DNA of 64,000 nt from Candidatus Spongiisociaceae bacterium (GTDB lineage: Bacteria > Actinomycetota > Acidimicrobiia > Spongiisociales > Spongiisociaceae), in NCBI GenBank assembly GCA_965202665.1, contig OZ241841.1, positions 352,001 to 416,000 on the forward strand. Direction: 5' to 3'. Position 1 is the first letter of the stretch. Each line of letters starts with the position of its first letter. This document shows positions 1 to 64,000 of the stretch, one piece after another. The position numbers and the translations under genes were made by a program. The notes beneath the pieces were generated by a model that was not told where the DNA came from, searched no databases, and worked only from the letters and a program-made list of their open reading frames with translations.

Positions 1-1461
1 GATCCAGGACAGGCTGCGGGGCTCGCAGGTGGGAATCTCGCGGCTGGGCATGGTCCCCTGCGCGAAAGATCCTCCGAAGGTCTGATCCACCCCCGGAATA
101 ACCGCCACCGTCGTCAACCCCAAAGCCCCATCCGGGCCGGCCACCAACTGCCGAACGTAGGAGTCGACGATGGCCTGCCGGTTGGAATCCAAGGAGATAG
201 GCCCGTAGGGACCGTCCACTGTCAAACCGGACAAAGCCGCCTGCAAGGCCTGATGGTCATCGGAGATATCCCCGCCCACCTCCTCCAAAGCCTGAATAAG
301 GGCTTTGGCGGCCACGAAGTAGTTGACCAGGAACCCGGAGTGGGCTTGCGCCCCCGGAGGAGCCGGATCGCCGCCCGGACCCTGGAAATCATCGTAATGC
401 CGGTCGATAATAGCCGTATGCTCGCCCACCGACGGAATGTCCAAATCGGCGGCGGTGCCGAAACCGCCCACATAGGCCCCTTCCATGCTGGGATCCATGG
501 CCCCGGCCGCGAACTCCCAGAACAGGTTACCCATATGCTGCTCCGGGTTGAGGTCGCCTTTGGCGTCTTCGAAGGCTTTCAAGGCGGGCAGGGTGCCGGC
601 TCCGCCCACCACCCAGAAGTAGCCGTCCACCTCGTCTGGATCGGGCAACTGGGCGGCGAAAGTGGAATAATCGGTGGTGTTCAAAGGCGGGAAAACCCGC
701 GATGTCACATCACCGCCCGCCGCGCAGAATTCAGCGATGAAACCGGCGGCCGACGTCCAGCCGAAGCTGTAGTCGTCCATTATCACCGCCGCCGTGTCCC
801 AGCCGAGGACGTTTTTGGCGTAGTCGCCGGTGCCGGCGTTCCACTGCGCCCCATCCCCGTTGAAACGGAAGAAGTTGGGGGCCTGCACCTCCAAGGTGGT
901 GTCCATGGCGCCCGCCGTGCCGTTCACGAAAGTCTGCGTGGGATGATCTTTGGCGTAGTTGGCCACCGCAATCGACTCGTCGCCGGAAAGCGGGCCGATC
1001 ATAATGTCGGCGCCCAGCTGCTCCATCAGGCGGCGGGTTTCCTCAATGGCTTTGTCGGCCGTGTCATCGGCGCATCCGATTCCGACCAACTCCACCGGCA
1101 CTCCCGCCACCGACGCCCCGGTGAACCCGTCCGTAGGCTTGTTCGGGTTGGTAATGGTCGCTCCCGCAAACTCGGCGAAAGCGGCCCCCACTCCGGCTAC
1201 GTCCTGTTCATGGAACCCGCCGAAAGCCCCTTCGCAGTCCGACAGGATGGCCAGGTTTATAACCTCGGTTCCCATCATGGAAGCTTCGGTGGTGGTCGTC
1301 GCCTCCGCGGCTGCGGTAGTGGTAGCCGCTTGGGTGGTGGTGGGGGCGGCGGTGGTGGTGGTCTCCTCCGCGCTGTCCCCGCCGCAGGCGGCGGCCGCTA
1401 AAGCCAAAGCGGCCAGCAAGCCCAGGGCCTTCCCGGTCCGCGTTCTCAATAAGTTGTGCAC
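1..1461 (-). CDS. Branched-chain amino acid-type ABC transporter substrate-binding lipoprotein (3' end outside window)
   Basis: Read manually from GTG at 1461 after a GGAGG RBS: VHNLLRTRTGKALGLLAALALAAAAC (lipobox), Thr/Ala-rich linker, then IGPLSGDESIAVANY...PNFFRF...DYSFG, typical of LivJ-like periplasmic binding proteins. Follows two Liv permeases. Confidence 0.85.
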   Translation of the reverse strand, partial: MHNLLRTRTGKALGLLAALALAAAACGGDSAEETTTTAAPTTTQAATTTAAAEATTTTEASMMGTEVINLAILSDCEGAFGGFHEQDVAGVGAAFAEFAGATITNPNKPTDGFTGASVAGVPVELVGIGCADDTADKAIEETRRLMEQLGADIMIGPLSGDESIAVANYAKDHPTQTFVNGTAGAMDTTLEVQAPNFFRFNGDGAQWNAGTGDYAKNVLGWDTAAVIMDDYSFGWTSAAGFIAEFCAAGGDVTSRVFPPLNTTDYSTFAAQLPDPDEVDGYFWVVGGAGTLPALKAFEDAKGDLNPEQHMGNLFWEFAAGAMDPSMEGAYVGGFGTAADLDIPSVGEHTAIIDRHYDDFQGPGGDPAPPGAQAHSGFLVNYFVAAKALIQALEEVGGDISDDHQALQAALSGLTVDGPYGPISLDSNRQAIVDSYVRQLVAGPDGALGLTTVAVIPGVDQTFGGSFAQGTMPSREIPTCEPRSLSWI

Positions 1462-1472
1462 TTTCCCTCCTC

Positions 1473-2576
1473 TCAACCGGTTACCCCGGTTTTTTTCTCT
1501 GCCTCCCCGGCCGGTGGGCCGGGGCTTTCTTTATCGGAAGCCGGGCGCAACAGACGTTTGACTCGTCCGCCGACGCCCGCTCCAAAACCTATAAGGCCAT
1601 TGGGCGAGGCTAAAACGATTATCAGAAAAATCAACCCGACCAACGTGTTGAAACGATCCTCGGTGAGGCCGATGCGGTCCACCAACGGCACCGACCGCAC
1701 GTAGTTGTTGACCACCACGTAGATGAAAGCTCCCAGCCACGCCCCTTCCAGCCGGTTCATCCCGCCGATGACGGCCACGATCAGCAAAGCCAAAATCTCC
1801 CCCACCCCGATGGAAGCCGGGTCGATCTGCCGGTTCCACCATACGTTGAGAACCCCGGCCAGGGAAGCCACGAAAGCCCCCAGCGTGAAAGCCAGCGCCC
1901 GGTGGACGACCAGGTTGTAGCCGAGGGCGCTCATCCGCACCGGGTCGTCCCGCACCCCCTGCAAGGCCAGTCCGAACGGGGTGCGCACCGCGTAGCGCAA
2001 GAGCAGAAAAGAGAAAACGGAAACCAGCAGGGCGGCGTAGTAGAGCCTTTCCGGGAACTGGCCCGGCTCCCCGATCACCCCCGGGGCGACGATCTGGTTG
2101 ATGCCCCCGAACCCGGAGAAGGTGGTCACCTGTCCGAAAAAGTAGAAGCCGATCACCCCGAAAGTCAAAGTGATCATCAGGTAGTAGAGACCTGCGGAGC
2201 GCCCCGCCACCAACCCCAGCAGAAAACCCAGAACGGTGGTGAAAACGATCCCGATCAGCACCCCCAGCCACGGGTTCAAGCCCAGGTTGAGGCCTTTGCT
2301 GCCCCCCTGGGTGACCGCATTCCCGATCGCGAACCCGGCGAACCCGTACATCAGGGTCTGGGCCAGGGAAATCATCCCCCCGTAGGCGGCCAGGAAAATC
2401 AGGCTGGCGGCGGCGATCCCCAGCCACAGGGTTTGGGTGAGGACGAAACTCAAAAAGAATTCGGACGAGTAAGCGGGGGCCAGCAACAGGGCGGCCAGGA
2501 CGGCCAGCAGGGCGATCCGCTCCGGATGCGCCCAGTAGCGGCCGGTGAGGAGGGCGGAACGGGACGGCGTAAACAT
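1473..2576 (-). CDS. Branched-chain amino acid ABC transporter permease (LivM-like)
   Basis: Hydrophobic, with motifs GMISLAQ, YYLMITLTFG, TPFGLALQGVRDD...LGY, VIGG. Confidence 0.9.
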   Translation of the reverse strand: MFTPSRSALLTGRYWAHPERIALLAVLAALLLAPAYSSEFFLSFVLTQTLWLGIAAASLIFLAAYGGMISLAQTLMYGFAGFAIGNAVTQGGSKGLNLGLNPWLGVLIGIVFTTVLGFLLGLVAGRSAGLYYLMITLTFGVIGFYFFGQVTTFSGFGGINQIVAPGVIGEPGQFPERLYYAALLVSVFSFLLLRYAVRTPFGLALQGVRDDPVRMSALGYNLVVHRALAFTLGAFVASLAGVLNVWWNRQIDPASIGVGEILALLIVAVIGGMNRLEGAWLGAFIYVVVNNYVRSVPLVDRIGLTEDRFNTLVGLIFLIIVLASPNGLIGFGAGVGGRVKRLLRPASDKESPGPPAGEAEKKTGVTG

Positions 2577-3635
2577 TCAGGCGGGCCTCCCGAACAGGCC
2601 GTAGGGGCGCCAAGCGAGCACCGCCGCCAACAGCACGAAAGTGAAAATGATGGAAAAGTTGGTGAAACCGGCCGGCAGGTAGGCGGGGGCGAAGGCGGTC
2701 ACCATTCCCAGCAGGAGCGAACCGGCCATGGCCCCCACCAGCGACCCCATCCCGCCCACGATGACCACGATGATGGAATTGAGCAGCCACTGGCCGTCCA
2801 CCCCCGGGGCCAGGCTGGCGAACGATCCGCCGAGCACCCCCCCGGCTCCGGCCAGGGCGGAACCGACCAGAAAGGCCAAGGCGAACACCACCTGCACGTT
2901 CACCCCCAGGGCCTGCACCATGGCCGTGTCGTCCACCCCGGCCCGGATGATTATCCCGGTGCGGGTTTTGCGCAGCCACAGCCACAGCCCGATCCCCACC
3001 AGGACGGCGGCCAGCAACATGAACAGGCGGGGCACCGAATAGCGGAATTCGCCCCAGTTGATGAAGCGGTCCAGCAAGCCCGGCCATTTGATGTCCACCG
3101 CGATCCCCCCGAAGCGGGCCAGCATCTGGTCGGCCAGAATCACCGAGATGGCGATGGTGATCAGCGTCTCCCGCATGTCCTGCCCTTGGAACCAGCGCAA
3201 AGTTACCTGCTGGGTGACGAGCCCGACCGCCCCGGCCACCACCATGGCCAGCAATACGGGGGCCAGCCAGCCCAGCACCCCCACCGCGGCGGTGGAGTAA
3301 CTGCCGGTCCGCCCCACCATGGCCCGTTGCAACTCCAAGGCGACGTAGCCGCCCAGCAGGAACAGCGACCCGTGGGCCAGGTTCACCACCCGCATCAGGC
3401 CGAAGATGAGGGTGAAGCCGGAGGCCACCACAAAGTACAGCCCGGCGATGGTCAGGGCGTTGAGCAGGGTGGCCAGGAAGTCGCCGTAGTCCCGGGCCAG
3501 CGGTTCGGCCGGGGTGTTGGAGGCGAAAAACAGCACCCAGGCGGCGAACAGGGCCAAAGCCGCCAGGCCCGCCCCCCAGGCGGCGCGCCGGACGGCGGCC
3601 CTCCCGGACCCCCGGGTCAAAGTTCCGACCGCCAA
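2577..3635 (-). CDS. Branched-chain amino acid ABC transporter permease (LivH-like)
   Basis: GFTLIFGLMRVVNLAHG, TRTGIIIRA, IVGGMGS, RPYGLFG motifs. Confidence 0.92.
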   Translation of the reverse strand: MAVGTLTRGSGRAAVRRAAWGAGLAALALFAAWVLFFASNTPAEPLARDYGDFLATLLNALTIAGLYFVVASGFTLIFGLMRVVNLAHGSLFLLGGYVALELQRAMVGRTGSYSTAAVGVLGWLAPVLLAMVVAGAVGLVTQQVTLRWFQGQDMRETLITIAISVILADQMLARFGGIAVDIKWPGLLDRFINWGEFRYSVPRLFMLLAAVLVGIGLWLWLRKTRTGIIIRAGVDDTAMVQALGVNVQVVFALAFLVGSALAGAGGVLGGSFASLAPGVDGQWLLNSIIVVIVGGMGSLVGAMAGSLLLGMVTAFAPAYLPAGFTNFSIIFTFVLLAAVLAWRPYGLFGRPA

Positions 3636-3639
3636 AGGC

Positions 3640-4254
3640 TCAGCCCAGCGCGGCGATCACCGCATCGACGTTGGTGACGGCGGACACGTTCTGCAGGGCG
3701 TAGTTGATGGAGGCGTTGTGCCAGTCGGCGTTCATCGTGGAGCATCCGTCTTCGGGCACCACCATGTGGTAGCCCTTGTCGGCCCCGGTGCGGGCGGTGT
3801 GCTCTATGGACATGTTGGTCCAGGCCCCGGTTACGATCACCGTGTCCCGCCCCAAGCCGGCCAGCATGGATTCCAGGCGGGTGCCCTCCCAGGCGCTCAT
3901 CCGCATCTTTTCGATCACGAAGTCGCCTTCCTGCGGTTCCAGGCCGGCGGCGGGGGCGGCCCCCCACGAGCCGCGCACCAGGCCGTTGGTGTCTTTCACC
4001 CCGTTGAAAAGCGGGGCGTTCAGTTTCAGGCCGGGGGCCCCTTCTTCCACGATGTACCAGACGTGCATCACCGGCGCCCCCAGGCGGCGGCAGGCGTCGG
4101 CCAAGCGGATCACGTTGGCCACCACGTTCTGCTCCCGGGCGTGGCCGGGGGCCCCCGAGTCGGCGAAGGCCCCGCCGTCCACCATCACGTCGTTTTGCAG
4201 GTCCTGGATGATCAGGGCGCACCGGCCCGCGTCCAGCGTTAACGCATCGTTCAT
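3640..4254 (-). CDS. Isochorismatase/cysteine hydrolase family protein
   Basis: ALIIQDLQND, K-R-SAWEGT, TG-WTNMSIEHTAR-G-D-GY. Ser replaces the usual catalytic Cys in the TNxC motif. Confidence 0.85.
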   Translation of the reverse strand: MNDALTLDAGRCALIIQDLQNDVMVDGGAFADSGAPGHAREQNVVANVIRLADACRRLGAPVMHVWYIVEEGAPGLKLNAPLFNGVKDTNGLVRGSWGAAPAAGLEPQEGDFVIEKMRMSAWEGTRLESMLAGLGRDTVIVTGAWTNMSIEHTARTGADKGYHMVVPEDGCSTMNADWHNASINYALQNVSAVTNVDAVIAALG

Positions 4255-4347
4255 AGTCGCTCTCCTCTCCTTAGATATTTGGCTGGTTGTCTTGGCTGGT
4301 TCTAATGGTTTGATTTTTGGCGGCGCGCGGGCCGCCGGGGGCGGGTT

Positions 4348-5265
4348 TCAAGCCCGCATGTAGGGTTCCCGATGGGGCCCGACTTTGGTGCGGAGCTTGT
4401 ACAGGGAAGTGGAGGACGGCATGTAGAGGGTGCGCCAGTCGTTGTCGCCCCAGGTCAGGTTGCCCACGTTTTCGGGCACCTGCACCACTCCCAGGCGAGT
4501 TCCTTCCGGGTCGAACACCCACACCCCGCCCGGCCCGGTAACCCAGATGTTGCCCAACTCATCGCATTTCATCCCGTCCGGAATGCCTTCTTCGATGACG
4601 CCGGAGCCGATGCCGTCGGCGAACCGCCGCCCGTGATGCAAAGTTCCGTCCGGACGCACGTCGTACACGTCGATGAGGGCGTTGGGGGTGTCGTTGATGT
4701 ACATGTGCTTCTCATCGGGCGAGAAGCACAGGCCGTTGGGCTGCTCGTATTTGTCCCGGTCCACCGCCAGTTCCAGCCCTCCCCCGGGGGGGATGCGGTA
4801 GACGGCTTGGAAGCCCAGCTCCCGCTCCCGTTCCAACCCGAACCCCGGCATGCGCCCGTACCAGGGGTCGGAGAAGTAGATGGAGCCGTCGGAGCCGACG
4901 CACACGTCGTTGGGGCTGTTCAACTCTTTGCCTTCGAAATGGGAGGCCAGCACCACCCGGGTTCCGTCGGGCCGTTCCATGATCAGCGAAGACGTGACGT
5001 GCTCGCACACGATCAGGTTCAGGTCGGCGTCGTAGGTCATCCCGTTGCACTTGTTGGACGGGTTGGCCATTTCCATCACCGACCCGTCGGCCGGGTCGTA
5101 TTTGCGGCGGACGTCCCCCGGCATGTCGGAGAACAACAGGTAGCCGTCCTTCGGATGCCAGATGGGCCCTTCCGTGAAAGTGAACCCGGTGGCGGCTTGG
5201 ACCAACTCCTCGTCGGCGTCCACCAGATCGTAAATTTGGTCCGAGTCGGCTTTTATCGCGCTCAT
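4348..5265 (-). CDS. SMP-30/gluconolactonase family protein
   Basis: FTEGPIW, NGMT, NSPND, PNGLCFSPD, PDGMKCD-GN motifs. Confidence 0.93.
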   Translation of the reverse strand: MSAIKADSDQIYDLVDADEELVQAATGFTFTEGPIWHPKDGYLLFSDMPGDVRRKYDPADGSVMEMANPSNKCNGMTYDADLNLIVCEHVTSSLIMERPDGTRVVLASHFEGKELNSPNDVCVGSDGSIYFSDPWYGRMPGFGLERERELGFQAVYRIPPGGGLELAVDRDKYEQPNGLCFSPDEKHMYINDTPNALIDVYDVRPDGTLHHGRRFADGIGSGVIEEGIPDGMKCDELGNIWVTGPGGVWVFDPEGTRLGVVQVPENVGNLTWGDNDWRTLYMPSSTSLYKLRTKVGPHREPYMRA

Positions 5266-5428
5266 CGCTGCAACCTCCCTCCGTCGGCCGAACGGGCCCG
5301 CCGCTTCGCCTCCGAAAAAATTTTCCGGTTGCGACGCGCCTCCGCCGGCTGTTTCGGCTATGTTGTTTCAAACATAGCACCGGTTCGCCCGGCGCGGGCT
5401 GAAAAAGACAATTAGAATTGGGAGCGCC

Positions 5429-6211
5429 ATGGACGTTGATGTTCTGATACCCGAATCGGCGGAGGAGGCCGCGGCCGGCTTCGGAGACGGCGACGGGGTG
5501 ACGGTGATGGCGGGCGGCACCATAGTGATGCAGCTTCTCAACTACCGGAGGGCCCGCCCCCGCCGGGTGCTGATGTTGCACAAGGCGGGCCTGTCCTACG
5601 TCCGCCGCGGCAACGGGTCGCTGGCCATCGGGGCCGCCGCCCCCCTGTCGCAGGTGACGGACGCCCCCGCCCCGCTGGGTCCGTGCGCGGCCAACATCGG
5701 CGATCCGGAAATCCGGGGGCAGGCCACGGTGGGCGGCAACCTGTTCGCCTCCCCCACCCCCGAATTCCCCTGGGGCGACCTGCAGGGGCCGTTGCTGGCT
5801 TTGGGGGCGATGGTGCGTTCCGCCGGGGCGGGCGGGGAGCGCACCGAGCCGGTGGCGGATTTTCTGGCCGGGCGGAAGGGGCGGCTGGCTTTGGAGATAA
5901 CTTTGCAGGAACCGGCGGCGGGGGCTTTCGCCTCCCTGCGCCGCCCGCACACCAAGCATTACACCCCGTTGGCGGTGTCCGGGGCCCGTTCCGCCTCCGG
6001 GGAGATCCGGCTGGCGGCCACCGGGGCCGGGGGCCTGGGCCGCCGGTTGCCCGCGGCGGAGGCGGCCGCCGCCTCCGGCGGGGACGCCGGACGGGCCGCT
6101 TTGGAAGACGCCGAACCGGCCGACGACGCCCTGGCCTCCGCCTGGTACCGGGAGCGGACGTTGCCGGTGCTGGTGGAAAAAGTCGTTTCGCAACTGGAGG
6201 GGCCGTCATGA
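5429..6211 (+). CDS. Xanthine dehydrogenase-family FAD-binding subunit
   Basis: MAGGT, IRGQATVGGN, SAWYR motifs; first gene of the Mo-hydroxylase operon. Confidence 0.88.
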   Translation: MDVDVLIPESAEEAAAGFGDGDGVTVMAGGTIVMQLLNYRRARPRRVLMLHKAGLSYVRRGNGSLAIGAAAPLSQVTDAPAPLGPCAANIGDPEIRGQATVGGNLFASPTPEFPWGDLQGPLLALGAMVRSAGAGGERTEPVADFLAGRKGRLALEITLQEPAAGAFASLRRPHTKHYTPLAVSGARSASGEIRLAATGAGGLGRRLPAAEAAAASGGDAGRAALEDAEPADDALASAWYRERTLPVLVEKVVSQLEGPS

Positions 6212-6717
6212 AAATCACCGTCAACGGGGTCGCCCGGGAAATCTCCTCCGCCCCCCTGGATTCTTTGCTGTCCGTCCTGCGGGAGGAACTGGACGTAACC
6301 AGCGCCAAAGCGGGATGCGAGGCGGGGGGGTGCGGAACCTGCACGGTGCTGATCGACGGGCGCCCGGCCCGTTCCTGCCTGACCCCGGCGGCGATGGCGG
6401 ACGGGGCGGAAATAACCACCGTGGAGGGGCTGGGAACCCCCGACGAGCCGTCCGCCGTGCAGCAGTCGTTCCTCCACCATTACGCCCTGCAGTGCGGGTT
6501 CTGCACCCCGGGGCTGGTGGTGGCGGCCACCGCCTATTTGGACGGGGGCGGCTCCGACGATCCGGCGGCCATCGCCGAAGCCATCGGCGGGCATGTGTGC
6601 CGGTGCACCGGCTACGGCAAAATCGTGGAGGCCATCGCCGCCGCCGCCCGCCAAACTGAATTTGATCTGGAAAGCGCCGCTTTGGACGCCAACACGGTCG
6701 TGAAAACGGGAGGTTGA
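6208..6717 (+). CDS. Xanthine dehydrogenase-family [2Fe-2S] subunit
   Basis: ATG at 6208 overlaps the upstream stop; GCEAGGCGTC, QCGFCTPG, CRCTGY. Confidence 0.93.
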   Translation: MKITVNGVAREISSAPLDSLLSVLREELDVTSAKAGCEAGGCGTCTVLIDGRPARSCLTPAAMADGAEITTVEGLGTPDEPSAVQQSFLHHYALQCGFCTPGLVVAATAYLDGGGSDDPAAIAEAIGGHVCRCTGYGKIVEAIAAAARQTEFDLESAALDANTVVKTGG

Positions 6718-6720
6718 TAA

Positions 6721-8094
6721 ATGTCAGGCAAAGCAGTAGGAGCACGCCTTCCCCGCTACGACGGGATGGGGCATGTGACGGGGACCACCCGGTTCGTGGA
6801 CGATGTGCGGGCGCCCCGCATGCTGTGGGCGAAGATGCTTCGCTCCCCCCATCACCACGCGGCCATCACCGGCTTGGACACCTCGGCGGCGGAAGCCTCC
6901 CCGGGGGTGCGGGCGGTGATCACCTGGCGGGACGTCCCCCATCTGGAATACGGGCATTTGGAGGCCCTGGGCATCCCCGCCGACGAGCCGTTGCTGGCCA
7001 AAGACGAGGTGCGCTACCTGGGGCAGCCGATCGCGTTTGTGGCGGCCGAGGACGAAGACGCCGCCGCCGCCGGGGCGGAGGCGGTGCGGGTGGAATACGA
7101 GGAGCGCCCGGCCGTGTTCGACGTGCGCAAAGCCTTCGACGACGACACCGCCCGCGTCCATCCGTGGGGCAACTGGTATCCCCACTTCGAGGGGGAAATG
7201 GACCGCCGCCAAATCCGCAAAGGGGACTTTGCGCAGGCGGCCGAGCGGGCCGACAAACTTATTTCCGGGGTGTACCGCCCGGCCGCCATCGAGCACGTCC
7301 CGGTGGAAACCCAGGTGTGCCTGACCGTGCCGGAACCGGACGGGCGGCTCACCATCCACTCCTGCACCCAGGCCCTGTATTTTTCCATGGGGGTGGTGGC
7401 CGCCCATCTGCAGGTGCCCCTCAACAAACTGAAGGTGGTGGGGGGCACGGTGGGCGGCGGGTTCGGCGGGAAAGTGGACACCGCCAGCGACACCGTCACC
7501 GCTTTGGCCGCCCAGAAGACGGGTCGGCCGGTGAAATGGCGGTGGACGCGGGAAGAAGAGTTCCTGGTGTCGTCCACCCGCGCCCCCTGGCATATGGAAA
7601 TCATCGACGCGGTGACCGCCGACGGGTGGATTCTGGGGCGGAAGATGCTCACTTTGCACGATTCGGGGGCCTACTCCCGGTTCTCCCCCTACGGGGTGAC
7701 CAAGCACAGTTTCCACCACACCGGGGCCTACACCATCCCCAACCTGCATTTCGACGGTTACGTGGTTTACACCAACCGGGTGCCCACCACCGCCATGCGC
7801 GGGTTCGGGGTGACTTCGGTGTCGTTTGCGGTGGAAACCCATATGAGCCGGGTGGCCCGGGAGCTGGGTTTGGACCCGTATGAAATCCGCCTGAAAAACG
7901 CCAATCGCATCAACGACACCTCCCCCAACCGCATCCGCTACACCGATCCCAGCACGGTGGACGTGGTGAAGTCCATCGCCGAGGCGGAAGGGGTGGAGTT
8001 GGCGCCCGCTTACGCCGGGATGAGCCGGGAGCCGCGGGCGGGGGATCTGCTGCCCGAACATCTGGTTTCGCAAATGAAGACGGAGGGACACTGA
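6721..8094 (+). CDS. Xanthine dehydrogenase-family molybdopterin-binding subunit, N-terminal half
   Basis: VTG...FVDD, LRSPHHHA, VRYLGQPIA, VGGGFGGK, AMRGFG. Confidence 0.9.
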   Translation: MSGKAVGARLPRYDGMGHVTGTTRFVDDVRAPRMLWAKMLRSPHHHAAITGLDTSAAEASPGVRAVITWRDVPHLEYGHLEALGIPADEPLLAKDEVRYLGQPIAFVAAEDEDAAAAGAEAVRVEYEERPAVFDVRKAFDDDTARVHPWGNWYPHFEGEMDRRQIRKGDFAQAAERADKLISGVYRPAAIEHVPVETQVCLTVPEPDGRLTIHSCTQALYFSMGVVAAHLQVPLNKLKVVGGTVGGGFGGKVDTASDTVTALAAQKTGRPVKWRWTREEEFLVSSTRAPWHMEIIDAVTADGWILGRKMLTLHDSGAYSRFSPYGVTKHSFHHTGAYTIPNLHFDGYVVYTNRVPTTAMRGFGVTSVSFAVETHMSRVARELGLDPYEIRLKNANRINDTSPNRIRYTDPSTVDVVKSIAEAEGVELAPAYAGMSREPRAGDLLPEHLVSQMKTEGH

Positions 8095-9194
8095 TGGCCA
8101 AGCACCGGGGAAGCGGGATTTCCGCAATCGAGTATCCGACGGGGATGAACCAGAACGGGGACCCGTCCCAGGCGTGGATCAAGGTCAAGCCCGACGGCCG
8201 GGTGGACGTGTTTTCCGGCACGGCCGACATCGGCAACGGGGCGAAGACCATCCAGGCCCAGATCGTGGCCGATACCGTCGGAGTGCCCTACGACTGGGTC
8301 ACCTTCGACAATTCCAACACCGATTCGTCTCCGGTGTGCACCGGCACTTTCGCTTCCCGGGCCACTTTCGTGGCGGGCAACGCGGTGTTGAAAGCGGCCC
8401 GGCAGGTGCGGGAAAAGTTGCTGGAAATCGCGGGCAAGGAAATGGAGATCAGCCCGGAGGATCTGGAAATAGAGGACGGGCGGGTGACGGTGAAAGGCGA
8501 CCCCGGCTCCTCGATGGACGTGGCGGAGGTGGCGGGGGCGGCCGCTTTCGGACACGGGATTCTGGTGACCGGCACCGGGGCCCAGTTGAACCCTTATGCG
8601 GCCATCACCGACCCGGAAACCGGCGAGGTGGACGGCCCTCCGCACGCCGCCATCTCCTATGCGGCCTGCGCGGCGGAAGTGGAAGTGGACGATGAAACCG
8701 GGCAGGTGACGGTGCTGAAACTCACCCAGTCCTACGATGTGGGCCGGGCCATCAACCCGGCTTTGGTGGAAGGCCAAATCCAGGGCGGGGCGATTATGGG
8801 CTTGGGCCTGGGCGTGCTGGAAAACTCCTATCCTTATTACCCGTCGGTGGATCACCGGGGAAGCCAGTTCGGTTCCTACTACGCCCCCAGCCCGCTGGAC
8901 ATGCCGGAGATGCACACCATCATCATCGAAAACCCGTCGGCGGACGGCCCCTACGGTGCGAAAGGCATCGGCGAGATGGCCAACAACGGCCAGCCGGGGG
9001 CGATAGCGGCGGCGGTGCACGACGCCATAGGAGTGTGGATAACCGAGCTCCCCATAACCCCCGAGTCGGTGTTGCGGGCCCTGGACAAGAAAGCAACCGG
9101 AGAGCACGAACCCCGCCGTGAAGGCAAAATGGTAATCTTCGACGAAGACATCTCCGTAAACACGGTAGCCGCCGGCATCAGCTGGACCCCGTAA
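8094..9194 (+). CDS. Xanthine dehydrogenase-family molybdopterin-binding subunit, C-terminal half
   Basis: DIGNGAKT, GTFASRAT, DVGRAINP..VEGQIQGG, GAKGIGE. Confidence 0.9.
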   Translation: MAKHRGSGISAIEYPTGMNQNGDPSQAWIKVKPDGRVDVFSGTADIGNGAKTIQAQIVADTVGVPYDWVTFDNSNTDSSPVCTGTFASRATFVAGNAVLKAARQVREKLLEIAGKEMEISPEDLEIEDGRVTVKGDPGSSMDVAEVAGAAAFGHGILVTGTGAQLNPYAAITDPETGEVDGPPHAAISYAACAAEVEVDDETGQVTVLKLTQSYDVGRAINPALVEGQIQGGAIMGLGLGVLENSYPYYPSVDHRGSQFGSYYAPSPLDMPEMHTIIIENPSADGPYGAKGIGEMANNGQPGAIAAAVHDAIGVWITELPITPESVLRALDKKATGEHEPRREGKMVIFDEDISVNTVAAGISWTP

Positions 9195-10035
9195 AACCCT
9201 CCTGCCCGATCGCGGAACAGAGCTCCATCATATCCGCAAAAGGAGCAACAGAAAAGTTGACTATTGTACTATAACTAGCCATCTGACGAATCATATTCTG
9301 AACATTCTTTTTATTTAACTTCTCCATTCGCTCATTAAAGAAAGAAAAAATAGTAGCCAAGGCCCTTGGCTCATTCATAACAGCAAGTCTTTTGACTAAT
9401 TCCTCCGCCAATATTTCCCAAACCTGCGAAGGATGAAGCATACTATGGATAGTTTCAAAACTCAAATGCTTTTCGGAGGTATCTGCAATACGACCGGCCA
9501 TTCTTACTCTCCACCACACCCTCGCTAATGGGCAATTTACTAACACGGAAACCTTTCCTCTAACATGCGGCAATCCACCCAAATAACGACAAATATTACG
9601 AGCGGTCCTATCATTGTCATCTTTCTTAACCAATCTACTTGCCCACCCTTCCTCTAACAGTTCTTCCTCTGCCCAAATAATATGCATCGCTGTCCAAAAA
9701 GCGGGACGCATTGCGTCAGCCGCGCTAATAGCACCAAACTCTCCGACTATTTCTCGTTCCAATTCCACCGGGACACATCGAGCCTCATCAACAGTCAGAC
9801 GACGTACAAGCAAAGGTATTTCCTTTGTTGCCTCAAGAATTTCGTTTCTGCTCTTGAAACCCAACTGCTCTCGTAGGTATTCAACCAATGCAGATATACC
9901 CTCACCTGCCGCAATTGCCAGCTCAGCCTGCCTCTGATGGAGTTCCTTGTCGTCACTCTGCTTTCCTTTTTTCACCACCACCCGCTGTTGCCAGGATGCC
10001 ACCGCCTCCTCAAAATTTTTTGTGATCATTATCAT
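9178..10035 (-). CDS. Hypothetical protein with LARVWW motif (possibly DUF6339-like); last gene of the low-GC island
   Basis: 285-aa lower-GC ORF, ATGA-coupled to the upstream gene. Contains RPAFWT and NCPLARVWW. Family resemblance is from memory and unverified. Confidence 0.7.
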   Translation of the reverse strand: MIMITKNFEEAVASWQQRVVVKKGKQSDDKELHQRQAELAIAAGEGISALVEYLREQLGFKSRNEILEATKEIPLLVRRLTVDEARCVPVELEREIVGEFGAISAADAMRPAFWTAMHIIWAEEELLEEGWASRLVKKDDNDRTARNICRYLGGLPHVRGKVSVLVNCPLARVWWRVRMAGRIADTSEKHLSFETIHSMLHPSQVWEILAEELVKRLAVMNEPRALATIFSFFNERMEKLNKKNVQNMIRQMASYSTIVNFSVAPFADMMELCSAIGQEGFTGSS

Positions 10036-10808
10036 TCTCCTTCATCTATTGGCAGTAACAGTTCGAGACAAGTAGCAGCCGCCGCAGGATCATAATCTTC
10101 GGCGCACCAATCGGATACTCCCTTTTCATTTAAGCGCAAACTGATTTCTCTGAGAATCCGCGACTCATCCGGGTTTTGATATTCAGGATCGAATTTTGCC
10201 AAAGATCCTATCAAGGCAGCTATCCACACATCCCGCCGCTGCTGTATTTCTTTATGAATATCCTCAGCTAAATATACTGTAAATTTGATATGTTCGTTTG
10301 GTCCTTCAATTCTCATCGTCCCTGGTCTTGCTTTATCATCACGTAAGAATTCCAACATTGATGACAGCAAAGGTTCGGCAGAATAGATAATACCTTTTGC
10401 CAAGTAAGTACCTTCGACAAAAGTCAAAATTTCCTTGTCATTACCTTGCCAAACTTCATTAAAATACTTGGTTGGTATAGTCAGTTGCTTAACTACTACC
10501 AAACCAGAAATAATAAATACAGGAAGATGCCCACCAGTTTCGTTGATATCCCAAGAAACGGTAGTAACAGTATCCTGTGTCTGGTAAGATTTGGAGTACA
10601 GAGCTGCGGGAGAGCGAATCTCGATAATCCACTTTGCCTTGCCTTTGTCTACTAAACTATGCAAAACATCAGCATTAGAACCCTCAAATCTATTCGTCAC
10701 CAGAGCCTCCCCACCTCTAGTAGGCTGAACCTCGTTTTCATACTGAATGTCTAGAAAATCGGTACTTTGACCATCTGCACGGAGCATCGGACGCGAATAT
10801 GTTTTCAT
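10032..10808 (-). CDS. Hypothetical protein (island gene 3)
   Basis: 258-aa low-GC ORF with ATGA overlaps on both sides; N-terminal YSRPML...DF. Confidence 0.75.
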   Translation of the reverse strand: MKTYSRPMLRADGQSTDFLDIQYENEVQPTRGGEALVTNRFEGSNADVLHSLVDKGKAKWIIEIRSPAALYSKSYQTQDTVTTVSWDINETGGHLPVFIISGLVVVKQLTIPTKYFNEVWQGNDKEILTFVEGTYLAKGIIYSAEPLLSSMLEFLRDDKARPGTMRIEGPNEHIKFTVYLAEDIHKEIQQRRDVWIAALIGSLAKFDPEYQNPDESRILREISLRLNEKGVSDWCAEDYDPAAAATCLELLLPIDEGE

Positions 10809-12648
10809 TTTCGAACTACCAAATCAACAGCCAACACACCCTCCCCTATTCGAACAGGATGCTTTAATTTGACAACAAGTCTACCAAATCTTTCTGTTTC
10901 TACCTCGTATGGATCTGATTGCCGTGTTTCATCACATGCCACAATTTGAAAAAATTTATTGGCGAGCAACTCATCACATGTTTCATCCGAGCCCGTCTCT
11001 CGCAACACGCGCACACCTAATTTAGGATAAGTATGCTCACCAATATAACAATCAAAACCAACTATTTTGCCATTTTCTATTTTTTCCCGAGCCGAAAAAG
11101 ATACCTTTGCCGGTCTGCCTCTCTTCGCACGTCCAGCTGGTACATCAGGTTTCTTTGGCGGTACCCCCGTCTTGATATCATTACCATTTTTTCCCGTACG
11201 GCCACCACCCTCGCCTGGTTCTTCAACAGGCTTAGGAGTACGAGGAGGCGTACTAAGTGGCTCTGCTTTGACAACAGTACCAGAAGGAAAATCCGCAAAG
11301 CCAGCAGGGATAAATATCTTGCCCCTCGATTCTCCTACCTGTTCTTTCAACAAATTACAAGTTTCTAAAAGCAAACTTTCCAGTTTCTTTTTCTCCCGAC
11401 TGTTCAAATTACTTAAGTCAATTGCCATATGATCAGTACCTTCTGAACTTCGTATCAACTGATATAACTCGCTTGGCGAGTCTTGGGGATCAGGTAAAAT
11501 CACTGCATCAAATTGTTCGTAACCGGCAAACTTTGGAGGATCGAGATGAGGAGATTCCCAAGTGATCCACATTCCTTCTCTAAAAATATTAACACGGGTG
11601 TTCTTCTCCCTATCCTTAAGGAGACGAAACTTTATCAAAGTACCCATATCATGCTTTAAATTTTTACCTTTGACTATTGTCTGATAGGCTCGGTAAGCTA
11701 ATCCTTCTGGGAATGAACAATTTTTGCTACGAGAAACAGCACCAGATGAATCTAAAAACGACTTCACATTGCTGTTATCAACTCTTATGAGATTGTTGCT
11801 CTCTTGATCTAATCGGTTGTCGATCGAGACAGTCATTCTTTTATCAAGAATAGCAGCCAAAAAGTGCGAAGCAGACACTTTATAAATTTGTTTCATTGCA
11901 TAATTTGAATCTTCTCCAAAAAAATTGAATCCCAATATCGCCACTACCGTCCCAGTGCCACTTATACTTCTAATCTCTTTTGACAGTATCTTAGGTGACT
12001 CTGTTAAATATTCAACGCTACTATCAAATAGATCCAGTTGTTGTTTTTTTCTTAGGGCTAGAGTACCTTTGGCGGAAAGTGGTCCATTCCTCCCCCCCCC
12101 CCCATACGAGCAGCTAGTATCGCTCTACCTGAACCGGTAAAACCACTATCGGTCTTACCTCCATAAACAACATATCGTAAATCACTGGCTGCGAAAGCAG
12201 TAAGGTGGCCTAAACCGACCGAACCAGCTCCCTTCTCCGATTTATCCGTATTTCCTTCACTTAGTAGTCTATTCATCGTATTTCCATCGATTCCTATACC
12301 GTTATCTCGACAAAACAGTACGGGAATTTCACCACCTTGCATAGCAGTTTCTATCCGCTCACATATTTTCACATCTTGTTGCGAAAGTTGATTGTGTTGC
12401 TGGCGTTGTTCACGGGCAGATCTAAACGCTTCCAAGTAATCTTTCCAGGCTGGAAGATCCTCGGTGGCAACTATATCGATAGTAAACACTACATCTACCG
12501 AGTCGGTATCACGGTGACGAGCGTCCAAGCAGTTCTGGAGCAACTCGCGTATGACGGGCTCGGCATTCCCTCTGCTGTGAATATTGATCTGGCTGGTGGC
12601 AAACCCATCGCTGGTTTGCTCTTCGGGGAAAATAAGTTTCTCAGCCAA
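10805..12648 (-). pseudogene. GHKL (HATPase_c/MORC-like) ATPase, about 614 aa, frameshifted at a G12 tract (phase-off allele or sequence error)
   Basis: The 12058-12648 ORF has RELLQNCLDA, DNGIG and GAGSVGLG (N, G1, G2 boxes). Adding one G at 12092-12103 gives an open read-through RNGPLSAKG...GTGTVVAILGF (G3 box) into the 10805-11944 ORF. Confidence 0.8.
12092..12103. repeat. C12/G12 homopolymer at the frameshift site
   Basis: tccccccccccccat on the + strand. Confidence 0.9.
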
Positions 12649-12666
12649 CTTTCAGACCTTCCTTGC

Positions 12667-13908
12667 CTAATCCGTACAGTCGCAAACGGGCGTACCGGTC
12701 GCCCCCGGAGCGCGTTTGCGAAAATTGCCAGCCCGCACTTGGGCATACGAAGGGGCGCCTACCCCCAAGAACCCAAACTTGGTAGTTCCGGTTCCGTCGC
12801 GACGGGTGGCCTCCCTCCGGTATTTCCGTTCTATTGTCTCCCACCATACTATATCTGACGGGGTTCCGTCAATTCGTTGTGGGTCGTCAATCTTTGTCAA
12901 ACGAACCAGCTGGTTGGTTCCCTTCATGAAGCAGAACGTACAGTTGCCCGCCTCGGCGGGCATCGACAAATCAAATGGGGCGTTACGCCAGTAATCGTCC
13001 ACCTCCTGTTTGGTGAAACCGGAATCGGCTAGAGGAAAGTGGGGGTGCTCCCCTCCCGGCTGGGATGCCGTACCGCACTGCTGACTGGACGCACCCTCGG
13101 AGATGAACGTTCTATCCAACACTCGGTTAACTCTCCTAATCTCATCGGAGCGTAAGCCCAGCAGCGTAAGATGATCAATAGGAGGGCGACCCCACAAACC
13201 TTCGCCTGGTTGAGGCGGATTTGTTATAGGAACATCAGTGAAATCATTCCACTTCTGTTCATCACGGGCTGATGGCTGGTCGAGCATGAATTCGGCCCGT
13301 CGCATAAAATCTACTCTTCTAGCCGTACCTCCCCTCTTCTCATATTCATCGGCCACGAACTCCGAGGACAGGTAGGGCTCATCCCTGTAGTGCCCTTGAT
13401 GGGCCGGACCGCCGCTTCCGCTGAACCATTCTTCAAGCAACTGATGGGCGGGTTGCAACTTTAGCTTGTACGTGCAGGAGCGTTGTCTCGGATTCGGCAA
13501 CATCTGCTGGAAGGAAAGCATCTCCTCAAAAACCTCTCCCCGCCAGCGGTAACCCTGCGGATGCTCTTCTACAGGCAACCGCTTCACCAGCCGAAAGGTT
13601 GGACGGCGACGGTAACCATAGTACGTTGCGTCCTCCACTGTACAGAATTCGTACCAAAGAACCGGCAGGCCATGCTCCACCTCCAGCAACCGGCTCACCT
13701 GGTCAGCGAACCGATAGGTGGCGGGATGCTCGGCGCTGGTGTTGGCGAAAAGGACCAAATCCCCCCGACTCGGATCAAGGGTTCGGCTCTCCGCCAACGC
13801 CACAGCGACAAGGGCCGACGACCGCCCACCGGAAAATTTGACGATGTGCGGCATCGCGGCATGTCGCGGATGCCGATATCTGACTTGGACTGCAGGTATT
13901 TTTTTCAT
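12667..13908 (-). CDS. PAPS-reductase/adenine nucleotide alpha-hydrolase family protein with Cys clusters
   Basis: PP-loop VKFSGGRSS, FANTSAEH, RSCTYKLK, GLRSDE-RR, FPL, GNCTFCF, terminal CDCTD. Start placed at ATG 13908, just downstream of a promoter-like element. Confidence 0.82.
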   Translation of the reverse strand: MKKIPAVQVRYRHPRHAAMPHIVKFSGGRSSALVAVALAESRTLDPSRGDLVLFANTSAEHPATYRFADQVSRLLEVEHGLPVLWYEFCTVEDATYYGYRRRPTFRLVKRLPVEEHPQGYRWRGEVFEEMLSFQQMLPNPRQRSCTYKLKLQPAHQLLEEWFSGSGGPAHQGHYRDEPYLSSEFVADEYEKRGGTARRVDFMRRAEFMLDQPSARDEQKWNDFTDVPITNPPQPGEGLWGRPPIDHLTLLGLRSDEIRRVNRVLDRTFISEGASSQQCGTASQPGGEHPHFPLADSGFTKQEVDDYWRNAPFDLSMPAEAGNCTFCFMKGTNQLVRLTKIDDPQRIDGTPSDIVWWETIERKYRREATRRDGTGTTKFGFLGVGAPSYAQVRAGNFRKRAPGATGTPVCDCTD

Positions 13909-13917
13909 TGCCCGGGG

Positions 13918-13945
13918 ATTGTAGGCATGCCGCAAGCATATGCAA
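13918..13945 (-). promoter_or_regulatory. Putative sigma70 promoter for the island operon
   Basis: TTGCAT-N16-TACAAT on the minus strand, 9 nt before ATG 13908. Confidence 0.45.
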
Positions 13946-14250
13946 GGCATTTCGACCTTCCAGGCGGCTAGGTGGGCAACGACGCAGGTGGGCCGCTCAA
14001 TTCTCCTTTGCCGATTCCGCCGGTTCGCCTTCATCAACTGGAGGGGCCTGTGCTTTTCGGCCTGCTCCCCTAAGCCGCCGTTGTCAGCAGGCGGAGCAAC
14101 CCCGTTTTCGGATGGCGCGGTGGCAGTGGAAACTTACCGGAATCCCCCTCATGGCCGGATGGCGTAATGACCGGCGTGGTCGGAGCGGTGGGATCACGCT
14201 TCCCCGGGGGGTGGGGGCGGAAAAGGGCCGCTGCTTCCGAATCATCATAT

Positions 14251-15290
14251 CTAGGGGCCGACTGGTCGGAACTGCAAGGGGACGGACGGCGGTAAAAGGG
14301 TCGCCCCTTCCGAATCATCATATACGGCACCTTCGGATATATAAAAATCCTGCAGGAAGTTAGCGTCGGTTACCAGCATCGGAAGGTCTTTGTCTATGCC
14401 TATACGGCCTTCGGTGATTGTCATCCTTTTACATCTGCTTCTTTCACTTTTCGGGTTAGCTCAGCTAAAGGAATATTCAAACGAGCGCGTTGTTCATCTG
14501 TTCGCGCATATCTAATATCCGCCGCAACGGCCCTAATTTCATCTGATCTATTTCGTTGGACTGACCAAACAATAAAAAAACCTCCAGCGTTCCAAGATTC
14601 TACCGCTAACGTGAAAGGTAAATCTAGAAACAAAACCAACTCTCTCCCTTCAAAAGCATTAGCGGTTCGGGCTCTCGGATCATCGAGATGTTGCGTTGCC
14701 TCCTTAATGCTTTCCAAATTGTTAACATCAATTCCCCATAGGTTTTCTCTGTGTATAGACACCGTTAATATTGGGGGACCCGACCCAACCATATATTCAC
14801 TTATTGCTAAATCAACAAAGCAATAATAGTGGTAAAGTCCATTAATATCTTTACGCATGTATTTAGCTGGTATGAATAGATATGCAGCGCAACGAGTAGT
14901 ATCAGGGACTACAACTCCTCTAACAACTATATGAGGGGTATATCTTGCATCGTATCCTTCTCTGATCAACAGTTGCTCAAAAGTAATCTCATTTGCTGTA
15001 GGCAAATAGGGAGGCGCAGCGTTAACGGATAGCATTTCTACTCTAGCCAGAAGCTTTTTTGAACAAGGGTCTTGATTACCAAATTGAACAGTACAGGGAG
15101 GGATAACTCTGTCTAAATACGACACCTGAGGCCTTTTCATACTACGAACCTTATTCCCAGTGAACAACGACGACACCGTATTTGTAGTACTCTCACTCGG
15201 GGAAAGGTCGGTTTGCCCGCCGCAGGACAGCGCTAGCAAGGTTGCCCCAGCCAACAGCAGGGAGATGATCGCTCGGCGGCCTATTCGCAT
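14251..15290 (-). pseudogene. Orphan Cys-motif lipoprotein paralog 1, frameshifted near 14425
   Basis: Lipobox LALSC; YLDRVIPPC, PHIVVRG, TTRC-AY, YYCFVD, EYMVGSGP. After the stop at 14421 another frame continues ITEGRIGIDKDLPMLVTDANFLQDFYISEGAVY, matching the 39086-40504 paralog. Confidence 0.8.
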
Positions 15291-15312
15291 GGAGATTCTC
15301 CCGACACGGTCC

Positions 15313-17550
15313 CTAGTTCCAATGCCAATTCCAGGCAGTGTCGTCTTTCAGCAGGCGGGACTCCGATCCGTCCCGTTTGGCCATCCACAATTCGCCGTCC
15401 AAGCCGTAGGCCACCCATTCCCCGGTGCGCGGCCACTCCACTCGGTGGGTTGAGTCGGCAACGGCTACCAGGCGCGGAGGCGAGCCGTCCGCCGCCGCCA
15501 ACCACAACTCATCGCCCACCTGTCTTCCGGCAGCGTCCCGCTTCTCCGACCAAAAAGCGATCATTTCCCCATCCGACGACCAGTACATGAAAAGGATGTT
15601 GCCCAAACCCCCCGCCAAACGGCGCCGGTCGGAACCATCGGCGTCGGCCAGCCACAACTCGTCTTCCATCCAGATGCCCTGCGCGTTCCGCACCTCCGTA
15701 ACGTAAGCCGTCTTGCCCCCATCCGGGGATTCTTCCAGAATGACCGAGCCGGGGAACAGGGGAACGTGGCGGCGTTGATTGGAGCCGTCCTCGTCCGCCT
15801 CCCAAACCCCTCTGTCGACCGTCTCCCCTTCTTCGTTCCGTTGCACCGCCGAATATCGGACGGTCCCGTCATCCGACCAACCGAACCCGGTGTAGAACCA
15901 TTCCCCATCGGAGGGGGCGGTCAGACGGCGCCGCACCCGACGGTCCGCATCCGCCGTCCACAGGCGGTAGGCGTGCAGCCAGTATCCGTCTTCATCGTAG
16001 ATCGGTTCCCGAAAGGCGATGCTTCCCCCGCTCGGCGACCACCTATACCCGCTGTGAAAGTCGCTGACGTCGTCGGCCAACTTGTAGGGCCCGGCTGAGC
16101 CGTCCACTTCGATCATCCACAATCCCGTTTCTCCGGTCCGCTTTCCCCTCTCGTCGACCTGTTCCACCTGATAGGCGAGCCTTCGCCCGTCCGGGGACCA
16201 CTTGTAACGGAAGAAAAAGTCTGGGTTTTCCAGCAACCGGCGCGGCCCGCCCCCGCTGAAATCGGCCACCCGCAGCCCGGTCAGCGTCAGCGGCAGGGAG
16301 AAACCCACAGCCGGGTTCCCGTAACCGGAGGCGGCGGGGAAGCCGAAGCCGGAAAATGATGCGGCGGCGCCCTCGGGGGAGGCGGGCTCCGATGCTTCTT
16401 CTATCAGATACGCCAAGCATTTATCACCGTGGGAAAACTCGTATCGCTCTAAGAAACCGTCCAAACTGAGCAAACGCCGCCGGCGATCCGCGTAAAAGTC
16501 GTAAGACCAGACCTCCGTCCCCGTCAACTCCCCGGCGGCGTCCCGCGCGATCGTTGAATATTTGATGGTTCCCGCGCCCCGCGATGTCAAAAAAGTCCAG
16601 CCGTCGGCGGAGAGGCGGCGCGGACGCAAATCCGGCCCCTCGTACACCCACAGTTCGCGGATCCCCCGCCCGCCGTCGGCAAGCGTTCCCGTATAGGTGA
16701 GGATGTCCCCCGACCACCACAGGTCGTTTCGCCACTCCCCGACGGCGTGTTCGCCCAGCATCCGGGTCTGCGAGGTTGCGGCGTCGAACACCCAAATCTG
16801 CTCGCCCCCGCCGTCCCGCGCGCTGTAGGCGAGGGTCCGGCCGTCCGGGGACCACCGCCAGTAGTAGACGTTTTCGGTCAACCGGCGGGGCTCCGAACCG
16901 TCCGTTCCGGCCACCCACAGTTCCCTCCGCTGGTCGGAATGCAATTCGTAGGTGAAAAAGTTGTTTTCCGGGTCGCCCCGGTTGATGCGGGCCAGCTCTT
17001 GCGCCCCGGCCCGCATGAACAAGGCCAGGTCGGCCCGGCTGGCCCCCTCCGGGAAAGCCCGCCCCACCACCGCCGCCAACTGACCGCCCGGCACCGCCCC
17101 GTCCGGCCGGAAAGACCCATCCGGATACCCCTCGAACCAGCCGAAGTCGGCGGCGTATAGAATGTCCCAACTCTGGGGGTTGCGATATGTGACATCGGCG
17201 AACACCGGCCATTCGCATCCGGGCCCGCCCACCGGATCCCGGCCCAACGTCCGTACGCCGGCCAGCATAAAGGAGGCCAGGTCGGCCCGGCTGGCCCCCT
17301 CCGGGAAAGCCCGCCCCACCACCGCCGCCAACTGACCGCCCGGCACCGCCCCGTCCGGCCGGAAAGACCCATCCGGATACCCCTGAAACCATCCCCGGTC
17401 GGCGGCGAACAAAATGGCCTCCCTTTGCGGATGGGAGGCGGGGACGTCGGAGAACCGCTCCTCCCCCCCGGCGGTCCCCGCGGCGAGCGTCCCGGCCGCC
17501 AACCCCGCCGCCAGCAACGCCCCGGCCGCCCGCGCCGCCCCGCCTTTCAT
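15313..17550 (-). CDS. Secreted S-layer homology (SLH) domain protein with TolB/PD40-like beta-propeller repeats
   Basis: Signal peptide; FSDV...GWFQGYPDGSFRPD twice; repeated LW-A-ADGS..RRL and WSPDG motifs. Confidence 0.85.
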   Translation of the reverse strand: MKGGAARAAGALLAAGLAAGTLAAGTAGGEERFSDVPASHPQREAILFAADRGWFQGYPDGSFRPDGAVPGGQLAAVVGRAFPEGASRADLASFMLAGVRTLGRDPVGGPGCEWPVFADVTYRNPQSWDILYAADFGWFEGYPDGSFRPDGAVPGGQLAAVVGRAFPEGASRADLALFMRAGAQELARINRGDPENNFFTYELHSDQRRELWVAGTDGSEPRRLTENVYYWRWSPDGRTLAYSARDGGGEQIWVFDAATSQTRMLGEHAVGEWRNDLWWSGDILTYTGTLADGGRGIRELWVYEGPDLRPRRLSADGWTFLTSRGAGTIKYSTIARDAAGELTGTEVWSYDFYADRRRRLLSLDGFLERYEFSHGDKCLAYLIEEASEPASPEGAAASFSGFGFPAASGYGNPAVGFSLPLTLTGLRVADFSGGGPRRLLENPDFFFRYKWSPDGRRLAYQVEQVDERGKRTGETGLWMIEVDGSAGPYKLADDVSDFHSGYRWSPSGGSIAFREPIYDEDGYWLHAYRLWTADADRRVRRRLTAPSDGEWFYTGFGWSDDGTVRYSAVQRNEEGETVDRGVWEADEDGSNQRRHVPLFPGSVILEESPDGGKTAYVTEVRNAQGIWMEDELWLADADGSDRRRLAGGLGNILFMYWSSDGEMIAFWSEKRDAAGRQVGDELWLAAADGSPPRLVAVADSTHRVEWPRTGEWVAYGLDGELWMAKRDGSESRLLKDDTAWNWHWN
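17022..17384. repeat. 111-bp identical direct repeat (17022-17132 and 17274-17384) encoding the SLH motif
   Basis: Two exact copies 252 bp (84 codons) apart. Confidence 0.88.
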
Positions 17551-19378
17551 ACGACGACGATCGTAACGTGGATGTTGCGCACCGGTGAAGGCCGGCGCAC
17601 GGCCCGTTCCATGGAAAAGTCCCCCGCCCAGCCAAGCAGCCGCTCGGCGGGATCATCGGCCGCTTCCACCCACAATATTCCGTTTTCCTTGTAGGCGATG
17701 TTTCCGCCGTCGGGGGACCATTCGTACGGCTCCCCCCTGTCCGGCTGATGCGTCAAACGGCGCCTCTCCGACCCGTCGGCCGCCGCCGACCAAACCTCGT
17801 CCCGTTCCCCACTCGCCCAGTAGGCGATGCGCTTCCCGTCCGGCGACCACCTAACTCGTTGAATGTGGGAGATCGCCCCGGACAAACGACGCTGGTTGGA
17901 GCCATCGGCGGCCGCCGCCCGCAATTCGGTTCCCACGTATTCATCGTCTTCGTTCCGCACCTGCACCAAGAAGGCGATGTCCTCCCCGGTGGGCGACCAT
18001 CCCCACCATTGGTTGTAACTTAAATGGTTGTCCGCCAAAAGGGCCGTCTCCCGTCCCCCGGCCGCTACCCGCAACTCCCCGAACACCTGAAAAGCGACGC
18101 TTTCCCCGTTCGGCGACCAATCCCACAGCCCGGAGGAACTCAGATTGTCGCTCCACATAACCGGTTCCGACCCGTCCAAGGCCGCCACGTACAACTGCTG
18201 TTTGCGGGGAATGCGCACGCTTCTTTTGTAGGCGATGCGCTCCCCATCCGGCGACCAGCGGAAACCGCTGAACCCCGCCGAATTTTCAGCCAGCAACCGG
18301 GAACCCGACCCGTCCGCGTTTTCCGCGCGCAACTGCGTTCCCCTCCAGTAACCGTCCCGGTCCCGGGTAGCCGCGACGTAGGCTATTCGCTCCCCGTCCA
18401 ACGACCAGGTCCAGTGGTAGTCGCTGTCCAGCAAATCGGTCACCAACCTCTTGCCCCTCCCGTCGTACGCCGCCGTCCACAACTCATATGGGTTGTTTCT
18501 CCCCGTGCTGTAAGCGATGAAGCCGCTCAACCCCCATTGCCACGACCGGGGACCGGTCAAGTCGCTGGTGAGAAGGCGGTGGTAGGAACCGTCGGCCGCC
18601 GCCGCCCACAATCCGCGTCCCGTCGGCTCGCCGTCCGCTCCCCGCAGCACCGCTTCGTAAGCAATGCTTTCCCCGGAGGGGGCCCATTCCCAGTCGCCGG
18701 TGGCCCAGCAGGTTCCGTCGTAGACAAGATGTTCGCTCACCCGGCGGGGGGCCGACCCATCCGTACCCGCCACCCACAATTCCGACCCCAGCCATTCCCC
18801 GTCCTCGTCCCGGACGCCCTTCTCGTAGGCGATGTTCCCGCCGTCGGGCGACCATCTCCAGAATTCGGGCGTATGACAACGACTCTGGTCCAAGCCTCCC
18901 ACCAACCGGCGGGGCGCCGTCCCGTCCAATCCCACCACCCACATTTCAACCGCTTCCCAGGCACTTTCCTCGTTTCGTATTACCACTAAGTAAACGATCT
19001 TTCCCCCATCCGGCGACCGCGAAAAGTCCAATATTTCAACCGGGTCCTCCACTAATCGAACCGGTTCCGTCCCGTCCGCTCCCGCCGCCCACAGCTCAAC
19101 CCCGCCCGGGACCCGCACTGCGTAAACCAAAAGATCGTCCTTTGGCGAAAGGGCGGCCGGATCGCCGCCGTTCGGAGCCGGCGCGGAGGGGAGGGTGGCG
19201 GCGCCTTCCCGCATGAAAGCGGCCAACTCGGCCCGGGTGGAACCGGATGGGAAGGCCCGCCGCAACACTTTGGCTATCTGAGCCGGGGTTACCGTCCGTT
19301 CGGGCCGAAAGGTACCGTCCGGATAACCCTGAAACCACCCCAGCTGAACGGCGACGACGATGTCCAGCAGGGCCCGTC
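17547..19378 (-). pseudogene. SLH + beta-propeller (WSPDG repeat) surface protein, 5'-truncated
   Basis: The frame extends upstream of 19268 as DIVVAVQLGWFQGYPDGTFRPE, then hits TAG TAG inside lipoprotein-derived DNA. No signal peptide. About 9 WSPDG-like repeats. Confidence 0.75.
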
Positions 19379-19839
19379 CCTACTAAGTATTCGTTGATCG
19401 TAATATCCATAAAGCAAAGATAATGAAAAAGACCGATATACAAGTCATCAAGCATCTCTCGTTCAGGTCTAAACATTGGATACACATCACATCGGATACT
19501 ATTAGGCTTGGCAATGCCCCTAACCGCAATATGGGGGGCTAACCTGGGATGATATACACCTGTTAGTAAACTAGCACCGAGCAACAAATCAGTGAAAGTA
19601 GGCGGATCACCTTCCTCCACTGGCCAAAAGGGGATTGCCCCCTGTATGGAAACCGTCTCCAAGTCCGGAATGTCCGTAGCGCAAAGTTCCTGACCACTCC
19701 CCTCATTATCGGCGCAAGGAGGAACAACGGCCTCTAAATATGACACCTCATCTCTAGACATGGCCTGTTCCCGCCCGCCGTTATCACTACATGAAATCGC
19801 AAGCAATGCTAAAACTATTAGTAAAATCCTAATATTCAT
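19370..19839 (-). pseudogene. Orphan Cys-motif lipoprotein paralog 2, 3'-truncated and fused out of frame to the SLH gene
   Basis: Lipobox LAISC; YLEAVVPPC, PHIAVRG, RCDVY, HYLCFMD, EYLVGTGP, followed by an abrupt switch to high-GC SLH sequence. Confidence 0.78.
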
Positions 19840-20044
19840 TATTGAATCTCCCTAAAAGGCAAGGATTATGATCAGAACTCCAGAAAGGAATACAGGGAGG
19901 AATCGTCTCTTCTAAATACCAAACAATAGGCCTCGTGGGTTGCTCGTTACGTAACTCCACACTCTCAGCACTATCAGTCTTGCAAGACGGCAAAACCAAA
20001 ACAATCAGCACTACCCAAATGCTCAAGAATCTCACAGATCTCAT
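19829..20044 (-). pseudogene. Orphan Cys-motif lipoprotein paralog 3, N-terminal fragment
   Basis: AGGAGG RBS, ATG at 20044, lipobox LPSC, WYLEETIPPC...NPC, then runs into the start of the next paralog. Confidence 0.7.
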
Positions 20045-20218
20045 TTGCCGTAATCCTCCTTGACGCGCGCCTCTATACAACCATCAACCCACCCCTCACC
20101 GGAACCAGCCCGATGATCCAACTACTCCTCCTTTCAAACTCCAATAAAACTAACTTAACACCACCGCAAACACCTGTCAAATCCAACTTGAAAAAATCCC
20201 GCGCCGGGAGAGAAGCCG

Positions 20219-20986
20219 TCAGTACATTAGGAAGCCGCCGCTTACGTTTATGGTGGCTCCGCTTATGAACGATGAGTGGCGGCTGGCTAGGAACACCACC
20301 ACCCCGCCCAACTCCTCCGGGGAGGCCACCCGGCCCAGGGGGGTGGCTTTGGTCATCGCCTCCAGCACCTCCGGGGCCAAATCGGTCATCAGCATCGGGG
20401 TGTCCACCTGGCCGGGGGCCACTGCGTTCACCGTTATCTGATCCCCCCCGTAGGTGCGGGCCAAACCCCGCACCATGGACACGATCCCCCCTTTGGCGGC
20501 GCAATACACCACCGAACCGCCGAAGCCGCCCGTCCACCAGCCCTGCGAGGAAAAAGCTATGATCCGGCCCCCCTCCCCCGCCTCCCGCATCATCGTCGCC
20601 GCCTCCCGCATCAGAAAAAAGGAGGCTTTCAAATTGGTGTCCAGCTGGAAATCCCAGTCATCTTCGGTCACCGCGTCCACAGAATCTACCCGGCGCAGCA
20701 CCGCCGCCAAATGAGCCAGCGCGTACACCCCGCCCAGCTCGTCCCGCGCCCGCTCCAGCAACGCCCTTTGCGCCGACCGGTCGGTCAAATCCGCCCCCAC
20801 CGCCGCATGGCCCGGCCCTTCCAAACCGGCTACCGCCTCATCGGCCGCCGCCTGATGCAAATCCACCGCCATCACCCGCGCCCCGGCGGAGGCGAACGCG
20901 GCGGTGACCGCCCGGCCTATCCCCCCGGCCGCCCCGGTGACCACCACCCCTTTGCCCTCCAAACCCGCTCCTACGCTCCACGCCAC
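20219..20986 (-). CDS. SDR family oxidoreductase
   Basis: TGAAGGIG, YCAAK, VNAVAPG. Confidence 0.93.
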   Translation of the reverse strand: MAWSVGAGLEGKGVVVTGAAGGIGRAVTAAFASAGARVMAVDLHQAAADEAVAGLEGPGHAAVGADLTDRSAQRALLERARDELGGVYALAHLAAVLRRVDSVDAVTEDDWDFQLDTNLKASFFLMREAATMMREAGEGGRIIAFSSQGWWTGGFGGSVVYCAAKGGIVSMVRGLARTYGGDQITVNAVAPGQVDTPMLMTDLAPEVLEAMTKATPLGRVASPEELGGVVVFLASRHSSFISGATINVSGGFLMY

Positions 20987-21028
20987 TTCCGGCCTCCCTT
21001 CCCTGAACTGAACCGAACCGCCCCCGGC

Positions 21029-22165
21029 CTATCCGAGAACTTTCTCAGTGCGGAACCTGTCCACCACCGACTCTTTCACCTCCACCCCCAGCCCCGCCCC
21101 AGCGGGCGGAAACACCCAGCCCTCCCGGTGCTCAAACGGCTCCTCCACCAGCTCATGCTGCATCGGGTTCTCCAACGGCTTGAACTCGAACAACTTGCAG
21201 GCCCGGCTGCTGAAACTCACCGCCAAACTGGCCGCCGTCACAATCGCCGACGACCAGGCGTGGGCGTTGGCCTGCCTGCGGCGGCTTTCCGTCAAATCGG
21301 CCACCCGTTTGAAGCCGGTAATCCCCTCCGCCCGTCCCGGATCGCACCCCACCACGTCCACCGTCCCCGTATCCAACACCCGCTCAAAACCGGAAAGGGT
21401 CCACTCCCGCTCCCCGTAAGCCAGCAAAGTTCGGGTTTTGGAACGCAGGTTGGCGTAGCCTTCCGGATCCCACGCCCCCAGCGGCTCCTCGATCCAGTCG
21501 ATTCCGTATTCGTCGAAGGCCTGCGTGCGCCGCACCGCGGTGGACACGTCCCATTTCACCGCCACCCCCAGGTCGATCATCAGCGACTTGCCGGGGCCGA
21601 TCGCCTCCCGCATCCGCCGTACGTATTCCACGTCCCGGTCGTGTTCGAACCCCAGACGGGCGTTCCCCCGCTTCCCGAACCCCACTTTCATCCCATGCAA
21701 ACCGCTCGACAGCCACTCCCGCGCCTCCTCCGCCATCTCCGGGATGGACTCGTAATGGGCGTGGGAGGAGGCGATGGCGGGCAACCGGTCATGCACCGGC
21801 CCGCCCAGCAGATCCAGCACGCTGCTCCCCAAAGCCTTCCCTTTCAAATCCCACAGGGCGATGTCCAAAGCGGCGATGGCGAAACTGGCGATCCCGCCCC
21901 CGTGCCCGTACCACCAGGCCCGGTCTTTCAAATCCCCGAAGATGGCGGCGTTGCGCACCGGGTCCCGCCCCACCAGCAAATCCGCCATCCCCTCCATCAC
22001 CTCTTTGGCGGCGAAACTGGCTTCGGGCCACATGGTCACCGACTCCCCCCATCCCACCGTCCCGTCGGCGGCGGTGACCTTCGCCAAGCACAGGTGGCGG
22101 ACGGCGTTGAAGTCGTTCGGCTCCGGGTAACTGACCGGAATGGCCTCCACGGACTGGATTTTCAT
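21029..22165 (-). CDS. Mandelate racemase/muconate lactonizing enzyme family (probable acid-sugar dehydratase)
   Basis: Start MKIQSVEAIP at 22165; GWGE, ALDIALWDLKGK, KVGFG, MID, WIEEP, GE, HAW. Confidence 0.9.
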   Translation of the reverse strand: MKIQSVEAIPVSYPEPNDFNAVRHLCLAKVTAADGTVGWGESVTMWPEASFAAKEVMEGMADLLVGRDPVRNAAIFGDLKDRAWWYGHGGGIASFAIAALDIALWDLKGKALGSSVLDLLGGPVHDRLPAIASSHAHYESIPEMAEEAREWLSSGLHGMKVGFGKRGNARLGFEHDRDVEYVRRMREAIGPGKSLMIDLGVAVKWDVSTAVRRTQAFDEYGIDWIEEPLGAWDPEGYANLRSKTRTLLAYGEREWTLSGFERVLDTGTVDVVGCDPGRAEGITGFKRVADLTESRRRQANAHAWSSAIVTAASLAVSFSSRACKLFEFKPLENPMQHELVEEPFEHREGWVFPPAGAGLGVEVKESVVDRFRTEKVLG

Positions 22166-22248
22166 CTCCCGCCTTTCCCCGCCCGGCGCCCGCCCGGCGG
22201 TTGGGCCGGTTCGCCGGCGGATGTTGGATTTTGCGGCATCGCCCAACC

Positions 22249-22767
22249 TTACCCGGCGGCGGCCCGGGGAGGCGGCTGCAGGAGCTCCAGCGTGATCCCG
22301 TCCGGGTCCCGCAGGTAACAGGCCCGGGCCCCGGCGTTGGGGCCGACCGTAACCTCCACCGGGCCGGGGCTGACCGGGACCGCCCCGCACGCCAGCGCCC
22401 GCTCCCGCATCGCCCCGATGTCGTCCACCGCCAGGCAGATGTGAACGTTGCCCGGGTTGGCGGTGTCCGGCGGGTTGGGATGCTTGTCGGGAATCAGGTA
22501 TTCCAGAATTTCCAGCACCGCCCCATCCCCGCCCGGCAGGTCGATGACCGCCGCGTCCAAATGAATTCCCTGGTATCCGGTGATGCCGCCCAGGTACTCC
22601 CCGTCCAGCACCCGCCGCCAGCGGGGTTCCACCCCCAGGAAAGCGCTCCAGAAAGCGGCCGACCTGCCCACGTCGGCCACCGTTACCCCCAGATGGTGAA
22701 TGCGGCGCAGGCCGGCCGCCCCCGCCGCCCCGTCCCCGTCCCCGGCGTCCGGCTCACCAGGTGACAT
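22249..22767 (-). CDS. VOC/glyoxalase family protein
   Basis: HHLGVTVAD, LEILEY, HICLAVDD, YLRDPDGITLEL. Confidence 0.9.
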   Translation of the reverse strand: MSPGEPDAGDGDGAAGAAGLRRIHHLGVTVADVGRSAAFWSAFLGVEPRWRRVLDGEYLGGITGYQGIHLDAAVIDLPGGDGAVLEILEYLIPDKHPNPPDTANPGNVHICLAVDDIGAMRERALACGAVPVSPGPVEVTVGPNAGARACYLRDPDGITLELLQPPPRAAAG

Positions 22768-23488
22768 AGCCTCCGCCCAGGTTGACCGCCTGCCCGGTCA
22801 TGTAGGAGCTTTCTTCGGAGAGCAGAAACCAGATCAGCCCGGCCACTTCCTCCGGGGTTCCGGAGCGGCCCATCGGCACCAGGGAGTTGCGGGCCGCCCG
22901 CAGTTCATCGGGGGTCATCCCCCGTTGGGGGGCCACTTCCGCCAGCACCCGTTCCTGCATGGGGGTGTCGATCACCGCCGGGCACACCGCGTTCACCCGC
23001 ACCGGGATCTCCGCCAGCCGGTAGGCGAAGGAGCGGGTGACGGACAGGATGGCGGTTTTGGAGGCCCCGTAGACGGCCGCCTCCACCGTGTTGGACAACT
23101 TGGCCGAACTGGACGACATGTTGACGATGGAGCCGCCGGGGGGCATGGAAAACCCGATCCCCTGGCACAGGAAAAAGATTGATTCCACGTTGACGGCGAA
23201 CACCCTCCGCCAGTCCTCCACGGAAACTTCGGACAGGTCTTTCAGCAGGATCACCCCGGCCGCGTTGACCAGATGCCGGCACCCCCGCCCCTCCTCCGCC
23301 ACCCGCGCCCGGTCCTCCGGCGAAGACAGGTCGGCGGCCATGATCCGGGCGCCGCTCCCCGCCCAGGCTTCTTCCAGGCCCTCCCGGTTGATGTCCACCA
23401 CCGTCACCCGGCATCCTTCGTCCAAAAGCCGCTGGGCGGCCGCCCGGCCGATCCCGCTGGCCGCCCCGGTGACAACCGCCTTCGGCAT
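22754..23488 (-). CDS. SDR family oxidoreductase
   Basis: TGAASGIG, NAAG, YGASK, VNAVCP. Confidence 0.93.
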   Translation of the reverse strand: MPKAVVTGAASGIGRAAAQRLLDEGCRVTVVDINREGLEEAWAGSGARIMAADLSSPEDRARVAEEGRGCRHLVNAAGVILLKDLSEVSVEDWRRVFAVNVESIFFLCQGIGFSMPPGGSIVNMSSSSAKLSNTVEAAVYGASKTAILSVTRSFAYRLAEIPVRVNAVCPAVIDTPMQERVLAEVAPQRGMTPDELRAARNSLVPMGRSGTPEEVAGLIWFLLSEESSYMTGQAVNLGGGYVTW

Positions 23489-23521
23489 AAGCCCGCCCGC
23501 CCGTCCGGCGCCCGAAGCCGG

Positions 23522-24607
23522 CTAGTCGGCCCCGGCCAGCCGCAACCGCACCTGGTCGAAGGTGACCGCCCCCACCAACAGCACCCCCTGCGCCACTTCG
23601 ATCCAGAACGATCCCACGTTCAGCTGGATGAGGCCGTTTTGCAACACTCCGATCACGCACACCGCCAGCAGGGTGCCGCCGATGGTGCCCCGCCCCCCGG
23701 ACAGGCTGGCCCCGCCCAGGATGACCGCGGTCAGCACCGCCAGCTCGAATCCCAGGCCGGCGTTGGTGGAAGCCCCCCCGATCTGCGACAGGCGGATCAG
23801 CCCGCCCAGGGCCACCGCCAGGGCCGACAGCATGAACCCGATGAAGATAAGCAACCGCACCCGGATTCCGGCCAGGCGGGCCGCCTCCGGGCTGGCCCCG
23901 ATGGCGTACATGGACCGCCCGTAAACGGTGAACCGCATAATCACGAAAAAGATGGCCACCATGGCCGCGAAAAGGTAAACCGACAGCGGGATGTTAAATA
24001 AGGGCCGCACCACCCCCAGTTTGTTGAACCCGTTGATGCGGATGGTCTGGCCGTCGCCGATGACTTTGGTCATCCCGCGCAGGATGGCCAACGTCCCCAA
24101 AGTGGTGATAATGGAATTAAGCCCCACCACGGTCACCAGCGACCCATGGATGCCCCCGATGAGCAAAGTGGCCAGCAGGGCCACCAGGAAGGCCCCCACC
24201 AGGGTCAGCCCCAATCCGTAAGGGGTGGTTTCGGCGTTGGTGGCGGTGGCGGCCACCGCCATGGACATTCCGATGAACCCGGCCGCCGAGCCCACTGACA
24301 AATCCACCTGTCCCGCCACCAACAGCAAAGTGGCCGGGCAGGCGATGATGCCGATGACGGCCACGTTCTGCAAAACGTTGATCAGGTTGTCGGTGCGCAG
24401 GAAAAAATCGGAGGTGATGGAGAAAAAGACGAACTCGATCAACAGCACCGCCAGCAGGGCGGTGGTTTCCGGCAGTTTGAGCTTGGCCCGCCGCCGGCCG
24501 ATTTCCTCAACTTCCGCTTTGGCGGCCGCTACCTGCTCGGCGCGGGTCGCAATCTCCCCGTCGTCTCCGGCGTCGGAACGGCCGTTGGCCGCGGTTTCAT
24601 CGTTCAT
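23522..24607 (-). CDS. Monosaccharide ABC transporter permease (RbsC-like)
   Basis: VDLSVGS, ITTLG, GRSMYAIG, ELAVLTAVILGGASLSGG-G. Confidence 0.93.
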   Translation of the reverse strand: MNDETAANGRSDAGDDGEIATRAEQVAAAKAEVEEIGRRRAKLKLPETTALLAVLLIEFVFFSITSDFFLRTDNLINVLQNVAVIGIIACPATLLLVAGQVDLSVGSAAGFIGMSMAVAATATNAETTPYGLGLTLVGAFLVALLATLLIGGIHGSLVTVVGLNSIITTLGTLAILRGMTKVIGDGQTIRINGFNKLGVVRPLFNIPLSVYLFAAMVAIFFVIMRFTVYGRSMYAIGASPEAARLAGIRVRLLIFIGFMLSALAVALGGLIRLSQIGGASTNAGLGFELAVLTAVILGGASLSGGRGTIGGTLLAVCVIGVLQNGLIQLNVGSFWIEVAQGVLLVGAVTFDQVRLRLAGAD

Positions 24608-24613
24608 TTTGGG

Positions 24614-26107
24614 CTAACCTCCCGAAGCTTCGAGCAGTCCGCTCATGGTTACGTCGTCGCCGGACAGTTCCGCGACCGCCCGGCCTTTGGCGATCACCAG
24701 GCACCGGTCTGCCACCTGCACCGCCTCCTCGTAGTCGGAGGTGACCACCAGCACCGCGATTCCCTCCTCCGCCAACTCGCGCAGGGCGCCGTAAATGTCG
24801 CGGCGGGCCCCCACGTCCACCCCCCGGGTGGGTTCCACCAGCACCATCACCCGCGAGCGCCTTTCCAGCCAGCGGGAGATGAGCACCTTCTGCTGGTTGC
24901 CGCCGGACAGGGTGCGCATAATTTGGCGGGGGTCGTTGCGGGAGCGGATGGACAGGCGGTCGTGCCAGCGGCGGTAGGCCCGGTTTTCCACCCGGGCGGT
25001 GATCCACTGCCCGAAGCGGGCCAGGAGCGGCCAGGAGGCCACCGCCGTGTTTTCCGCCACCGAACGCACCATCAGCGCCCCGCCCGCTTTGCGTTCCGCG
25101 GGCAGAAACCCGATTCCCCGCTGCACCGCCCCCACCGGGGTGGAGAAGTCGGCGGGCGCCCCGCCCACCTCCAACCGGCCGGCGTGCAACTCGCGGATTC
25201 CGAAAGCGGTTTCCGCCAACTCGGCCGCCCCCGAACCCAGTTTGCCGTAGACGGCCACCACCTCCCCCGGACGCACCTCCAAATCCACCCCCTGGAACTG
25301 GTTTTCCGCCCCGGCCCCCGTCCAGCGCAGGGCCGGTTCCTCCCCCAAGTCGTGGCTGATGGGGGCCGGGCGGCCCAACTCGCCGCTTTTCCGTCCGATC
25401 ATCGCCTCGATCATCGCCCTCCGGTCGGTTTCCGCGACTTGGGACACCAGGGCGGTGTGGCCGTCCCGCAGCACCTGCACCCGGTCGGCGATCAACCCCA
25501 CTTCGTCCAGCCGGTGGGTGATGTAGACGATGGCCACCCCCTGCGAACGCAGTTTGCGGATGAACTCGAACAGCACCTCCGCTTCGTGGTGGGAGAGGGC
25601 GGCGGTCGGTTCGTCCAGGATGAGCAGTTTGGCCGAATGGGAGAGGGCCCGGGCGATTTCCACCAGTTGCCGCTCCCCGACCCGCAACGACCCGACTATC
25701 GCATTGGGGTCGATTTCGATTTCCAACTCGTCCAGGATGTCCACCGCCCGTTTGCGCATCGCCCCCCACCGCACCATTCCCCCTTTGCTGGGCAACCGCC
25801 CCAGGGAAATGTTTTCGGCCACGCTCAGCGGCGGGGCGTCCTGGAACTCCTGGGAGATGATGGCCACCCCCAGGGCCCGGGCCTGGCGGGGGGTGAGGAC
25901 CTCGAAGGTTTCCCCTTCCGCGGCCAGCTCCCCGGAGTCGGCTTGGTAGTCGCCGGACATTATTTTGACCAGCGTCGACTTGCCCGCTCCGTTCTCCCCC
26001 AACAGGGCCAGAACTTCGCCTGCGGAGGCGCCGAGGTCCACGCCATGCAGAACCTCGACGCCCCCGAAGGACTTCCTTATACGGCGAGCCTCAAACGAGA
26101 ACGCCAT
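24614..26107 (-). CDS. Monosaccharide ABC transporter ATP-binding protein (RbsA-like)
   Basis: GENGAGKST, LILDEPT, LSGGNQQK, EPTRGVDVGA. Confidence 0.95.
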   Translation of the reverse strand: MAFSFEARRIRKSFGGVEVLHGVDLGASAGEVLALLGENGAGKSTLVKIMSGDYQADSGELAAEGETFEVLTPRQARALGVAIISQEFQDAPPLSVAENISLGRLPSKGGMVRWGAMRKRAVDILDELEIEIDPNAIVGSLRVGERQLVEIARALSHSAKLLILDEPTAALSHHEAEVLFEFIRKLRSQGVAIVYITHRLDEVGLIADRVQVLRDGHTALVSQVAETDRRAMIEAMIGRKSGELGRPAPISHDLGEEPALRWTGAGAENQFQGVDLEVRPGEVVAVYGKLGSGAAELAETAFGIRELHAGRLEVGGAPADFSTPVGAVQRGIGFLPAERKAGGALMVRSVAENTAVASWPLLARFGQWITARVENRAYRRWHDRLSIRSRNDPRQIMRTLSGGNQQKVLISRWLERRSRVMVLVEPTRGVDVGARRDIYGALRELAEEGIAVLVVTSDYEEAVQVADRCLVIAKGRAVAELSGDDVTMSGLLEASGG

Positions 26108-26141
26108 TTCGCTTGCCGAATGTAACCCGGCGGCGGCTGTC

Positions 26142-27242
26142 TCAGCAGTCGGTCACCGTGTAGACGTCGTCGATGTTGTCCCGGGTGATCACCTGGTGAT
26201 CGGTGAACAACTGACCTGCGACAGACTGGCCCGCCACCGCGTTGAGGATGGACGGGATCAGAATCTTGCCGTAGTTCTCGGGGAAATAAGCCACCGAGGC
26301 CACGTAGTTGTCGTTGTTCTTGATCTCGCACCAGATGCTGGGGTCGGTGCCCTGGCCGGAGTAGTACATGTCGTCCTGGCGGCCCAGGGTGTTGCCCGCT
26401 CCGATGGCGCCCAGGATGCCGTCTTCGTTGATGGCCACCACCACGATGCGGTCGCCCGGCAGGGCGGTCAGCAAGTTGGTCATCTGCTCCAAAGCCGGGT
26501 CGGTGCGGTCCGCGCCGTCCTGCACCCGCTCGTTGACGATCGGGCAGAACTCCTCGAAGCCCTCCCGATATCCACCCATCCGGTCCCGGTTGGCGGCCCC
26601 GGCGGCGGTGGACTCCAACGACACATAGGCCGTGTAATCGCAATCGAAGTTGTCTGAAATGAACTTGCCCATGGCCCGTCCGCCCAACTGGCCGGCCAAC
26701 CGGTTGTTGGCCCCCATGAAAGCGGTCTGGCAGGGAGGCTGAATGATGTCGATGGCGATCACCGGCACATCCCCGTGCGCGGCGCAAATCTCCGGAGAGG
26801 ACTCCTGGAACACCTGGAAATTGAGCACGCCCTGCGCGCCCCGCACCGCAAAGTCCTGAGCGCAGGCCAAAGCTTTGGCGGCGTCGATCTCCGAATCGCA
26901 GAAAATGAGGTTCACGCCCAAGCGATCCGCCTCCTCTTTGATCCCGTCCGACACCAACTTCACGAACGGCACCGCGTCGCCCAACGAGATGTAACCGATG
27001 GTCACTTCCTCTTCGGGGGCAGTGACCTCGACTTCCACGATGCTGGTCTCCACCACCTCCACCTCGACGAGGCTTGTCTCCACCACCGTCTCGGTTACCA
27101 CCTCGGTTACCACCACCGTCTCCGTGACGGTCTCGGTAATGGTCTCGGTGCGGGTGCAGGCGGTGGCGGTCAAGGCCAACACCGAGGCCAAGATCACCAA
27201 GCGGGTCGTCAACCGCCTTCTGTTTCTAATCCAGTCGTTCAT
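26142..27242 (-). CDS. Monosaccharide ABC transporter substrate-binding lipoprotein
   Basis: Lipobox ATAC, Thr/Glu/Val low-complexity linker, RbsB-like fold motifs; in an operon with the ATPase and permease. Confidence 0.88.
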   Translation of the reverse strand: MNDWIRNRRRLTTRLVILASVLALTATACTRTETITETVTETVVVTEVVTETVVETSLVEVEVVETSIVEVEVTAPEEEVTIGYISLGDAVPFVKLVSDGIKEEADRLGVNLIFCDSEIDAAKALACAQDFAVRGAQGVLNFQVFQESSPEICAAHGDVPVIAIDIIQPPCQTAFMGANNRLAGQLGGRAMGKFISDNFDCDYTAYVSLESTAAGAANRDRMGGYREGFEEFCPIVNERVQDGADRTDPALEQMTNLLTALPGDRIVVVAINEDGILGAIGAGNTLGRQDDMYYSGQGTDPSIWCEIKNNDNYVASVAYFPENYGKILIPSILNAVAGQSVAGQLFTDHQVITRDNIDDVYTVTDC

Positions 27243-27291
27243 TCTGTTTCTCCTCCCGATAGTCCGCCGGGACTCGTTCCGCGGCGGGTTT

Positions 27292-27307
27292 CTGGAAACG
27301 TTGCCAG
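27292..27307. promoter_or_regulatory. Putative LacI-family operator CTGGAAACGTTGCCAG
   Basis: Near-perfect palindrome with central CG, between the divergent transporter and lactonase/LacI genes. Confidence 0.75.
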
Positions 27308-27461
27308 CCTACAGGCTACCCCGCCCCGTAAACCCGGTCAACCGATTTTTTTGATTTTATTTTTCGGGACGGCCGGGCGGCGGCGGGGGTAGACTGCGGG
27401 GCGCAAGCCGACAGACGAGGCGTCCGCGCCCGCGCCAGGCGGGAGGACGCAGGAGGTTGAA

Positions 27462-28346
27462 ATGAGCGACATCGCGTTCGTGGACACGCACATCCATTTC
27501 TGGGAGCGCCCCCACCCGACCTTGAAGTGGGTGTGGCTGGAGCCCGACTTCATCCATCCGCAACTGGGGGACACGGTGCTGCTGAAGGAGATGAAGACCT
27601 ACACCGCCCCCCAGTATTTGGAGGACATCGCCGGGTGCGGGGTTTCCAAAGCGGTGCATGTGCAGGCCGCCATCGGCACCGAAGACCCGGTGGAGGAAAC
27701 CAAATGGCTGCAGGCTATGGCCGATGAAACCGGGTGGCCGCACGGCATCGTCGGCGACGCCCGGTTGCAGCATCCGGATGTGGAAGGGGTGCTGGAACAA
27801 CATGCGGAATACCCCAACTTCCGCGGCCTGCGCGACTTCGCCGAAGGCGACTACCTGGTGGACCCGAACTTCCACCGCGGCTACTCCCTGTTGGAAAAAT
27901 ACAACCTGGTGTACGATTTGGACTGCACCTGGGAGAACATGCACAAGGCGGCCGACATGGCCCGCAAGTTCCCCAACATCATCCTCATCCTGGATCACGC
28001 CGGGTTCCCCCAGGACCGCACCGACGAATACTTCGCCAACTGGATGAAAGGCATGAGAACCCTGGGCCAAGTGGAAAACGCGGTCATCAAAATCTCCGGG
28101 CTGGGGATGGGCGACCAGATGGCGGGGAAAGTGTGGACGGTGGATTCCATCCGCCCCTACGTGCACGGCTGCATCGAGGCTTTCGGGGTGGAACGCAGTT
28201 TCTTCGGCACCAACTGGCCGGTGGACAAGATGTACTCCGCCTATTCGGCGCTGGTCGACGCCTACCGGGAGTTGATATCGGAGTTCAGCCCGGACGAGCA
28301 GGCCGCCCTGTTCTCCGCCAACGCCGAGCGCATCTACCGCATCTGA
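27462..28346 (+). CDS. Amidohydrolase_2 family (L-fucono/L-rhamnono-lactonase-like)
   Basis: DTHIHFW, VHVQA, LDHAG, KISG, FGTNWPVD, NAERIY. Confidence 0.85.
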   Translation: MSDIAFVDTHIHFWERPHPTLKWVWLEPDFIHPQLGDTVLLKEMKTYTAPQYLEDIAGCGVSKAVHVQAAIGTEDPVEETKWLQAMADETGWPHGIVGDARLQHPDVEGVLEQHAEYPNFRGLRDFAEGDYLVDPNFHRGYSLLEKYNLVYDLDCTWENMHKAADMARKFPNIILILDHAGFPQDRTDEYFANWMKGMRTLGQVENAVIKISGLGMGDQMAGKVWTVDSIRPYVHGCIEAFGVERSFFGTNWPVDKMYSAYSALVDAYRELISEFSPDEQAALFSANAERIYRI

Positions 28347-28409
28347 CCGAGCGCCGCCGGTTCCGCCCCGCCGGGGGACGGCCGCCCGGCCGCCCGGCCC
28401 GCCGGTAGG

Positions 28410-29456
28410 GTGGACGCGGCCATGTCCGCCGCCGACCGCGCCCCGCCCCCCACTATGAACGAGGTGGCCCGCCGGGCGGGGGTGGCCCTGTCTTCGGTGT
28501 CCCGGGTGATGAACGGGCATCCGGATGTGAGCGAAGAGATGCGCCGGCGGGTGTCGGAGGCCATGTCGGAGTTGGGTTACGAGCCCAACCTGTTGGCGGC
28601 CGGCCTGCGCCGGGGCAGGAGCCGCGCCATCGGGTTCATCGTCTCCGACATAGCCAACCCGCTGTTGGCGACCATTCTCAACTCCGCCCAAGCCGTCCTC
28701 GGCCGGCGGAAATACGCGGCGATGGTGGCCAACTCCAACGGGAGCCCGGAGCAGGAGGCGGAACTGGCCCGGCTGCTGCGGCAACGGCGGGCGGACGCGC
28801 TGGTGGTTTCCCTGTCGGACGAAACCAGTCCGGGGATTATGCGGGAGTTGCAGCGGCTGGACGGGCCGGTGGTGCTGTTGGACCGCCAAGCCCCCCTGTT
28901 GCGGGAGAAGGCGTCGGTGGTGGAATCCGACCACGATGCGGGAATGCGGCGGGCGGTGAAGCATCTGCTGAACCTGGGCCACCGCCGCATCGCCCTGCTG
29001 GCCGGGCCGCCCGACATCCGGCCCACCACCCGGCGGGTGGCCGGACATCGGGAAACCTTCGCCGAACTGGACCGCCCTTTCCCGGAAGATTTGGTGCGGT
29101 GGGGGTCTTTCACCCCCAAATTCGGGGAGGCGGCCGCCACGGAACTGCTGGATCAGCCGGAGCCGCCCACCGCTTTCATCTCCGGCGGCAACCGCATTCT
29201 GGTGGGCCTGATGCGGGTCCTGCGGCGCCGGGGGCTTCAGCCGGGGCGTGACATTTCGGTGGTGTCCTGCGACGACGTGCCCCTGTCGGAGCTGTACTCC
29301 CCGCCCATCACGGTCATCAACCGGGACATGCGGCTGATGGGGCAGACGGCCGCCGAACTGGCCCTGGAAAGAATCGACGATCCGTCCCGTCCGCCCCGCA
29401 CCGTCGTCCTCCCCACTTCCCTGGTGTTGCGGGAATCAACCGGCCGGGCGCCGTAG
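28410..29456 (+). CDS. LacI-family transcriptional regulator
   Basis: TMNEVARRAGVALSSVSRVMN HTH, ELGYEPN hinge, sugar-binding domain. Confidence 0.95.
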   Translation: MDAAMSAADRAPPPTMNEVARRAGVALSSVSRVMNGHPDVSEEMRRRVSEAMSELGYEPNLLAAGLRRGRSRAIGFIVSDIANPLLATILNSAQAVLGRRKYAAMVANSNGSPEQEAELARLLRQRRADALVVSLSDETSPGIMRELQRLDGPVVLLDRQAPLLREKASVVESDHDAGMRRAVKHLLNLGHRRIALLAGPPDIRPTTRRVAGHRETFAELDRPFPEDLVRWGSFTPKFGEAAATELLDQPEPPTAFISGGNRILVGLMRVLRRRGLQPGRDISVVSCDDVPLSELYSPPITVINRDMRLMGQTAAELALERIDDPSRPPRTVVLPTSLVLRESTGRAP

Positions 29457-29473
29457 CCGGGCCCGGCCCGCGC

Positions 29474-29713
29474 CTACCCGGTTTCTATTACGCAAACCGG
29501 GTCGCCCACCTCCACTTCGTCGTCGGGGGCGGCCAGCAATTCGGTTACCACCCCGGCCGCCGGGCTGGGGAAATCGGCCTCCACCTTGTCGGTTTCCACC
29601 CGCATCAGGACGTCCCCTTCGGCCACCCGGTCCCCTGCCGCCACCAGCCATTCCAGCACCACCACCTGCCCGGCGGTTTCCCCCAGTTTGGGCATTTTCA
29701 CTTTGACCAGCAT
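29474..29713 (-). CDS. Stand-alone lipoyl-carrier domain protein
   Basis: MPKLGE...W...GD-V..GD...VETDK, 79 aa. Confidence 0.9.
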   Translation of the reverse strand: MLVKVKMPKLGETAGQVVVLEWLVAAGDRVAEGDVLMRVETDKVEADFPSPAAGVVTELLAAPDDEVEVGDPVCVIETG

Positions 29714-29735
29714 CGTCGCTCCGCTTCCCAGGCTC

Positions 29736-30728
29736 TCAGGGGGCGTAGATGTTGGCGAACATGTCCTCCACCCCGGCCGGTTCCCCGGCGGCGGCCTCCG
29801 CCTCCGCCTCCGCCAAGCGCCGCGCCACCCCGGCTTCCATCTCCGCCGCCTGTTCTTCGGTCAACTCCCCTTCGTCCAACAACCGGCGGCGGTAAGTGTT
29901 GATGGGGTCTTTCTCGTACCACAGGTCGAATTCGCCTTCCGGCCGGTAGGGGGCCTTGTCGGCCCGGGAATGGCCCGCGTAACGGTAGGTTTTCATTTCC
30001 AGCAGGGAAGGCCCCTCCCCAGCCCGGGCCCGCGCCAGGGCGTTTTCCATGGCGGAGGCCACCGCGTCCACGTCCTGGCCGTCCACGATTTCGCCGGGCA
30101 TCCCGTAGGAGGCGGCCCGGTCGGCCAGATCGCCGATGGGGGTGGTCAGCTCAATGCGGCTGTACTCCCCGTACTGGTTGTTTTCGCACACGAACACCGC
30201 GGGCAGTTTCCAGATGGCGGCCAGGTTCAAACCTTCGTGGAAAGCCCCGATGTTGGCGGCCCCGTCCCCGAACACGGCCACCGCCGCCCGGTCGGTTCCC
30301 CGCACCTGGGCGGTGAGGGCCGCTCCTGCCGCCACCGGAATGCCCGCCCCCACGATGGCGAAGGTGGGGAGCAGTCCCACCGACGTGTCGCACAGGTGCA
30401 TGGAGCCGCCCACCCCGCCGATCGCCCCCAGTTTGCGGCCCATGATCTCCCCCATGATGCTGAGCGGGGTCATCCCCAGGGCCAGGGCCACCCCGTGGCC
30501 GCGGTAGGTGCAGGTGACGGTATCGTCGGGCCGGGCGGCGGCCGCCACCCCCACCGCCACCGCCTCCTGCCCCTGGCAGGTGTGGGTGGTGCCGTGCACC
30601 GTCCCTTCGAAGAACATTTCCTGCACCCGGTCTTCAAAAGACCGGATTTCGAACATCGCCTCGTAGCGGGCGGGGCGGCCCGACTGCAGGCGGCGGCGCC
30701 TTTCCAAAGAAGCGGTTCCGGGGCTCAT
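29736..30728 (-). CDS. TPP-dependent dehydrogenase E1 alpha subunit (PdhA/AcoA-like)
   Basis: GQEA, TYRGHG, GGSMH, GDGA...ENNQY, YRYAGHS; start at ATG 30728. Confidence 0.93.
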   Translation of the reverse strand: MSPGTASLERRRRLQSGRPARYEAMFEIRSFEDRVQEMFFEGTVHGTTHTCQGQEAVAVGVAAAARPDDTVTCTYRGHGVALALGMTPLSIMGEIMGRKLGAIGGVGGSMHLCDTSVGLLPTFAIVGAGIPVAAGAALTAQVRGTDRAAVAVFGDGAANIGAFHEGLNLAAIWKLPAVFVCENNQYGEYSRIELTTPIGDLADRAASYGMPGEIVDGQDVDAVASAMENALARARAGEGPSLLEMKTYRYAGHSRADKAPYRPEGEFDLWYEKDPINTYRRRLLDEGELTEEQAAEMEAGVARRLAEAEAEAAAGEPAGVEDMFANIYAP

Positions 30729-31753
30729 GCTCCCGCCTCCCTTCTCATCGGCTGTCTTTCCCACCAGTGGCGGGGGCGGCGGCCGGTTTCCAGCAACTCG
30801 CCGATCTGGGCGGCGATGTATTCGGAGTCGGGCATGTAGCGCTGCTCCAACTCGGCCGGGAAAGGGACGTTGGTGTCGGGGCTGGTGATGCGGATGGGCG
30901 GGGCGGCCAACTCCCCGAACAGTTCGCCGGTGACGTAGGAAACTATCTCGTTTCCCCAGCCGCCGGTGAAAGGGTTTTCCTCCACGGTGGCCAGCCGTTT
31001 GGTTTTGCCCACCGACCGCAACAGGAGCTCCTTGTCGTAGGGGAGCAACGTCCGCAAGTCGATCACCTCCGCCGACCAGGGGGCGTCCTCCGCCGCCTGC
31101 CGGGCGGCCCGCACCATGGACCCCAGGGCGACCACGGTGACGTCGTCCCCTTCCCGCAGGACTTCGGCTTTGCCCAAAGGGACGATCCCTTCTTCGCCGA
31201 CGGTCACTTCGTCCCGTCCGGCGTAGAGGGCGCGCGGTTCCAGCACCGCCACCGGGTTGTCGTCCCGCACCGCGGAGCGCATCAGCCCGTAGGCGCTTTG
31301 CGGCCCGGAGGCCACCGCCAACTTCAAGCCGGGGGCGGCGGTCATCCACGACTCCAAAGTCTGCGAATGCTGGCATCCGAACCCCAGTCCGGCCCCCACC
31401 GACCCCCGCACGGTGAGGGGCACTGTGACCGTCCCCCCCGACAGGTAGTGGAATTTGGCCGCTTCGGTTACCAGCTGGTCCAAAGCCACCCCCAGAAACT
31501 CGATGAACATTATTTCCACCACCGGGCGCAGTCCGGTGGCGGCCGCCCCCACCGCCGCCCCCAGGAAACCCATCTCCGAGATGGGGGTGTCCCGCACCCG
31601 TTTCGGGCCGTAGGCGTCCAGCAGGCCGGCCGAGGTTTTGAAGGGCCCTTCGGCCACCGCCACATCCTCCCCGAACACCACCACGTCCGGGTCGGCGGCC
31701 ATTTCGTCCGACAGGGCGGCGGCGATGGCCGCGTTCATTCGCAACTTGGGCAT
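30725..31753 (-). CDS. TPP-dependent dehydrogenase E1 beta subunit (PdhB/AcoB-like)
   Basis: GEDV, RVRDTPISE, QHSQ, EVIDLRTL. Confidence 0.93.
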   Translation of the reverse strand: MPKLRMNAAIAAALSDEMAADPDVVVFGEDVAVAEGPFKTSAGLLDAYGPKRVRDTPISEMGFLGAAVGAAATGLRPVVEIMFIEFLGVALDQLVTEAAKFHYLSGGTVTVPLTVRGSVGAGLGFGCQHSQTLESWMTAAPGLKLAVASGPQSAYGLMRSAVRDDNPVAVLEPRALYAGRDEVTVGEEGIVPLGKAEVLREGDDVTVVALGSMVRAARQAAEDAPWSAEVIDLRTLLPYDKELLLRSVGKTKRLATVEENPFTGGWGNEIVSYVTGELFGELAAPPIRITSPDTNVPFPAELEQRYMPDSEYIAAQIGELLETGRRPRHWWERQPMRREAGA

Positions 31754-31830
31754 GACCCGTTTCCCGCTTTCGTTGGCCGCTTTCTTGGCCGGTTTTGTCT
31801 GTTTGCCGCCAACACTATACCGCCCCGATC

Positions 31831-31846
31831 CTGGAAACGTATCCAG
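31831..31846. promoter_or_regulatory. Putative LacI-family operator CTGGAAACGTATCCAG
   Basis: Palindrome upstream of E1 beta, next to a minus-strand TATAGT -10 box at 31814-31819. Confidence 0.72.
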
Positions 31847-31879
31847 CCGGGGGGTTTGTTTCCCGCCTCCCGGTTTTCT

Positions 31880-32776
31880 TCATCGGGCGGCCGTCCGCCG
31901 GGCCGCCTCCCGCAGCCAGCGCACCCCGTCGGCCACCATCCGGTCTTCGTCGCTGCCCGCGGGCAGGGTGGCCAACTCCACGCAGGCCAGCCCGTCGAAC
32001 CCGCTTCGGGCGAAGATTCGCAGGGCCCCGGCCAAGTCCAGGCCGCCCGTCCCCAAAGCGACGCACGGCCACCATCCGGCCGGGTCGTCCCGGTCGGCGG
32101 CGGCCATGTCGATGTCTTTGACGTGCAGCATCATGACGTGTTCCGCCGTCAGCCGGGCCGCCTGCAGCAAATCCGAGCCGACCCGCACCACGTTGGCGGT
32201 GTCGAACACCACCCCCAACCGGGCCTGCGGAAAGCCGCCGTTGGCCCCGTTGACCCGCTCCACAAGTTCCATCAGGGCCGGGACCGACAGGGCGCAGTGG
32301 GTTTCCACCGCCAGCGACACCCCCCGCTCCGCCGCGTAACGGCAGGCGAACTCCAGGGCCGGGGCCAGGCGGGCCGCCGCGTCGGCCTCCGGTTCTTTCC
32401 GCCAATGGGTGAAAGTGCCGACCACGATCCGCATCAGCGGGATGTCCAGTTCGGCGGCGTATTCGACGCACCGCAGCATTTCCACCAGGCGCGGGGCGGA
32501 GCGGCCCATATGCAAACCGCTTTGCGGGCCTTCCGAATGCCCCCAGGCCAGAACCGCTTCCAGCCCGTGTCGGTTCAGGCGGGCGGCCAGTTCCCGCCGC
32601 CAAGCCGGGTCGTCCAGGCGGAGGTAGCAGGTTTCCAGGCTGACCCCGTCCGCCCGCAGGGCCGCCGCCCGTTCCAGGAAATCCCAGGTGTCCCAGCGGA
32701 GGCCCGGGTCTTCTTCGCCGTCCCGTATCTCCCCGAAGAAGCGGTGATAGGAGTAGGTGTCGATCCCCACCCGCAT
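31880..32776 (-). CDS. Sugar phosphate isomerase/epimerase (xylose isomerase-like TIM barrel)
   Basis: LAVETH, FDTAN, HVKD, LGTG-LD, VE metal-ligand pattern. Confidence 0.88.
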   Translation of the reverse strand: MRVGIDTYSYHRFFGEIRDGEEDPGLRWDTWDFLERAAALRADGVSLETCYLRLDDPAWRRELAARLNRHGLEAVLAWGHSEGPQSGLHMGRSAPRLVEMLRCVEYAAELDIPLMRIVVGTFTHWRKEPEADAAARLAPALEFACRYAAERGVSLAVETHCALSVPALMELVERVNGANGGFPQARLGVVFDTANVVRVGSDLLQAARLTAEHVMMLHVKDIDMAAADRDDPAGWWPCVALGTGGLDLAGALRIFARSGFDGLACVELATLPAGSDEDRMVADGVRWLREAARRTAAR

Positions 32777-32828
32777 TCGGGGCCTCCTTTCGCCGGCCCG
32801 GGTTCGCCCGTCCCGGCGGAGCCGTTTC

Positions 32829-33926
32829 CTATTCCACGCCGGGGACGGAGGCCAGGCCGCCGGTGCGCACGCTGTCGTAGGCGGCGGCCACCACCTCCAC
32901 CGTTTTGGCCCCCACGTCGGCGGGCGACCGGTTGGGGACGTCCAGGCCTTTGGTGAGGTCGATGAGGGCGTTGGGCGGGCCGTCGCACAGGTAAAGGCCG
33001 GCGTGGTCGGGCAGGTTCACTTTGTTGTCGGTTCCGTCCTCCCGGTAGTGCCATAGGAAATCCCGTTCCAAGTCGGCGATCAGCTGGCCTTCCGAGCCGT
33101 AGAAGCGCATCAGCAACTGATGGCGGGGCCACGGCTCCCCTTCCCCGCCGATGGCGTTGGCCGGGGCGGGGCAACTGGCGCCGCTCAGGGTTCCGGTGGC
33201 CCCGGAGGCGTAGCGGATGCTGATGGCGTCGTGCAGGTCCACCCGGGCCCCCACGTTGTTCATCAGGGCGAAAACGTCTTTGGCCCGCTCCCCGCTCAGC
33301 CACAGGGCCAGGCCCATGGCGTGGCTCAACTGGGCGGGCGCGTAGCCGCCGCCGGACATCGCCGGGTCGGTCCAAGTGTCCCAGTCGGGCATGAAATCGG
33401 AGGCCGAACCCTGGTAAGCCCCGGTGGCTTTCAGCAGTTCGCGGGTGCCGGAGGCCATCGCCACCCACATATGTTCGATCTGGCCGATGCCCCCCTCTTC
33501 GGTCATAATTTTTTTCGCCGCTATTCCCAGCGGGCGGTAGTGCCATCCGAAGGAGATGAGGAGATGCCGCCCCAGCCGTTGGGCCGTTTCGTGCAGGTCC
33601 CAGGCTTGGGCCGGGTCGATGGTGACCGGCTTTTCGCACAGCACGTTCAAACCCGCTTCCATGGCCGCTTTGGAATGTTCATGGTGGAACACGGAGGGAC
33701 TGGCCACGATGGCCGCGTCCAAGTCCATCTCCAGCGCCTCCCGGTAGTCTTCGGCGACGTGCTGGAAACCGAACTGGTCTTTCAGCAGTTGCAGTTCGTC
33801 TTGGCCTTTGCGCACCGCCACCACCAGTTCCACATCGTCGCGCTCGCGCAACACGGGGATGTGGTTGCCGGCCGCCCAAGAACCGGCTCCGATGATTCCG
33901 ACCCGCACCCGTTCGTTGGCTCCCAT
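32829..33926 (-). CDS. Gfo/Idh/MocA family oxidoreductase
   Basis: VGIIGAG, VLCEKP, SGGG; start MGANERV after a GGAGG RBS. Confidence 0.92.
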   Translation of the reverse strand: MGANERVRVGIIGAGSWAAGNHIPVLRERDDVELVVAVRKGQDELQLLKDQFGFQHVAEDYREALEMDLDAAIVASPSVFHHEHSKAAMEAGLNVLCEKPVTIDPAQAWDLHETAQRLGRHLLISFGWHYRPLGIAAKKIMTEEGGIGQIEHMWVAMASGTRELLKATGAYQGSASDFMPDWDTWTDPAMSGGGYAPAQLSHAMGLALWLSGERAKDVFALMNNVGARVDLHDAISIRYASGATGTLSGASCPAPANAIGGEGEPWPRHQLLMRFYGSEGQLIADLERDFLWHYREDGTDNKVNLPDHAGLYLCDGPPNALIDLTKGLDVPNRSPADVGAKTVEVVAAAYDSVRTGGLASVPGVE

Positions 33927-33962
33927 TTGCTCCGACCCTCCTTTGCCGTTTGAGTATCTTGG

Positions 33963-33978
33963 CAGGTATCGTTTCCAA
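33963..33978. promoter_or_regulatory. Putative LacI-family operator (minus strand TTGGAAACGATACCTG)
   Basis: Degenerate copy between the divergent Gfo/Idh/MocA and SDR genes. Confidence 0.6.
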
Positions 33979-34023
33979 CCATACACCAGCGGGGCCGCCG
34001 GCGGGCGGCGGGACGAGGGAGAA

Positions 34024-34773
34024 ATGACCGACCACGATTTTTACGGGACGTTGCCCGGCTTTGCGGGGCGGACGGCGGTGGTGACCGGGGCGGGGGGCGG
34101 CATCGGGCGGGCGGTGGCCGACGGCTTGGCCGGGCAGGGGGCCCGCACCGCCTATCTGGATGTGGCCCCGCCCCCCGATGTCGCGATGTTCGAAGGGCGG
34201 GCGGACAGGTGTTTCGTGGAATGCGACGTGTCGGACGCCGACTCGGTGGACGCGGCCTTCGGGGCGGTGGAGGCCCGATGGGGGACGGTTTCCATTTTGG
34301 TGAACAACGCCGGTATTTTCCGCATTCAGCCGCTGGAGGAAATGACTTTGGCGGATTGGGAGCGGATGCTGTCCGTCAACCTGACCGGGGTGTTCCTGTG
34401 CGCCAAACGGGCCCTGCCGGGGATGCGGGAGGCGGGTTACGGGCGGATCGTCAACCTGGGGTCCAGCGCCGGGAAAACGGGGGGGAGCAAAAACATGGCC
34501 GCCTACGCCGCCTCCAAAGCGGCGGTGATGTCGTTCACCAAGTCGGTGGCCTCCGAATACGCCGCCCACGGGATCACCAGCAACGCTTTGGCCCCGGCCC
34601 TGATAAACACCAGCATGGCGGAGGGCATAGCCGACCTGAAACATCTCATCCCGGTGGGCCGCCTGGGCGAACCGGAGGATGTGGCCCGGGCGGTCCTGTT
34701 CCTGGCCTCCGAGCAGGCTTCTTTCATAACCGCCGAAGTAATGGACGTAAACGGAGGCTTCCTAGTAGACTAA
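34024..34773 (+). CDS. SDR family oxidoreductase (FabG-like)
   Basis: TGAGGGIG, NNAG, YAASK; start MTDHDF. Confidence 0.92.
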   Translation: MTDHDFYGTLPGFAGRTAVVTGAGGGIGRAVADGLAGQGARTAYLDVAPPPDVAMFEGRADRCFVECDVSDADSVDAAFGAVEARWGTVSILVNNAGIFRIQPLEEMTLADWERMLSVNLTGVFLCAKRALPGMREAGYGRIVNLGSSAGKTGGSKNMAAYAASKAAVMSFTKSVASEYAAHGITSNALAPALINTSMAEGIADLKHLIPVGRLGEPEDVARAVLFLASEQASFITAEVMDVNGGFLVD

Positions 34774-36015
34774 ACAACACCCGTCCCTGAACCCAACCGC
34801 GCAGAATATCAGGGGCCGAAGGTTTGTTGGGCGGGGGCGGTGGCCTCGTGGGCGTGTTGCAGAAGGTTGTTCCAAGACACGATCAGCGAATTGTAAGCCA
34901 CCGCATCCTCGGTACGGCCAGCGCCGTTGGCCACCTCATATAACAGATAGGCCAGATGACGGGCGTAGTCGCCCAAACCCGGCCCCGCCCGAGCCAGCAA
35001 CACCCCGGCCTGGGCATCCGACCTGCCCTGGCGGGCCACCAAATGCTGAGTAAGCTCCCACACCGTCAACCGCCGATCCTCCGCCGGATCCCACTCCGGG
35101 TCCAACTCATCCCTGGTCAACAACCGCACCTTGCCGCCCTTGGATTCCGCCACCTCCGCCTCCACCACCCCCGACACCGACGTGTTCATCGCCTTCGCCA
35201 ACGTCTCCGCATCCCCAAACGGACCCGGCTGATGCCCAAACTGCCGATACCAAGTCAGGGCGAACCGACTGTCGGCATCCAAATCAGTTTCCTCCTGGGA
35301 CAGGATTTCTTCCAGCACCCCGTTAATCAAGGCAAGGGCGGTGCGCACCCGCATCGTGGAACCGTCCGCTTCCACCACCCGCTTATACCGGGAGAACACC
35401 CGCATACCCGGCCCGATAGCCGACTGCGCCATATCCACCGGCGGAATCGCCTGCTCCTGCAACAGCCCCACCGCCTCCGGTAATTCTTCCCGCAACGCCG
35501 CCAAAAACCCACCCCGCGTCTCCAACCGCGCATCCACAGAACGAGGCCGACAAGCCAACACCACCGACGACGACAACGCCGCGGCACCTTCGGCCACCGC
35601 CCGATTCGCCATCTCAGTTCGAACCGGCCACGTAGCAGTAACCTCTAAGCCAGCATCCACCAAGCCCTGCAAAAACGTCTCCCAACCGGTAGATGTTGTC
35701 GCCCCCTCTTTTATTTCCTGTTGCTTGAAAGCGTAAAAAATGGTTGCAGGAAAATCGGGATGTTGGACGCCAGAAATTTGCTCCATGACTTTGGTCATCT
35801 TCGATTCAAAATAGGACTTCGCCGCCACTTTGGAACCGGCTCGCCAAGGGTTCGCCACTAACTCCTCCTGTTTGGGAGTCAATAATGTCGCACACTCATC
35901 CGGCCATACTCTAGATAAGTTACGACGCAACCACACATAGTAAAAATCAGATATATCCGCATACTGTATATTATCGTAATAAGGCGGATCAGTACAAACT
36001 ACTGGTTTATTAATT

Positions 36016-37431
36016 GGCTCTTCGGATTTGAGGGGGGAGTTGGGGGTTAGGGGGGTTGCGTTGGTTTTGGGGTGGGGTCCTCCATAATCGGGGTTGTAAA
36101 CATATTCCCGAGGGTTAGGAGGACCCCTGTGGTGGCTGATTGTAGGCGGGTGAGTAGGGTTTTGGTGGGGTTGGATGGTGTTGAGGTGGTGGACGCGGAG
36201 GAGACGGCCGGGGGGTTGCTGGTGGTGGGGGTGCGGTTGGTGGGGAGTCCGCGGTGCGGGGGGTGCGGGGGCGGGGTGTTAAGTAAGGGTTGGAAGAGGG
36301 CGCGGTTGGTGGATCAGCCCTGTTTCGGCCGGGCGGTGATTTTGGAGTGGTTCAAACGGCGGTGGCGGTGTCCTGATGCGGGATGCGGGGTGGGGTCGTT
36401 TACGGAGCAGGACCCGCGGGTAGCCCCGCCGCGGGCCCGGTTGACTTCTCGGGCGGCTAGGTGGGCGACGCAGCAGGTGGGCCAGGGGCGGACGGTGTCG
36501 GGGGTGGCGGAGGAGCTTGGTTGCGACTGGCATACGGTGTCCAAGGAGGTGAACCGGTGGGGGGAAGCCCTGCTGGAAGCCGACCAGGATAGGGTGGGGA
36601 TAGTGGAGGCTTTAGGGTTGGACGAGACCCTGTTCCTCCGCCAGGGCCCTTGGCGGCGGCGGATGTGGATAACCGCGGCGGTGGACATCCGCAACCGTCG
36701 GCTGATCGACGTTTTCCCAGGTAAAGACGCTAAAGGAGCCGTACGGTGGCTGCTGGAGCAGCCGGCCGGGTGGCGGGAGAAAATACGATGGGCCACCCTG
36801 GATCTGTCCGGAGCTTACCGGGCCGCCTATAACCAGGCGCTGCCCAACGCCGTTCAGATCGCCGACCCGTTCCACGTCGTCCGGCTGGCCAACCTGTGCC
36901 TGGACCGGGTGCGCCGCCGCGTGCAAGAAGAAACCCTGGGACACCGCGGACGGAAAGGCGACGACCTCTACCGGATACGCAAACTCCTCACCCTCGCCCG
37001 CGAACGGCTCGACCCCCGCAGCGAGCAAAAACTGACCGGCCTCCTCCAAGCAGGAGACCCCCGCGGGGAAGTACGCGATGCATGGCACGCTAAAGAAACC
37101 GTACGGGGAATCTACCAAACCAACCACCCCTCCGAAGGCGACGAATACAACCGTCTGCTCGCCGCGGAACTCCAAGACCAATCATGCTCACCCGAACTCA
37201 ACCAACTCGGACGCACCCTCCACACCTGGCACCAACAGATCGTCGCCTGGCATCACGCCCAAGTAAGCAACGGACCCACCGAATCAGCCAACAACCTCAT
37301 CAAACGCGTCAAACGCGTCGCCTTCGGCTTCCGCAACTTCCGCAACTACCGAACCCGCATCCTCCTCTACGCAGGAAAACCCAACTGGAACCTACTCCCC
37401 AACCTCACTCCCCCCTAAAATCCGAAGAGCC
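36016..37431 (+). mobile_element. ISL3-family insertion sequence with terminal IRs and 8-bp TSD
   Basis: IRs GGCTCTTCGGATTT(G/T)AGGGGGGAGT; TSD TATTAATT at 36008-36015 and 37432-37439. Confidence 0.95.
36072..37418 (+). CDS. ISL3-family transposase
   Basis: CGGCG...RRWRC Zn finger, LGLDE, LDLS-AY, DPFHVV, SNGPTESANN-IKRVKR-AFGFRNF-NYR. The true start may be slightly downstream. Confidence 0.95.
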   Translation: MGSSIIGVVNIFPRVRRTPVVADCRRVSRVLVGLDGVEVVDAEETAGGLLVVGVRLVGSPRCGGCGGGVLSKGWKRARLVDQPCFGRAVILEWFKRRWRCPDAGCGVGSFTEQDPRVAPPRARLTSRAARWATQQVGQGRTVSGVAEELGCDWHTVSKEVNRWGEALLEADQDRVGIVEALGLDETLFLRQGPWRRRMWITAAVDIRNRRLIDVFPGKDAKGAVRWLLEQPAGWREKIRWATLDLSGAYRAAYNQALPNAVQIADPFHVVRLANLCLDRVRRRVQEETLGHRGRKGDDLYRIRKLLTLARERLDPRSEQKLTGLLQAGDPRGEVRDAWHAKETVRGIYQTNHPSEGDEYNRLLAAELQDQSCSPELNQLGRTLHTWHQQIVAWHHAQVSNGPTESANNLIKRVKRVAFGFRNFRNYRTRILLYAGKPNWNLLPNLTPP

Positions 37432-38585
37432 TATTAATTTCCCCTAAGCGCGCCACCGCATCTCGTTGACATACCTCGCCAAACTGAGAACTTGGTAATA
37501 TAGCGACGGCTCTCGCTACCCATTCAACCTGACCCAACCAATTGCCGGTAGAGGAAGAAAACGGGTTGGCCTCAGCATAATCCCACACCATAGCTACAGC
37601 CTGCCTACCAAAAAGACCTTGAACCTTTTCTCCTCCATCCCACCATCTTGACAGGCTATTCCATCGAACAGCACAACGATCTAAGGCAAAAGATAGGTAA
37701 GTAGTCATTGCATCCGCATAGGCGACATTACCTGTTCCACCATCCCTGAAATTTGCTTTGTCGTTATCCAATCCCGCGTGTAAAGCATCCGCTTCCGCCA
37801 TCGCTCTCACGTCTTCTAGCAAATCGGAAAAAGCATTCAACGCAGACAACTGCCTGTCAGTGAATAAATCTCCCCACTCCGTCATACCATATAAGGGAAC
37901 GTTGTTAGCGGCCTTACCAACCAGTCTACCGGTTGGTTTCCAACCCGCTGGAGAAGCATCCGGTATTTTGGACGGGTTTTGATATATACGACCGGGATTG
38001 CCCTCAAGAACAACACCTATAGGGGATTCACTCATCAATCCTAATCTGCCCTGCTCCCGAATATATTTAAACCCAATGGGCGCGCCGGTAGCTACGCAGA
38101 CGCCGCCTCCCCGACCCATGGTGCCTCCTCTTGGGGTCCCGCCTTCCCTAACCTGATAGGTCACCGTTTGGGTATCCCGATTCACAATCGGCTCCACCCA
38201 TGCTACCGGCTTGTTTTTTTTGGCTTTACGTAACACCCCGGATTTGAGAAGGGGAACATGGCCTTTCCAGGACGGGTCAGGGGACTGGACGGTCCGGGCC
38301 CACAACCAGGCAATTACCGTTTTGCCATCCACCTTCGGATACAGATGGCCGATACGCTCCCATGCCCGCTCTCGCATCCACTGCCCGTAGTATCTGATGT
38401 CCTCTGCCAAACCTTGCGCGCCCTCCCATGTCTTCAACCCCGACTCCGCCCGGCTTCTCGGATTGACCGGCGGCCGTCCCGCAAAGCGGGGCGGAATCTC
38501 CACCATCGCCTTCGTTATGAGAACCGGGACCGGATTTAGGTCGCCCCCGTACGCCGGCAGTCCCAGCCGTTGCGCCTCCAAAGGG

Positions 38586-38600
38586 CCCCCCCCCCCCCCC
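38586..38600. repeat. C15/G15 homopolymer in SAM-binding motif I of the DUF1156 MTase
   Basis: 15 consecutive C on the + strand; G14 would restore the frame. Confidence 0.9.
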
Positions 38601-39085
38601 GCAGAAGGGGTCTAAAACATTGGGCAAGTCATCCCCGCACGACGCCTTAATCTCGGCCTTGGCTTCGGCCAGCACATCCGGGTCGTTGCTGTTTTCCCAC
38701 ACCACCAAACGTTCCAGAATGTCAAACAGCCGCTTGCGCTCCGTCTTCTGGTCTTCCGCCGTGGGGAACCTGCCGGGATGGGCGGACGGGTCGTCCACCA
38801 GCGACGACCACAGCACAGCCCGCACCGCCGCCAGCGGACGGCGGGCCCACCACAGATGCAAAGTGGAAGGATGGCCGTGGCGGATGGACTTCTCGCGGGC
38901 CGACTCCCGGCTTATCGCCTCCAACGGCAACGCCACCTCAATCAGTTTTCGTTTCGGAGCCATCCATCTCCTCGGGGAAGTTTCCTCCAGCCTACCCGTC
39001 CCGCCGGGTCATCGCCCAACCCGGCGCGGGGATAAACCCTCCCCCCACCGGACCCGCTGTCATCCGCCGACGGTGAAACCTCTTC

Positions 39086-40504
39086 CTAGCCTGCCACCAT
39101 TGTGGTGGTCGTAGTCGTTGTGCTAGTAGTCGTAGTGGTGGAAGCAGTCCCGGTGATGACCGGTTCGGCAACGGCCGTAGAATCTACGGGTTCCGTAGTG
39201 GTGGTGGTAACAGCGGGGGTAACCTCGGTGGTAGAAGTCGTGGTAGTGGTCGTTGCCGCCTCCGTTGTGGTTACAATTCCTCCTTCACCAGGATCCCCGG
39301 CGTCGTCAGTCGATGGCGGGACGGTAGTCTCCTCACCCGGTTCCGGTACGGAAGAACTCGTTGTGCCCTCATTAGTTGGAATGGTGGGCGGAGGCGGATC
39401 GCCCTCCCCCGGTACCGGAGGCGGCAAAACAGTAGCCCCCTCCACCGTACCATAAACGGCACCCGCCGCCTCATAATAATCCCGCAGCTCGTAAGCGTCT
39501 GTCATCGCCGGTGGAAGCCTAGTGTCAATGCCAATACGCCCCTCCGTCAAAATATTACGCTCCTCCATCGCTTTTCTAACTCTTTTAACTAAATCCTCTA
39601 ATGGAATAATCAACTGACTTCTCACCTCATCATTAATAGCAAAATCTATATTCTGTGATGTAACTGTTATATCACCTTTATCATTTCTTTGTACAAACCA
39701 AATATCTATTGCAAACCAAGTTTCTACCGCAAGAGTATCAGGAGTAGTAAGGAAAAGCACTAACTCTTTACCTTCAAATTCGTTAGCAGTCCAAGCCTGC
39801 GGATAATCCATATGCTCTTCCTCAGAAATACCCGAACTTATTGCCTCATCAAACAATGCTTTAGATGGATAGATTCCATACAGTGCAACAGTTAATAACG
39901 GTGGACCTTCACCTATAATATAGTCACTAACAATAAAATCAGCAAAACACATATAAAAATACATTCGATCTAGGCTAGGCAAACCCGCCTTTATATCATC
40001 AGGAGCATAGCTTTCTAAAATAAAAGGATACGCTTCACACCGAGTCGAATCATCCTGCACTACACCCCTCACCACCAAGTGCGTCCCCATGGTATCGAGA
40101 CCATCAGGCCCTAACAATCTTGTCAGAAAATTCAACTCAGTAACCCCACTAATTGATGCTGATACACCTTTTGTTTCTCGACGTGAGGGCGAGCTCGGCG
40201 CACAAGGATCACCACCAGAACCGCCATCAACACTACAAGGCGTAACCTCACCCTCCAAATAAGCCCTATCGGAACGATAAACAACACGAGCCCCGGACTC
40301 ATCCGAAACCTGTTGCGACACCTCTATCGATGCCTCACTCCCCGAAGATGCCACACCAGAACCTTCCACACCCACCGAAGAATCCACAGGCAATACCTCG
40401 TCAGGAACCGTTAAGACACCTTCATCTGATACATTCGCGCACGCTTGCGCAAACAAGACCAAAGCCAGTAACATGCAAAGGATATGGCGACCAAACATCT
40501 TCAT
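39086..40504 (-). CDS. Orphan Cys-motif lipoprotein paralog 4 (apparently intact) with Pro/Thr-rich tail
   Basis: Lipobox-like AQAC; YLEGEVTPC..DPC, THLVVRG, STRCEAY, YMCFAD, DYIIGEGPPLLTV, FEGKELVLFL, LAVETW, EGRIGID; lower GC. Confidence 0.8.
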   Translation of the reverse strand: MKMFGRHILCMLLALVLFAQACANVSDEGVLTVPDEVLPVDSSVGVEGSGVASSGSEASIEVSQQVSDESGARVVYRSDRAYLEGEVTPCSVDGGSGGDPCAPSSPSRRETKGVSASISGVTELNFLTRLLGPDGLDTMGTHLVVRGVVQDDSTRCEAYPFILESYAPDDIKAGLPSLDRMYFYMCFADFIVSDYIIGEGPPLLTVALYGIYPSKALFDEAISSGISEEEHMDYPQAWTANEFEGKELVLFLTTPDTLAVETWFAIDIWFVQRNDKGDITVTSQNIDFAINDEVRSQLIIPLEDLVKRVRKAMEERNILTEGRIGIDTRLPPAMTDAYELRDYYEAAGAVYGTVEGATVLPPPVPGEGDPPPPTIPTNEGTTSSSVPEPGEETTVPPSTDDAGDPGEGGIVTTTEAATTTTTTSTTEVTPAVTTTTTEPVDSTAVAEPVITGTASTTTTTSTTTTTTTMVAG

Positions 40505-40799
40505 TCAACCTTTCCGTCAACCTATCGGGATTGTAGTCGCCTCCCGTCTTCGGTTGCCTCCATTGTAACACATCCCCCCTCCCGGTGCTAAACAAACCGG
40601 GAAATATTTTACGGCGAATGAATAGCTATTCCGAGTTGCGGATTAGCCGGCGCGATGTTGCCGAGAGTGGGGGGAGGAGGGTTAGCGGCGGAGGATGGGG
40701 GCGATCCAAAACCAGTTCCCATCCCTTGAGGTCATGGGGCGGGAACTTTCTTGGGGGGCGGGGTCGTCTAAAGGGCAACCTAACCGGAAGGAGGTTGCT

Positions 40800-42578
40800 A
40801 TGAAGAAGATGAAAGCCGCCGTTGCGTTGCTGGCGGCGGGTGCGGTGCTGGCGTCCGCCTGCGGGGGACGGGGCGGCGCGGGCGATGAAACCGTTCCGGC
40901 GGATGCGGGGAACTTGTGGGAAAGGCAGGAGTCCCTGCTGGCCCGGTCCGGCACGGAAGCTGTTACGGCCACCACGGCCGCCCCGGCGGTCACCGCCGCT
41001 CCCGCTACCACGGCGGCCGCGATGGAAACGGAAAGGCATTCTTTCAGCGTCGACGCCGCGGAAGACGACTCGGACTGGTCCATGTCCCGGACCTATACGC
41101 GGGAGTCGGATTGGGGGGCGGCCGAAGAAGCCTGGCCGTCGGAACCGGAGCCCTACCACCGCCCGGAACCGGATGAGACGACCTTCGAAGACTACCGGCG
41201 CGCCGGGTTCGTCCCCACCGAAGTGGACGGCCTCTCCACTTTCAGCCTGGACACCGACCGAACCTCGTTCCAGTTGGCCCTCAACTGGGCCAGATCCGGC
41301 TATGACATAAACCCGGATTCGGTGCGGGCCGAAGAATGGGCCAACTCCTTCGACTACCGCTACCGGCGTCCCGGAAGCGCCGAACGGTTCGCCATCACCT
41401 CCGACTTGGTGCGGCATCCGCTGGACCACGGCAAGCATCTGGTGCGCATCGGGTTCCAAGCCCCGGCCTGGCATGAGGTGGCGGGAAGCGACCGCCCGCT
41501 CAACGTGACGCTGGTGCTGGACTCGTCCGGTTCCATGGCGGAAGGCAACCGGGTGGCCATCGCCCGCTCGGCGGCGGAGATCATTCGCCGCAGCCTGCGC
41601 GACCAGGACCTGATCAGCGTGGTGCAGTTCAGCGAAGACGTCCTGCGCCGCCTGTCGGTCCCCCACTCCTCCCCCGACGACGAACGGATCGTCCAATCCA
41701 TCAGCCGCCTGGAACCACGCAACTCCACCAACGTGCAAGCCGGGCTGGACCTGGGGGTGCGGATGGCCGACCTGGCCCGCCGGGAGCGCCCCACGGCAGC
41801 AAACTACGTCATTCTGATGTCGGACGGGGTGGCCAATGTGGACGCCACCGACCCGTTCTCCATCCTGGAATCGGCCTACGACGCCGACCCGGCCAACCCG
41901 TTGCGGCTGATCACCATCGGAGTGGGGATAGCCAACTACAACGATGAGTTGCTGGAACAACTGGCCCAGTACGGCAACGGCTGGTACCGGTATCTGGACA
42001 CCCCCGAACAGGCCCGGGACGTGTTCGAGCGGGAAAGTTGGCTGTCCCTGTCGGTCCCGTTCGCCGACCAGGCCCGGGCGCAGGTGGCGTGGGACGAAGA
42101 AGCGGTGCGTTCCTGGCGCCTGGTCGGATACGAAAACCGGGTCACCTCCGACCGGTCGTTCTACGAAAACCGGAAAAAGTTCGCCGAAATACCGGCCGGG
42201 ACCGCCACCACCGTCTTCTACGAGGTGGAAATCAACGACTGGGCGGAACAGGGCCGGGACGGCGGGCTGGGCCTGGGACAGGTGCGGTTGCGGTGGGTGA
42301 ACCCGGACAACGGGCGCAACCGGGAGCAGATGTCCTGGATCGTGTCAGAACCGGAAACCGGTTTCTCCGGGGCGGATCCGCTGTTGCGGTTCGGAGCGGT
42401 GGTGGCCCTGTCCGCCGACCGCTACTCCAGCCTCCCCCACGCCGACCCGGACCGGGTGTACGCCGACCTGCGCCGCCTGTCCGATCACCTGCTGGGTTTG
42501 GAAGGGCGGCTGCGCGAAACCGCCGGCTACCGCGACTTCGGATACGTGCTGAACCGCCTGCTCTGGCTCACCGCCTGA
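40800..42578 (+). CDS. von Willebrand factor A domain lipoprotein (YfbK-like)
   Basis: GGAGG RBS, MKKMK..LASAC lipobox, STFSLDTD, VRAEEWAN-FDY, LDSSGSM (MIDAS), SDGVAN, RLVGYENR. Confidence 0.88.
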   Translation: MKKMKAAVALLAAGAVLASACGGRGGAGDETVPADAGNLWERQESLLARSGTEAVTATTAAPAVTAAPATTAAAMETERHSFSVDAAEDDSDWSMSRTYTRESDWGAAEEAWPSEPEPYHRPEPDETTFEDYRRAGFVPTEVDGLSTFSLDTDRTSFQLALNWARSGYDINPDSVRAEEWANSFDYRYRRPGSAERFAITSDLVRHPLDHGKHLVRIGFQAPAWHEVAGSDRPLNVTLVLDSSGSMAEGNRVAIARSAAEIIRRSLRDQDLISVVQFSEDVLRRLSVPHSSPDDERIVQSISRLEPRNSTNVQAGLDLGVRMADLARRERPTAANYVILMSDGVANVDATDPFSILESAYDADPANPLRLITIGVGIANYNDELLEQLAQYGNGWYRYLDTPEQARDVFERESWLSLSVPFADQARAQVAWDEEAVRSWRLVGYENRVTSDRSFYENRKKFAEIPAGTATTVFYEVEINDWAEQGRDGGLGLGQVRLRWVNPDNGRNREQMSWIVSEPETGFSGADPLLRFGAVVALSADRYSSLPHADPDRVYADLRRLSDHLLGLEGRLRETAGYRDFGYVLNRLLWLTA

Positions 42579-42618
42579 CCCGGGCTCCCCCTCCCGAAAA
42601 GGCCGGGCCCGGCCTACG

Positions 42619-43698
42619 TCAACCCGGGCCCGGCCCCGGGCCCTCATCTTTTGATCCGGGTTTGGTCAAACCTATGCGGCGGTAAGCCTCCTCGGGGATG
42701 GCCTCCACCGTCTTGTACACCGTCCAAGTGCATTTTTTGGGTTCCGGACCGGAGGTTTCATCCGGGTAGAGGGGCGAATCCACCACCCGCACCGGATGGC
42801 CCCACCGTTCGGCGGGCAGGCGCTCCAAGGCGAAACAGCAGTGGGCGCAGTAGTAGCACACCCCTTTCTCGTTCCAAGCCCAATCGTGTTCCTCCTGCGT
42901 CACGCCGAACCGGTAGGGGGGCAGAACCCGCGACCCGGTGCCCTCCTCCGGGTCGCCCCGCGAGGAGCGCCCGCCGGAGCCGCACGGGTCGAAACTGATC
43001 ACCCATCGGTCCTCGTATTCGTCGAAGTCCATGTCCCCCCGCCGCTCCGGGCCGCACAGGTGGGCCCGCATCGCCTCGACGGCGGTGTACAGATTGCGGA
43101 AGATGGTGTCGGCGTAGTCCCGTTCCCGCAGGTCGAAGGGCATGTAACGTTCCTGGATGTAAGGTTCCAACGTGCGGCGGTACATGTCCTCCAAAGAGGC
43201 CTCCCCGAAGCGGCCGGCGGCGAAAGCCAAAATCCCCGACAAGTAGTCCACCCACCGGTCGTGCAACATCCGCCACCCTTCCCGCAACCCGTCCATGTCG
43301 GAAACGGCCTCCCGCTCCCCGATCTCGCCGGAACGCACCAGGTTACCCAACCGGCCGGCCCGCTCCCCCAGTTCCTCCCACATCGTGAAAGGCAGAAACA
43401 GCGACCCGTCGGGCAACCGCAGCAGCCAGGCCAGCCTGCGCACCTCGGCGTCCAGTTCCTTCTCCCCCACCCCCCGCTCCCGCAGCCAACCCTCAAACCC
43501 CTCCGACCAAATCTTGTAAATGGAAAAAACCACTTTGGCCTCTTCCATGAAGTAGTCGATCAGCTGGGCGGCCGCCTCCGCTTCCCCTTCCCGCACCGCC
43601 TCCTCAATTTTGTCCACGGTGGGGATGATCTGGTCGGCCCAGTCGCCGGTGCGGACCCGTTTCCCCAAATCGTCGGACCAAGTGAGATTAGTAACCAT
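42619..43698 (-). CDS. Uncharacterised protein with FDPCGSG and CxYCAHC motifs (paralog A)
   Basis: Start MVTNLTWS after an AAAGGA RBS; aligns end to end with 52320-53447. Confidence 0.8.
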   Translation of the reverse strand: MVTNLTWSDDLGKRVRTGDWADQIIPTVDKIEEAVREGEAEAAAQLIDYFMEEAKVVFSIYKIWSEGFEGWLRERGVGEKELDAEVRRLAWLLRLPDGSLFLPFTMWEELGERAGRLGNLVRSGEIGEREAVSDMDGLREGWRMLHDRWVDYLSGILAFAAGRFGEASLEDMYRRTLEPYIQERYMPFDLRERDYADTIFRNLYTAVEAMRAHLCGPERRGDMDFDEYEDRWVISFDPCGSGGRSSRGDPEEGTGSRVLPPYRFGVTQEEHDWAWNEKGVCYYCAHCCFALERLPAERWGHPVRVVDSPLYPDETSGPEPKKCTWTVYKTVEAIPEEAYRRIGLTKPGSKDEGPGPGPG

Positions 43699-44569
43699 GG
43701 TTGCGGGTTCCTTTCTGATATGCTGGCGGTCGCTCCCGGGAGACCCTATCAACGCTACCATTCTTGGGCTGGGAGGCGCAGTCGCGTTCGCGGTCGGGTC
43801 GCTGATGACCAAACATTTCGTGGACCGGCTGCCCCCGTTGCAACTCATCGGCCCGCTTTACCTGCTCAACGCCGCCGTGCTGGCGCCGGCCGCCCCGTTC
43901 ACCGACTGGCATTGGACGCCCCGCATTGGAATATTGCATCTGATCAGCCTAGCCGTCATTTGCATTACCGCTTTGGCCATCTTCCGGTTGCTGGAACACG
44001 GGGCGGCCTCGGCGGTCACCACCGCCGCCGCCACCAGCCCTTTCCCGACCGTGCTGGCCACCGCCCTGCTGATACCGGCCGGGTTCCGATGGGTGGAAGC
44101 GGCGGCGGCGGCGCTGGTGGTGGGCGGGGTGCTGTGGGCGGTGTCCGACTCTTTCCAACGGCTGGGGAGGACGGCCACGGTGCTGACCGCGGCGGCCGCT
44201 TCGGCGGGCACCGGGATGACCACGGTTATGGCCCGCCTGCTCATCGACGAAGGGGCCGGACTGGTGGAAATCTACGTGGTGCGCACCGCGCTGGCCGGGG
44301 CCCTGTTCACCTTGGCCGCCCCGCCCCGGGACATTCCCCGCGGGGCCTGGCGGTGGCTGGCGTTGCGGTCCTGTTTCATCACCGGCGGGTTTTCCCTGTC
44401 CATCATCGGCTTGCGCTACGGAAGCCCGGCCCTGGTGCAAACCATGCTGGCCACCATGCCCCTGTTCGTGATCGGAGGGGAAACGATGCTCTCCCGCCGC
44501 CGCCCCAACCTGCGGGTGGCGGGAGCGGCCGCCCTGGCCGCGGCCGGGGTGGCCCTGGTGTCCTTCTAG
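43697..44569 (+). CDS. EamA/DMT-family transporter (start uncertain)
   Basis: About 10 hydrophobic segments in two repeats; SPFPTVLATALL, PLFVIGGE. Confidence 0.75.
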   Translation: MVAGSFLICWRSLPGDPINATILGLGGAVAFAVGSLMTKHFVDRLPPLQLIGPLYLLNAAVLAPAAPFTDWHWTPRIGILHLISLAVICITALAIFRLLEHGAASAVTTAAATSPFPTVLATALLIPAGFRWVEAAAAALVVGGVLWAVSDSFQRLGRTATVLTAAAASAGTGMTTVMARLLIDEGAGLVEIYVVRTALAGALFTLAAPPRDIPRGAWRWLALRSCFITGGFSLSIIGLRYGSPALVQTMLATMPLFVIGGETMLSRRRPNLRVAGAAALAAAGVALVSF

Positions 44570-44635
44570 CGCCGGGCGGGCCGCCGCCCCCCGAATTTCA
44601 ACCCCCGCCCAACTGTATGAAACCCGCCTGTTGCC

Positions 44636-44956
44636 TTACGCGGGGCACGACTGCGTCCGGCGGAGAAACTCCTCGCTTTCGGAATCATCCGCGGCCTGGT
44701 TGGGCGGTTGGTTGGTAACCGTCTGCGCCACTTCCGGGATGCCGTTGTCGTGAGCCAGGGTCCGAATCAGGCAGCTGGTGAGAAACTGCTGTTGATGCAG
44801 GACGGAATATATCTCCTTCAGCATCCGCCCGGTGATAGACAGGTGGGCGTCGTCCGCCAAGGCGTAAATGTCCTTGAACTTGCTCTCCGAGTCGGGATGG
44901 TCGGCCTCCAACCCCCGCTCGTCCATCATGCGCCACAGCACTTCCAGCTCGGTCAT
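44636..44956 (-). CDS. Hypothetical protein
   Basis: GGAGG RBS before ATG 44956; host-like codon usage; no motif recognised. Confidence 0.55.
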   Translation of the reverse strand: MTELEVLWRMMDERGLEADHPDSESKFKDIYALADDAHLSITGRMLKEIYSVLHQQQFLTSCLIRTLAHDNGIPEVAQTVTNQPPNQAADDSESEEFLRRTQSCPA

Positions 44957-45142
44957 TTTCCCCTCCCTATAGCGGACGACTGGGTTGTCCAAAGCATCAT
45001 AACCACCGGGGCGGATCTAGTTGAACAAGTCCGTCTGCAAGGCGGGCGGGGCGGTTTTCCCGGCAACCCCCGGGGGTTTGTCGGAGGGCTGTGCTAAAGT
45101 CCTTCCCGTTACGGAAACGGCGGCGAGACGAGGAGGGCCGAG

Positions 45143-45457
45143 ATGCAGCGAGCCTGCTTCACTTTTGAGATTTATCCGCACATGGCGGACGAGTACAAGA
45201 AGCGCCACGATGAGATCTGGCCGGAGCTGGTGGATCTTATCCGGGAGTCCGGCTTGAAGAACTACACCCTGTTCCGGCGGGGAACGCAGGTGATCGCCTA
45301 TGTGGAATGCCACCCGGATGTGGAAACCGCCTTCGCCAAGGTGGGGGCCTCCGAGGTGAACGCCCGCTGGTCCAAATGGTTCGAGGAGGTGATCGTCAGC
45401 CTGGTGGACGAGGACGGCAACCTCTACTGGGCGGACGAAGTTTGGCACCAGGACTGA
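45143..45457 (+). CDS. rhaM: L-rhamnose mutarotase-family protein
   Basis: EYKKRHDEIWPEL...GLKNYTLF...VNARW. Confidence 0.8.
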   Translation: MQRACFTFEIYPHMADEYKKRHDEIWPELVDLIRESGLKNYTLFRRGTQVIAYVECHPDVETAFAKVGASEVNARWSKWFEEVIVSLVDEDGNLYWADEVWHQD

Positions 45458-45476
45458 GCCTCCCCGTCCGCCCCTT

Positions 45477-46934
45477 TTGCCGGTAACGGCGAAGCGGAGC
45501 CCCCGGTTGCTTCTGTCCGAAGGCGCTCCCGCCGGCTCCCGGTTGCGGATCGGGCTGGTGTGCGTCTACTTCGGCCTGTTCGACGAGGCGATGCCCCCCG
45601 AATTCCGGGCCGAGCGGACGGCGGTCGCCGAACGGATGCGGGAACGGCTGGAACGGATGGGGGAAGTGGTCTATCCGGGGCTGGTGGACTCCGAGGAGGC
45701 GGGACGGGCGGCGGCGGCCCTGTTCGCCGAACAACCGGTGGACGTGATCGTGTTCGCCCCCACCATGGCCGCCCCGCCCGGCTACGGATGGGAAGCGATA
45801 CGGGAGTTGGACGGCGTCCCGGTGATCGCAGTGGGGGAACAGGAGTCGCAGGCCGTCCCCGACGACTACCACACCGAGGAGGCCACCCGGCGCAGCCTGA
45901 CCGTGGGCCTGCCGATGTTCACCAACGTGCTGTTCCGGTTCGGGCGCCCTTTCATCGCCTTATTCGGCCATTCCCAAATGCCGGGCATGGACAAAGCCAT
46001 TGGCGATGCGTTGTCGGCGGCGGCGGCCGCGGCGGCGGTGCGCGGTTGCCGGTTGCTGGCGGTGGGCGAGCCCATCCCCGGCTACCTGGATGTGGAAACC
46101 ACCCCGTCGGCCCTGGCTTCCCTGGGGGTGGAAACGGTTGCGGTGGACGCGGACGGGATCGGGGGGGCGTACGAGGCGGTGGACGGATCGGCGGTGCGGG
46201 AACTGGCCGGGCGAATACGGGGCTCCTGCCATTTGGAGGCGGTGGACGAGTCCGTCCTGGAACGTTCCGCCCGCTTGGCGCTGGCTTTGGAAAACTTGTG
46301 CGCCGAACACGGAGCGGCGGGCGGGGCGGTGAACTGCCATGGGGAGGTTCTGCGGCGCAACCCGCGGGTGGGCATCACCGCCTGCCTGGGGGTGACGCGG
46401 TGCAGCGAAATGGGACGGCCTTTCGCCTGCACCGGGGACATCCCGGCCGGGATCGCCCTGCTCATCGGCAAAAAGTTGGCCGGGGCCGCCCTGTATTGCG
46501 AGTTGTATCAACTGGACTTCGCAGGCGACTGGGTGCTGGCGGCCAACGGGGGGGAAGGCGACCCGGCCATCCGCCGCGATGGGGCCCCGTTGCGCCTGCT
46601 CCCCGAAGACCATTACCTGGGGGAGCGGGGGCCGGGCGTGGCGGCCGCTTTTGAACTTCCGGCGGGCCCGGCCACTTTGATGAGCCTGACCCACGTCGAC
46701 CATTCCGACGGATGGGCGCTGACGGTCGCCGAAGGGCAGATTGTAGGGTCCCGCCATCATCGGATGGACGGTCCCAACGGGATGTTCCGGTTCCGGTCCG
46801 GCTCGGTGGCCAAAGGCTACGTCCGCTGGTGCGCGGCGGGGGCCACCCACCACGCCGTCCTCATCCCCGGCCACCGCGCAAAAGATCTGAACAACGTCTC
46901 CAATTTCCTGAAAATTGACTACCGGCCCGTCTGA
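45477..46934 (+). CDS. L-fucose/L-arabinose isomerase-like protein (paralog A)
   Basis: VYPGLVD, G-PMFTNVL, NCH, ACTGD, GPATL, AEG, HHAVLIPGH. Confidence 0.72.
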   Translation: MPVTAKRSPRLLLSEGAPAGSRLRIGLVCVYFGLFDEAMPPEFRAERTAVAERMRERLERMGEVVYPGLVDSEEAGRAAAALFAEQPVDVIVFAPTMAAPPGYGWEAIRELDGVPVIAVGEQESQAVPDDYHTEEATRRSLTVGLPMFTNVLFRFGRPFIALFGHSQMPGMDKAIGDALSAAAAAAAVRGCRLLAVGEPIPGYLDVETTPSALASLGVETVAVDADGIGGAYEAVDGSAVRELAGRIRGSCHLEAVDESVLERSARLALALENLCAEHGAAGGAVNCHGEVLRRNPRVGITACLGVTRCSEMGRPFACTGDIPAGIALLIGKKLAGAALYCELYQLDFAGDWVLAANGGEGDPAIRRDGAPLRLLPEDHYLGERGPGVAAAFELPAGPATLMSLTHVDHSDGWALTVAEGQIVGSRHHRMDGPNGMFRFRSGSVAKGYVRWCAAGATHHAVLIPGHRAKDLNNVSNFLKIDYRPV

Positions 46935-47047
46935 ACCCGTCCGCCTCCATCGTCCGGGAAGCCCCGCTCGGTTAAAATGTCACACCCCCGGTCTAAGTTG
47001 AATTTCGCAAACGGAAAGGCGGCGCGCGCCGCGCCGAGGAGAAGGCC

Positions 47048-48634
47048 ATGACCACGCAACAGGACTCCCCGCATCCGCTTAATCGGCACATGGTGATCGC
47101 CGACAACCTGGAACTGTTGCGGGCGTTGGACAACGAAACGGTGGATCTGATCGTCACCGACCCACCCTTCGCCAAAAACGACGCCTTCACCGGCGACCTG
47201 AAGCCCCCCCTCGGCCCCGAAGAGCTGGCCCTGGAGCAACGCACCCTGGCCGACTGGGGAATCGACGGCCCGGCCGCAGCCGAGGCGGCGGGCGTCGAAT
47301 GGCCGCAAAACGGCGACGCCGCCGCCGCCGGGTTCTCCGACATCTGGGCCTGGGAGAAGGACGTCCACGAGGAGTGGCTGGACAAAATCGAGGCCGAGCG
47401 CCAAGCGGTGGCCAAAGCGATCGACGCCGCCCGCTTCTCGCATTCCGACGGGCACGCCGCCTACCTGTCCTACATGGCCATCCGCCTCATAGAAATGCGC
47501 CGCATCCTGAAACCCACCGGGTCGTTGTTTTTGCACTGCGACTCCACCGCCAACTCCTACCTGCGACAAGTGCTGGATGCGGTGTTCGGACCAAAAAACC
47601 TCCGCAACGAAATCGTTTGGTCTTACCGAACGGGCGGAGCCTCGAGAACCCGTTTCTCCAGCAAGCACGATACCATTTTTTTCTATTCCAAAACCTCGCA
47701 ATGGACATATAACAAACCTAAAGAAAAATCGTACACCAAATCCAAAACGCGCAAACCGGGTGTTGTCAACTACGGAGGCGGCGAGGCCGAATTTTTTCAG
47801 GACGAACAAGGCGTTTACAACCTGGTAAATATGCGGGACGTGTGGGATATTCCCTACATCGGCAGCACCGACCCGGAACGGACCGGCTATCCCACCCAAA
47901 AACCGGTCGCCCTTGCGGAACGGATCATCGGAGCGGCCTCCCGCCCGGGGGATATGGTGTTGGACCCGTTCGCCGGGTGCGCCTATGTACCGGTGGCGGC
48001 GGAACGGCTGGGACGGCAGTGGATCGCGTGCGACATCAACCCCCGCGCCCTGACCGTGGTGCGACGGCAGTTCAACAAGTTCCATTACGCGGTGGACGGC
48101 CAAAATCCGGACTTGGCCATGGAAGAAGGAAAACAGACCGCCCTGCTGGCCGACGCTGAAATCAAAATCGTCCGCCCCGACGCCATACCCCGGCGAACCA
48201 CCCAAGATCCGAAGCCCGCCGCGGCGGCTAAACCGCGCCAACGCAAATTCAAGCATCCCAGCAGTCACATACCGAAGGGGGAAATGCGCGATTTCCTGTT
48301 ACGGCTGTCCGGATGGCGGTGTTGGACCTGCGGATACGCCAACACCGTTGAAGCCTCGCCCGGCGAGTACCGGTTAGACCAGTCGGCGGACAACTTTGAG
48401 TTGGATCATATAACACCCATCACGCAGGGGGGCGACCATCAGATCACCAACCGGGCGGCCTTGTGCCCCTCCTGCAACAGGCGTAAAAGCGGACGGGACA
48501 TCACCCTCACCGCCTTCCGCGATGAAAACATCCGGAAAGGCCGCCTCCGGGTGCCCTCACCCGACCAACTAGTAGACTTAGCCCGGGCCAGACACGAAAC
48601 CCGCGAATACTACGTAAAATACCGCAACCAGTAA
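47048..48634 (+). CDS. N6/N4 DNA methyltransferase (beta class) fused to a C-terminal HNH endonuclease
   Basis: DNLELL, DPPF, NEIVW, YPTQKP, LDPFAGCA, then CWTCG...LDHITP...N...CPSCN-RK. Confidence 0.88.
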   Translation: MTTQQDSPHPLNRHMVIADNLELLRALDNETVDLIVTDPPFAKNDAFTGDLKPPLGPEELALEQRTLADWGIDGPAAAEAAGVEWPQNGDAAAAGFSDIWAWEKDVHEEWLDKIEAERQAVAKAIDAARFSHSDGHAAYLSYMAIRLIEMRRILKPTGSLFLHCDSTANSYLRQVLDAVFGPKNLRNEIVWSYRTGGASRTRFSSKHDTIFFYSKTSQWTYNKPKEKSYTKSKTRKPGVVNYGGGEAEFFQDEQGVYNLVNMRDVWDIPYIGSTDPERTGYPTQKPVALAERIIGAASRPGDMVLDPFAGCAYVPVAAERLGRQWIACDINPRALTVVRRQFNKFHYAVDGQNPDLAMEEGKQTALLADAEIKIVRPDAIPRRTTQDPKPAAAAKPRQRKFKHPSSHIPKGEMRDFLLRLSGWRCWTCGYANTVEASPGEYRLDQSADNFELDHITPITQGGDHQITNRAALCPSCNRRKSGRDITLTAFRDENIRKGRLRVPSPDQLVDLARARHETREYYVKYRNQ

Positions 48635-48651
48635 TAGGAAAGGAAATCAAA

Positions 48652-50805
48652 ATGAAGGCAGATGAAACTTTTTTGTTGACATTTCTTAATAATGCTCGGC
48701 AGTTGGCAGTTCCCATCTACCAAAGAACCTACTCTTGGGAGGAGCCTGAGTGCCAGCAGCTGTGGGATGACATCCTTAGAACAGGGAGTAACGATCAGAT
48801 CGAAACTCACTTTCTAGGTTCAATCGTATGCCTTGGTAAAATACAAGCGGTAACAAATCCAGAGCCGATGCTAATCATCGATGGACAACAACGGCTAACT
48901 ACTATAACCCTTTTGTTAGAAGCTATTGCTAGATCCATACAACAAGAGTCAGAAATAGTTACTGGATTCTCGACTAACAAGATCAGGTATAACTATTTAC
49001 ATAATGCAAACGAGTCGGGTGAAAAATATTATAAATTAATACTGAACAAAACTGACAAAGAAACCCTGTTTTCTATAATAGATGATGGTCCGATGCCCTC
49101 TATTCCTTCTATACGAATTAAAGAAAATTTTACCTTCTTTATGAATAAAATAGCGGAAGACAAACAAAAACTTTTAATAATTTGTGAAGGAATAGCAAAG
49201 CTGATGATAGTAGATATTTCATTAGACTGGAGTCAAGATAACCCTCAACTAATATTTGAGAGCTTGAATTCTACAGGAAAAGAGTTAAGTCAAGCTGATT
49301 TAATTCGTAATTTTGTACTGATGGGACAAGAGAAGAGGAAGCAGGATCACTTATATAATCGTTATTGGTATACCATGGAAAGTTCTTTTGGTCAAGAGAA
49401 CTATGCAAATGATTTTGATGATTTTATGCGCTATTATCTAACAGTCAAAAATGGAGTAACACCCAATAAAAGAGATGTATATAAGGAATTCAAGCTCTTA
49501 ACATACAAAGAATCACTTGATATAGAAGCCGTCATAAAAGATGTGCACAAATACTCCCAATACTACTGTTACTTGGCATTCGGCCAAGAAACAAATTCAG
49601 AACTGGATAGTAGCTTTTTTGATTTGCAACAATTGAAAACTTCGGTCACATATCCTCTACTACTTGAACTATATGATGATTATGAGAATAATGTATTGGG
49701 TCTGGAGGATTTTGTTACTGCCGTTGGAATCATAGAAAGTTATATTTTCCGTCGGGCGGTTTGTGATATACCATCAAGTTCAATGAAAAAGACCTTCGAA
49801 TCGTTTGCCAGGAAAATAGATAAATCAAACTATCTAGAAAGCCTTACAGCACAGTTTCTCTTATTGCAAACATATAGACGATTCCCCGATAACCAGGAAT
49901 TTGTGGATAAGCTTATTAAAAAAGATATATATAATTTTCAACGCCGTGAATATCTACTTCGCAAGTTAGAAAACTACGGTCGCAAAGAGGCAGTGTCTGT
50001 TAATGAATATACAATAGAGCATATAATGCCTCAAAACGAGAATCTGTCTTCGGCCTGGCGGGAAGATTTGGGAGAAGATTGGGAAGATATTCACACGAAC
50101 CTGTTACATACTTTGGGTAATCTTACCCTAACAGGATACAACAGCGAGTACAGCGATCGCCCATTTGTCGAAAAAAGAGATATGAAAGGCGGGTTTCGAC
50201 AATCTCCATTACTACTTAATAGAGAATTAGGCTCTTTTGGAAAATGGGACAAGGAAGCAATTCAGCACCGTGCCAATCTCTTATCAAAAAGAGCAACCAA
50301 AGTGTGGCCATTTCCGGACTTACCAGACACTGTTATTGATCGATATCGGCCTGTAAAAGCGAAAGGTGTAAGATTTGCTAATTACACCATTGATGATCAC
50401 AAACATCTTATGAAAGGTGCTGCTATGTACCCTCTCTTTCAACGCTTATCACAAGAAATACAGAACCTTGATCCTACCGTGGTAGAGGTTTTTAGAAAAT
50501 ATTATGTTCCATATAAGGTTGAAGACACCAATTTTACAACCATAGAGGGTTATGCAAATAGTTTACAGATAGGCCTATGTATGCCTCTCGCTAAAATTTA
50601 TGATCCTCGTAAGGTGGCTAAGCCAGTACCCCCCGAACATGACCGGGGACGCTCTGAAGCCAGCGTTCGAATCTACGGCACTGATGATATACCTTATGTT
50701 ATGGGGCTTATTCGTCAGGCCTTCCAGCATTTGATCGAAGACGAGGACGAGGACAACCTCCGCCAACCTGAGCCTCTAGGAGACTTGGATGAAGCCTATT
50801 TTTAG
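48652..50805 (+). CDS. GmrSD-family type IV restriction endonuclease (DUF262-DUF1524 plus C-terminal DUF5655-like domain)
   Basis: PIYQR-YSW, DGQQRLTT, IFESLNSTG, EHIMP...GNLTL..N; low GC. Confidence 0.9.
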   Translation: MKADETFLLTFLNNARQLAVPIYQRTYSWEEPECQQLWDDILRTGSNDQIETHFLGSIVCLGKIQAVTNPEPMLIIDGQQRLTTITLLLEAIARSIQQESEIVTGFSTNKIRYNYLHNANESGEKYYKLILNKTDKETLFSIIDDGPMPSIPSIRIKENFTFFMNKIAEDKQKLLIICEGIAKLMIVDISLDWSQDNPQLIFESLNSTGKELSQADLIRNFVLMGQEKRKQDHLYNRYWYTMESSFGQENYANDFDDFMRYYLTVKNGVTPNKRDVYKEFKLLTYKESLDIEAVIKDVHKYSQYYCYLAFGQETNSELDSSFFDLQQLKTSVTYPLLLELYDDYENNVLGLEDFVTAVGIIESYIFRRAVCDIPSSSMKKTFESFARKIDKSNYLESLTAQFLLLQTYRRFPDNQEFVDKLIKKDIYNFQRREYLLRKLENYGRKEAVSVNEYTIEHIMPQNENLSSAWREDLGEDWEDIHTNLLHTLGNLTLTGYNSEYSDRPFVEKRDMKGGFRQSPLLLNRELGSFGKWDKEAIQHRANLLSKRATKVWPFPDLPDTVIDRYRPVKAKGVRFANYTIDDHKHLMKGAAMYPLFQRLSQEIQNLDPTVVEVFRKYYVPYKVEDTNFTTIEGYANSLQIGLCMPLAKIYDPRKVAKPVPPEHDRGRSEASVRIYGTDDIPYVMGLIRQAFQHLIEDEDEDNLRQPEPLGDLDEAYF

Positions 50806-52206
50806 GTAGTTGGCTACTATCGCTATCTGGTCGGCTAGGCGTCCGGGGGCGCAGGCACTGTGGTGGTTGACTCCGGCCAGCGCCCAGCGACGCCACGCCG
50901 CCTCCACCGGGTCATCGCCCGCAAACCGGAAGGCCCCGCCCGCCGTGGGGCTGTCCGGGAAGGAACGTTCGGTTATCTCCCCTTCGGCGGCTATCAGGCG
51001 GAAACCGCTCGGTTCGGCGTGGTGGGGGGTGAAACCGACCAGGGTGGCCGGGCCGGGGGGCAGTTCGAACCAGGCGCTGACCCCGGTCAGCGGGTCGGAT
51101 AGAAACCAGGGGTTGGGCTGCAGGCGGGGGCGAACATCCTCCGGACACCAGGCCAGGTCGTGCTCGCCGGAGTTGGCGATGGCCGTCTCCCCCCGCACGA
51201 AGTCGATCGCCTCCACCTCGTGATACAGGGCCGCCCCGCCCAGCCGTTTCGCCACCAGCATGGCGACCGCCGTCACCACATCCCCGGTGCATGTCCAAGG
51301 AACGCCGCGGGTGGTTTCCCGTCCCAGCGCGAAACAGGGCGTCACGCCCGGGTCCTCCCCGTAGCGGATCTGGGGGACATGGCAGTTCATCGCCCCGGCG
51401 TGGAACCCGCCTTCCCGGTCCAGATCCTCCAAGGCGGCCGCCAGTCGCAGAGAACGGGTGCGTGCCGGCTCGTCGGGGGCGGCGTCCTCAAACCTTTCTC
51501 CGATTTCCGCCTCCAACCGGGATATGTCCGAACAGCGCCGGTAGCGGTCGGCTATCTCGTCCGGGGAAACCGCCGCCACTTCCAGGCCGATGGCCCGGCG
51601 CAACTCCCCGTCGTCCGCATCCACGCAGGCGTAGCCGTCCACCGGCCGCCCCACCCGGGCGATGCGGGCCCGGGACACGGCCGCCGCCGTAGCCGCCGCC
51701 CGAATGACCCGCACCAGCCGCCGATAGACCTCCCCGTCCTGCACCGCCCCCACCGCCAACTCAAAAGGGCGGCCCTCCCGGCCCAGCACGTTGGTCAGCA
51801 TGGGCGTCCCCACCGTCGCCCCCTGGGTGGTGATGTCGTACTGGTCAAAACCCACCCATACGCTGCGGGAACGTTGCGCCGCCCATACGATCACCGGCGC
51901 CTCCGGCAACCCGTCCAAAGCGGTTTTGGCGTACATCGGGGGAACGGCCATGGTCTGCATCGCCAAAATCACCTCCGTCCCCGCCCGTGCCATCTCCGCC
52001 GCCGCCCGTTCCCCCGCCTCCGCCGAATCAACCAGCCCCCGCCACGCTATATGCAACCCGCCCGACTCCTCCCCCGCCGCCGCCAAAGCATCCGCCGCCT
52101 GCTCCAGCAAGCCTTCCCGCTCTTGGCGGAAGCCGGGTCCGCCCGCGCTCGGCTCCCAGAAAGTCCAGTAGGGCGCAAGCAAAGCCACCCGGGGTTGGTC
52201 GGACAT
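50776..52206 (-). CDS. L-fucose/L-arabinose isomerase-like protein (paralog B)
   Basis: GLVDS, GTPMLTNVL, NCH, TCTGD, GPATL, AEGE, NHHSACAPG. Confidence 0.72.
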   Translation of the reverse strand: MSDQPRVALLAPYWTFWEPSAGGPGFRQEREGLLEQAADALAAAGEESGGLHIAWRGLVDSAEAGERAAAEMARAGTEVILAMQTMAVPPMYAKTALDGLPEAPVIVWAAQRSRSVWVGFDQYDITTQGATVGTPMLTNVLGREGRPFELAVGAVQDGEVYRRLVRVIRAAATAAAVSRARIARVGRPVDGYACVDADDGELRRAIGLEVAAVSPDEIADRYRRCSDISRLEAEIGERFEDAAPDEPARTRSLRLAAALEDLDREGGFHAGAMNCHVPQIRYGEDPGVTPCFALGRETTRGVPWTCTGDVVTAVAMLVAKRLGGAALYHEVEAIDFVRGETAIANSGEHDLAWCPEDVRPRLQPNPWFLSDPLTGVSAWFELPPGPATLVGFTPHHAEPSGFRLIAAEGEITERSFPDSPTAGGAFRFAGDDPVEAAWRRWALAGVNHHSACAPGRLADQIAIVANYLKIGFIQVS

Positions 52207-52319
52207 CGTCGCCTCCTCGCTTGCCTCCCGCGCCTTTTCCCCGGCGTCGCCGACGCGCCGGGCGGTTCAAAGACTAGGGTATTCATTGAAACGTCGCCGG
52301 AACCCGCAAAGGAGCGCAT

Positions 52320-53447
52320 ATGACCACCGCAACCGACACCCGAATTGAGTTCTCCGACATACTGGGCCGCCGGGTGCGGCTCGGTTCGTGGGAGGATCAG
52401 AAGATCTCCACCTACCGCAAGATCAAGTCGGCGGTGGCGGAGGGAAACTGGGACCACGCCGCCGAGTTGGCCGACTATTTCACCGACGAGGCCAACGTGT
52501 GTTTCAGCCTCTACCGGCAGTGGATAAACGACCTGAACGGCTTCCTCAAAGAACAGGGAACCCCCGCCGACGAACTGGCGGAAATCAACGCCGCCATCGT
52601 GGACAAAATCGCCCTGCCCGACGGCTCCCCCTGGAACCCGCATCGGCACTGGGACCTCTACAAGCGGCAACAGCGGGAACTGCTGTCCTACATCTACCGG
52701 GGGCGGGCGGACGAAGCCGGCCGGGCCTTGGACGGTATGAAAGAAACCTGGCGGCAGACCCACGACCGGGATGTGGATCACACCTACGGGTTGATGTCGG
52801 AAATCCAGGAACGATTCGGTTCGCAGGGGATAGTGGACATGTTCCAGAAACTGCTGGTGCCCCTGTTCGCCTGGCGATACGAAAAGTTCGACATCGACAA
52901 GCACCCCTGGGATGAGGGCTTGGAGGCCCTGATGCTGGTGGCGTGCGAGGCGATGCGGGGCCATCTGGTGGGCCCGGAGCGGACCGGGGACTTCGAGCTG
53001 GTGGAAACCGACGACCGGTTCATCGTCCGCTTCGACCCGTGCGGCTCCGGGCAGCGCACCATCCGCGGCGACTGGATAGAAAACACGCCGGCCCGCATGA
53101 AACCCCCCTACAACTGGGGCGTCTCCCAGGAGGAGGCCTCCTGGAACCATTATCAGAAAGGGGTGTGCCTGTACTGCGCCCATTGCATCATCCTGATGGA
53201 GGAAATGCCGATGGACCGGTTCGGCTATCCGGTGCGGGTGGTGGACCCGCCGGTCTATCCGGACACCGACCGGGACCCGGAGGCGCGGCAACGTTGCCAG
53301 TGGCAGATGTTCAAAGACCCCACGCAGGTCCCCGCCGAATACTACGAGCGGGTGGGACGCACCAAGCCGGAACAATTCGGCTCGTCCCATTTCGACGCCC
53401 CCGAAATGCCCGACGCCGGGGCCCTCGGCCTGCCCGGACTGGGCTGA
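52320..53447 (+). CDS. Uncharacterised protein with FDPCGSG and CxYCAHC motifs (paralog B)
   Basis: EAMRGHLVGPER, FDPCGSG, GVCLYCAHC, GYPVRVVDPPVYPD, RCQW..FK. Confidence 0.85.
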   Translation: MTTATDTRIEFSDILGRRVRLGSWEDQKISTYRKIKSAVAEGNWDHAAELADYFTDEANVCFSLYRQWINDLNGFLKEQGTPADELAEINAAIVDKIALPDGSPWNPHRHWDLYKRQQRELLSYIYRGRADEAGRALDGMKETWRQTHDRDVDHTYGLMSEIQERFGSQGIVDMFQKLLVPLFAWRYEKFDIDKHPWDEGLEALMLVACEAMRGHLVGPERTGDFELVETDDRFIVRFDPCGSGQRTIRGDWIENTPARMKPPYNWGVSQEEASWNHYQKGVCLYCAHCIILMEEMPMDRFGYPVRVVDPPVYPDTDRDPEARQRCQWQMFKDPTQVPAEYYERVGRTKPEQFGSSHFDAPEMPDAGALGLPGLG

Positions 53448-53492
53448 ACGACCCCGGGACAACTCCGGGAAAACCCTGGGTCAAGGGCCGTC

Positions 53493-54515
53493 ATGCGAGC
53501 CGCCCTGCTACGGGAATACCATCAACCCCTGCAACTTGAGGAACTGCCCGACCCCGTCCCCGGGCCGGGGCAGGTGGTGGTGGACACCCGGGCGGCGGGG
53601 GTGTGCGGGAGCGACGTGTTCCTGCAAAAAGGCGGGTTCGACTCTAGGTTGCCCATCGTGCCCGGCCACGAAGCGGCCGGAGTGGTGTCGGCGGCGGGGC
53701 CGGGGGTGGAAATCCGGATCGGAACCCCGGTGGCCATGTACTACATCGACCACTGCGGGGAATGCCGCACCTGCCGGGCGGGGCGGGTCAACATGTGCCT
53801 GTCGGTGCGCCGCATGGGAGTGGAATTCCATGGGGCGTTCGCCGAAAAGGTGGTGTTGGCGGAACGGAGCGTCATACCGGTTTCACCCGATGACGACCCG
53901 GCCGCCATCGCGGTGCTGACCGATGCGGTAGCCACCCCCTACCACGCCCTGGTGCGCATCGCCCGCGTCGAACCGGGGGAGACGGTGGCGGTGTTCGGAA
54001 TCGGCGGAATAGGTTCCAACGCGGTGCAGTTGGCCGCTCATCTGGGATGCCGGGTGATCGCCGTCAGCCGCACCCCCGCCAAACTGGACTTGGCGGCCCG
54101 GCTGGGGGCGGAGGCGGTCATCCGCAGCGACCGGGGCGTGTTGGAAAACATCGCCGAAGCGGCCGGGGAGGGCGGGCCGGATGTGATCCTGCAGACGGTC
54201 GGTTCGGCGGCGGTGTACGAACAGGCCTTGGCGGCGGCGGGGATCGGATGCCGGGTGATCGCGGTCGGCTCCAGCCTGGAACCGTTGCCGGTGATTCCCA
54301 TGCGCCTCATCTGGAGCGAAGCGGCGGTGGCCGGTTCGCGGGGGTTCACCCCCCGGGACATCAGGGAAGTGATCGAACTGCACCGTTCGGGGGCCATCGC
54401 CACCGGCCATCTGCTGGGCAATCGGATCGAACTGGACGGCATCAACCGGGCCTTGGACGACCTGCGGGCCGGAAAGGTGCTGCGTTCAGTGGTCGCATTC
54501 AAAGACGGCTGGTAA
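53493..54515 (+). CDS. Zn-dependent alcohol dehydrogenase
   Basis: GVCGSD, GHE, CGECRTC..C, GIGGIG. Confidence 0.93.
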   Translation: MRAALLREYHQPLQLEELPDPVPGPGQVVVDTRAAGVCGSDVFLQKGGFDSRLPIVPGHEAAGVVSAAGPGVEIRIGTPVAMYYIDHCGECRTCRAGRVNMCLSVRRMGVEFHGAFAEKVVLAERSVIPVSPDDDPAAIAVLTDAVATPYHALVRIARVEPGETVAVFGIGGIGSNAVQLAAHLGCRVIAVSRTPAKLDLAARLGAEAVIRSDRGVLENIAEAAGEGGPDVILQTVGSAAVYEQALAAAGIGCRVIAVGSSLEPLPVIPMRLIWSEAAVAGSRGFTPRDIREVIELHRSGAIATGHLLGNRIELDGINRALDDLRAGKVLRSVVAFKDGW

Positions 54516-54527
54516 ACGAGCGGACCG

Positions 54528-55589
54528 ATGGGCGGTCGCTACCGGATTGCGGTGATACCCGGGGACGGGGTGGGCCGGGAGGTTGCCGAAGCGGGCTTGG
54601 CGGTGGCGCAGGCGGCGGCCGACCCGGACGGCGTCGTTTTGGAAACCATCGAATATCCCTGGTCGTGCGAATGGTACGCCAAGCACGGGCGGATGATGCC
54701 CGGCGACTGGCGGGAGCGCTTGGAGGCGGCGGATGCCATTTTCCTGGGGGCGGTCGGCTATCCGGGGGTGCCCGACCATGTTTCACTGTGGGGATTGCTG
54801 CTTCCCATCCGCCAGGCTTTCGACCAGTACGTCAACCTGCGCCCCATCCGGGCTTTGCCGGGCATCCGCCCCACCTTGGCCCGCAAAGACCACCGCCACA
54901 TCGACATAATGCTGGTGCGGGAAAACACGGAAGGGGAATACGCCGGGCAGGGCGGGCGGCTGGCGGCCGGAACCGAATGGGAGGTGGCCACCCAAACCTC
55001 CGTTTACACCCGGCGGGGGGTGGAGCGGCTGGTGCGCTACGGGTTTGAAACCGCCCGCGCCCGCTCCGGGCGGCTGGCTTCGGCCACCAAATCCAACGCC
55101 CTGCAATACGCTTCGGTGATGTGGGACGAGGTGGTGGAGGAAACGGCGGGGGACTATCCGGATGTGCAGGTTTCCCCCTATCTGATCGACGCTTTGGCGG
55201 CCGCTTTCATCTCCCATCCGGAAAACTTCGACGTGGTGGTCGCCTCCAACCTGTTCGGGGACGTCCTGGCCGACATCGGAGCGGCCCTGATGGGGTCCAT
55301 GGGGATGGCACCTTCCGCCAACCTGAACCCGGCAGGAACCGCCCCCAGCCTGTTCGAACCGGTGCACGGCTCCGCCCCCGACATCGCCGGGCGGGGCGAA
55401 GCCAACCCGCTGGCGGCGGTGTGGAGCGCCTCCCTGATGCTGGACCACTTGGGGGAGGCGGAAGCCGCCCGGCGGGTGATGGCATCTGTGGAACAGGTGG
55501 CCGAATCCGGCCCGCACACCCCCGACCTGGGCGGAACCGGATCCACCGCCCAAGTAACCGACGCCCTACTGCAAGCCGTCCCCAAATAG
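54528..55589 (+). CDS. Tartrate/D-malate dehydrogenase (isocitrate/isopropylmalate dehydrogenase family)
   Basis: IPGDGVG, DHVSLWGLL..IR..FDQYVNLRP, RENTEGEY, SATKSN, NLFGD, FEPVHGSAPDIAG. Confidence 0.9.
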   Translation: MGGRYRIAVIPGDGVGREVAEAGLAVAQAAADPDGVVLETIEYPWSCEWYAKHGRMMPGDWRERLEAADAIFLGAVGYPGVPDHVSLWGLLLPIRQAFDQYVNLRPIRALPGIRPTLARKDHRHIDIMLVRENTEGEYAGQGGRLAAGTEWEVATQTSVYTRRGVERLVRYGFETARARSGRLASATKSNALQYASVMWDEVVEETAGDYPDVQVSPYLIDALAAAFISHPENFDVVVASNLFGDVLADIGAALMGSMGMAPSANLNPAGTAPSLFEPVHGSAPDIAGRGEANPLAAVWSASLMLDHLGEAEAARRVMASVEQVAESGPHTPDLGGTGSTAQVTDALLQAVPK

Positions 55590-55639
55590 GCGAAAACAGA
55601 GCATCCGCATAAATCCCAAACCGTTTTACCATCGGGGGC

Positions 55640-56224
55640 ATGATTGAAAAATTCTACCGATGGCGGGCAGCGGCGGGCCGCGAAGCTTACGTACGAGAGC
55701 TGGAGGCAAGCCTGACCCGAGGCTGGAAACAGGCTTACGTCAACGAAACGGCCGATGGCCATAAAATGAAAGACAGTGATATGAGCTACGCTATTGATCA
55801 CATGGTCCTCGGTTTGGAATACGGACCTGCGAATAGCAACCCCTATGCACTGCGGATTCGACACATAGGGCTTAAGAAACATGGAGGCTTGCTGGATATT
55901 GGTTTTGAGGAGACCTTGGATAGACGGGAGGGGCATATTTTTCACGCTCAGGAACCCAACCCAAGATGGATGAAACTTTTAAGGGCGAAGGGGCTACAAT
56001 GGTTAGATATGAAAACGGAAATAACCACCCCCGCCCCGCCGGAGGACTTTTCGGGGCTGTACGATGTCAACGACGAAATTTTTATCGAAGGGCTCAGGAC
56101 CATCCTGGAACGATTGCCCGACGGATACCGATTCGACCCCGACACCGGAATCCTGCTCCGCGACGACCCCACCCTGGACCCCCACCCCTACCTGGGCACC
56201 CTCTACCCCTCGGAAGAGGACTAG
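55640..56224 (+). CDS. Hypothetical protein
   Basis: 194-aa ORF, lower-GC N-terminal part, high-GC C-terminal part that is duplicated downstream. Confidence 0.6.
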   Translation: MIEKFYRWRAAAGREAYVRELEASLTRGWKQAYVNETADGHKMKDSDMSYAIDHMVLGLEYGPANSNPYALRIRHIGLKKHGGLLDIGFEETLDRREGHIFHAQEPNPRWMKLLRAKGLQWLDMKTEITTPAPPEDFSGLYDVNDEIFIEGLRTILERLPDGYRFDPDTGILLRDDPTLDPHPYLGTLYPSEED

Positions 56225-56473
56225 GGGGGCTAGGTCAGTTCGAACAAGGATGGCGACCGCCCCAGCCCCGCCGGAGAACTTTGCGGGGCTGTACGATGTC
56301 AACGACGAAATGTTCACGGCGGGGTTCTTAGCCGCTCTGGAACGATTGCCCGACGGATACCGATTCGACCCCGACACCGGAATCCTGCTCCGCGACGACC
56401 CCACCCTGGACCCCTACCCCTACCTGGGCGCCCTCTACTCTTCGGAAGAGGGCCAGGGGGGCTAGGTCAGTTC
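56029..56473. repeat. Imperfect tandem duplication, 232-bp period (about 56029-56241 and 56261-56473)
   Basis: Both copies encode PAPPE-F-GLYDVNDE...LERLPDGYRFDPDTGILLRDDPTLDP-PYLG and end in GGGGGCTAGGTCAGTTC. Confidence 0.9.
56250..56465 (+). CDS. Small protein or duplicated C-terminal module of the upstream gene
   Basis: ATG at 56250, MATAPAPPENFAGLYDVNDE...; 71 aa. Confidence 0.45.
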   Translation: MATAPAPPENFAGLYDVNDEMFTAGFLAALERLPDGYRFDPDTGILLRDDPTLDPYPYLGALYSSEEGQGG

Positions 56474-57469
56474 TCCGGCTCGCCAGGCTTTCAGGTAGTT
56501 CATGCAGAACTCGTCCCGGCCGAGCAGGGTGTCGCAAGCCAGCCGGTAGCCGGGCGACTCCCGGTCGGCGGCCCAAACTTCGGCCACCGGATTCATCACC
56601 GGGTCGATAATCCCGCTGTCCGCCCCCGCCTCCGTCGCCAGGTTGATGAAGGCGGCGTTCATCAACTTGCGGGCCGGGATCCCGAAAGAAACGTTGCTGA
56701 GGCCGCCGGTGATGTGAATGCCGGAACCGAACCGCTCCCTCAAACCGCGGATGGCGTCCAACACGTGCAACCCGTACGACCCATCCACCGAAATGGGGAA
56801 AACCAACGGGTCCACGTAAATGTCGTCCTCCGCCAGCCCCCCCGCCAAAGCCGCCTCCACCATCCGGGAGGCGTTGTCGATGCGCTCCCCGGCGTCGGAA
56901 GGCATGCCCTCCGACCCCGACGAGGTAACTATCACCCGGGCCCCATGCTCCACCGCCAATTCCAAAGCGTCGATCCGTTCCAGGGAAGCCGAGTTGAGCA
57001 TGGGACGGGCCCCGTTGCCGGCCGCCGCCCGCAAACCGGCCGCGATGGACTGCACGTCGGAGGAATCGACCGACACCGGCAACTGGGAGTGTTCCCGCAC
57101 GAACCCGACCAGCCACACCATCGCCTCCCGTTGCTCGGCGGGCCGCAGGGAAATCTCATCCACGTTCACATCCAGGAAATGGGCCCCCGCCCGTTCCTGA
57201 TCGCGGATCACCCGTCGCAGGTACTCCTCCCCCTCTGGGGCGCCCCTCATCGCCTCCCGCACCGCCAAGGCGATGTGCTTGACGCGGCCCTGTTGAAACT
57301 CTTTGCCGGCCGTCATCCATTCCGTCACCGGCAGAAACCCCTCCTCGCCCCCGATGGTGGTGAAAACCACTCCCCCCCGTCCGTCCCGCTCCGCGAACCG
57401 TTTGCCTTTGCGCAACAGGATGCGGCTGGCGTGGATGTTCTCCCCGATGACGATGAAAGGGCCGCTCAC
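56462..57469 (-). CDS. Methyltetrahydrofolate:corrinoid methyltransferase (AcsE/MetH pterin-binding domain-like)
   Basis: IGENIH, GAHFLDVN, SVDSS, LNS, DPLVFPI, GGLSNVSFGIP-R..N, IIDP; GTG start overlaps the upstream stop. Confidence 0.88.
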   Translation of the reverse strand: MSGPFIVIGENIHASRILLRKGKRFAERDGRGGVVFTTIGGEEGFLPVTEWMTAGKEFQQGRVKHIALAVREAMRGAPEGEEYLRRVIRDQERAGAHFLDVNVDEISLRPAEQREAMVWLVGFVREHSQLPVSVDSSDVQSIAAGLRAAAGNGARPMLNSASLERIDALELAVEHGARVIVTSSGSEGMPSDAGERIDNASRMVEAALAGGLAEDDIYVDPLVFPISVDGSYGLHVLDAIRGLRERFGSGIHITGGLSNVSFGIPARKLMNAAFINLATEAGADSGIIDPVMNPVAEVWAADRESPGYRLACDTLLGRDEFCMNYLKAWRAGELT

Positions 57470-59172
57470 CGCCCCGCTCCCGCCAGCGCCGGCTCCGCAG
57501 GCCCCGCCGGGCCGTCGGAAACGGGGGCGAACGGAAATACTTCCGGCATCGGCTTCAGTTGGCATCCCTCCACGAACACATCGAAGAAGTCGGTAGAGGT
57601 TTCCAGTTCAATGTGGGTTACGTCTTTCACCCGTTCCTCCAGGGCCGCCCGGCGGGAGGCGGACAGCAACACCCGGCGGGCCCCGTCGATGGCCGCATTG
57701 CCCACCCGCGTGATGCGTTCCGGCGGAATGGGCGGTATCAGGCCGATTTCCGCCGCGTTGCGGGCGTTGATGTAGGAGGCGAACCCCCCGGCCAGAAACA
57801 GCCGTTCCACATCGGCGGGCTGCACCCCGGCCGCCCGCATGACGATCAGCTGGCCGCTGTAGTTGGCGGCTTTCGCCTGGGCCAGATTGCCGACGTCCTG
57901 CTTGGAAAAAGTAATGCCCCGTTCGGGGAAGAGATCCATCTGGAAACGGCGCCGGTCGGCGGAGAACACCCCCCGTTCGGTCATAATCCCGTGCCGCCGC
58001 ACTTCGGCCAACAGGTCGATCAGGCCCGACCCGCACAACCCCGCCGGGGGTTGGCCGCCGATGGTGGCGTATTCGGCGGGGGTTCCGTCCGGGGCGAGGC
58101 GGATGGATTCGACGGCCCCCTCGTAGGCCCGCATCCCGTAGGAGACCAGCCCCCCTTCGAAGGCGGGCCCGGCCGGGCAGGAAGCGGCGAACAGCCGCCC
58201 CCGGTGGTGGAGGAGCACCTCGGTGTTGGTGCCGATGTCCACCAGCATGTTGGTTCCGCCCCCGGCCGCCAGATCCACCGACTCCAAACAGGCGGCGGCG
58301 TCGCCCCCCACATGGCTGGCCACCAGCGGCAACCCGTAGACCCGCGCCCGCCGGTTGGCCCGGATGCCCAACTCTTCGCTGCGGGCCAGCAGGGCGGTGG
58401 TGGGGCGGCGGCCGTCCAAATATTCGCGCTCCGTCAGCGACTTGTAAGGTTTGGAGCCGATGCTCTGCACGTCCCAGCCGAACAGGATGTCCCGCATGGT
58501 GGAGTTGCCCGCAACCGTGATCTCGTACACGCAGGGCGGGCGGCGCCCGACGGAGGCGGTCAACTCCCGGATGCCCTGATTGAGGTAGGTGACCGCCGCC
58601 TTCTGCAACTCCCCCGCCGCCCCGGGCTGGGCTTCGTAGGAGATGCGGTTCATCACGTCGCTCCCCCCGAACCGTTGCGGGTTCTCGAAACTGGCCACCG
58701 CCGCCGGGCGGCCGGTTTCCAAATCCACCAGTTCCATCACCACGGTGGTGGTGCCCAAATCCACCGCCAGCCCGAAAATCGCCCCCCGGTAGGAGTCCAC
58801 CCGCTCCCCGTCGTACAACACCGACTCCCCCGCCCGGACGACCAGCGGATCCAACGGGCCGGGAGGGGCGGCGGGGGACTGCGGTTCCAAGATGCGGGGG
58901 CGGCGGCGCAGGGCGGCGAATTCGATGGGGGAGGCCGGGTCCATGATGCGGGCCTGGCAGGCCAGGCGGTAGTCGTCCCGCAGGAAAGCCTCCGCGGCGG
59001 TGGGGGGGAGCAGCGATTCCATGCCGGAAATGATTTCCACCACGCATTCGTGGCATTGGCCGGTGCGGCGGCAGGAAGTGGGCACCTCCACCGCCAGTTC
59101 GTCGGCGTAATCGAAGATGGTCTTGCCCGCCTCCGCCGGACGGGCCTCCCCGCCGTGCCGAACCTCGCTCAT
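57466..59172 (-). CDS. ATP-dependent corrinoid reductive activator (RACo/DUF4445 ASKHA family) with N-terminal 2Fe-2S domain
   Basis: C..TGQCHEC...RLACQ, DLGTTT, NPQ..G-DV..RI, GN-TM, VGGD, DIGTNTE, AGPAFEG, CGSG, LAGGF, GNAA. Confidence 0.92.
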   Translation of the reverse strand: MSEVRHGGEARPAEAGKTIFDYADELAVEVPTSCRRTGQCHECVVEIISGMESLLPPTAAEAFLRDDYRLACQARIMDPASPIEFAALRRRPRILEPQSPAAPPGPLDPLVVRAGESVLYDGERVDSYRGAIFGLAVDLGTTTVVMELVDLETGRPAAVASFENPQRFGGSDVMNRISYEAQPGAAGELQKAAVTYLNQGIRELTASVGRRPPCVYEITVAGNSTMRDILFGWDVQSIGSKPYKSLTEREYLDGRRPTTALLARSEELGIRANRRARVYGLPLVASHVGGDAAACLESVDLAAGGGTNMLVDIGTNTEVLLHHRGRLFAASCPAGPAFEGGLVSYGMRAYEGAVESIRLAPDGTPAEYATIGGQPPAGLCGSGLIDLLAEVRRHGIMTERGVFSADRRRFQMDLFPERGITFSKQDVGNLAQAKAANYSGQLIVMRAAGVQPADVERLFLAGGFASYINARNAAEIGLIPPIPPERITRVGNAAIDGARRVLLSASRRAALEERVKDVTHIELETSTDFFDVFVEGCQLKPMPEVFPFAPVSDGPAGPAEPALAGAGR

Positions 59173-59549
59173 TCCGCCGCCTCCGAATCGGCCCCGTCCG
59201 CCTCCCGCCGTTGGGCGGCTTCCCGTTTGATGGAGGCTATCTTGTCTTTGGTGCGGCGGTAGGCCCGGGCGTCGGTCTCCCAGGCGGTGCGGTAGTCGAA
59301 GGTTCCGTCGTGGCCGCAGAACAGCTCCTCCGGGTCGGCCTCCTCCGCCCGCTGGTTGCGGCATCGGAACAGGGCGGTGCATCGGTCCAGGCGGTCCCGG
59401 TAGGGGCACCGCAACCGGGACACCTCCTCGGCGTGCGAGGCCACCCCGGTGAAAATCTGGTTGATCCGGTCCAGGCGGAGGCGTATCTCCTCCGGGTCCA
59501 ACGGCTCCGGATGGGGGGGCTCGGAGGCGGGGGGCGGGGATTCGGCCAT
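59169..59549 (-). CDS. Small Cys-rich hypothetical protein
   Basis: RCPYR...CTA-FRCRNQ...C..DG; coupled between the corrinoid protein and the activator. Confidence 0.75.
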   Translation of the reverse strand: MAESPPPASEPPHPEPLDPEEIRLRLDRINQIFTGVASHAEEVSRLRCPYRDRLDRCTALFRCRNQRAEEADPEELFCGHDGTFDYRTAWETDARAYRRTKDKIASIKREAAQRREADGADSEAAE

Positions 59550-59552
59550 CGG

Positions 59553-60302
59553 CTACGCCCCCGCTACGGCCAGTTCTTTGGCCAAAGCCACGCAGGCCAG
59601 GGCGTCTTTGCCGTAGCCGTCAGCCCCCACATCCTCGCCGAATTCGGGAGTGACCGGGGCGCCGCCCACCATGAAACGAACTTGCTCCCGCAGTCCCTCG
59701 TCTTTGAAAGCCTCCACCGTTTTGGCCATGTTGGGCATGGTGGTGGTGAGCAGGGCGGACATTCCGATCACCATGGCGTTGTTCTCTTTGAAAGCGGCGA
59801 TGAACTCTTCCGGGGAGGTGTCCACCCCCAGGTCCACCACCGTGAAACCGCCCCCCCGCAACATCATTATGCACAGGTTTTTGCCTATGTCGTGCAGGTC
59901 GCCTTTGACGGTGCCCATGATCACCGTTCCAACCGGCTCGGAACCGGAGGCGGCCAGGATCGGCTCGATGTGGGCCATTCCGGCTTTCATCGCCCGGGCG
60001 CACACCAGCACCTCCGGCACGAAAATGAAACCTTCGCGGAATTTGATCCCTACGATCCCCATTCCGGCGATGAGGCCGTCGTCCATAATCTCCAAAGCCC
60101 CCACCCCGTTGTCCAAAGATTCCCGGGTCATCTCGTCCACCGCCTCGTTGTCGCCCATGATCAGGGCGGCGGCGATGTCCTGCATCTCCGGCGAGGCGGC
60201 CGCGAACAGTTCTATGTTGCGTTCGATCTCCTCCGGGTCATCGAGGAACTCCTCTATTTCCTCCCGGATGATTTCGCTTACGATATCGGAAAGTTGCGCC
60301 AT
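59553..60302 (-). CDS. Corrinoid (B12-binding) protein of a methyltransferase system
   Basis: GL-AGM-IVG-KF...FVPEVL, GTVKGDLHDIGKN, SALLTTT, VGGAP. Confidence 0.95.
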   Translation of the reverse strand: MAQLSDIVSEIIREEIEEFLDDPEEIERNIELFAAASPEMQDIAAALIMGDNEAVDEMTRESLDNGVGALEIMDDGLIAGMGIVGIKFREGFIFVPEVLVCARAMKAGMAHIEPILAASGSEPVGTVIMGTVKGDLHDIGKNLCIMMLRGGGFTVVDLGVDTSPEEFIAAFKENNAMVIGMSALLTTTMPNMAKTVEAFKDEGLREQVRFMVGGAPVTPEFGEDVGADGYGKDALACVALAKELAVAGA

Positions 60303-60345
60303 TGTCCCGTTCGGTTGCGTTGCTGCGGCCTGCTCGGCCCCACAT

Positions 60346-60365
60346 TACTGGAAACGTTTCCAGTA
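60346..60365. promoter_or_regulatory. Putative LacI-family operator, perfect 20-bp palindrome TACTGGAAACGTTTCCAGTA
   Basis: About 45 bp upstream of the corrinoid protein start; same core as the sites in the sugar cluster. Confidence 0.8.
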
Positions 60366-60427
60366 GGCAAGCCGCCGGCTAAAAAGGTGCTGCGGCCCCG
60401 CCTCGGAAAAGGGCCTCTTGCCGGGCT

Positions 60428-61546
60428 TTACCCTCCGTTGTGGGTTACAAAACGCCCGTCGGGACGGTGGGCGTTGGAATAGTCCCGGCAGGAGTCGGCC
60501 AAAGCCCGCAACACTTCCATTTTGGTGCCCAGCGGCACCGAACCCTCCGGGGCGATCCCCTGCACCCCCGCCTCCAGCACCGCCATACAGGCGTCGTAGG
60601 TGTCCTGGTAGGTGCCGCTGAACAGGGTGGTCGGGTTATTGATGTTGCCCATCAGGGACATGCGCCCGTCGGTGATGCTCATGGCCTTATACGGGTCCAC
60701 CTGCGATTCGAAGTGGAAGCAGTCCCATCCCGCTTCGGCGAAGTAGTCGATGCGGTCGGTGGTTTCCCCGCAACAGTGCAGGATGCCGGGCCCGCCCATC
60801 TCGGCGGAAATGTGCTGGTGCATTTCCAGCAGGAAATCCCGGTAGGTTTCGGGGCTGACCAACTCCCGGTTGGCGTGGTCGCACCACATCACCGCGTCCG
60901 CCCCCGCCTCGAACTGGGCGTGGGCCGACATCATGGAGGCGGGCAGCAGCACTTCCAGAAAACGGCGGATCTTGTCCGGCTCGGTGAGGGTGCCCATCAG
61001 CCAGTTCTCGATGCCCACCATATGGAACCCCACCGACCAGGCTCCGTACACCTTGCCCACGATGGCCACATCCGGATAACGTTTGCGCAACAGCCGGATG
61101 GCCCCCAGGACCGCCTGAAAAGAGCGCCTGTTCAGATAGTCGGAGGGGACTTTGAAATCCTCCGGGTCGGTCAGCACGTGGCTTTTAGTGGCGGGCCAGT
61201 TGTCCCGCTCCCCCCACCAGGTGTCGGCGTCCAAAGCGTCGGCTTCCAGCTGGGAGTGGAACACCGGCATAACCGTGTCCAAACCCAGGTTTTCGTGGGC
61301 GGTGGCGGCCAGGCGGGCCATTTTCTCCGCATCCAGATGGGCTTCGGGGAAGTCGGCGTCGGCGATGTCCATGGCCTCCAACGTCACCACCGAACTGAGG
61401 GTCATGGCCGGCACCTTGTCCACCCGCCCCCCGTACAGGGCCGACAGAAAGCGGCGGCGGGGGGTCATCCACTCCCCCGACAGCCGAGCCGTGCGGGGAG
61501 GTTCGGCCACCTCCGGTTTGCGCGCCTTGTCCCTGGTGTAAGCCAT
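60428..61546 (-). CDS. MtaA/CmuA-family methyltransferase (uroporphyrinogen decarboxylase fold)
   Basis: MTPRRRF, FPEAHLDAEKMARLA, EADAL, AGAD, ILHCCG, MGNINNP. Confidence 0.88.
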   Translation of the reverse strand: MAYTRDKARKPEVAEPPRTARLSGEWMTPRRRFLSALYGGRVDKVPAMTLSSVVTLEAMDIADADFPEAHLDAEKMARLAATAHENLGLDTVMPVFHSQLEADALDADTWWGERDNWPATKSHVLTDPEDFKVPSDYLNRRSFQAVLGAIRLLRKRYPDVAIVGKVYGAWSVGFHMVGIENWLMGTLTEPDKIRRFLEVLLPASMMSAHAQFEAGADAVMWCDHANRELVSPETYRDFLLEMHQHISAEMGGPGILHCCGETTDRIDYFAEAGWDCFHFESQVDPYKAMSITDGRMSLMGNINNPTTLFSGTYQDTYDACMAVLEAGVQGIAPEGSVPLGTKMEVLRALADSCRDYSNAHRPDGRFVTHNGG

Positions 61547-61557
61547 ACATCCCTTTC

Positions 61558-61573
61558 CTGGAAACGTTACCGG
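61558..61573. promoter_or_regulatory. Putative LacI-family operator CTGGAAACGTTACCGG
   Basis: Lies between a minus-strand extended -10 (TGGTATCCT, about 61580-61588) and the MtaA-like RBS. Confidence 0.7.
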
Positions 61574-61626
61574 AAATTAAGGATACCATCCCCCGCCGTC
61601 TTCCCCAAAGGACGGGGCCGAAAAAC

Positions 61627-61875
61627 CTATTCGGGCGGGGGCGGGTCCACCAGCAGGGTGACCGTGTTGTCCACGATCTGCATGAAACCCCCGGCGGCCG
61701 CCACTTTGATGCGGTCGGAGCCGGATTGGATTTCCACCTCCCCGGCGGCCAAGGCGGCCATCAACGGCTCATGATGGGCCAAAATCCCCATCTCCCCTTC
61801 CAGAGTGCGGGCCACCACGAACTCGGCCTCCCCCGACCACTGCACGGCCTCCGGCGAAACCACGTCCACCCGCAT
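61627..61875 (-). CDS. atpC: F0F1 ATP synthase epsilon subunit (short form)
   Basis: VVSPE...GEMGILAHH-P...GGF; follows atpD. Confidence 0.92.
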   Translation of the reverse strand: MRVDVVSPEAVQWSGEAEFVVARTLEGEMGILAHHEPLMAALAAGEVEIQSGSDRIKVAAAGGFMQIVDNTVTLLVDPPPPE

Positions 61876-61878
61876 CGG

Positions 61879-63294
<1,416 letters not shown>

Positions 63295-63326
63295 TTATTC
63301 TCCCGATCTGGCTTCGCTTGGTTCGT

Positions 63327-64000
63327 TCAGCTCGCGGAGAGGGCCTGCGCGCCCCCCACGATTTCGGCTATTTCGGTGGTGATCTCCGCCTGCCGGGCCT
63401 GGTTGGCCGTGCGTGTCAGCACCTTGATCAACTCGTCGGCGTTTTCGGTGGCGGCTTTCATCGCCCGTTGCCGGCTGGCGTGTTCGGAGGCGGAACTTTC
63501 CAACAGCCTGCCGAAGATGGAGGCCTCCACGTAGCGGGGCAGCAGGCGCCCCAGAATCAGCGCCGGGTCCGGCTCGTATTCGTAGGACACCGACGACTCC
63601 CCGACAGGGACGGGCCTCTCCCCCGTTGAATCGAACCCGGTCGGCCCGGCCGGGTCGTCCCCGGAGTCCACCGGCAACAGTTGAAAAAGGGCGGGCTGTT
63701 GCGTCAAAGCCGACTGGAACACCGTGTAGAAAACCTCCACCGCATCCACCGCGCCGCCCGCGTAATCCTCCATCACCCGGGCCGCGATCCCTTCGGCGTC
63801 GGCGAAACGGGGCTGGTCGGTCACCGCCAGGAAAGATTGGGCGATGTCGTAACGGCGGAAAGCGAAATAACTCTGGGCTTTTTTTCCCACCACGTACAGG
63901 CGCACCGCCGCCCCCCCGTCCCGCAGTTCCATGATGCGCCGTTCGGCCATGCGCATGATCGACGAATTGTAGGCCCCGGCCAGTCCCCGATCGGAGGTAA
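63327..64000 (-). CDS. atpG: F0F1 ATP synthase gamma subunit (5' end outside window)
   Basis: SDRGLAGAYN, SEHASRQRAMKAATENA, N-ARQAEITTEIAEIVGG. Confidence 0.97.
   Translation of the reverse strand, partial: TSDRGLAGAYNSSIMRMAERRIMELRDGGAAVRLYVVGKKAQSYFAFRRYDIAQSFLAVTDQPRFADAEGIAARVMEDYAGGAVDAVEVFYTVFQSALTQQPALFQLLPVDSGDDPAGPTGFDSTGERPVPVGESSVSYEYEPDPALILGRLLPRYVEASIFGRLLESSASEHASRQRAMKAATENADELIKVLTRTANQARQAEITTEIAEIVGGAQALSAS

Follow-up and report, generated by a model that had tools for sequence, protein, structure and literature searches.

A candidate phase-variable DNA-sulfur operon linking a PAPS-reductase-like enzyme to a GHKL ATPase in Candidatus Spongiisociaceae

The window analysed here is a 64,000-nt stretch of contig OZ241841.1 from a Candidatus Spongiisociaceae bacterium. 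It contains a 4.7-kb operon of four minus-strand genes in the order g1, g2, g3 and g4 (Table 1), and the coordinates confirm the layout described in an earlier note on this DNA: four co-oriented genes, an 18-nt gap, two ATGA overlaps and a 3' end overlapping a convergent gene. The latter, which ends at 9194 and shares its last 17 nt with the g4 stop region, is molybdopterin-binding and xanthine dehydrogenase-like (PF20256); the flanks comprise a molybdopterin enzyme together with surface proteins. The low GC content initially attributed to the whole operon holds for g2-g4 (42-45%, against 62% for the whole window) but less so for g1 (56.5%). The proposed promoter stands in part: the element is visible by eye and its TACAAT is kept in a same-genus genome, but its -35 is not kept there and a consensus promoter scan did not call it, returning one other site (0.3+/-0.6 in shuffles). 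We treat it as weak evidence, possibly for a near-leaderless transcript.

Table 1. Features of the g1-g4 operon (window positions)
Feature	Position	Strand	Remarks
Promoter-like element TTGCAT-16 nt-TACAAT	13945-13918	minus	9 nt before g1 ATG; identified by eye
g1	13908-12667	minus	413 aa; followed by 18-nt gap to g2
g2	12648-10805	minus	frameshifted; ATGA overlap with g3
g2 5' part	12104..12648	minus	carries the N, G1 and G2 boxes; starts at TTG, preceded by a AAGGAAGG ribosome site
G12 run	12092..12103	minus	frameshifts g2 (OFF state); likely phase-variation switch
g2 3' part	10805..12091	minus	G3 box, transducer region, low-complexity linker, C-terminal domain
g3	10808-10032	minus	258 aa; ATGA overlap with g4
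g4	10035-9178	minus	285 aa

The operon is real and its four-gene grouping goes beyond chance: the complete set was present in 73 of 80 related loci, and three more loci stop at a contig edge. Linkage of the PAPS-like gene to the other three (hereafter the triad) in other genomes, on which the earlier note had staked its proposal, is tight. When the GHKL gene served as query, a g1 homologue was present at 16 of 22 true matches, the distant metagenome matches L132-L134 being excluded from the linkage count as unrelated GHKLs; linkage also survives reordering, with the g1 homologue downstream of g4 in L121 and L128. Five or more phyla of sponge-type bacteria share the set. The distribution of g1 is patchy, 3 of 40 relatives having it. 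A search of 401 genomes of the phylum, run at a stricter first-look setting, retrieved the window genome and one weak match only, while a PDC-M33A search over 151 genomes of the class gave three other weak N-terminal matches (0/14 in controls). Triads devoid of g1 are found as a second copy in the window genome and in L054 and L112.

The g1 product is a PP-loop ATP pyrophosphatase of the PAPS-reductase fold and the predicted writer. Its PP-loop motif, SGGRSS, occupies residues 26-31, and each of the other motifs previously listed (RSCTYKLK, GLRSDE, GNCTFC and a terminal CDC) is present. Five cysteines are invariant in 14/14 sequences of both subclades: C145, C323 and C326 are likely 4Fe-4S ligands and the C-terminal C409/C411 a likely sulfur-accepting dyad, an arrangement that matches the three cysteines plus dyad described for DndC (PMC10853773). 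The PADLOC SspD model recognizes g1 (E 3.6e-11, 41 bits) and 39/39 of its homologues (best E 9e-12), far below true SspD. By hhalign, host SspD aligns to g1 with a probability of 95% and host DndC with 3%; the DndC model did not match g1, which is far from DndC, and BrxP was reached at E 0.03 only. The structure model (pLDDT 85.5) has FAD synthase, APS/PAPS reductase, NcsA, TtuA, GMP synthase and LarE as fold neighbours at Z 8.7-10.3; two of these, NcsA (Z 9.4) and TtuA (Z 8.7), are 4Fe-4S thiolases. Foldseek with this model gave no match at E<=0.001, and a PDB sequence search nothing useful. A sulfate-assimilation CysH is ruled out, since the PAPS_reduct match fails its cut-off (E 0.009) and the neighbourhood lacks cys genes. 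The closest outside relatives are phage NinC/PAPS-like proteins, whose activity is not known (PMC11437467). They resemble g1 in the GLRxDE and NCxxC regions at about 30% identity and are shorter; none of 13 viral loci has a triad gene.

The g2 gene encodes a GHKL ATPase. The boxes reported earlier were found, as ELLQNCLDA (35), DNGIG (115), GAGSVGLG (140) and, past the frame break, GTGTVV; but g2 is not a single ORF, its frame being broken by the G12 run. R-E-x-x-Q-N and D-N-G-x-G are invariant in 51 homologues. So is the cysteine (51/51; codon 10978-10976) of a D-x-T-C motif in the C-terminal domain, which is found only in g1-linked GHKLs: it occurs in 108 of 133 full-length representatives of the clade versus 0/9 methylase-clade GHKLs. 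Against PDC-M33A (PDLC04582), the 5' part scores E 1.9e-18 and the 3' part 5e-5; the 3' part had no plasmid match. The g3 product is a divergent PDC-M33B and a predicted adaptor: its own match is weak (E 1.7e-4), a sister-clade copy in L121 reaches 5.3e-8, and hhalign with canonical M33B spans 217 columns (probability 24%, E 8e-4). It has no Pfam domain, and its Atlas clusters are unnamed. The all-helical g4 product is predicted to be a divergent DUF6339/PDC-M33C protein and a targeting subunit. It carries ARVWWR, agreeing with M33C in RxWW motif and position; its DUF6339 match lies below the cut-off (E 0.0026; 8/55 homologues at E<=0.01), M33C matches 1/55 homologues (hhalign 34%), and its structure model (pLDDT 94.7) has an uninformative best Z of 6.0. 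Motif, domain and PADLOC searches of g2-g4, and a structure search with g4, found no nuclease motif or fold.

In gene order and in these matches (M33A, M33B and, weakly, M33C/DUF6339), the triad corresponds to PDC-M33, a phage defence candidate of PADLOC (Payne et al., bioRxiv 10.1101/2024.01.29.577857). The operon had been considered undescribed; since the triad is already catalogued, its novelty is limited to the combination with g1. Searches of the open literature found no description of this combination, nothing on PDC-M33 or DUF6339 by name, nothing joining NinC with PAPS reductase or phosphorothioation (PT) with GHKL and cysteine desulfurase, and, among the papers listed, nothing joining PAPS reductase with GHKL. 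Apart from g1 and D-x-T-C, the g1-linked clade differs from PDC-M33 in mostly missing a ~75-aa upstream gene, found in 1/103 loci. It separates from the methylase-linked clade with an SH-aLRT of 99 in a quick tree whose 'Halo_dcm' label was assigned by eye.

Partners of the triad vary. The window genome also encodes a canonical M33A copy (E 3.7e-74) and a triad partnered by a second, unrelated PAPS-like enzyme; PP-loop enzymes were recruited on two separate occasions. GHKL triads with an RLWW motif beside cytosine methylases, which the earlier note had mentioned, do exist: 5 of the 8 plasmid M33 triads examined adjoin such genes, and the suggested replacement of the methylase by a PAPS-like enzyme holds for this reason. 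Among 103 loci, Dcm was matched once, 4 kb away, and an MmeI-like gene once, both outside the operon, which also lacks the DNA methyltransferase and nuclease of methylation R-M and Mza-type GHKL systems. Some triads adjoin complete type II R-M systems, which suggests that the triad is dispensable for writing there. Such loci, together with triads lacking any writer, would suit a stand-alone guard or abortive-infection system residing in modification loci, with g1 as a captured phage-type sensor, antidote or passenger and no mark at all. In the main text of the bioRxiv paper, where M33 is unnamed, PDC candidates are presented as found through their embedding in other systems, and extra DUF6339 paralogues could be sensors. 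We nevertheless consider this reading very improbable: it sits poorly with the 73/80 linkage, a desulfurase inserted between g1 and g2, the two PP-loop recruitments, a fusion described below, and phase-variation runs shared by the genes.

These runs are illustrated by the window itself, where 12 G end g2 at 196 aa, and 10 or 13 G would give 613/614 aa. Four of six sequencing runs (X2, X4, X5 and X7) have the in-frame G13 and two (X1 and X3) G12; the two lengths coexist in a single sample (X1, X2) and also differ between studies, and the same-genus genome has an out-of-frame G11. These lengths come from contigs and could still be in error. G/C runs lie in or just upstream of the operon in 36/80 loci, and frameshifts affect g1 in six loci and g2 in three besides the window; in L084, L085, L086 and L088, g1 is frameshifted and g2-g4 are intact. 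The G12 run is likely a phase-variation switch, with the reservation that out-of-frame calls in G runs can be sequencing errors. A plain pseudogene or assembly slip is ruled out as the whole story by the concentration of G/C runs in the operon across loci.

The cited literature describes four PT routes: Dnd, Ssp, BREX-4 and Tdp. That the operon is none of the first three, as originally stated, is borne out by its missing partner genes: tblastn with host genes found dndBCDE and sspCD in 0/103 loci, with one SspB piece in L054. Dnd (with PbeABCD) shares the scheme of an enzyme, an ATPase, a small DNA-binding subunit and an optional desulfurase, as well as the cysteine pattern and downstream Pbe genes, but the operon has no match to DndC, DndD, DndE or DndB. 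Ssp has in common the PP-loop enzyme nearest SspD, a desulfurase partner, and two neighbours, PbeA and one 695-aa gene; it differs in that g1 scores 41 bits with the SspD model versus 358 for the host's true SspD, that SspB (DUF4007) and SspC are missing, and that the ATPase is GHKL, not P-loop. In BREX-4, BrxP likewise is a PAPS-reductase-like enzyme in the methylase's place (PMC12839542, PMC12914056), but no PglZ, BrxC, BrxL or DUF4007 was found among the operon ORFs. TdpABC (An et al. 2025, cited in PMC12914056), as far as it is described there, resembles the operon in placing a single PP-loop enzyme beside an ATPase module, and differs from its four genes, GHKL ATPase and lack of a recognizable nuclease.

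In that same description, TdpC makes PT by itself, and g1 might accordingly write alone, g2-g4 being a reader or effector that blocks unmarked invader DNA or aborts infection and accepts methyl or sulfur marks; this corresponds to the restriction-modification-like module of the earlier note. The constancy of triad order against a writer that varies in position and type would fit, as would the lack of other effectors near most loci and the contigs of runs X4, X5 and X7, in which g1 is near-identical and the triad about 80% alike. We regard this as unlikely. The loss of g1 seen beside intact triads should be lethal or costly to a restriction module acting by itself, unless g1 were needed for assembly or the frameshift were polar, and triads without g1 raise the same objection. 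No nuclease was recognized in the triad. Moreover, in P0272 a DUF6339 domain is fused to a PAPS-like enzyme, albeit of the second PAPS-like family and not that of g1. In favour of the triad belonging with the writer, the g1-g4 co-fold gave 'weak support' (score 0.48 versus 0.00 for the best control; 0.00/0.48/0.71 in the individual runs, with contact agreement of no less than 0% and a partner pLDDT of 78 or more), a mark reached by 116/157 solved and 2/215 mismatched pairs, and at 0.60 or under by 18/157 solved pairs and both mismatches.

Several neighbours point to sulfur. An IscS/DndA-like cysteine desulfurase directly follows the g1 homologue in 6/103 loci (5 distinct), and the window genome encodes DndA/SspA/IscS-like genes. 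PbeA lies downstream within 3.3 kb in 6/80 loci, abutting g4 in L048 and L052; in the window genome it follows dndE and lies one gene after sspD. SBD-HNH is near the operon in 8/80 loci and DUF262 in 17/80, and 55/80 loci and the window have none of the three within 3.5 kb; these are raw counts, and the six Pbe-linked loci are kin. Sponge metagenomes are generally rich in PT genes (PMC5099237). A sulfur mark is thereby supported. Desulfurase adjacency is rare, however, and any Fe-S enzyme depends on a desulfurase, whether or not the sulfur goes on to DNA. The four products might then form a complex of other chemistry, making a thio-base (TtcA/TtuA-like) or a non-sulfur, adenylation-driven change, with the desulfurase only building Fe-S clusters. 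The fold matches (Z 8.7-10.3) do not tell PAPS reductase from tRNA thiolases, GMP synthase or LarE, and the phage relatives, the cytosine base methylase as alternative partner and the two PT systems already in the host lean the same way. With SspD as the best family match and PT-linked Pbe and SBD-HNH as neighbours, we nonetheless think it improbable.

The reading we prefer, with roughly even confidence, is that g1-g4 form one phase-variable DNA-sulfur writer, probably of phosphorothioate, in which a GHKL motor replaces DndD/SspC and effectors are encoded separately. The earlier proposal of an R-M-like module with a non-methyl mark survives in the absence of a methylase partner, and the mark can now be narrowed to sulfur; the triad, however, resembles a writer part more than a restriction partner, because it has no recognizable nuclease and is intact where g1 is frameshifted. 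The DUF6339 fusion, D-x-T-C and frameshifts striking g1 or g2 alike also make it look more like part of the writer. Counting against a single writer are the definition of PDC-M33 as a candidate in its own right, the triads that lack g1, the host's dnd and ssp clusters and the distance of g1 from DndC.

Under the preferred reading, a desulfurase (encoded next to g1 at some loci, and here supplied by the host as IscS/DndA/SspA) would load the 4Fe-4S cluster on C145/C323/C326 and, by analogy with DndC, place a persulfide on the C-terminal CxC. The site would be recognized by g4 and g3, as the DUF6339-PAPS fusion and multiple g4 paralogues suggest, and the g2 GHKL would clamp and remodel the duplex in the manner of DndD/SspC, with the C-terminal cysteine peculiar to its clade possibly relaying sulfur. 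g1 would then adenylate the phosphate and swap in sulfur, as DndC/TdpC would predict. Separately encoded Pbe, SBD-HNH and DUF262 proteins would read the mark in self/non-self defence, and G-run slippage would switch marking on and off. A motor core able to take PT enzymes or methylases has a precedent (PMC10853773).

More tentatively, and with somewhat less than even confidence, we propose a GHKL-driven PT route: a GHKL-M33B-DUF6339 core with interchangeable writers, spread over sponge-symbiont phyla, repeatedly equipped with poly-G/C switches and giving a first function to the NinC-like PAPS reductases of phages. The place of the writer would be taken by a cytosine methylase or by one of two PP-loop sulfur enzymes of phage type that are unrelated to each other. 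Such a route would have been missed because the published PT search demanded a P-loop NTPase neighbour (PMC12914056), and g2 is of the GHKL fold. The reading is directly testable: the operon spans 4.7 kb, in-frame alleles occur naturally, and LC-MS and iodine assays are standard. If true, it would give a role to the defence candidate PDC-M33/DUF6339, offer a handle on the PAPS-reductase-like genes that are widespread in phages, and bring phase variation into sulfur marking in the form of a phase-variable sulfur epigenome.

Re-reading the window sequence bore out the four genes, spacings and motifs of the earlier note: g1, a PP-loop enzyme; g2, a GHKL ATPase, whose motifs correspond to the named GHKL boxes; and the small genes g3 and g4. 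The 3' end does lie over a convergent host gene (a 17-nt overlap with a molybdopterin-enzyme gene), and the low GC attributed to the operon stands for g2-g4 (42-45%, window 62%), g1 being higher at 56.5%. Over three rivals we favour reading g1-g4 as one phase-variable sulfur writer, probably of phosphorothioate (PT), which we give about an even chance and whose enzymatic steps we infer throughout; the operon is predicted to work like known PT systems. Judged by membership criteria it belongs, as had been claimed, to neither Dnd, Ssp nor BREX-4 (PMC12839542 for BREX-4, and PMC12914056 for Tdp and the P-loop criterion for PT systems), and literature searches found no description of the four-gene system.

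GTDB genomes gave 115 relatives of g1, and the loci of the best 80 were retrieved: 73 hold all four genes, three stop at a contig edge and four are without some parts. By their labels these loci cover Actinomycetota, Chloroflexota, Gemmatimonadota, Acidobacteriota and Verrucomicrobiota, yet g1 occurs in just 3 of 40 close relatives, the pattern of a mobile cassette. A GHKL-alignment query, built from g1-linked copies and so not fully independent of g1, gave 22 true members among 25 metagenome matches (some rows duplicates); 16 have a g1 homologue, and five of the other six are cut by contig ends. Operon parts are present in sponge and marine metagenome runs, and g1 follows g4 in L121 and L128. 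Outside its own clade, g1 is related to phage NinC/PAPS-like proteins; Aliarcobacter butzleri and Campylobacter isolates also carry homologues. The host genome is a single contig of 2.77 Mb. Upstream of the operon lie a 289-aa gene, which matches five or more paralogues in the genome, and genes for S-layer-homology/beta-propeller proteins; the same neighbours flank it in the same-genus genome, where the nearest g1 relative was found.

Coordinates of the operon and associated features (G000, host genome; C1, its contig; L, fetched loci)
Feature	Coordinates	Strand
Operon g1-g4	window 13908-9178	minus
G12 run in g2	window 12103-12092	
289-aa gene, S-layer-homology/beta-propeller genes	window 14421-19268	minus
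Contig match in runs X4, X5, X7	window 9641-12329	
X4 comparison, g1 side	window 12424-14500	
C15 run	window 38586-38600	
Canonical M33 triad	C1:2345875-2349447	
Canonical triad to second triad	G000:C1:2345875-2356411 (L094:4875-15411)	
ssp-pbe cluster (L135)	G000:C1:1377735-1391536	
695-aa gene	L135:10280-12367	
dnd-pbe cluster (L136)	G000:C1:1413428-1424610	
~75-aa gene	L102:5768-5998	
~75-aa gene	L103:5771-5998	
~75-aa gene	L105:5739-5972	
~75-aa gene	L108:5728-5958	
~75-aa gene	L121:414-632	

The g1 protein matches the SspD model (E 3.6e-11) and BrxP (0.03) but gave no DndC model match; hhalign gave 95% to the host's SspD and 3% to its DndC. Its predicted model (pLDDT 85.5) resembles FAD synthase, APS/PAPS reductases, GMP synthase, NcsA, LarE and TtuA (Z 8.7-10.3, rmsd 3.2-4.2 across 158-191 residues), matches that settle the predicted fold, not the reaction. 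C145, C323, C326, C409 and C411 are kept in 14/14 sequences from two subclades; DndC has three Fe-S cysteines and a sulfur-accepting dyad (PMC10853773; for DndC chemistry, PMC6435447).

An IscS/DndA-like desulfurase comes immediately after g1's homologue at L116/L117 (an identical pair), L126, L131, L077 and L128; in four of these five distinct loci it lies inside the operon. PbeA follows within 3.3 kb at 6/80 loci, an SBD-HNH 'phosphorothioated DNA-binding restriction endonuclease' occurs at 8/80 and DUF262 genes at 17/80, and 25/80 have one or more of these types no further than 3.5 kb away; these are raw counts, and the Pbe-linked loci are kin. DndCDEA is linked with PbeABCD (PMC6459918). 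A search of these loci turned up no dndBCDE or sspCD, so the operon takes the place that dnd or ssp has before pbe in the host's own clusters. Counting against sulfur, Pbe-type modules also partner methylases (PMC10853773), and sponge metagenomes show an enrichment of PT genes (PMC5099237). A chemistry other than PT seems unlikely to us. The small host genome combines Dnd, Ssp and two M33-PAPS loci: complete-looking sspABCD (sspB with a G11 run) and dndABCDE, with PbeA, PbeC and a small gene after each. Where sspD gives way to pbeA lies a gene of 695 aa; it weakly matches MzaA (E 7e-7), and its homologues adjoin the four-gene operon in 8/103 loci.

Genes g2 and g3 are divergent PDC-M33A and PDC-M33B, and g4 is probably a divergent PDC-M33C/DUF6339; PDC systems number 145 candidates, M33 being unnamed in the main text of Payne et al., though the supplements may bear on it. 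A TdpC-like writer with the triad (g2-g4) as effector is a minor possibility: no nuclease is recognisable in g2, g3 or g4, and g1 is out of frame beside intact triads in L084, L085, L086 and L088, two facts that put the triad on the writer's side and not in opposition to it. The g1-g4 co-fold scored 0.48 against 0.00 for the best control (contact agreement at least 0%, partner pLDDT at least 78), graded weak support; the mark was reached by 116/157 solved and 2/215 mismatched pairs, 18 of the 157 and both mismatches lying at or below 0.60. The C-terminal cysteine is invariant in g1-linked GHKLs (51/51), and D-x-T-C occurs in 108/133 full-length representatives against 0/9 methylase-clade copies, though ancestry alone may account for this. 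In metagenome runs X4, X5 and X7 a contig carries near-identical g1 (16 differences in X4) with g2-g4 about 80-93% alike, and the triad seems to have been exchanged by recombination behind one and the same g1. In L077 two versions of the operon stand one after the other, a desulfurase accompanying one of them, and g4 has further copies; g4 is also repeated in L039 and L041.

The cytosine-methylase neighbourhood of GHKL triads suggested in the earlier note proved sound. The host's canonical M33A retrieved 26 plasmid records; of eight examined, five have an annotated cytosine methylase nearby (the Synechococcus one overlaps the stop codon of DUF6339), one lies between adenine-methylase genes and two are without annotated methylase. 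Dcm occurs in 1/103 g1-clade loci, 4 kb away. The host's canonical triad is followed by a distinct phage-type PAPS-like enzyme, which the g1 profile fails to detect, and its GHKL clusters with methylase-linked GHKLs outside the g1-linked clade (SH-aLRT 99, in a quick tree with long branches and a provisional root), suggesting that a PP-loop enzyme was taken up on two occasions. In P0272 this distinct PAPS-like enzyme (58% identity) is fused behind DUF6339. That the operon is instead a guard without a DNA mark we consider quite improbable. The canonical triad, its GHKL holding an in-frame G12 run, converges with its PAPS-like enzyme on another triad, of g2-g3-g4 type and lacking g1; three tandem DUF6339 genes lie there in opposite orientation. 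Directly 5' of GHKL in methylase-linked triads and L121 is a conserved gene of ~75 aa, with no match in NCBIfam or PADLOC and missing from the window's operon.

Poly-G runs are tied to phase variation in R-M genes. The G12 run splits g2 into a 196-aa piece, from which the G3 box is missing, and a remainder of 428 codons; with 10 or 13 G the gene would encode 613/614 aa. Six metagenome runs have contigs bridging it, with G13 in X2, X4, X5 and X7 (three studies) and G12 in X1 and X3; X1 and X2 are one sample, X1 is possibly the source of the window, and X4, X5 and X7 carry a diverged allele. G/C runs of at least 9 occur in or just 5' of the operon at 36/80 loci (404 kb), at eight or more distinct positions, against 20 such runs across 1,144 kb of flanking sequence (binomial p 2e-9, a value that kinship makes too strong). 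Among 14 scorable mid-gene runs nine are out of frame (six in g1, three in g2) and five in frame. Exact lengths may be sequencing errors; placement is not. Genome-wide there are 865 G/C runs of length 7, 96 of 8, one of 9, none of 10 and 75 of at least 11, several long ones falling in sspB, canonical M33A and genes that by eye are methylases. Several of the 75 lie in genes that, again by eye, resemble DNA methylases (type I, type III and others) or specificity subunits, and a C15 run seems to frameshift a methylase-like gene. Runs of at least 11 possibly mark a large set of contingency genes in this organism.

Follow-up and report, generated by a model that had tools for sequence, protein, structure and literature searches.

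The DNA analysed here, a window of 64,000 nucleotides from Candidatus Spongiisociaceae bacterium, raises the question of whether sugar-catabolic genes and a B12-dependent methyltransferase module spread over 34 kb answer to the same LacI-family repressor and, if so, what purpose their joint control would serve. The nearest relatives of this bacterium are sponge-type Acidimicrobiia. The original prediction assigned both gene sets to one regulon, and this proposal is well supported by comparative genomics: the LacI-family repressor identified by profile searches at 28410..29456 (plus strand), five palindromes, the sugar genes and the B12 module very probably form a single shared regulon, and the palindrome is likely to be the operator of that repressor, its probable cognate regulator.

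All five predicted copies of the palindrome were recovered, and all are intergenic and promoter-proximal, with a start codon 12–155 bp away. Operator 1 (CTGGAAACGTTGCCAG, 27292..27307, 23.3 bits) lies between the divergent genes for a sugar-importer binding protein (SBP) and a lactonase, 5 bp past the TTGACC-17-TAGCCT promoter of the former; operator 2 (CTGGAAACGTATCCAG, 31831..31846, 23.4 bits) is upstream of the E1-beta gene, and the weaker operator 3 (TTGGAAACGATACCTG, minus strand, 33963..33978, 14.2 bits) separates divergent Gfo and SDR genes. In the B12 module, operator 4 (60346..60365, 27.5 bits), the best conserved of the sites, is a perfect 20-mer palindrome in the internal promoter of the corrinoid gene, where copies in the family usually have a GG and not a CG centre, and operator 5 (CTGGAAACGTTACCGG, 61558..61573, 22.0 bits) follows a TATCCT -10-like box and precedes the mtaA ribosome-binding site. 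The available text of a survey of local LacI-family sugar regulons defines them by even palindromes of 16–22 bp, mostly CG-centred, near start codons (PMC4052901). The sites described here are likewise even, mostly CG-centred, close to start codons and limited to a few operons, and they share with those regulons a 16-bp even palindrome near promoters and a regulator within the cluster; the word "methyltransferase" is absent from the main text of that survey (PMC4052901). A weaker copy predicted at about 52286 does exist (52286..52301, found starting at 52287), but it scores 6.9 bits, a level that 6% of upstream regions reach, and is missing from the same-genus G004, leaving its use as a working operator unsupported; it is strong in the distant G421 and is possibly a relic.

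The scoring matrix rests on 51 intergenic sites that lie at metagenome loci from other organisms. Since the same core served as the seed for finding them, they are independent in location but not in motif. Ranking the genome's 1,977 upstream regions with this matrix puts those of the corrinoid, E1-beta, lactonase, SBP and mtaA genes in the first five places, which argues against a global regulator site and answers the genome-wide scan proposed with the original prediction. Intergenic sites of at least 20 bits number 4 per 8,639 intergenic bases here against 1 per 509,120 elsewhere in the genome. Within the window, the 14-mer core has 10 matches at up to three mismatches, against a shuffle mean of 2.65, and none of 100 shuffles reaches 10.

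Conservation of the site follows that of the repressor. The corrinoid-promoter site is kept in all 15 relatives that have a LacI ortholog and an intact module, and in all six LacI-negative same-genus genomes (genus g7) it has decayed (-16 to 5 bits) with its -35 and -10 boxes retained; in each of the five examined genomes with a decayed corrinoid operator, LacI has been deleted from its syntenic position. The site is thus conserved together with its regulator at this promoter (15/15 versus 0/6), where the six LacI-negative genomes, all of one genus, may represent a single event. The LacI helix SSVSR..HPDVS is common to nearly all LacIs in loci of this gene set and differs in the genome's two further LacIs. 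The second LacI has orthologs in most of the LacI-negative genomes and is therefore unlikely to be the regulator. Unlike the corrinoid-promoter site, the sugar-gene sites are patchily conserved: operator 1 is kept in 6 of 11 LacI-positive relatives with a scorable locus, operator 2 reaches at least 17 bits in only 2 of the 13 LacI-positive relatives scored, operator 3 is lost in G004, and no sugar-gene site was found in four LacI-positive g7 genomes. Operator 5 reaches at least 20 bits in 8 of 15 LacI-positive relatives.

The two gene sets also travel together elsewhere, as had been proposed, and are physically joined in genomes of two phyla and interleaved in one Chloroflexota genome. Of 28 family genomes, the same 22 have both full-length mtaA and a marker gene of the sugar set (52320); LacI, lipoyl, both E1 genes, operator and mtaA are contiguous, in that order, in G002 and G003, and G009 holds most of the gene set within 28 kb. 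Among 251 Chloroflexota genomes, with a centre genome picked for having mtaA, three carry mtaA and five the marker, and all three overlap. In another set, of five Chloroflexota mtaA genomes, all have the marker (one as a broken copy), three of the five have operator-like sites of 15.9–18.6 bits before mtaA, and in G599 mtaA lies 36 bp after the Gfo gene, inside the cluster. The regulon is wider than the B12 module, which is optional to it and frequently not nearby: of 80 metagenome loci that surround the marker gene, only 2 include the module (1 of 31 among loci of at least 10 kb), and G421 lacks mtaA but has the regulon. In genus g57, four genomes carry the module but neither the marker gene nor a LacI ortholog, and relatives of this type retain an identical -10 box along with a site that resembles a relic.

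The module, on the minus strand, is a complete four-component corrinoid system, with MT-I, corrinoid protein, MT-II and activator encoded together. An MtaA/CmuA-like UroD-superfamily methyltransferase (60428..61546; TIGR01463, 234.6 bits against a cut-off of 235.4), a single-copy gene in this genome, is the proposed substrate-specific MT-I. It is followed by a corrinoid protein with a DxHxxG motif (59553..60302; PF02310, PF02607), an unnamed 126-aa Cys-containing protein (59169..59549) whose gene keeps its place between those for corrinoid protein and activator in Acidimicrobiia and gives way in several Chloroflexota to DUF1638 after the corrinoid gene, a RACo-type ATP-dependent corrinoid reductive activator with a 2Fe-2S domain (57466..59172; PF14574, PF17651, PF00111), and a pterin-binding methyltransferase, the putative MT-II acting from corrinoid to tetrahydrofolate (56462..57469; PF00809; NF005719, 195 bits, below the cut-off of 259). 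Pfam and NCBIfam agree on the identities predicted for these four named proteins and for LacI. Module gene order is unchanged across 22 family genomes wherever the contig covers it. MetF, FolD and Fhs, encoded in the genome outside the island, provide a route to consume methyl-THF, and in two Chloroflexota modules a MetF-like gene lies between RACo and MT-II, with FolD at the same locus in one.

The zinc site of the MtaA-like enzyme is altered. Among solved structures, its nearest relative is MtaA (PDB 4ay7, E 6.5e-45); in the alignment to 4ay7, His257 and Cys259 are retained, as the His-x-Cys ligands shared with the MtaA/MtbA/MtsA methylcobamide:coenzyme M methyltransferases, but the third Cys ligand has become Gly335. 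This Cys is replaced in 81 of 84 close homologs (the other three are truncated) and retained in 35 of 38 distant ones, and the homologs that have replaced it form one branch (SH-aLRT 100). According to the available text of PMC10418091, a His-Cys-Cys site characterizes S-methyltransferases and loss of the Cys O-methyltransferases. The enzyme lacks the His-Cys-Cys site of MtaA-type S-methyltransferases (SCMT), and to judge from its sequence the substitution fits O- rather than S-methyl chemistry; as a counterpoint, it is nearer in sequence to thiol-methylating MtaA than a typical O-demethylase would be.

The predicted link across 34 kb holds insofar as the two gene sets share an operator, but there is no true gap between them: the region is one island, interrupted by IS and restriction–modification insertions, with further regulon genes inside the interval. 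At one end, on the minus strand, a monosaccharide (CUT2-type) ABC importer (23522..27242; Pfam, NCBIfam) comprises a binding protein (26142-27242) with distant likeness to ribose-binding proteins (E 2e-19), an ATPase (24614-26107) and a permease (23522-24607). Its operon tail (20219..23488, minus) encodes, by Pfam, an SDR (22754-23488), a VOC/glyoxalase-like protein (22249-22767), an enolase-superfamily MR/MLE dehydratase-like enzyme (21029-22165) and another SDR (20219-20986), all of which miss every specific NCBIfam cut-off. The divergent amidohydrolase-2 lactonase-like enzyme (27462..28346, plus; PF04909; PDB 4dlf) has L-fucono-1,5-lactonase as its nearest NCBIfam model, at 109 bits against a cut-off of 400. 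Beyond LacI, on the minus strand, lie a stand-alone lipoyl domain (29474-29713) and the TPP-dependent E1-alpha (29736-30728) and E1-beta (30725-31753), with no E2 core or E3 at this locus (29474..31753), and then a xylose-isomerase-like TIM barrel (AP_endonuc_2, 31880-32776) and a Gfo/Idh/MocA oxidoreductase (32829-33926), both assigned by Pfam and NCBIfam, followed by an SDR dehydrogenase (34024..34773, plus; Pfam). An insertion outside the pathway (34809..42578) holds a DUF1156 fragment, unassigned ORFs, an ISL3 transposase (36165-37418) and a vWA lipoprotein (40800-42578). The genes at 42619..46934, for unnamed Cys-rich protein A (42619-43698, minus), EamA (43805-44569, plus), a rhamnose-mutarotase-like protein (45143-45457, plus) and arabinose/fucose-isomerase-like A (45507-46934, plus), belong to families that recur beside the operator in unrelated organisms, and have no strong operator in front of them in this genome. 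A second insertion, of low G+C (47048..50805, plus; Pfam), carries DNA methylase-HNH and GmrSD restriction genes. It is followed by isomerase-like B (50776-52206, minus), divergent from the marker gene for unnamed Cys-rich protein B (52320-53447, plus), for which Pfam and NCBIfam gave no match and PDB no clear fold match, and by a Zn alcohol dehydrogenase (53493-54515, plus; Pfam, NCBIfam) and a tartrate/D-malate dehydrogenase (54528-55589, plus), the only sugar-pathway enzyme to pass its specific NCBIfam cut-off (509 against 470). Non-phosphorylative L-fucose and L-rhamnose pathways use a mutarotase, an SDR, a lactonase and an enolase-family dehydratase. These families are shared here, but the 40 window proteins scanned include no kinase, aldolase or FAH hydrolase, and E1/lipoyl, two isomerase-like and two unnamed Cys-rich proteins are present instead.

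On balance, we favour oxygen-independent demethylation of an O-methyl sugar, or of its sugar acid, as the role of the module; among donor classes, O-methyl sugars resembling fucose, rhamnose or a pentose are the likeliest. An inducer would free LacI and thereby switch on importer, sugar pathway and B12 module together. The methylated sugar would enter through the ABC system and pass along a kinase-free oxidative route (mutarotase, dehydrogenases, lactonase and dehydratase) to a keto acid, which E1/lipoyl and the tartrate-type dehydrogenase would shorten. The MtaA-like protein, as MT-I with oxygen-type zinc ligands, would move the methyl group from the imported sugar or the derived sugar acid to Co(I) of the corrinoid protein, and the pterin-binding MT-II from there to tetrahydrofolate, with RACo re-reducing oxidised cobalt at the expense of ATP; methyl-THF would then be oxidised via MetF, FolD and Fhs. 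The predicted import, demethylation and oxidation of a methylated sugar or cyclitol is consistent with the zinc-Cys loss, the THF-methylating MT-II and this oxidation route, but no donor substrate was pinned down. If the proposal is true, B12 enzymes strip methyl groups from hard-to-digest methylated sugars with no need for oxygen.

The four-component O-demethylases Odm/Vdm (Acetobacterium dehalogenans), Mtv (Moorella) and Mto (Methermicoccus), and the related Cdm system, are described in the available text as clustering a UroD-superfamily MT-I, a corrinoid protein, a pterin-binding MT-II and an ATP-dependent activator, and as delivering methyl to tetrahydrofolate (PMC13222342, PMC10418091). 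Their donors are aryl methyl ethers or haloalkanes and their hosts strict anaerobes, whereas the present system has an MT-I of MtaA-like lineage, a LacI sugar regulon, an ABC sugar importer and the extra 126-aa gene. Type 1 mlp clusters similarly place a corrinoid protein and RACo alongside, but are defined, in the available text, by two or more MtaA-like genes and the absence of any THF methylase within 20 kb (PMC10418091); here there is one MtaA-like gene instead of two or three, and MT-II is 3 kb away. The MtgBCD glycine-betaine demethylase of aerobic marine bacteria likewise combines corrinoid demethylation with an activator of RACo type and MetF-linked oxidation of the methyl group in heterotrophs that respire oxygen, but differs in its MttB-family MT-I and N-methyl donor (PMC12478193). 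By sequence reading and analogy with that system, a separate MttB-type cluster for N-methyl donors lies at genome 950463-960293, to whose set the module's corrinoid, MT-II and RACo proteins are 49%, 32% and 30% identical.

Several other readings bear on these data. Barely credible is the notion of a palindrome that arose by chance, forms an RNA hairpin or serves a global regulator, with the module unrelated to the sugar genes. A lone strong intergenic site does lie outside the region, at genome 168262, and module and regulon are separate in some lineages, but 5 of the genome's 11 intergenic sites of at least 14 bits fall here, the site follows the presence of one LacI, the sites show no terminator-like feature or Rfam match, and a candidate before xylA lies inside coding sequence and has lost its CG in G004. 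Very improbable, too, is a module running in reverse, from methyl-THF through corrinoid to an acceptor, that would substitute for a missing methionine-synthase domain or methylate a sugar. Unloading of methyl-corrinoid is what MtaA-type enzymes normally do, MT-II can work in both directions (PMC12478193), and a search of the genome (94% complete) gave no homocysteine S-methyltransferase domain; yet methionine synthesis is disfavoured by sugar-catabolic repressor control and the loss of the thiol-binding Cys, a weak MetE-like protein is encoded elsewhere in the genome, and the module is absent from 393 of the 401 class genomes searched.

The remaining alternatives keep the regulon and change the donor. 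The foremost of them, though unlikely, is capture of free methanol by the MtaA-like protein as a new methanol-activating MT-I, the methanol arising by elimination or hydrolysis from a methyl glycoside, through the Gfo and TIM-barrel proteins, or from a 3-O-methyl aldonate acted on by the MR/MLE enzyme. Gfo and AP_endonuc_2 are encoded in a single operon, an oxygen-type zinc site suits methanol equally, and the best PDB matches of the MR/MLE enzyme are 5olc and 4ggb, which we take to be ring-opening cycloisomerases that break a C-O bond. Also for this reading, MtaB (PF12176) was not found in the genome (94% complete), so that the composition is not that of a methanol MtaABC system; against a new methanol enzyme, the known methanol MT-Is are of the MtaB family, and solitary mtaA genes of Moorella, which may or may not include the 52% homolog, are down-regulated on methanol, as far as the available text reports (PMC13391211). 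Next in order, and quite unlikely, comes an O-methyl cyclitol of the pinitol, ononitol or sequoyitol type with a Thermotoga-like inositol route for the backbone: the Gfo protein has inositol 2-dehydrogenase as its top NCBIfam model, the Zn dehydrogenase has scyllo-inosose 3-dehydrogenase IolM, relatives repeatedly carry creatininase-family genes that weakly match IolN, and inositol use is reported for this order (PMC12008989). All these scores are nevertheless far under cut-off (68/355, 187/450 and 36-50/245), the genome has no detectable creatininase-like (IolN-like) gene and so does not match the IolG/IolM/IolN/IolO pathway, and the mutarotase, lactonase and aldonate-dehydratase families indicate aldoses. 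An N-methyl or S-methyl donor, such as an N-methylated amino sugar or a methylthio sugar, appears distinctly improbable. Amine-dehydrogenase-like genes in 15 of 80 loci, creatininase-like and dimethylformamidase-like genes in related clusters and an MtaA lineage whose other members act on sulfur speak for it, but the thiol-type third Cys is gone in this clade, N-methyl donors already have the separate MttB-type cluster, and the 40 window proteins scanned with Pfam include no aminotransferase or sulfur genes.

Sugar O-demethylation, the reading we favour, would do the same job as the P450 carbohydrate demethylases of marine Bacteroidota that act on 6-O-methyl-D-galactose (PMC6292453), the unblocking of a methylated sugar so that it can be catabolized; the P450 enzymes require oxygen and release formaldehyde, whereas the B12 route would keep the methyl group on folate and be oxygen-free. 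As a point in its favour, P450s, a family that includes known sugar demethylases (PMC6292453), recur in Chloroflexota versions of the cluster; as a point against, these P450s, putative sugar demethylases at most, are present alongside the module and not in its stead.

The sugar genes and the B12-dependent methyltransferase module of this stretch are predicted, with high confidence, to form a shared regulon under a LacI-type operator. The window covers bases 352001-416000 of a single-contig genome of 2.77 Mb (64% G+C, 94% complete), and start positions are approximate, the gene calls having come from a custom hexamer model. Among the 40 proteins at 20.2-61.9 kb of the window, which were compared with Pfam and NCBIfam, the left block comprises a monosaccharide ABC importer (binding protein at 26142-27242), then two SDRs, a VOC protein and an enolase-family dehydratase-like enzyme, together with a lactonase (27462-28346) and the LacI repressor (28410-29456), E1-beta, E1-alpha and a lone lipoyl domain, and lastly a Gfo/Idh/MocA oxidoreductase with a TIM-barrel partner and a third SDR. 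The right block, on the minus strand, encodes the MtaA-like protein (60428-61546), a corrinoid protein (59553-60302), an unnamed 126-aa protein (59169-59549), a RACo activator (57466-59172) and a pterin-binding methyltransferase (MT-II, 56462-57469). The original prediction had linked these two sets across 34 kb; both sets are real, but the gap between them is not empty and holds further pathway-type genes, namely a mutarotase-like gene, two arabinose/fucose-isomerase-like genes (isomerase A, 45507-46934, and isomerase B, 50776-52206; 37% identical to each other), a pair of Cys-rich paralogs from an unnamed family (42% identical), and genes for a Zn and a tartrate dehydrogenase. An ISL3 element, a vWA gene and a restriction-modification pair of low G+C break up this stretch, and neither a sugar kinase nor an aldolase was found among the 40 scanned proteins. 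The interposed pathway-type genes, the insertions and the lack of kinase and aldolase hence point to a single broken-up island of kinase-free oxidative design.

The island is split at 47048-50805 by a DNA methylase-HNH and GmrSD insertion that is also present in G004, a genome of the same genus, and again at 34809-40504, where the ISL3 element lies amid a DUF1156 fragment. Two tandem 71-aa ORFs, alike in sequence and without a family match, occupy 56009-56465, and a low-G+C stretch at 9178-15290, with five ORFs lacking a Pfam match, is possibly a foreign insertion. The E1 and stand-alone lipoyl genes (29474-31753) have no E2 core at the locus; in some free-living versions (L114, L115, L195) a separate E2 catalytic-domain gene adjoins, beside CoA-transferase, MaoC and HpcH-like genes.

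All five palindromes of the original prediction (27292, 31831, 33963, 60346 and 61558) were located, and they are indeed intergenic and promoter-proximal, 12-155 bp from a start. The palindrome core has 10 matches in the window versus 2.65 expected, a count reached by 0 of 100 shuffles. The site at 27292 follows by 5 bases the TTGACC-17-TAGCCT promoter of the binding-protein gene, and that at 61558 is flanked by a TATCCT box and the mtaA ribosome-binding site; relative to these promoter elements, both occupy repressor positions. An operator matrix was built from 51 intergenic sites of metagenome loci, with five loci close to this family left out; it was seeded with the core found in the window, so its independence holds for the places of the sites only. 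When the 1,977 upstream regions of the genome were ranked with this matrix, the top five were those of the corrinoid, E1-beta, lactonase, binding-protein and mtaA genes, and the genome-wide scan placed four intergenic sites of at least 20 bits within this region (8,639 intergenic bases) versus one elsewhere (509,120). The palindrome is thus not a genome-wide element, and this ranking, together with the confinement of strong sites to the region, rules out the alternative that it is the site of a global regulator. Outlying sites do occur. One before xylA was rejected, since it lies inside coding sequence and is unconserved, and only one of the 22 relatives that carry the regulon has xylA; another, at a zwf-like start (genome 2328168), extends into coding sequence, and others fall at genome 168262, 518291 and 2206822. 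The site at 168262 (L220) is operator-like, with 23.9 bits, and sits between rodA-like and RNase E/G-like genes, both so read from their sequences. The weak sixth copy proposed at 52286 did not hold up, as it scores 6.9 bits, a score matched by 6% of upstream regions, and is missing in G004. Rfam gave no match within the window.

The fate of the operator in related genomes points to the 28410 LacI as its likely regulator. The genome encodes three LacI proteins, and the recognition helices of the other two differ from that of the 28410 LacI, for which an ortholog exists in 16 of 28 other family genomes (53-82%). In 15/15 genomes with a LacI ortholog and an intact module, the internal site at the corrinoid promoter scores at least 17 bits, and it is also present in G008, whose LacI locus hits a contig end. 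In six genomes of genus g7 without the ortholog, which may stem from one deletion, the -35 and -10 boxes are retained and the score at the homologous position lies between -16 and 5 bits; in the five of these whose loci were fetched, lactonase-SDR is followed directly by lipoyl-E1 and no trace of LacI is left. G024 has one LacI-positive and one LacI-negative contig. Retention at the remaining promoters of LacI-positive relatives is lower, with the site kept at mtaA in 8/15, at lactonase/binding protein in 6/11 and at E1-beta in 2/13, and in four LacI-positive g7 genomes the corrinoid site alone remains. The helix SSVSR..HPDVS recurs in nearly all LacIs from loci with this gene set, also beyond the family. 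The family consensus at the corrinoid promoter is CTGGAAAGGTTTCCAG, with a GG centre; a minority of LacI motifs depart from a CG centre, according to the accessible part of PMC4052901. In one relative (G012; L027, L037) the system is decaying: the LacI gene carries a stop codon, the mtaA and corrinoid genes are truncated and the Cys-rich marker gene (52320-53447, hereafter gene 52320) was not found.

The joint presence of the two clusters, named as a check in the original prediction, was found both in relatives and in Chloroflexota. Of the 28 family genomes, 22 have full-length mtaA (81-93%), and precisely these 22 also have gene 52320; the E1-alpha ortholog occurs in 22/28, 21 of them common to that set. 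The genes adjoin in G002 and G003, in the order LacI, lipoyl, E1-alpha, E1-beta, operator and mtaA module, and most of the gene set lies inside 28 kb in G009. Within one Chloroflexota class of 251 genomes, mtaA is present in three, one of them the search centre and picked for having mtaA, and gene 52320 in five, the overlap being all three. Gene 52320 was also present in 5/5 Chloroflexota genomes from the mtaA homolog search (one copy broken); in G599, mtaA starts 36 bp after the Gfo gene, between LacI/E1 and the dehydratase, and operator-like sites precede mtaA in three of the five (15.9-18.6 bits), being weak in the other two. The link therefore spans two phyla. Among 80 metagenome loci around gene 52320 homologs, isomerase (31), Zn dehydrogenase (41), mutarotase (23), lactonase (24), E1 (16-17) and LacI (17) genes recur; the operator is present in 47/80, a circular count because the matrix was trained on the same loci. 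The B12 module appears in 2/80 and in 1/31 of loci of at least 10 kb, and since flanks extend at most 10 kb it may sit elsewhere in those metagenomes. In a set of 401 Acidimicrobiia, mtaA is missing from the regulon-bearing G421, and four genomes of genus g57 have the module but neither gene 52320 nor a LacI ortholog. The g57-type loci retain the TATCCT box and a relic-like site, and the four genomes carry the isomerase-A/dehydratase pair within a different sugar cluster, so that they may be derived lineages in which LacI control was lost. As the regulon often lacks the module nearby, the latter is best seen as an optional component of a broader regulon for rare sugars. A second Acidimicrobiia group (L053, L056, L060, L062-L064, L066-L069, L071-L075, L081) has a module 82-86% identical to this one, with M24 peptidase and amidohydrolase genes as its different neighbours and a relic of the operator; transfer between symbionts may account for it.

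The nearest solved relative of the MtaA-like protein is the methanogen MtaA (4ay7), and in the alignment His257 and Cys259 of the window protein match the zinc ligands, with PGCG changed to PEGS. In a set of the query, the 120 matches listed of 1,242 and one Moorella protein, PEGS is present in 81/84 sequences of the set at 57% identity or more (the other three are truncated), and the third Cys in 35/38 more distant ones; a branch with SH-aLRT 100 sets the Gly form apart in a quick, midpoint-rooted tree. As far as the accessible text of PMC10418091 goes, His-Cys-Cys marks S-methyltransferases, and in O-methyltransferases one or both Cys are replaced by carboxylates or non-ligands; the same text defines mlp clusters, from which the present module differs because it has a single MtaA-like gene and a THF methylase. 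Given that the module already includes MT-II, the MtaA-like protein is best read as a putative donor-specific methyltransferase (MT-I). The nearest named cultured homolog among the matches listed, a Moorella thermoacetica protein (about 52%), keeps the Cys, and solitary mtaA genes of Moorella are not used for methanol, as reported in the available portion of PMC13391211.

Regarding the methyl group, MetF, Fhs and FolD are all encoded, neither MtaB nor a MetH homocysteine domain was detected in the 94% complete genome, and in two Chloroflexota modules RACo and MT-II flank a MetF-like gene, one of these loci also having FolD; this pattern favours oxidation of the methyl group. Methyl oxidation is likewise proposed for glycine-betaine demethylation by aerobic marine bacteria in the accessible part of PMC12478193, and a separate corrinoid module of glycine-betaine MtgBCD type, with MetF, lies at genome 950463-960293 (L221). 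A weak MetE-like gene is found at genome 2524598-2525704. Some clusters also share a 357-367-aa protein (L193 1005-2108, L116 7146-8219) without a Pfam or NCBIfam match, which may be MetE-like.

Matches to mutarotase, fucose/arabinose-isomerase-like, fuconolactonase-like and aldonate-dehydratase-like families all fall under cut-off; these families would suggest deoxy-sugars or pentoses as substrates, and the paired paralogs the use of several related sugars. PDB homology yielded only distant matches for the binding protein, isomerase B, lactonase, MR/MLE enzyme and two P450s, NCBIfam gave one generic match above cut-off for 21 accessory proteins, and hints of inositol-pathway and amine-dehydrogenase functions are weak. 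At the positions that align with acidic residues of L-arabinose isomerase, its catalytic glutamates, both isomerase-like proteins carry NCH and CTGD, and they may therefore not be ordinary aldose-ketose isomerases. Two P450 groups, with generic PDB matches only, recur in Chloroflexota versions (4/80 loci; G427, G429, G470, G599, G602). Since P450s demethylate 6-O-methyl-galactose, as stated in the accessible text of PMC6292453, their presence fits methylated substrates; that P450 and B12 module substitute for one another is ruled out by their presence together in G427, G429, G470 and G599. Demethylation of O-methyl sugars by the B12 module appears slightly more likely than not.

Four-component corrinoid systems and local LacI regulons are already known. 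No account of a corrinoid demethylase that is under sugar control and has an oxygen-type site derived from MtaA was found in the literature searched, which lies largely outside the subscription journals and was covered partly by titles and abstract starts. The organisms with the closest relatives of the MtaA-like gene are probably sponge symbionts. The sponge-associated UBA5794 lineages in the accessible part of PMC12008989 are consistent with that status, and the word "corrinoid" does not occur there. Methylated sugars resist bacterial breakdown and build up in surface-ocean organic matter, according to the available portions of PMC6292453 and PMC4817625, and the carbohydrate demethylases found in the literature are oxygen-dependent P450s. 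The chances are about even that zinc methyltransferases with oxygen ligands, forming a new clade derived from MtaA, cleave aliphatic methyl ethers of sugars with cobalamin, inside an undescribed kinase-free rare-methyl-sugar pathway built on the unnamed Cys-rich enzyme family, used by sponge-type Acidimicrobiia and soil and freshwater Chloroflexota and acting as an oxygen-independent sink for methyl sugars persisting in marine dissolved organic matter. If so, corrinoid chemistry would reach sugar ethers, beyond aryl ethers, amines, methanol and haloalkanes, the B12 route would function when oxygen runs low in sponges, soils and sediments, and a selective sugar-demethylation catalyst might be conceivable.

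Through the operator, two protein families without a name are also linked with a defined pathway. The Cys/His-rich family (42619-43698 and 52320-53447) is widespread, with 807 representatives at E <=0.001, and is the most constant marker of the regulon; Cys241, Cys286, His288, Cys289 and Cys326 are kept in >80% of 53 aligned full-length sequences. Models of the second copy, protein B, reached a pLDDT of 38 from the single sequence and 91.6 from an alignment. Foldseek gave it no match at E <=0.001, the matches from VIA-align were no more than generic four-helix bundles with Z values of at most 9.2 over residues 16-154, and Atlas gave unnamed clusters and a hint of ATC_hydrolase at 0.80; Pfam matched 0 of 25 distant family members. 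The 126-aa protein contains Cys and matches unnamed clusters only. Its gene overlaps the RACo start, and in several Chloroflexota modules DUF1638 follows the corrinoid gene in its place; from this arrangement, the 126-aa protein may assist cobalt reactivation.
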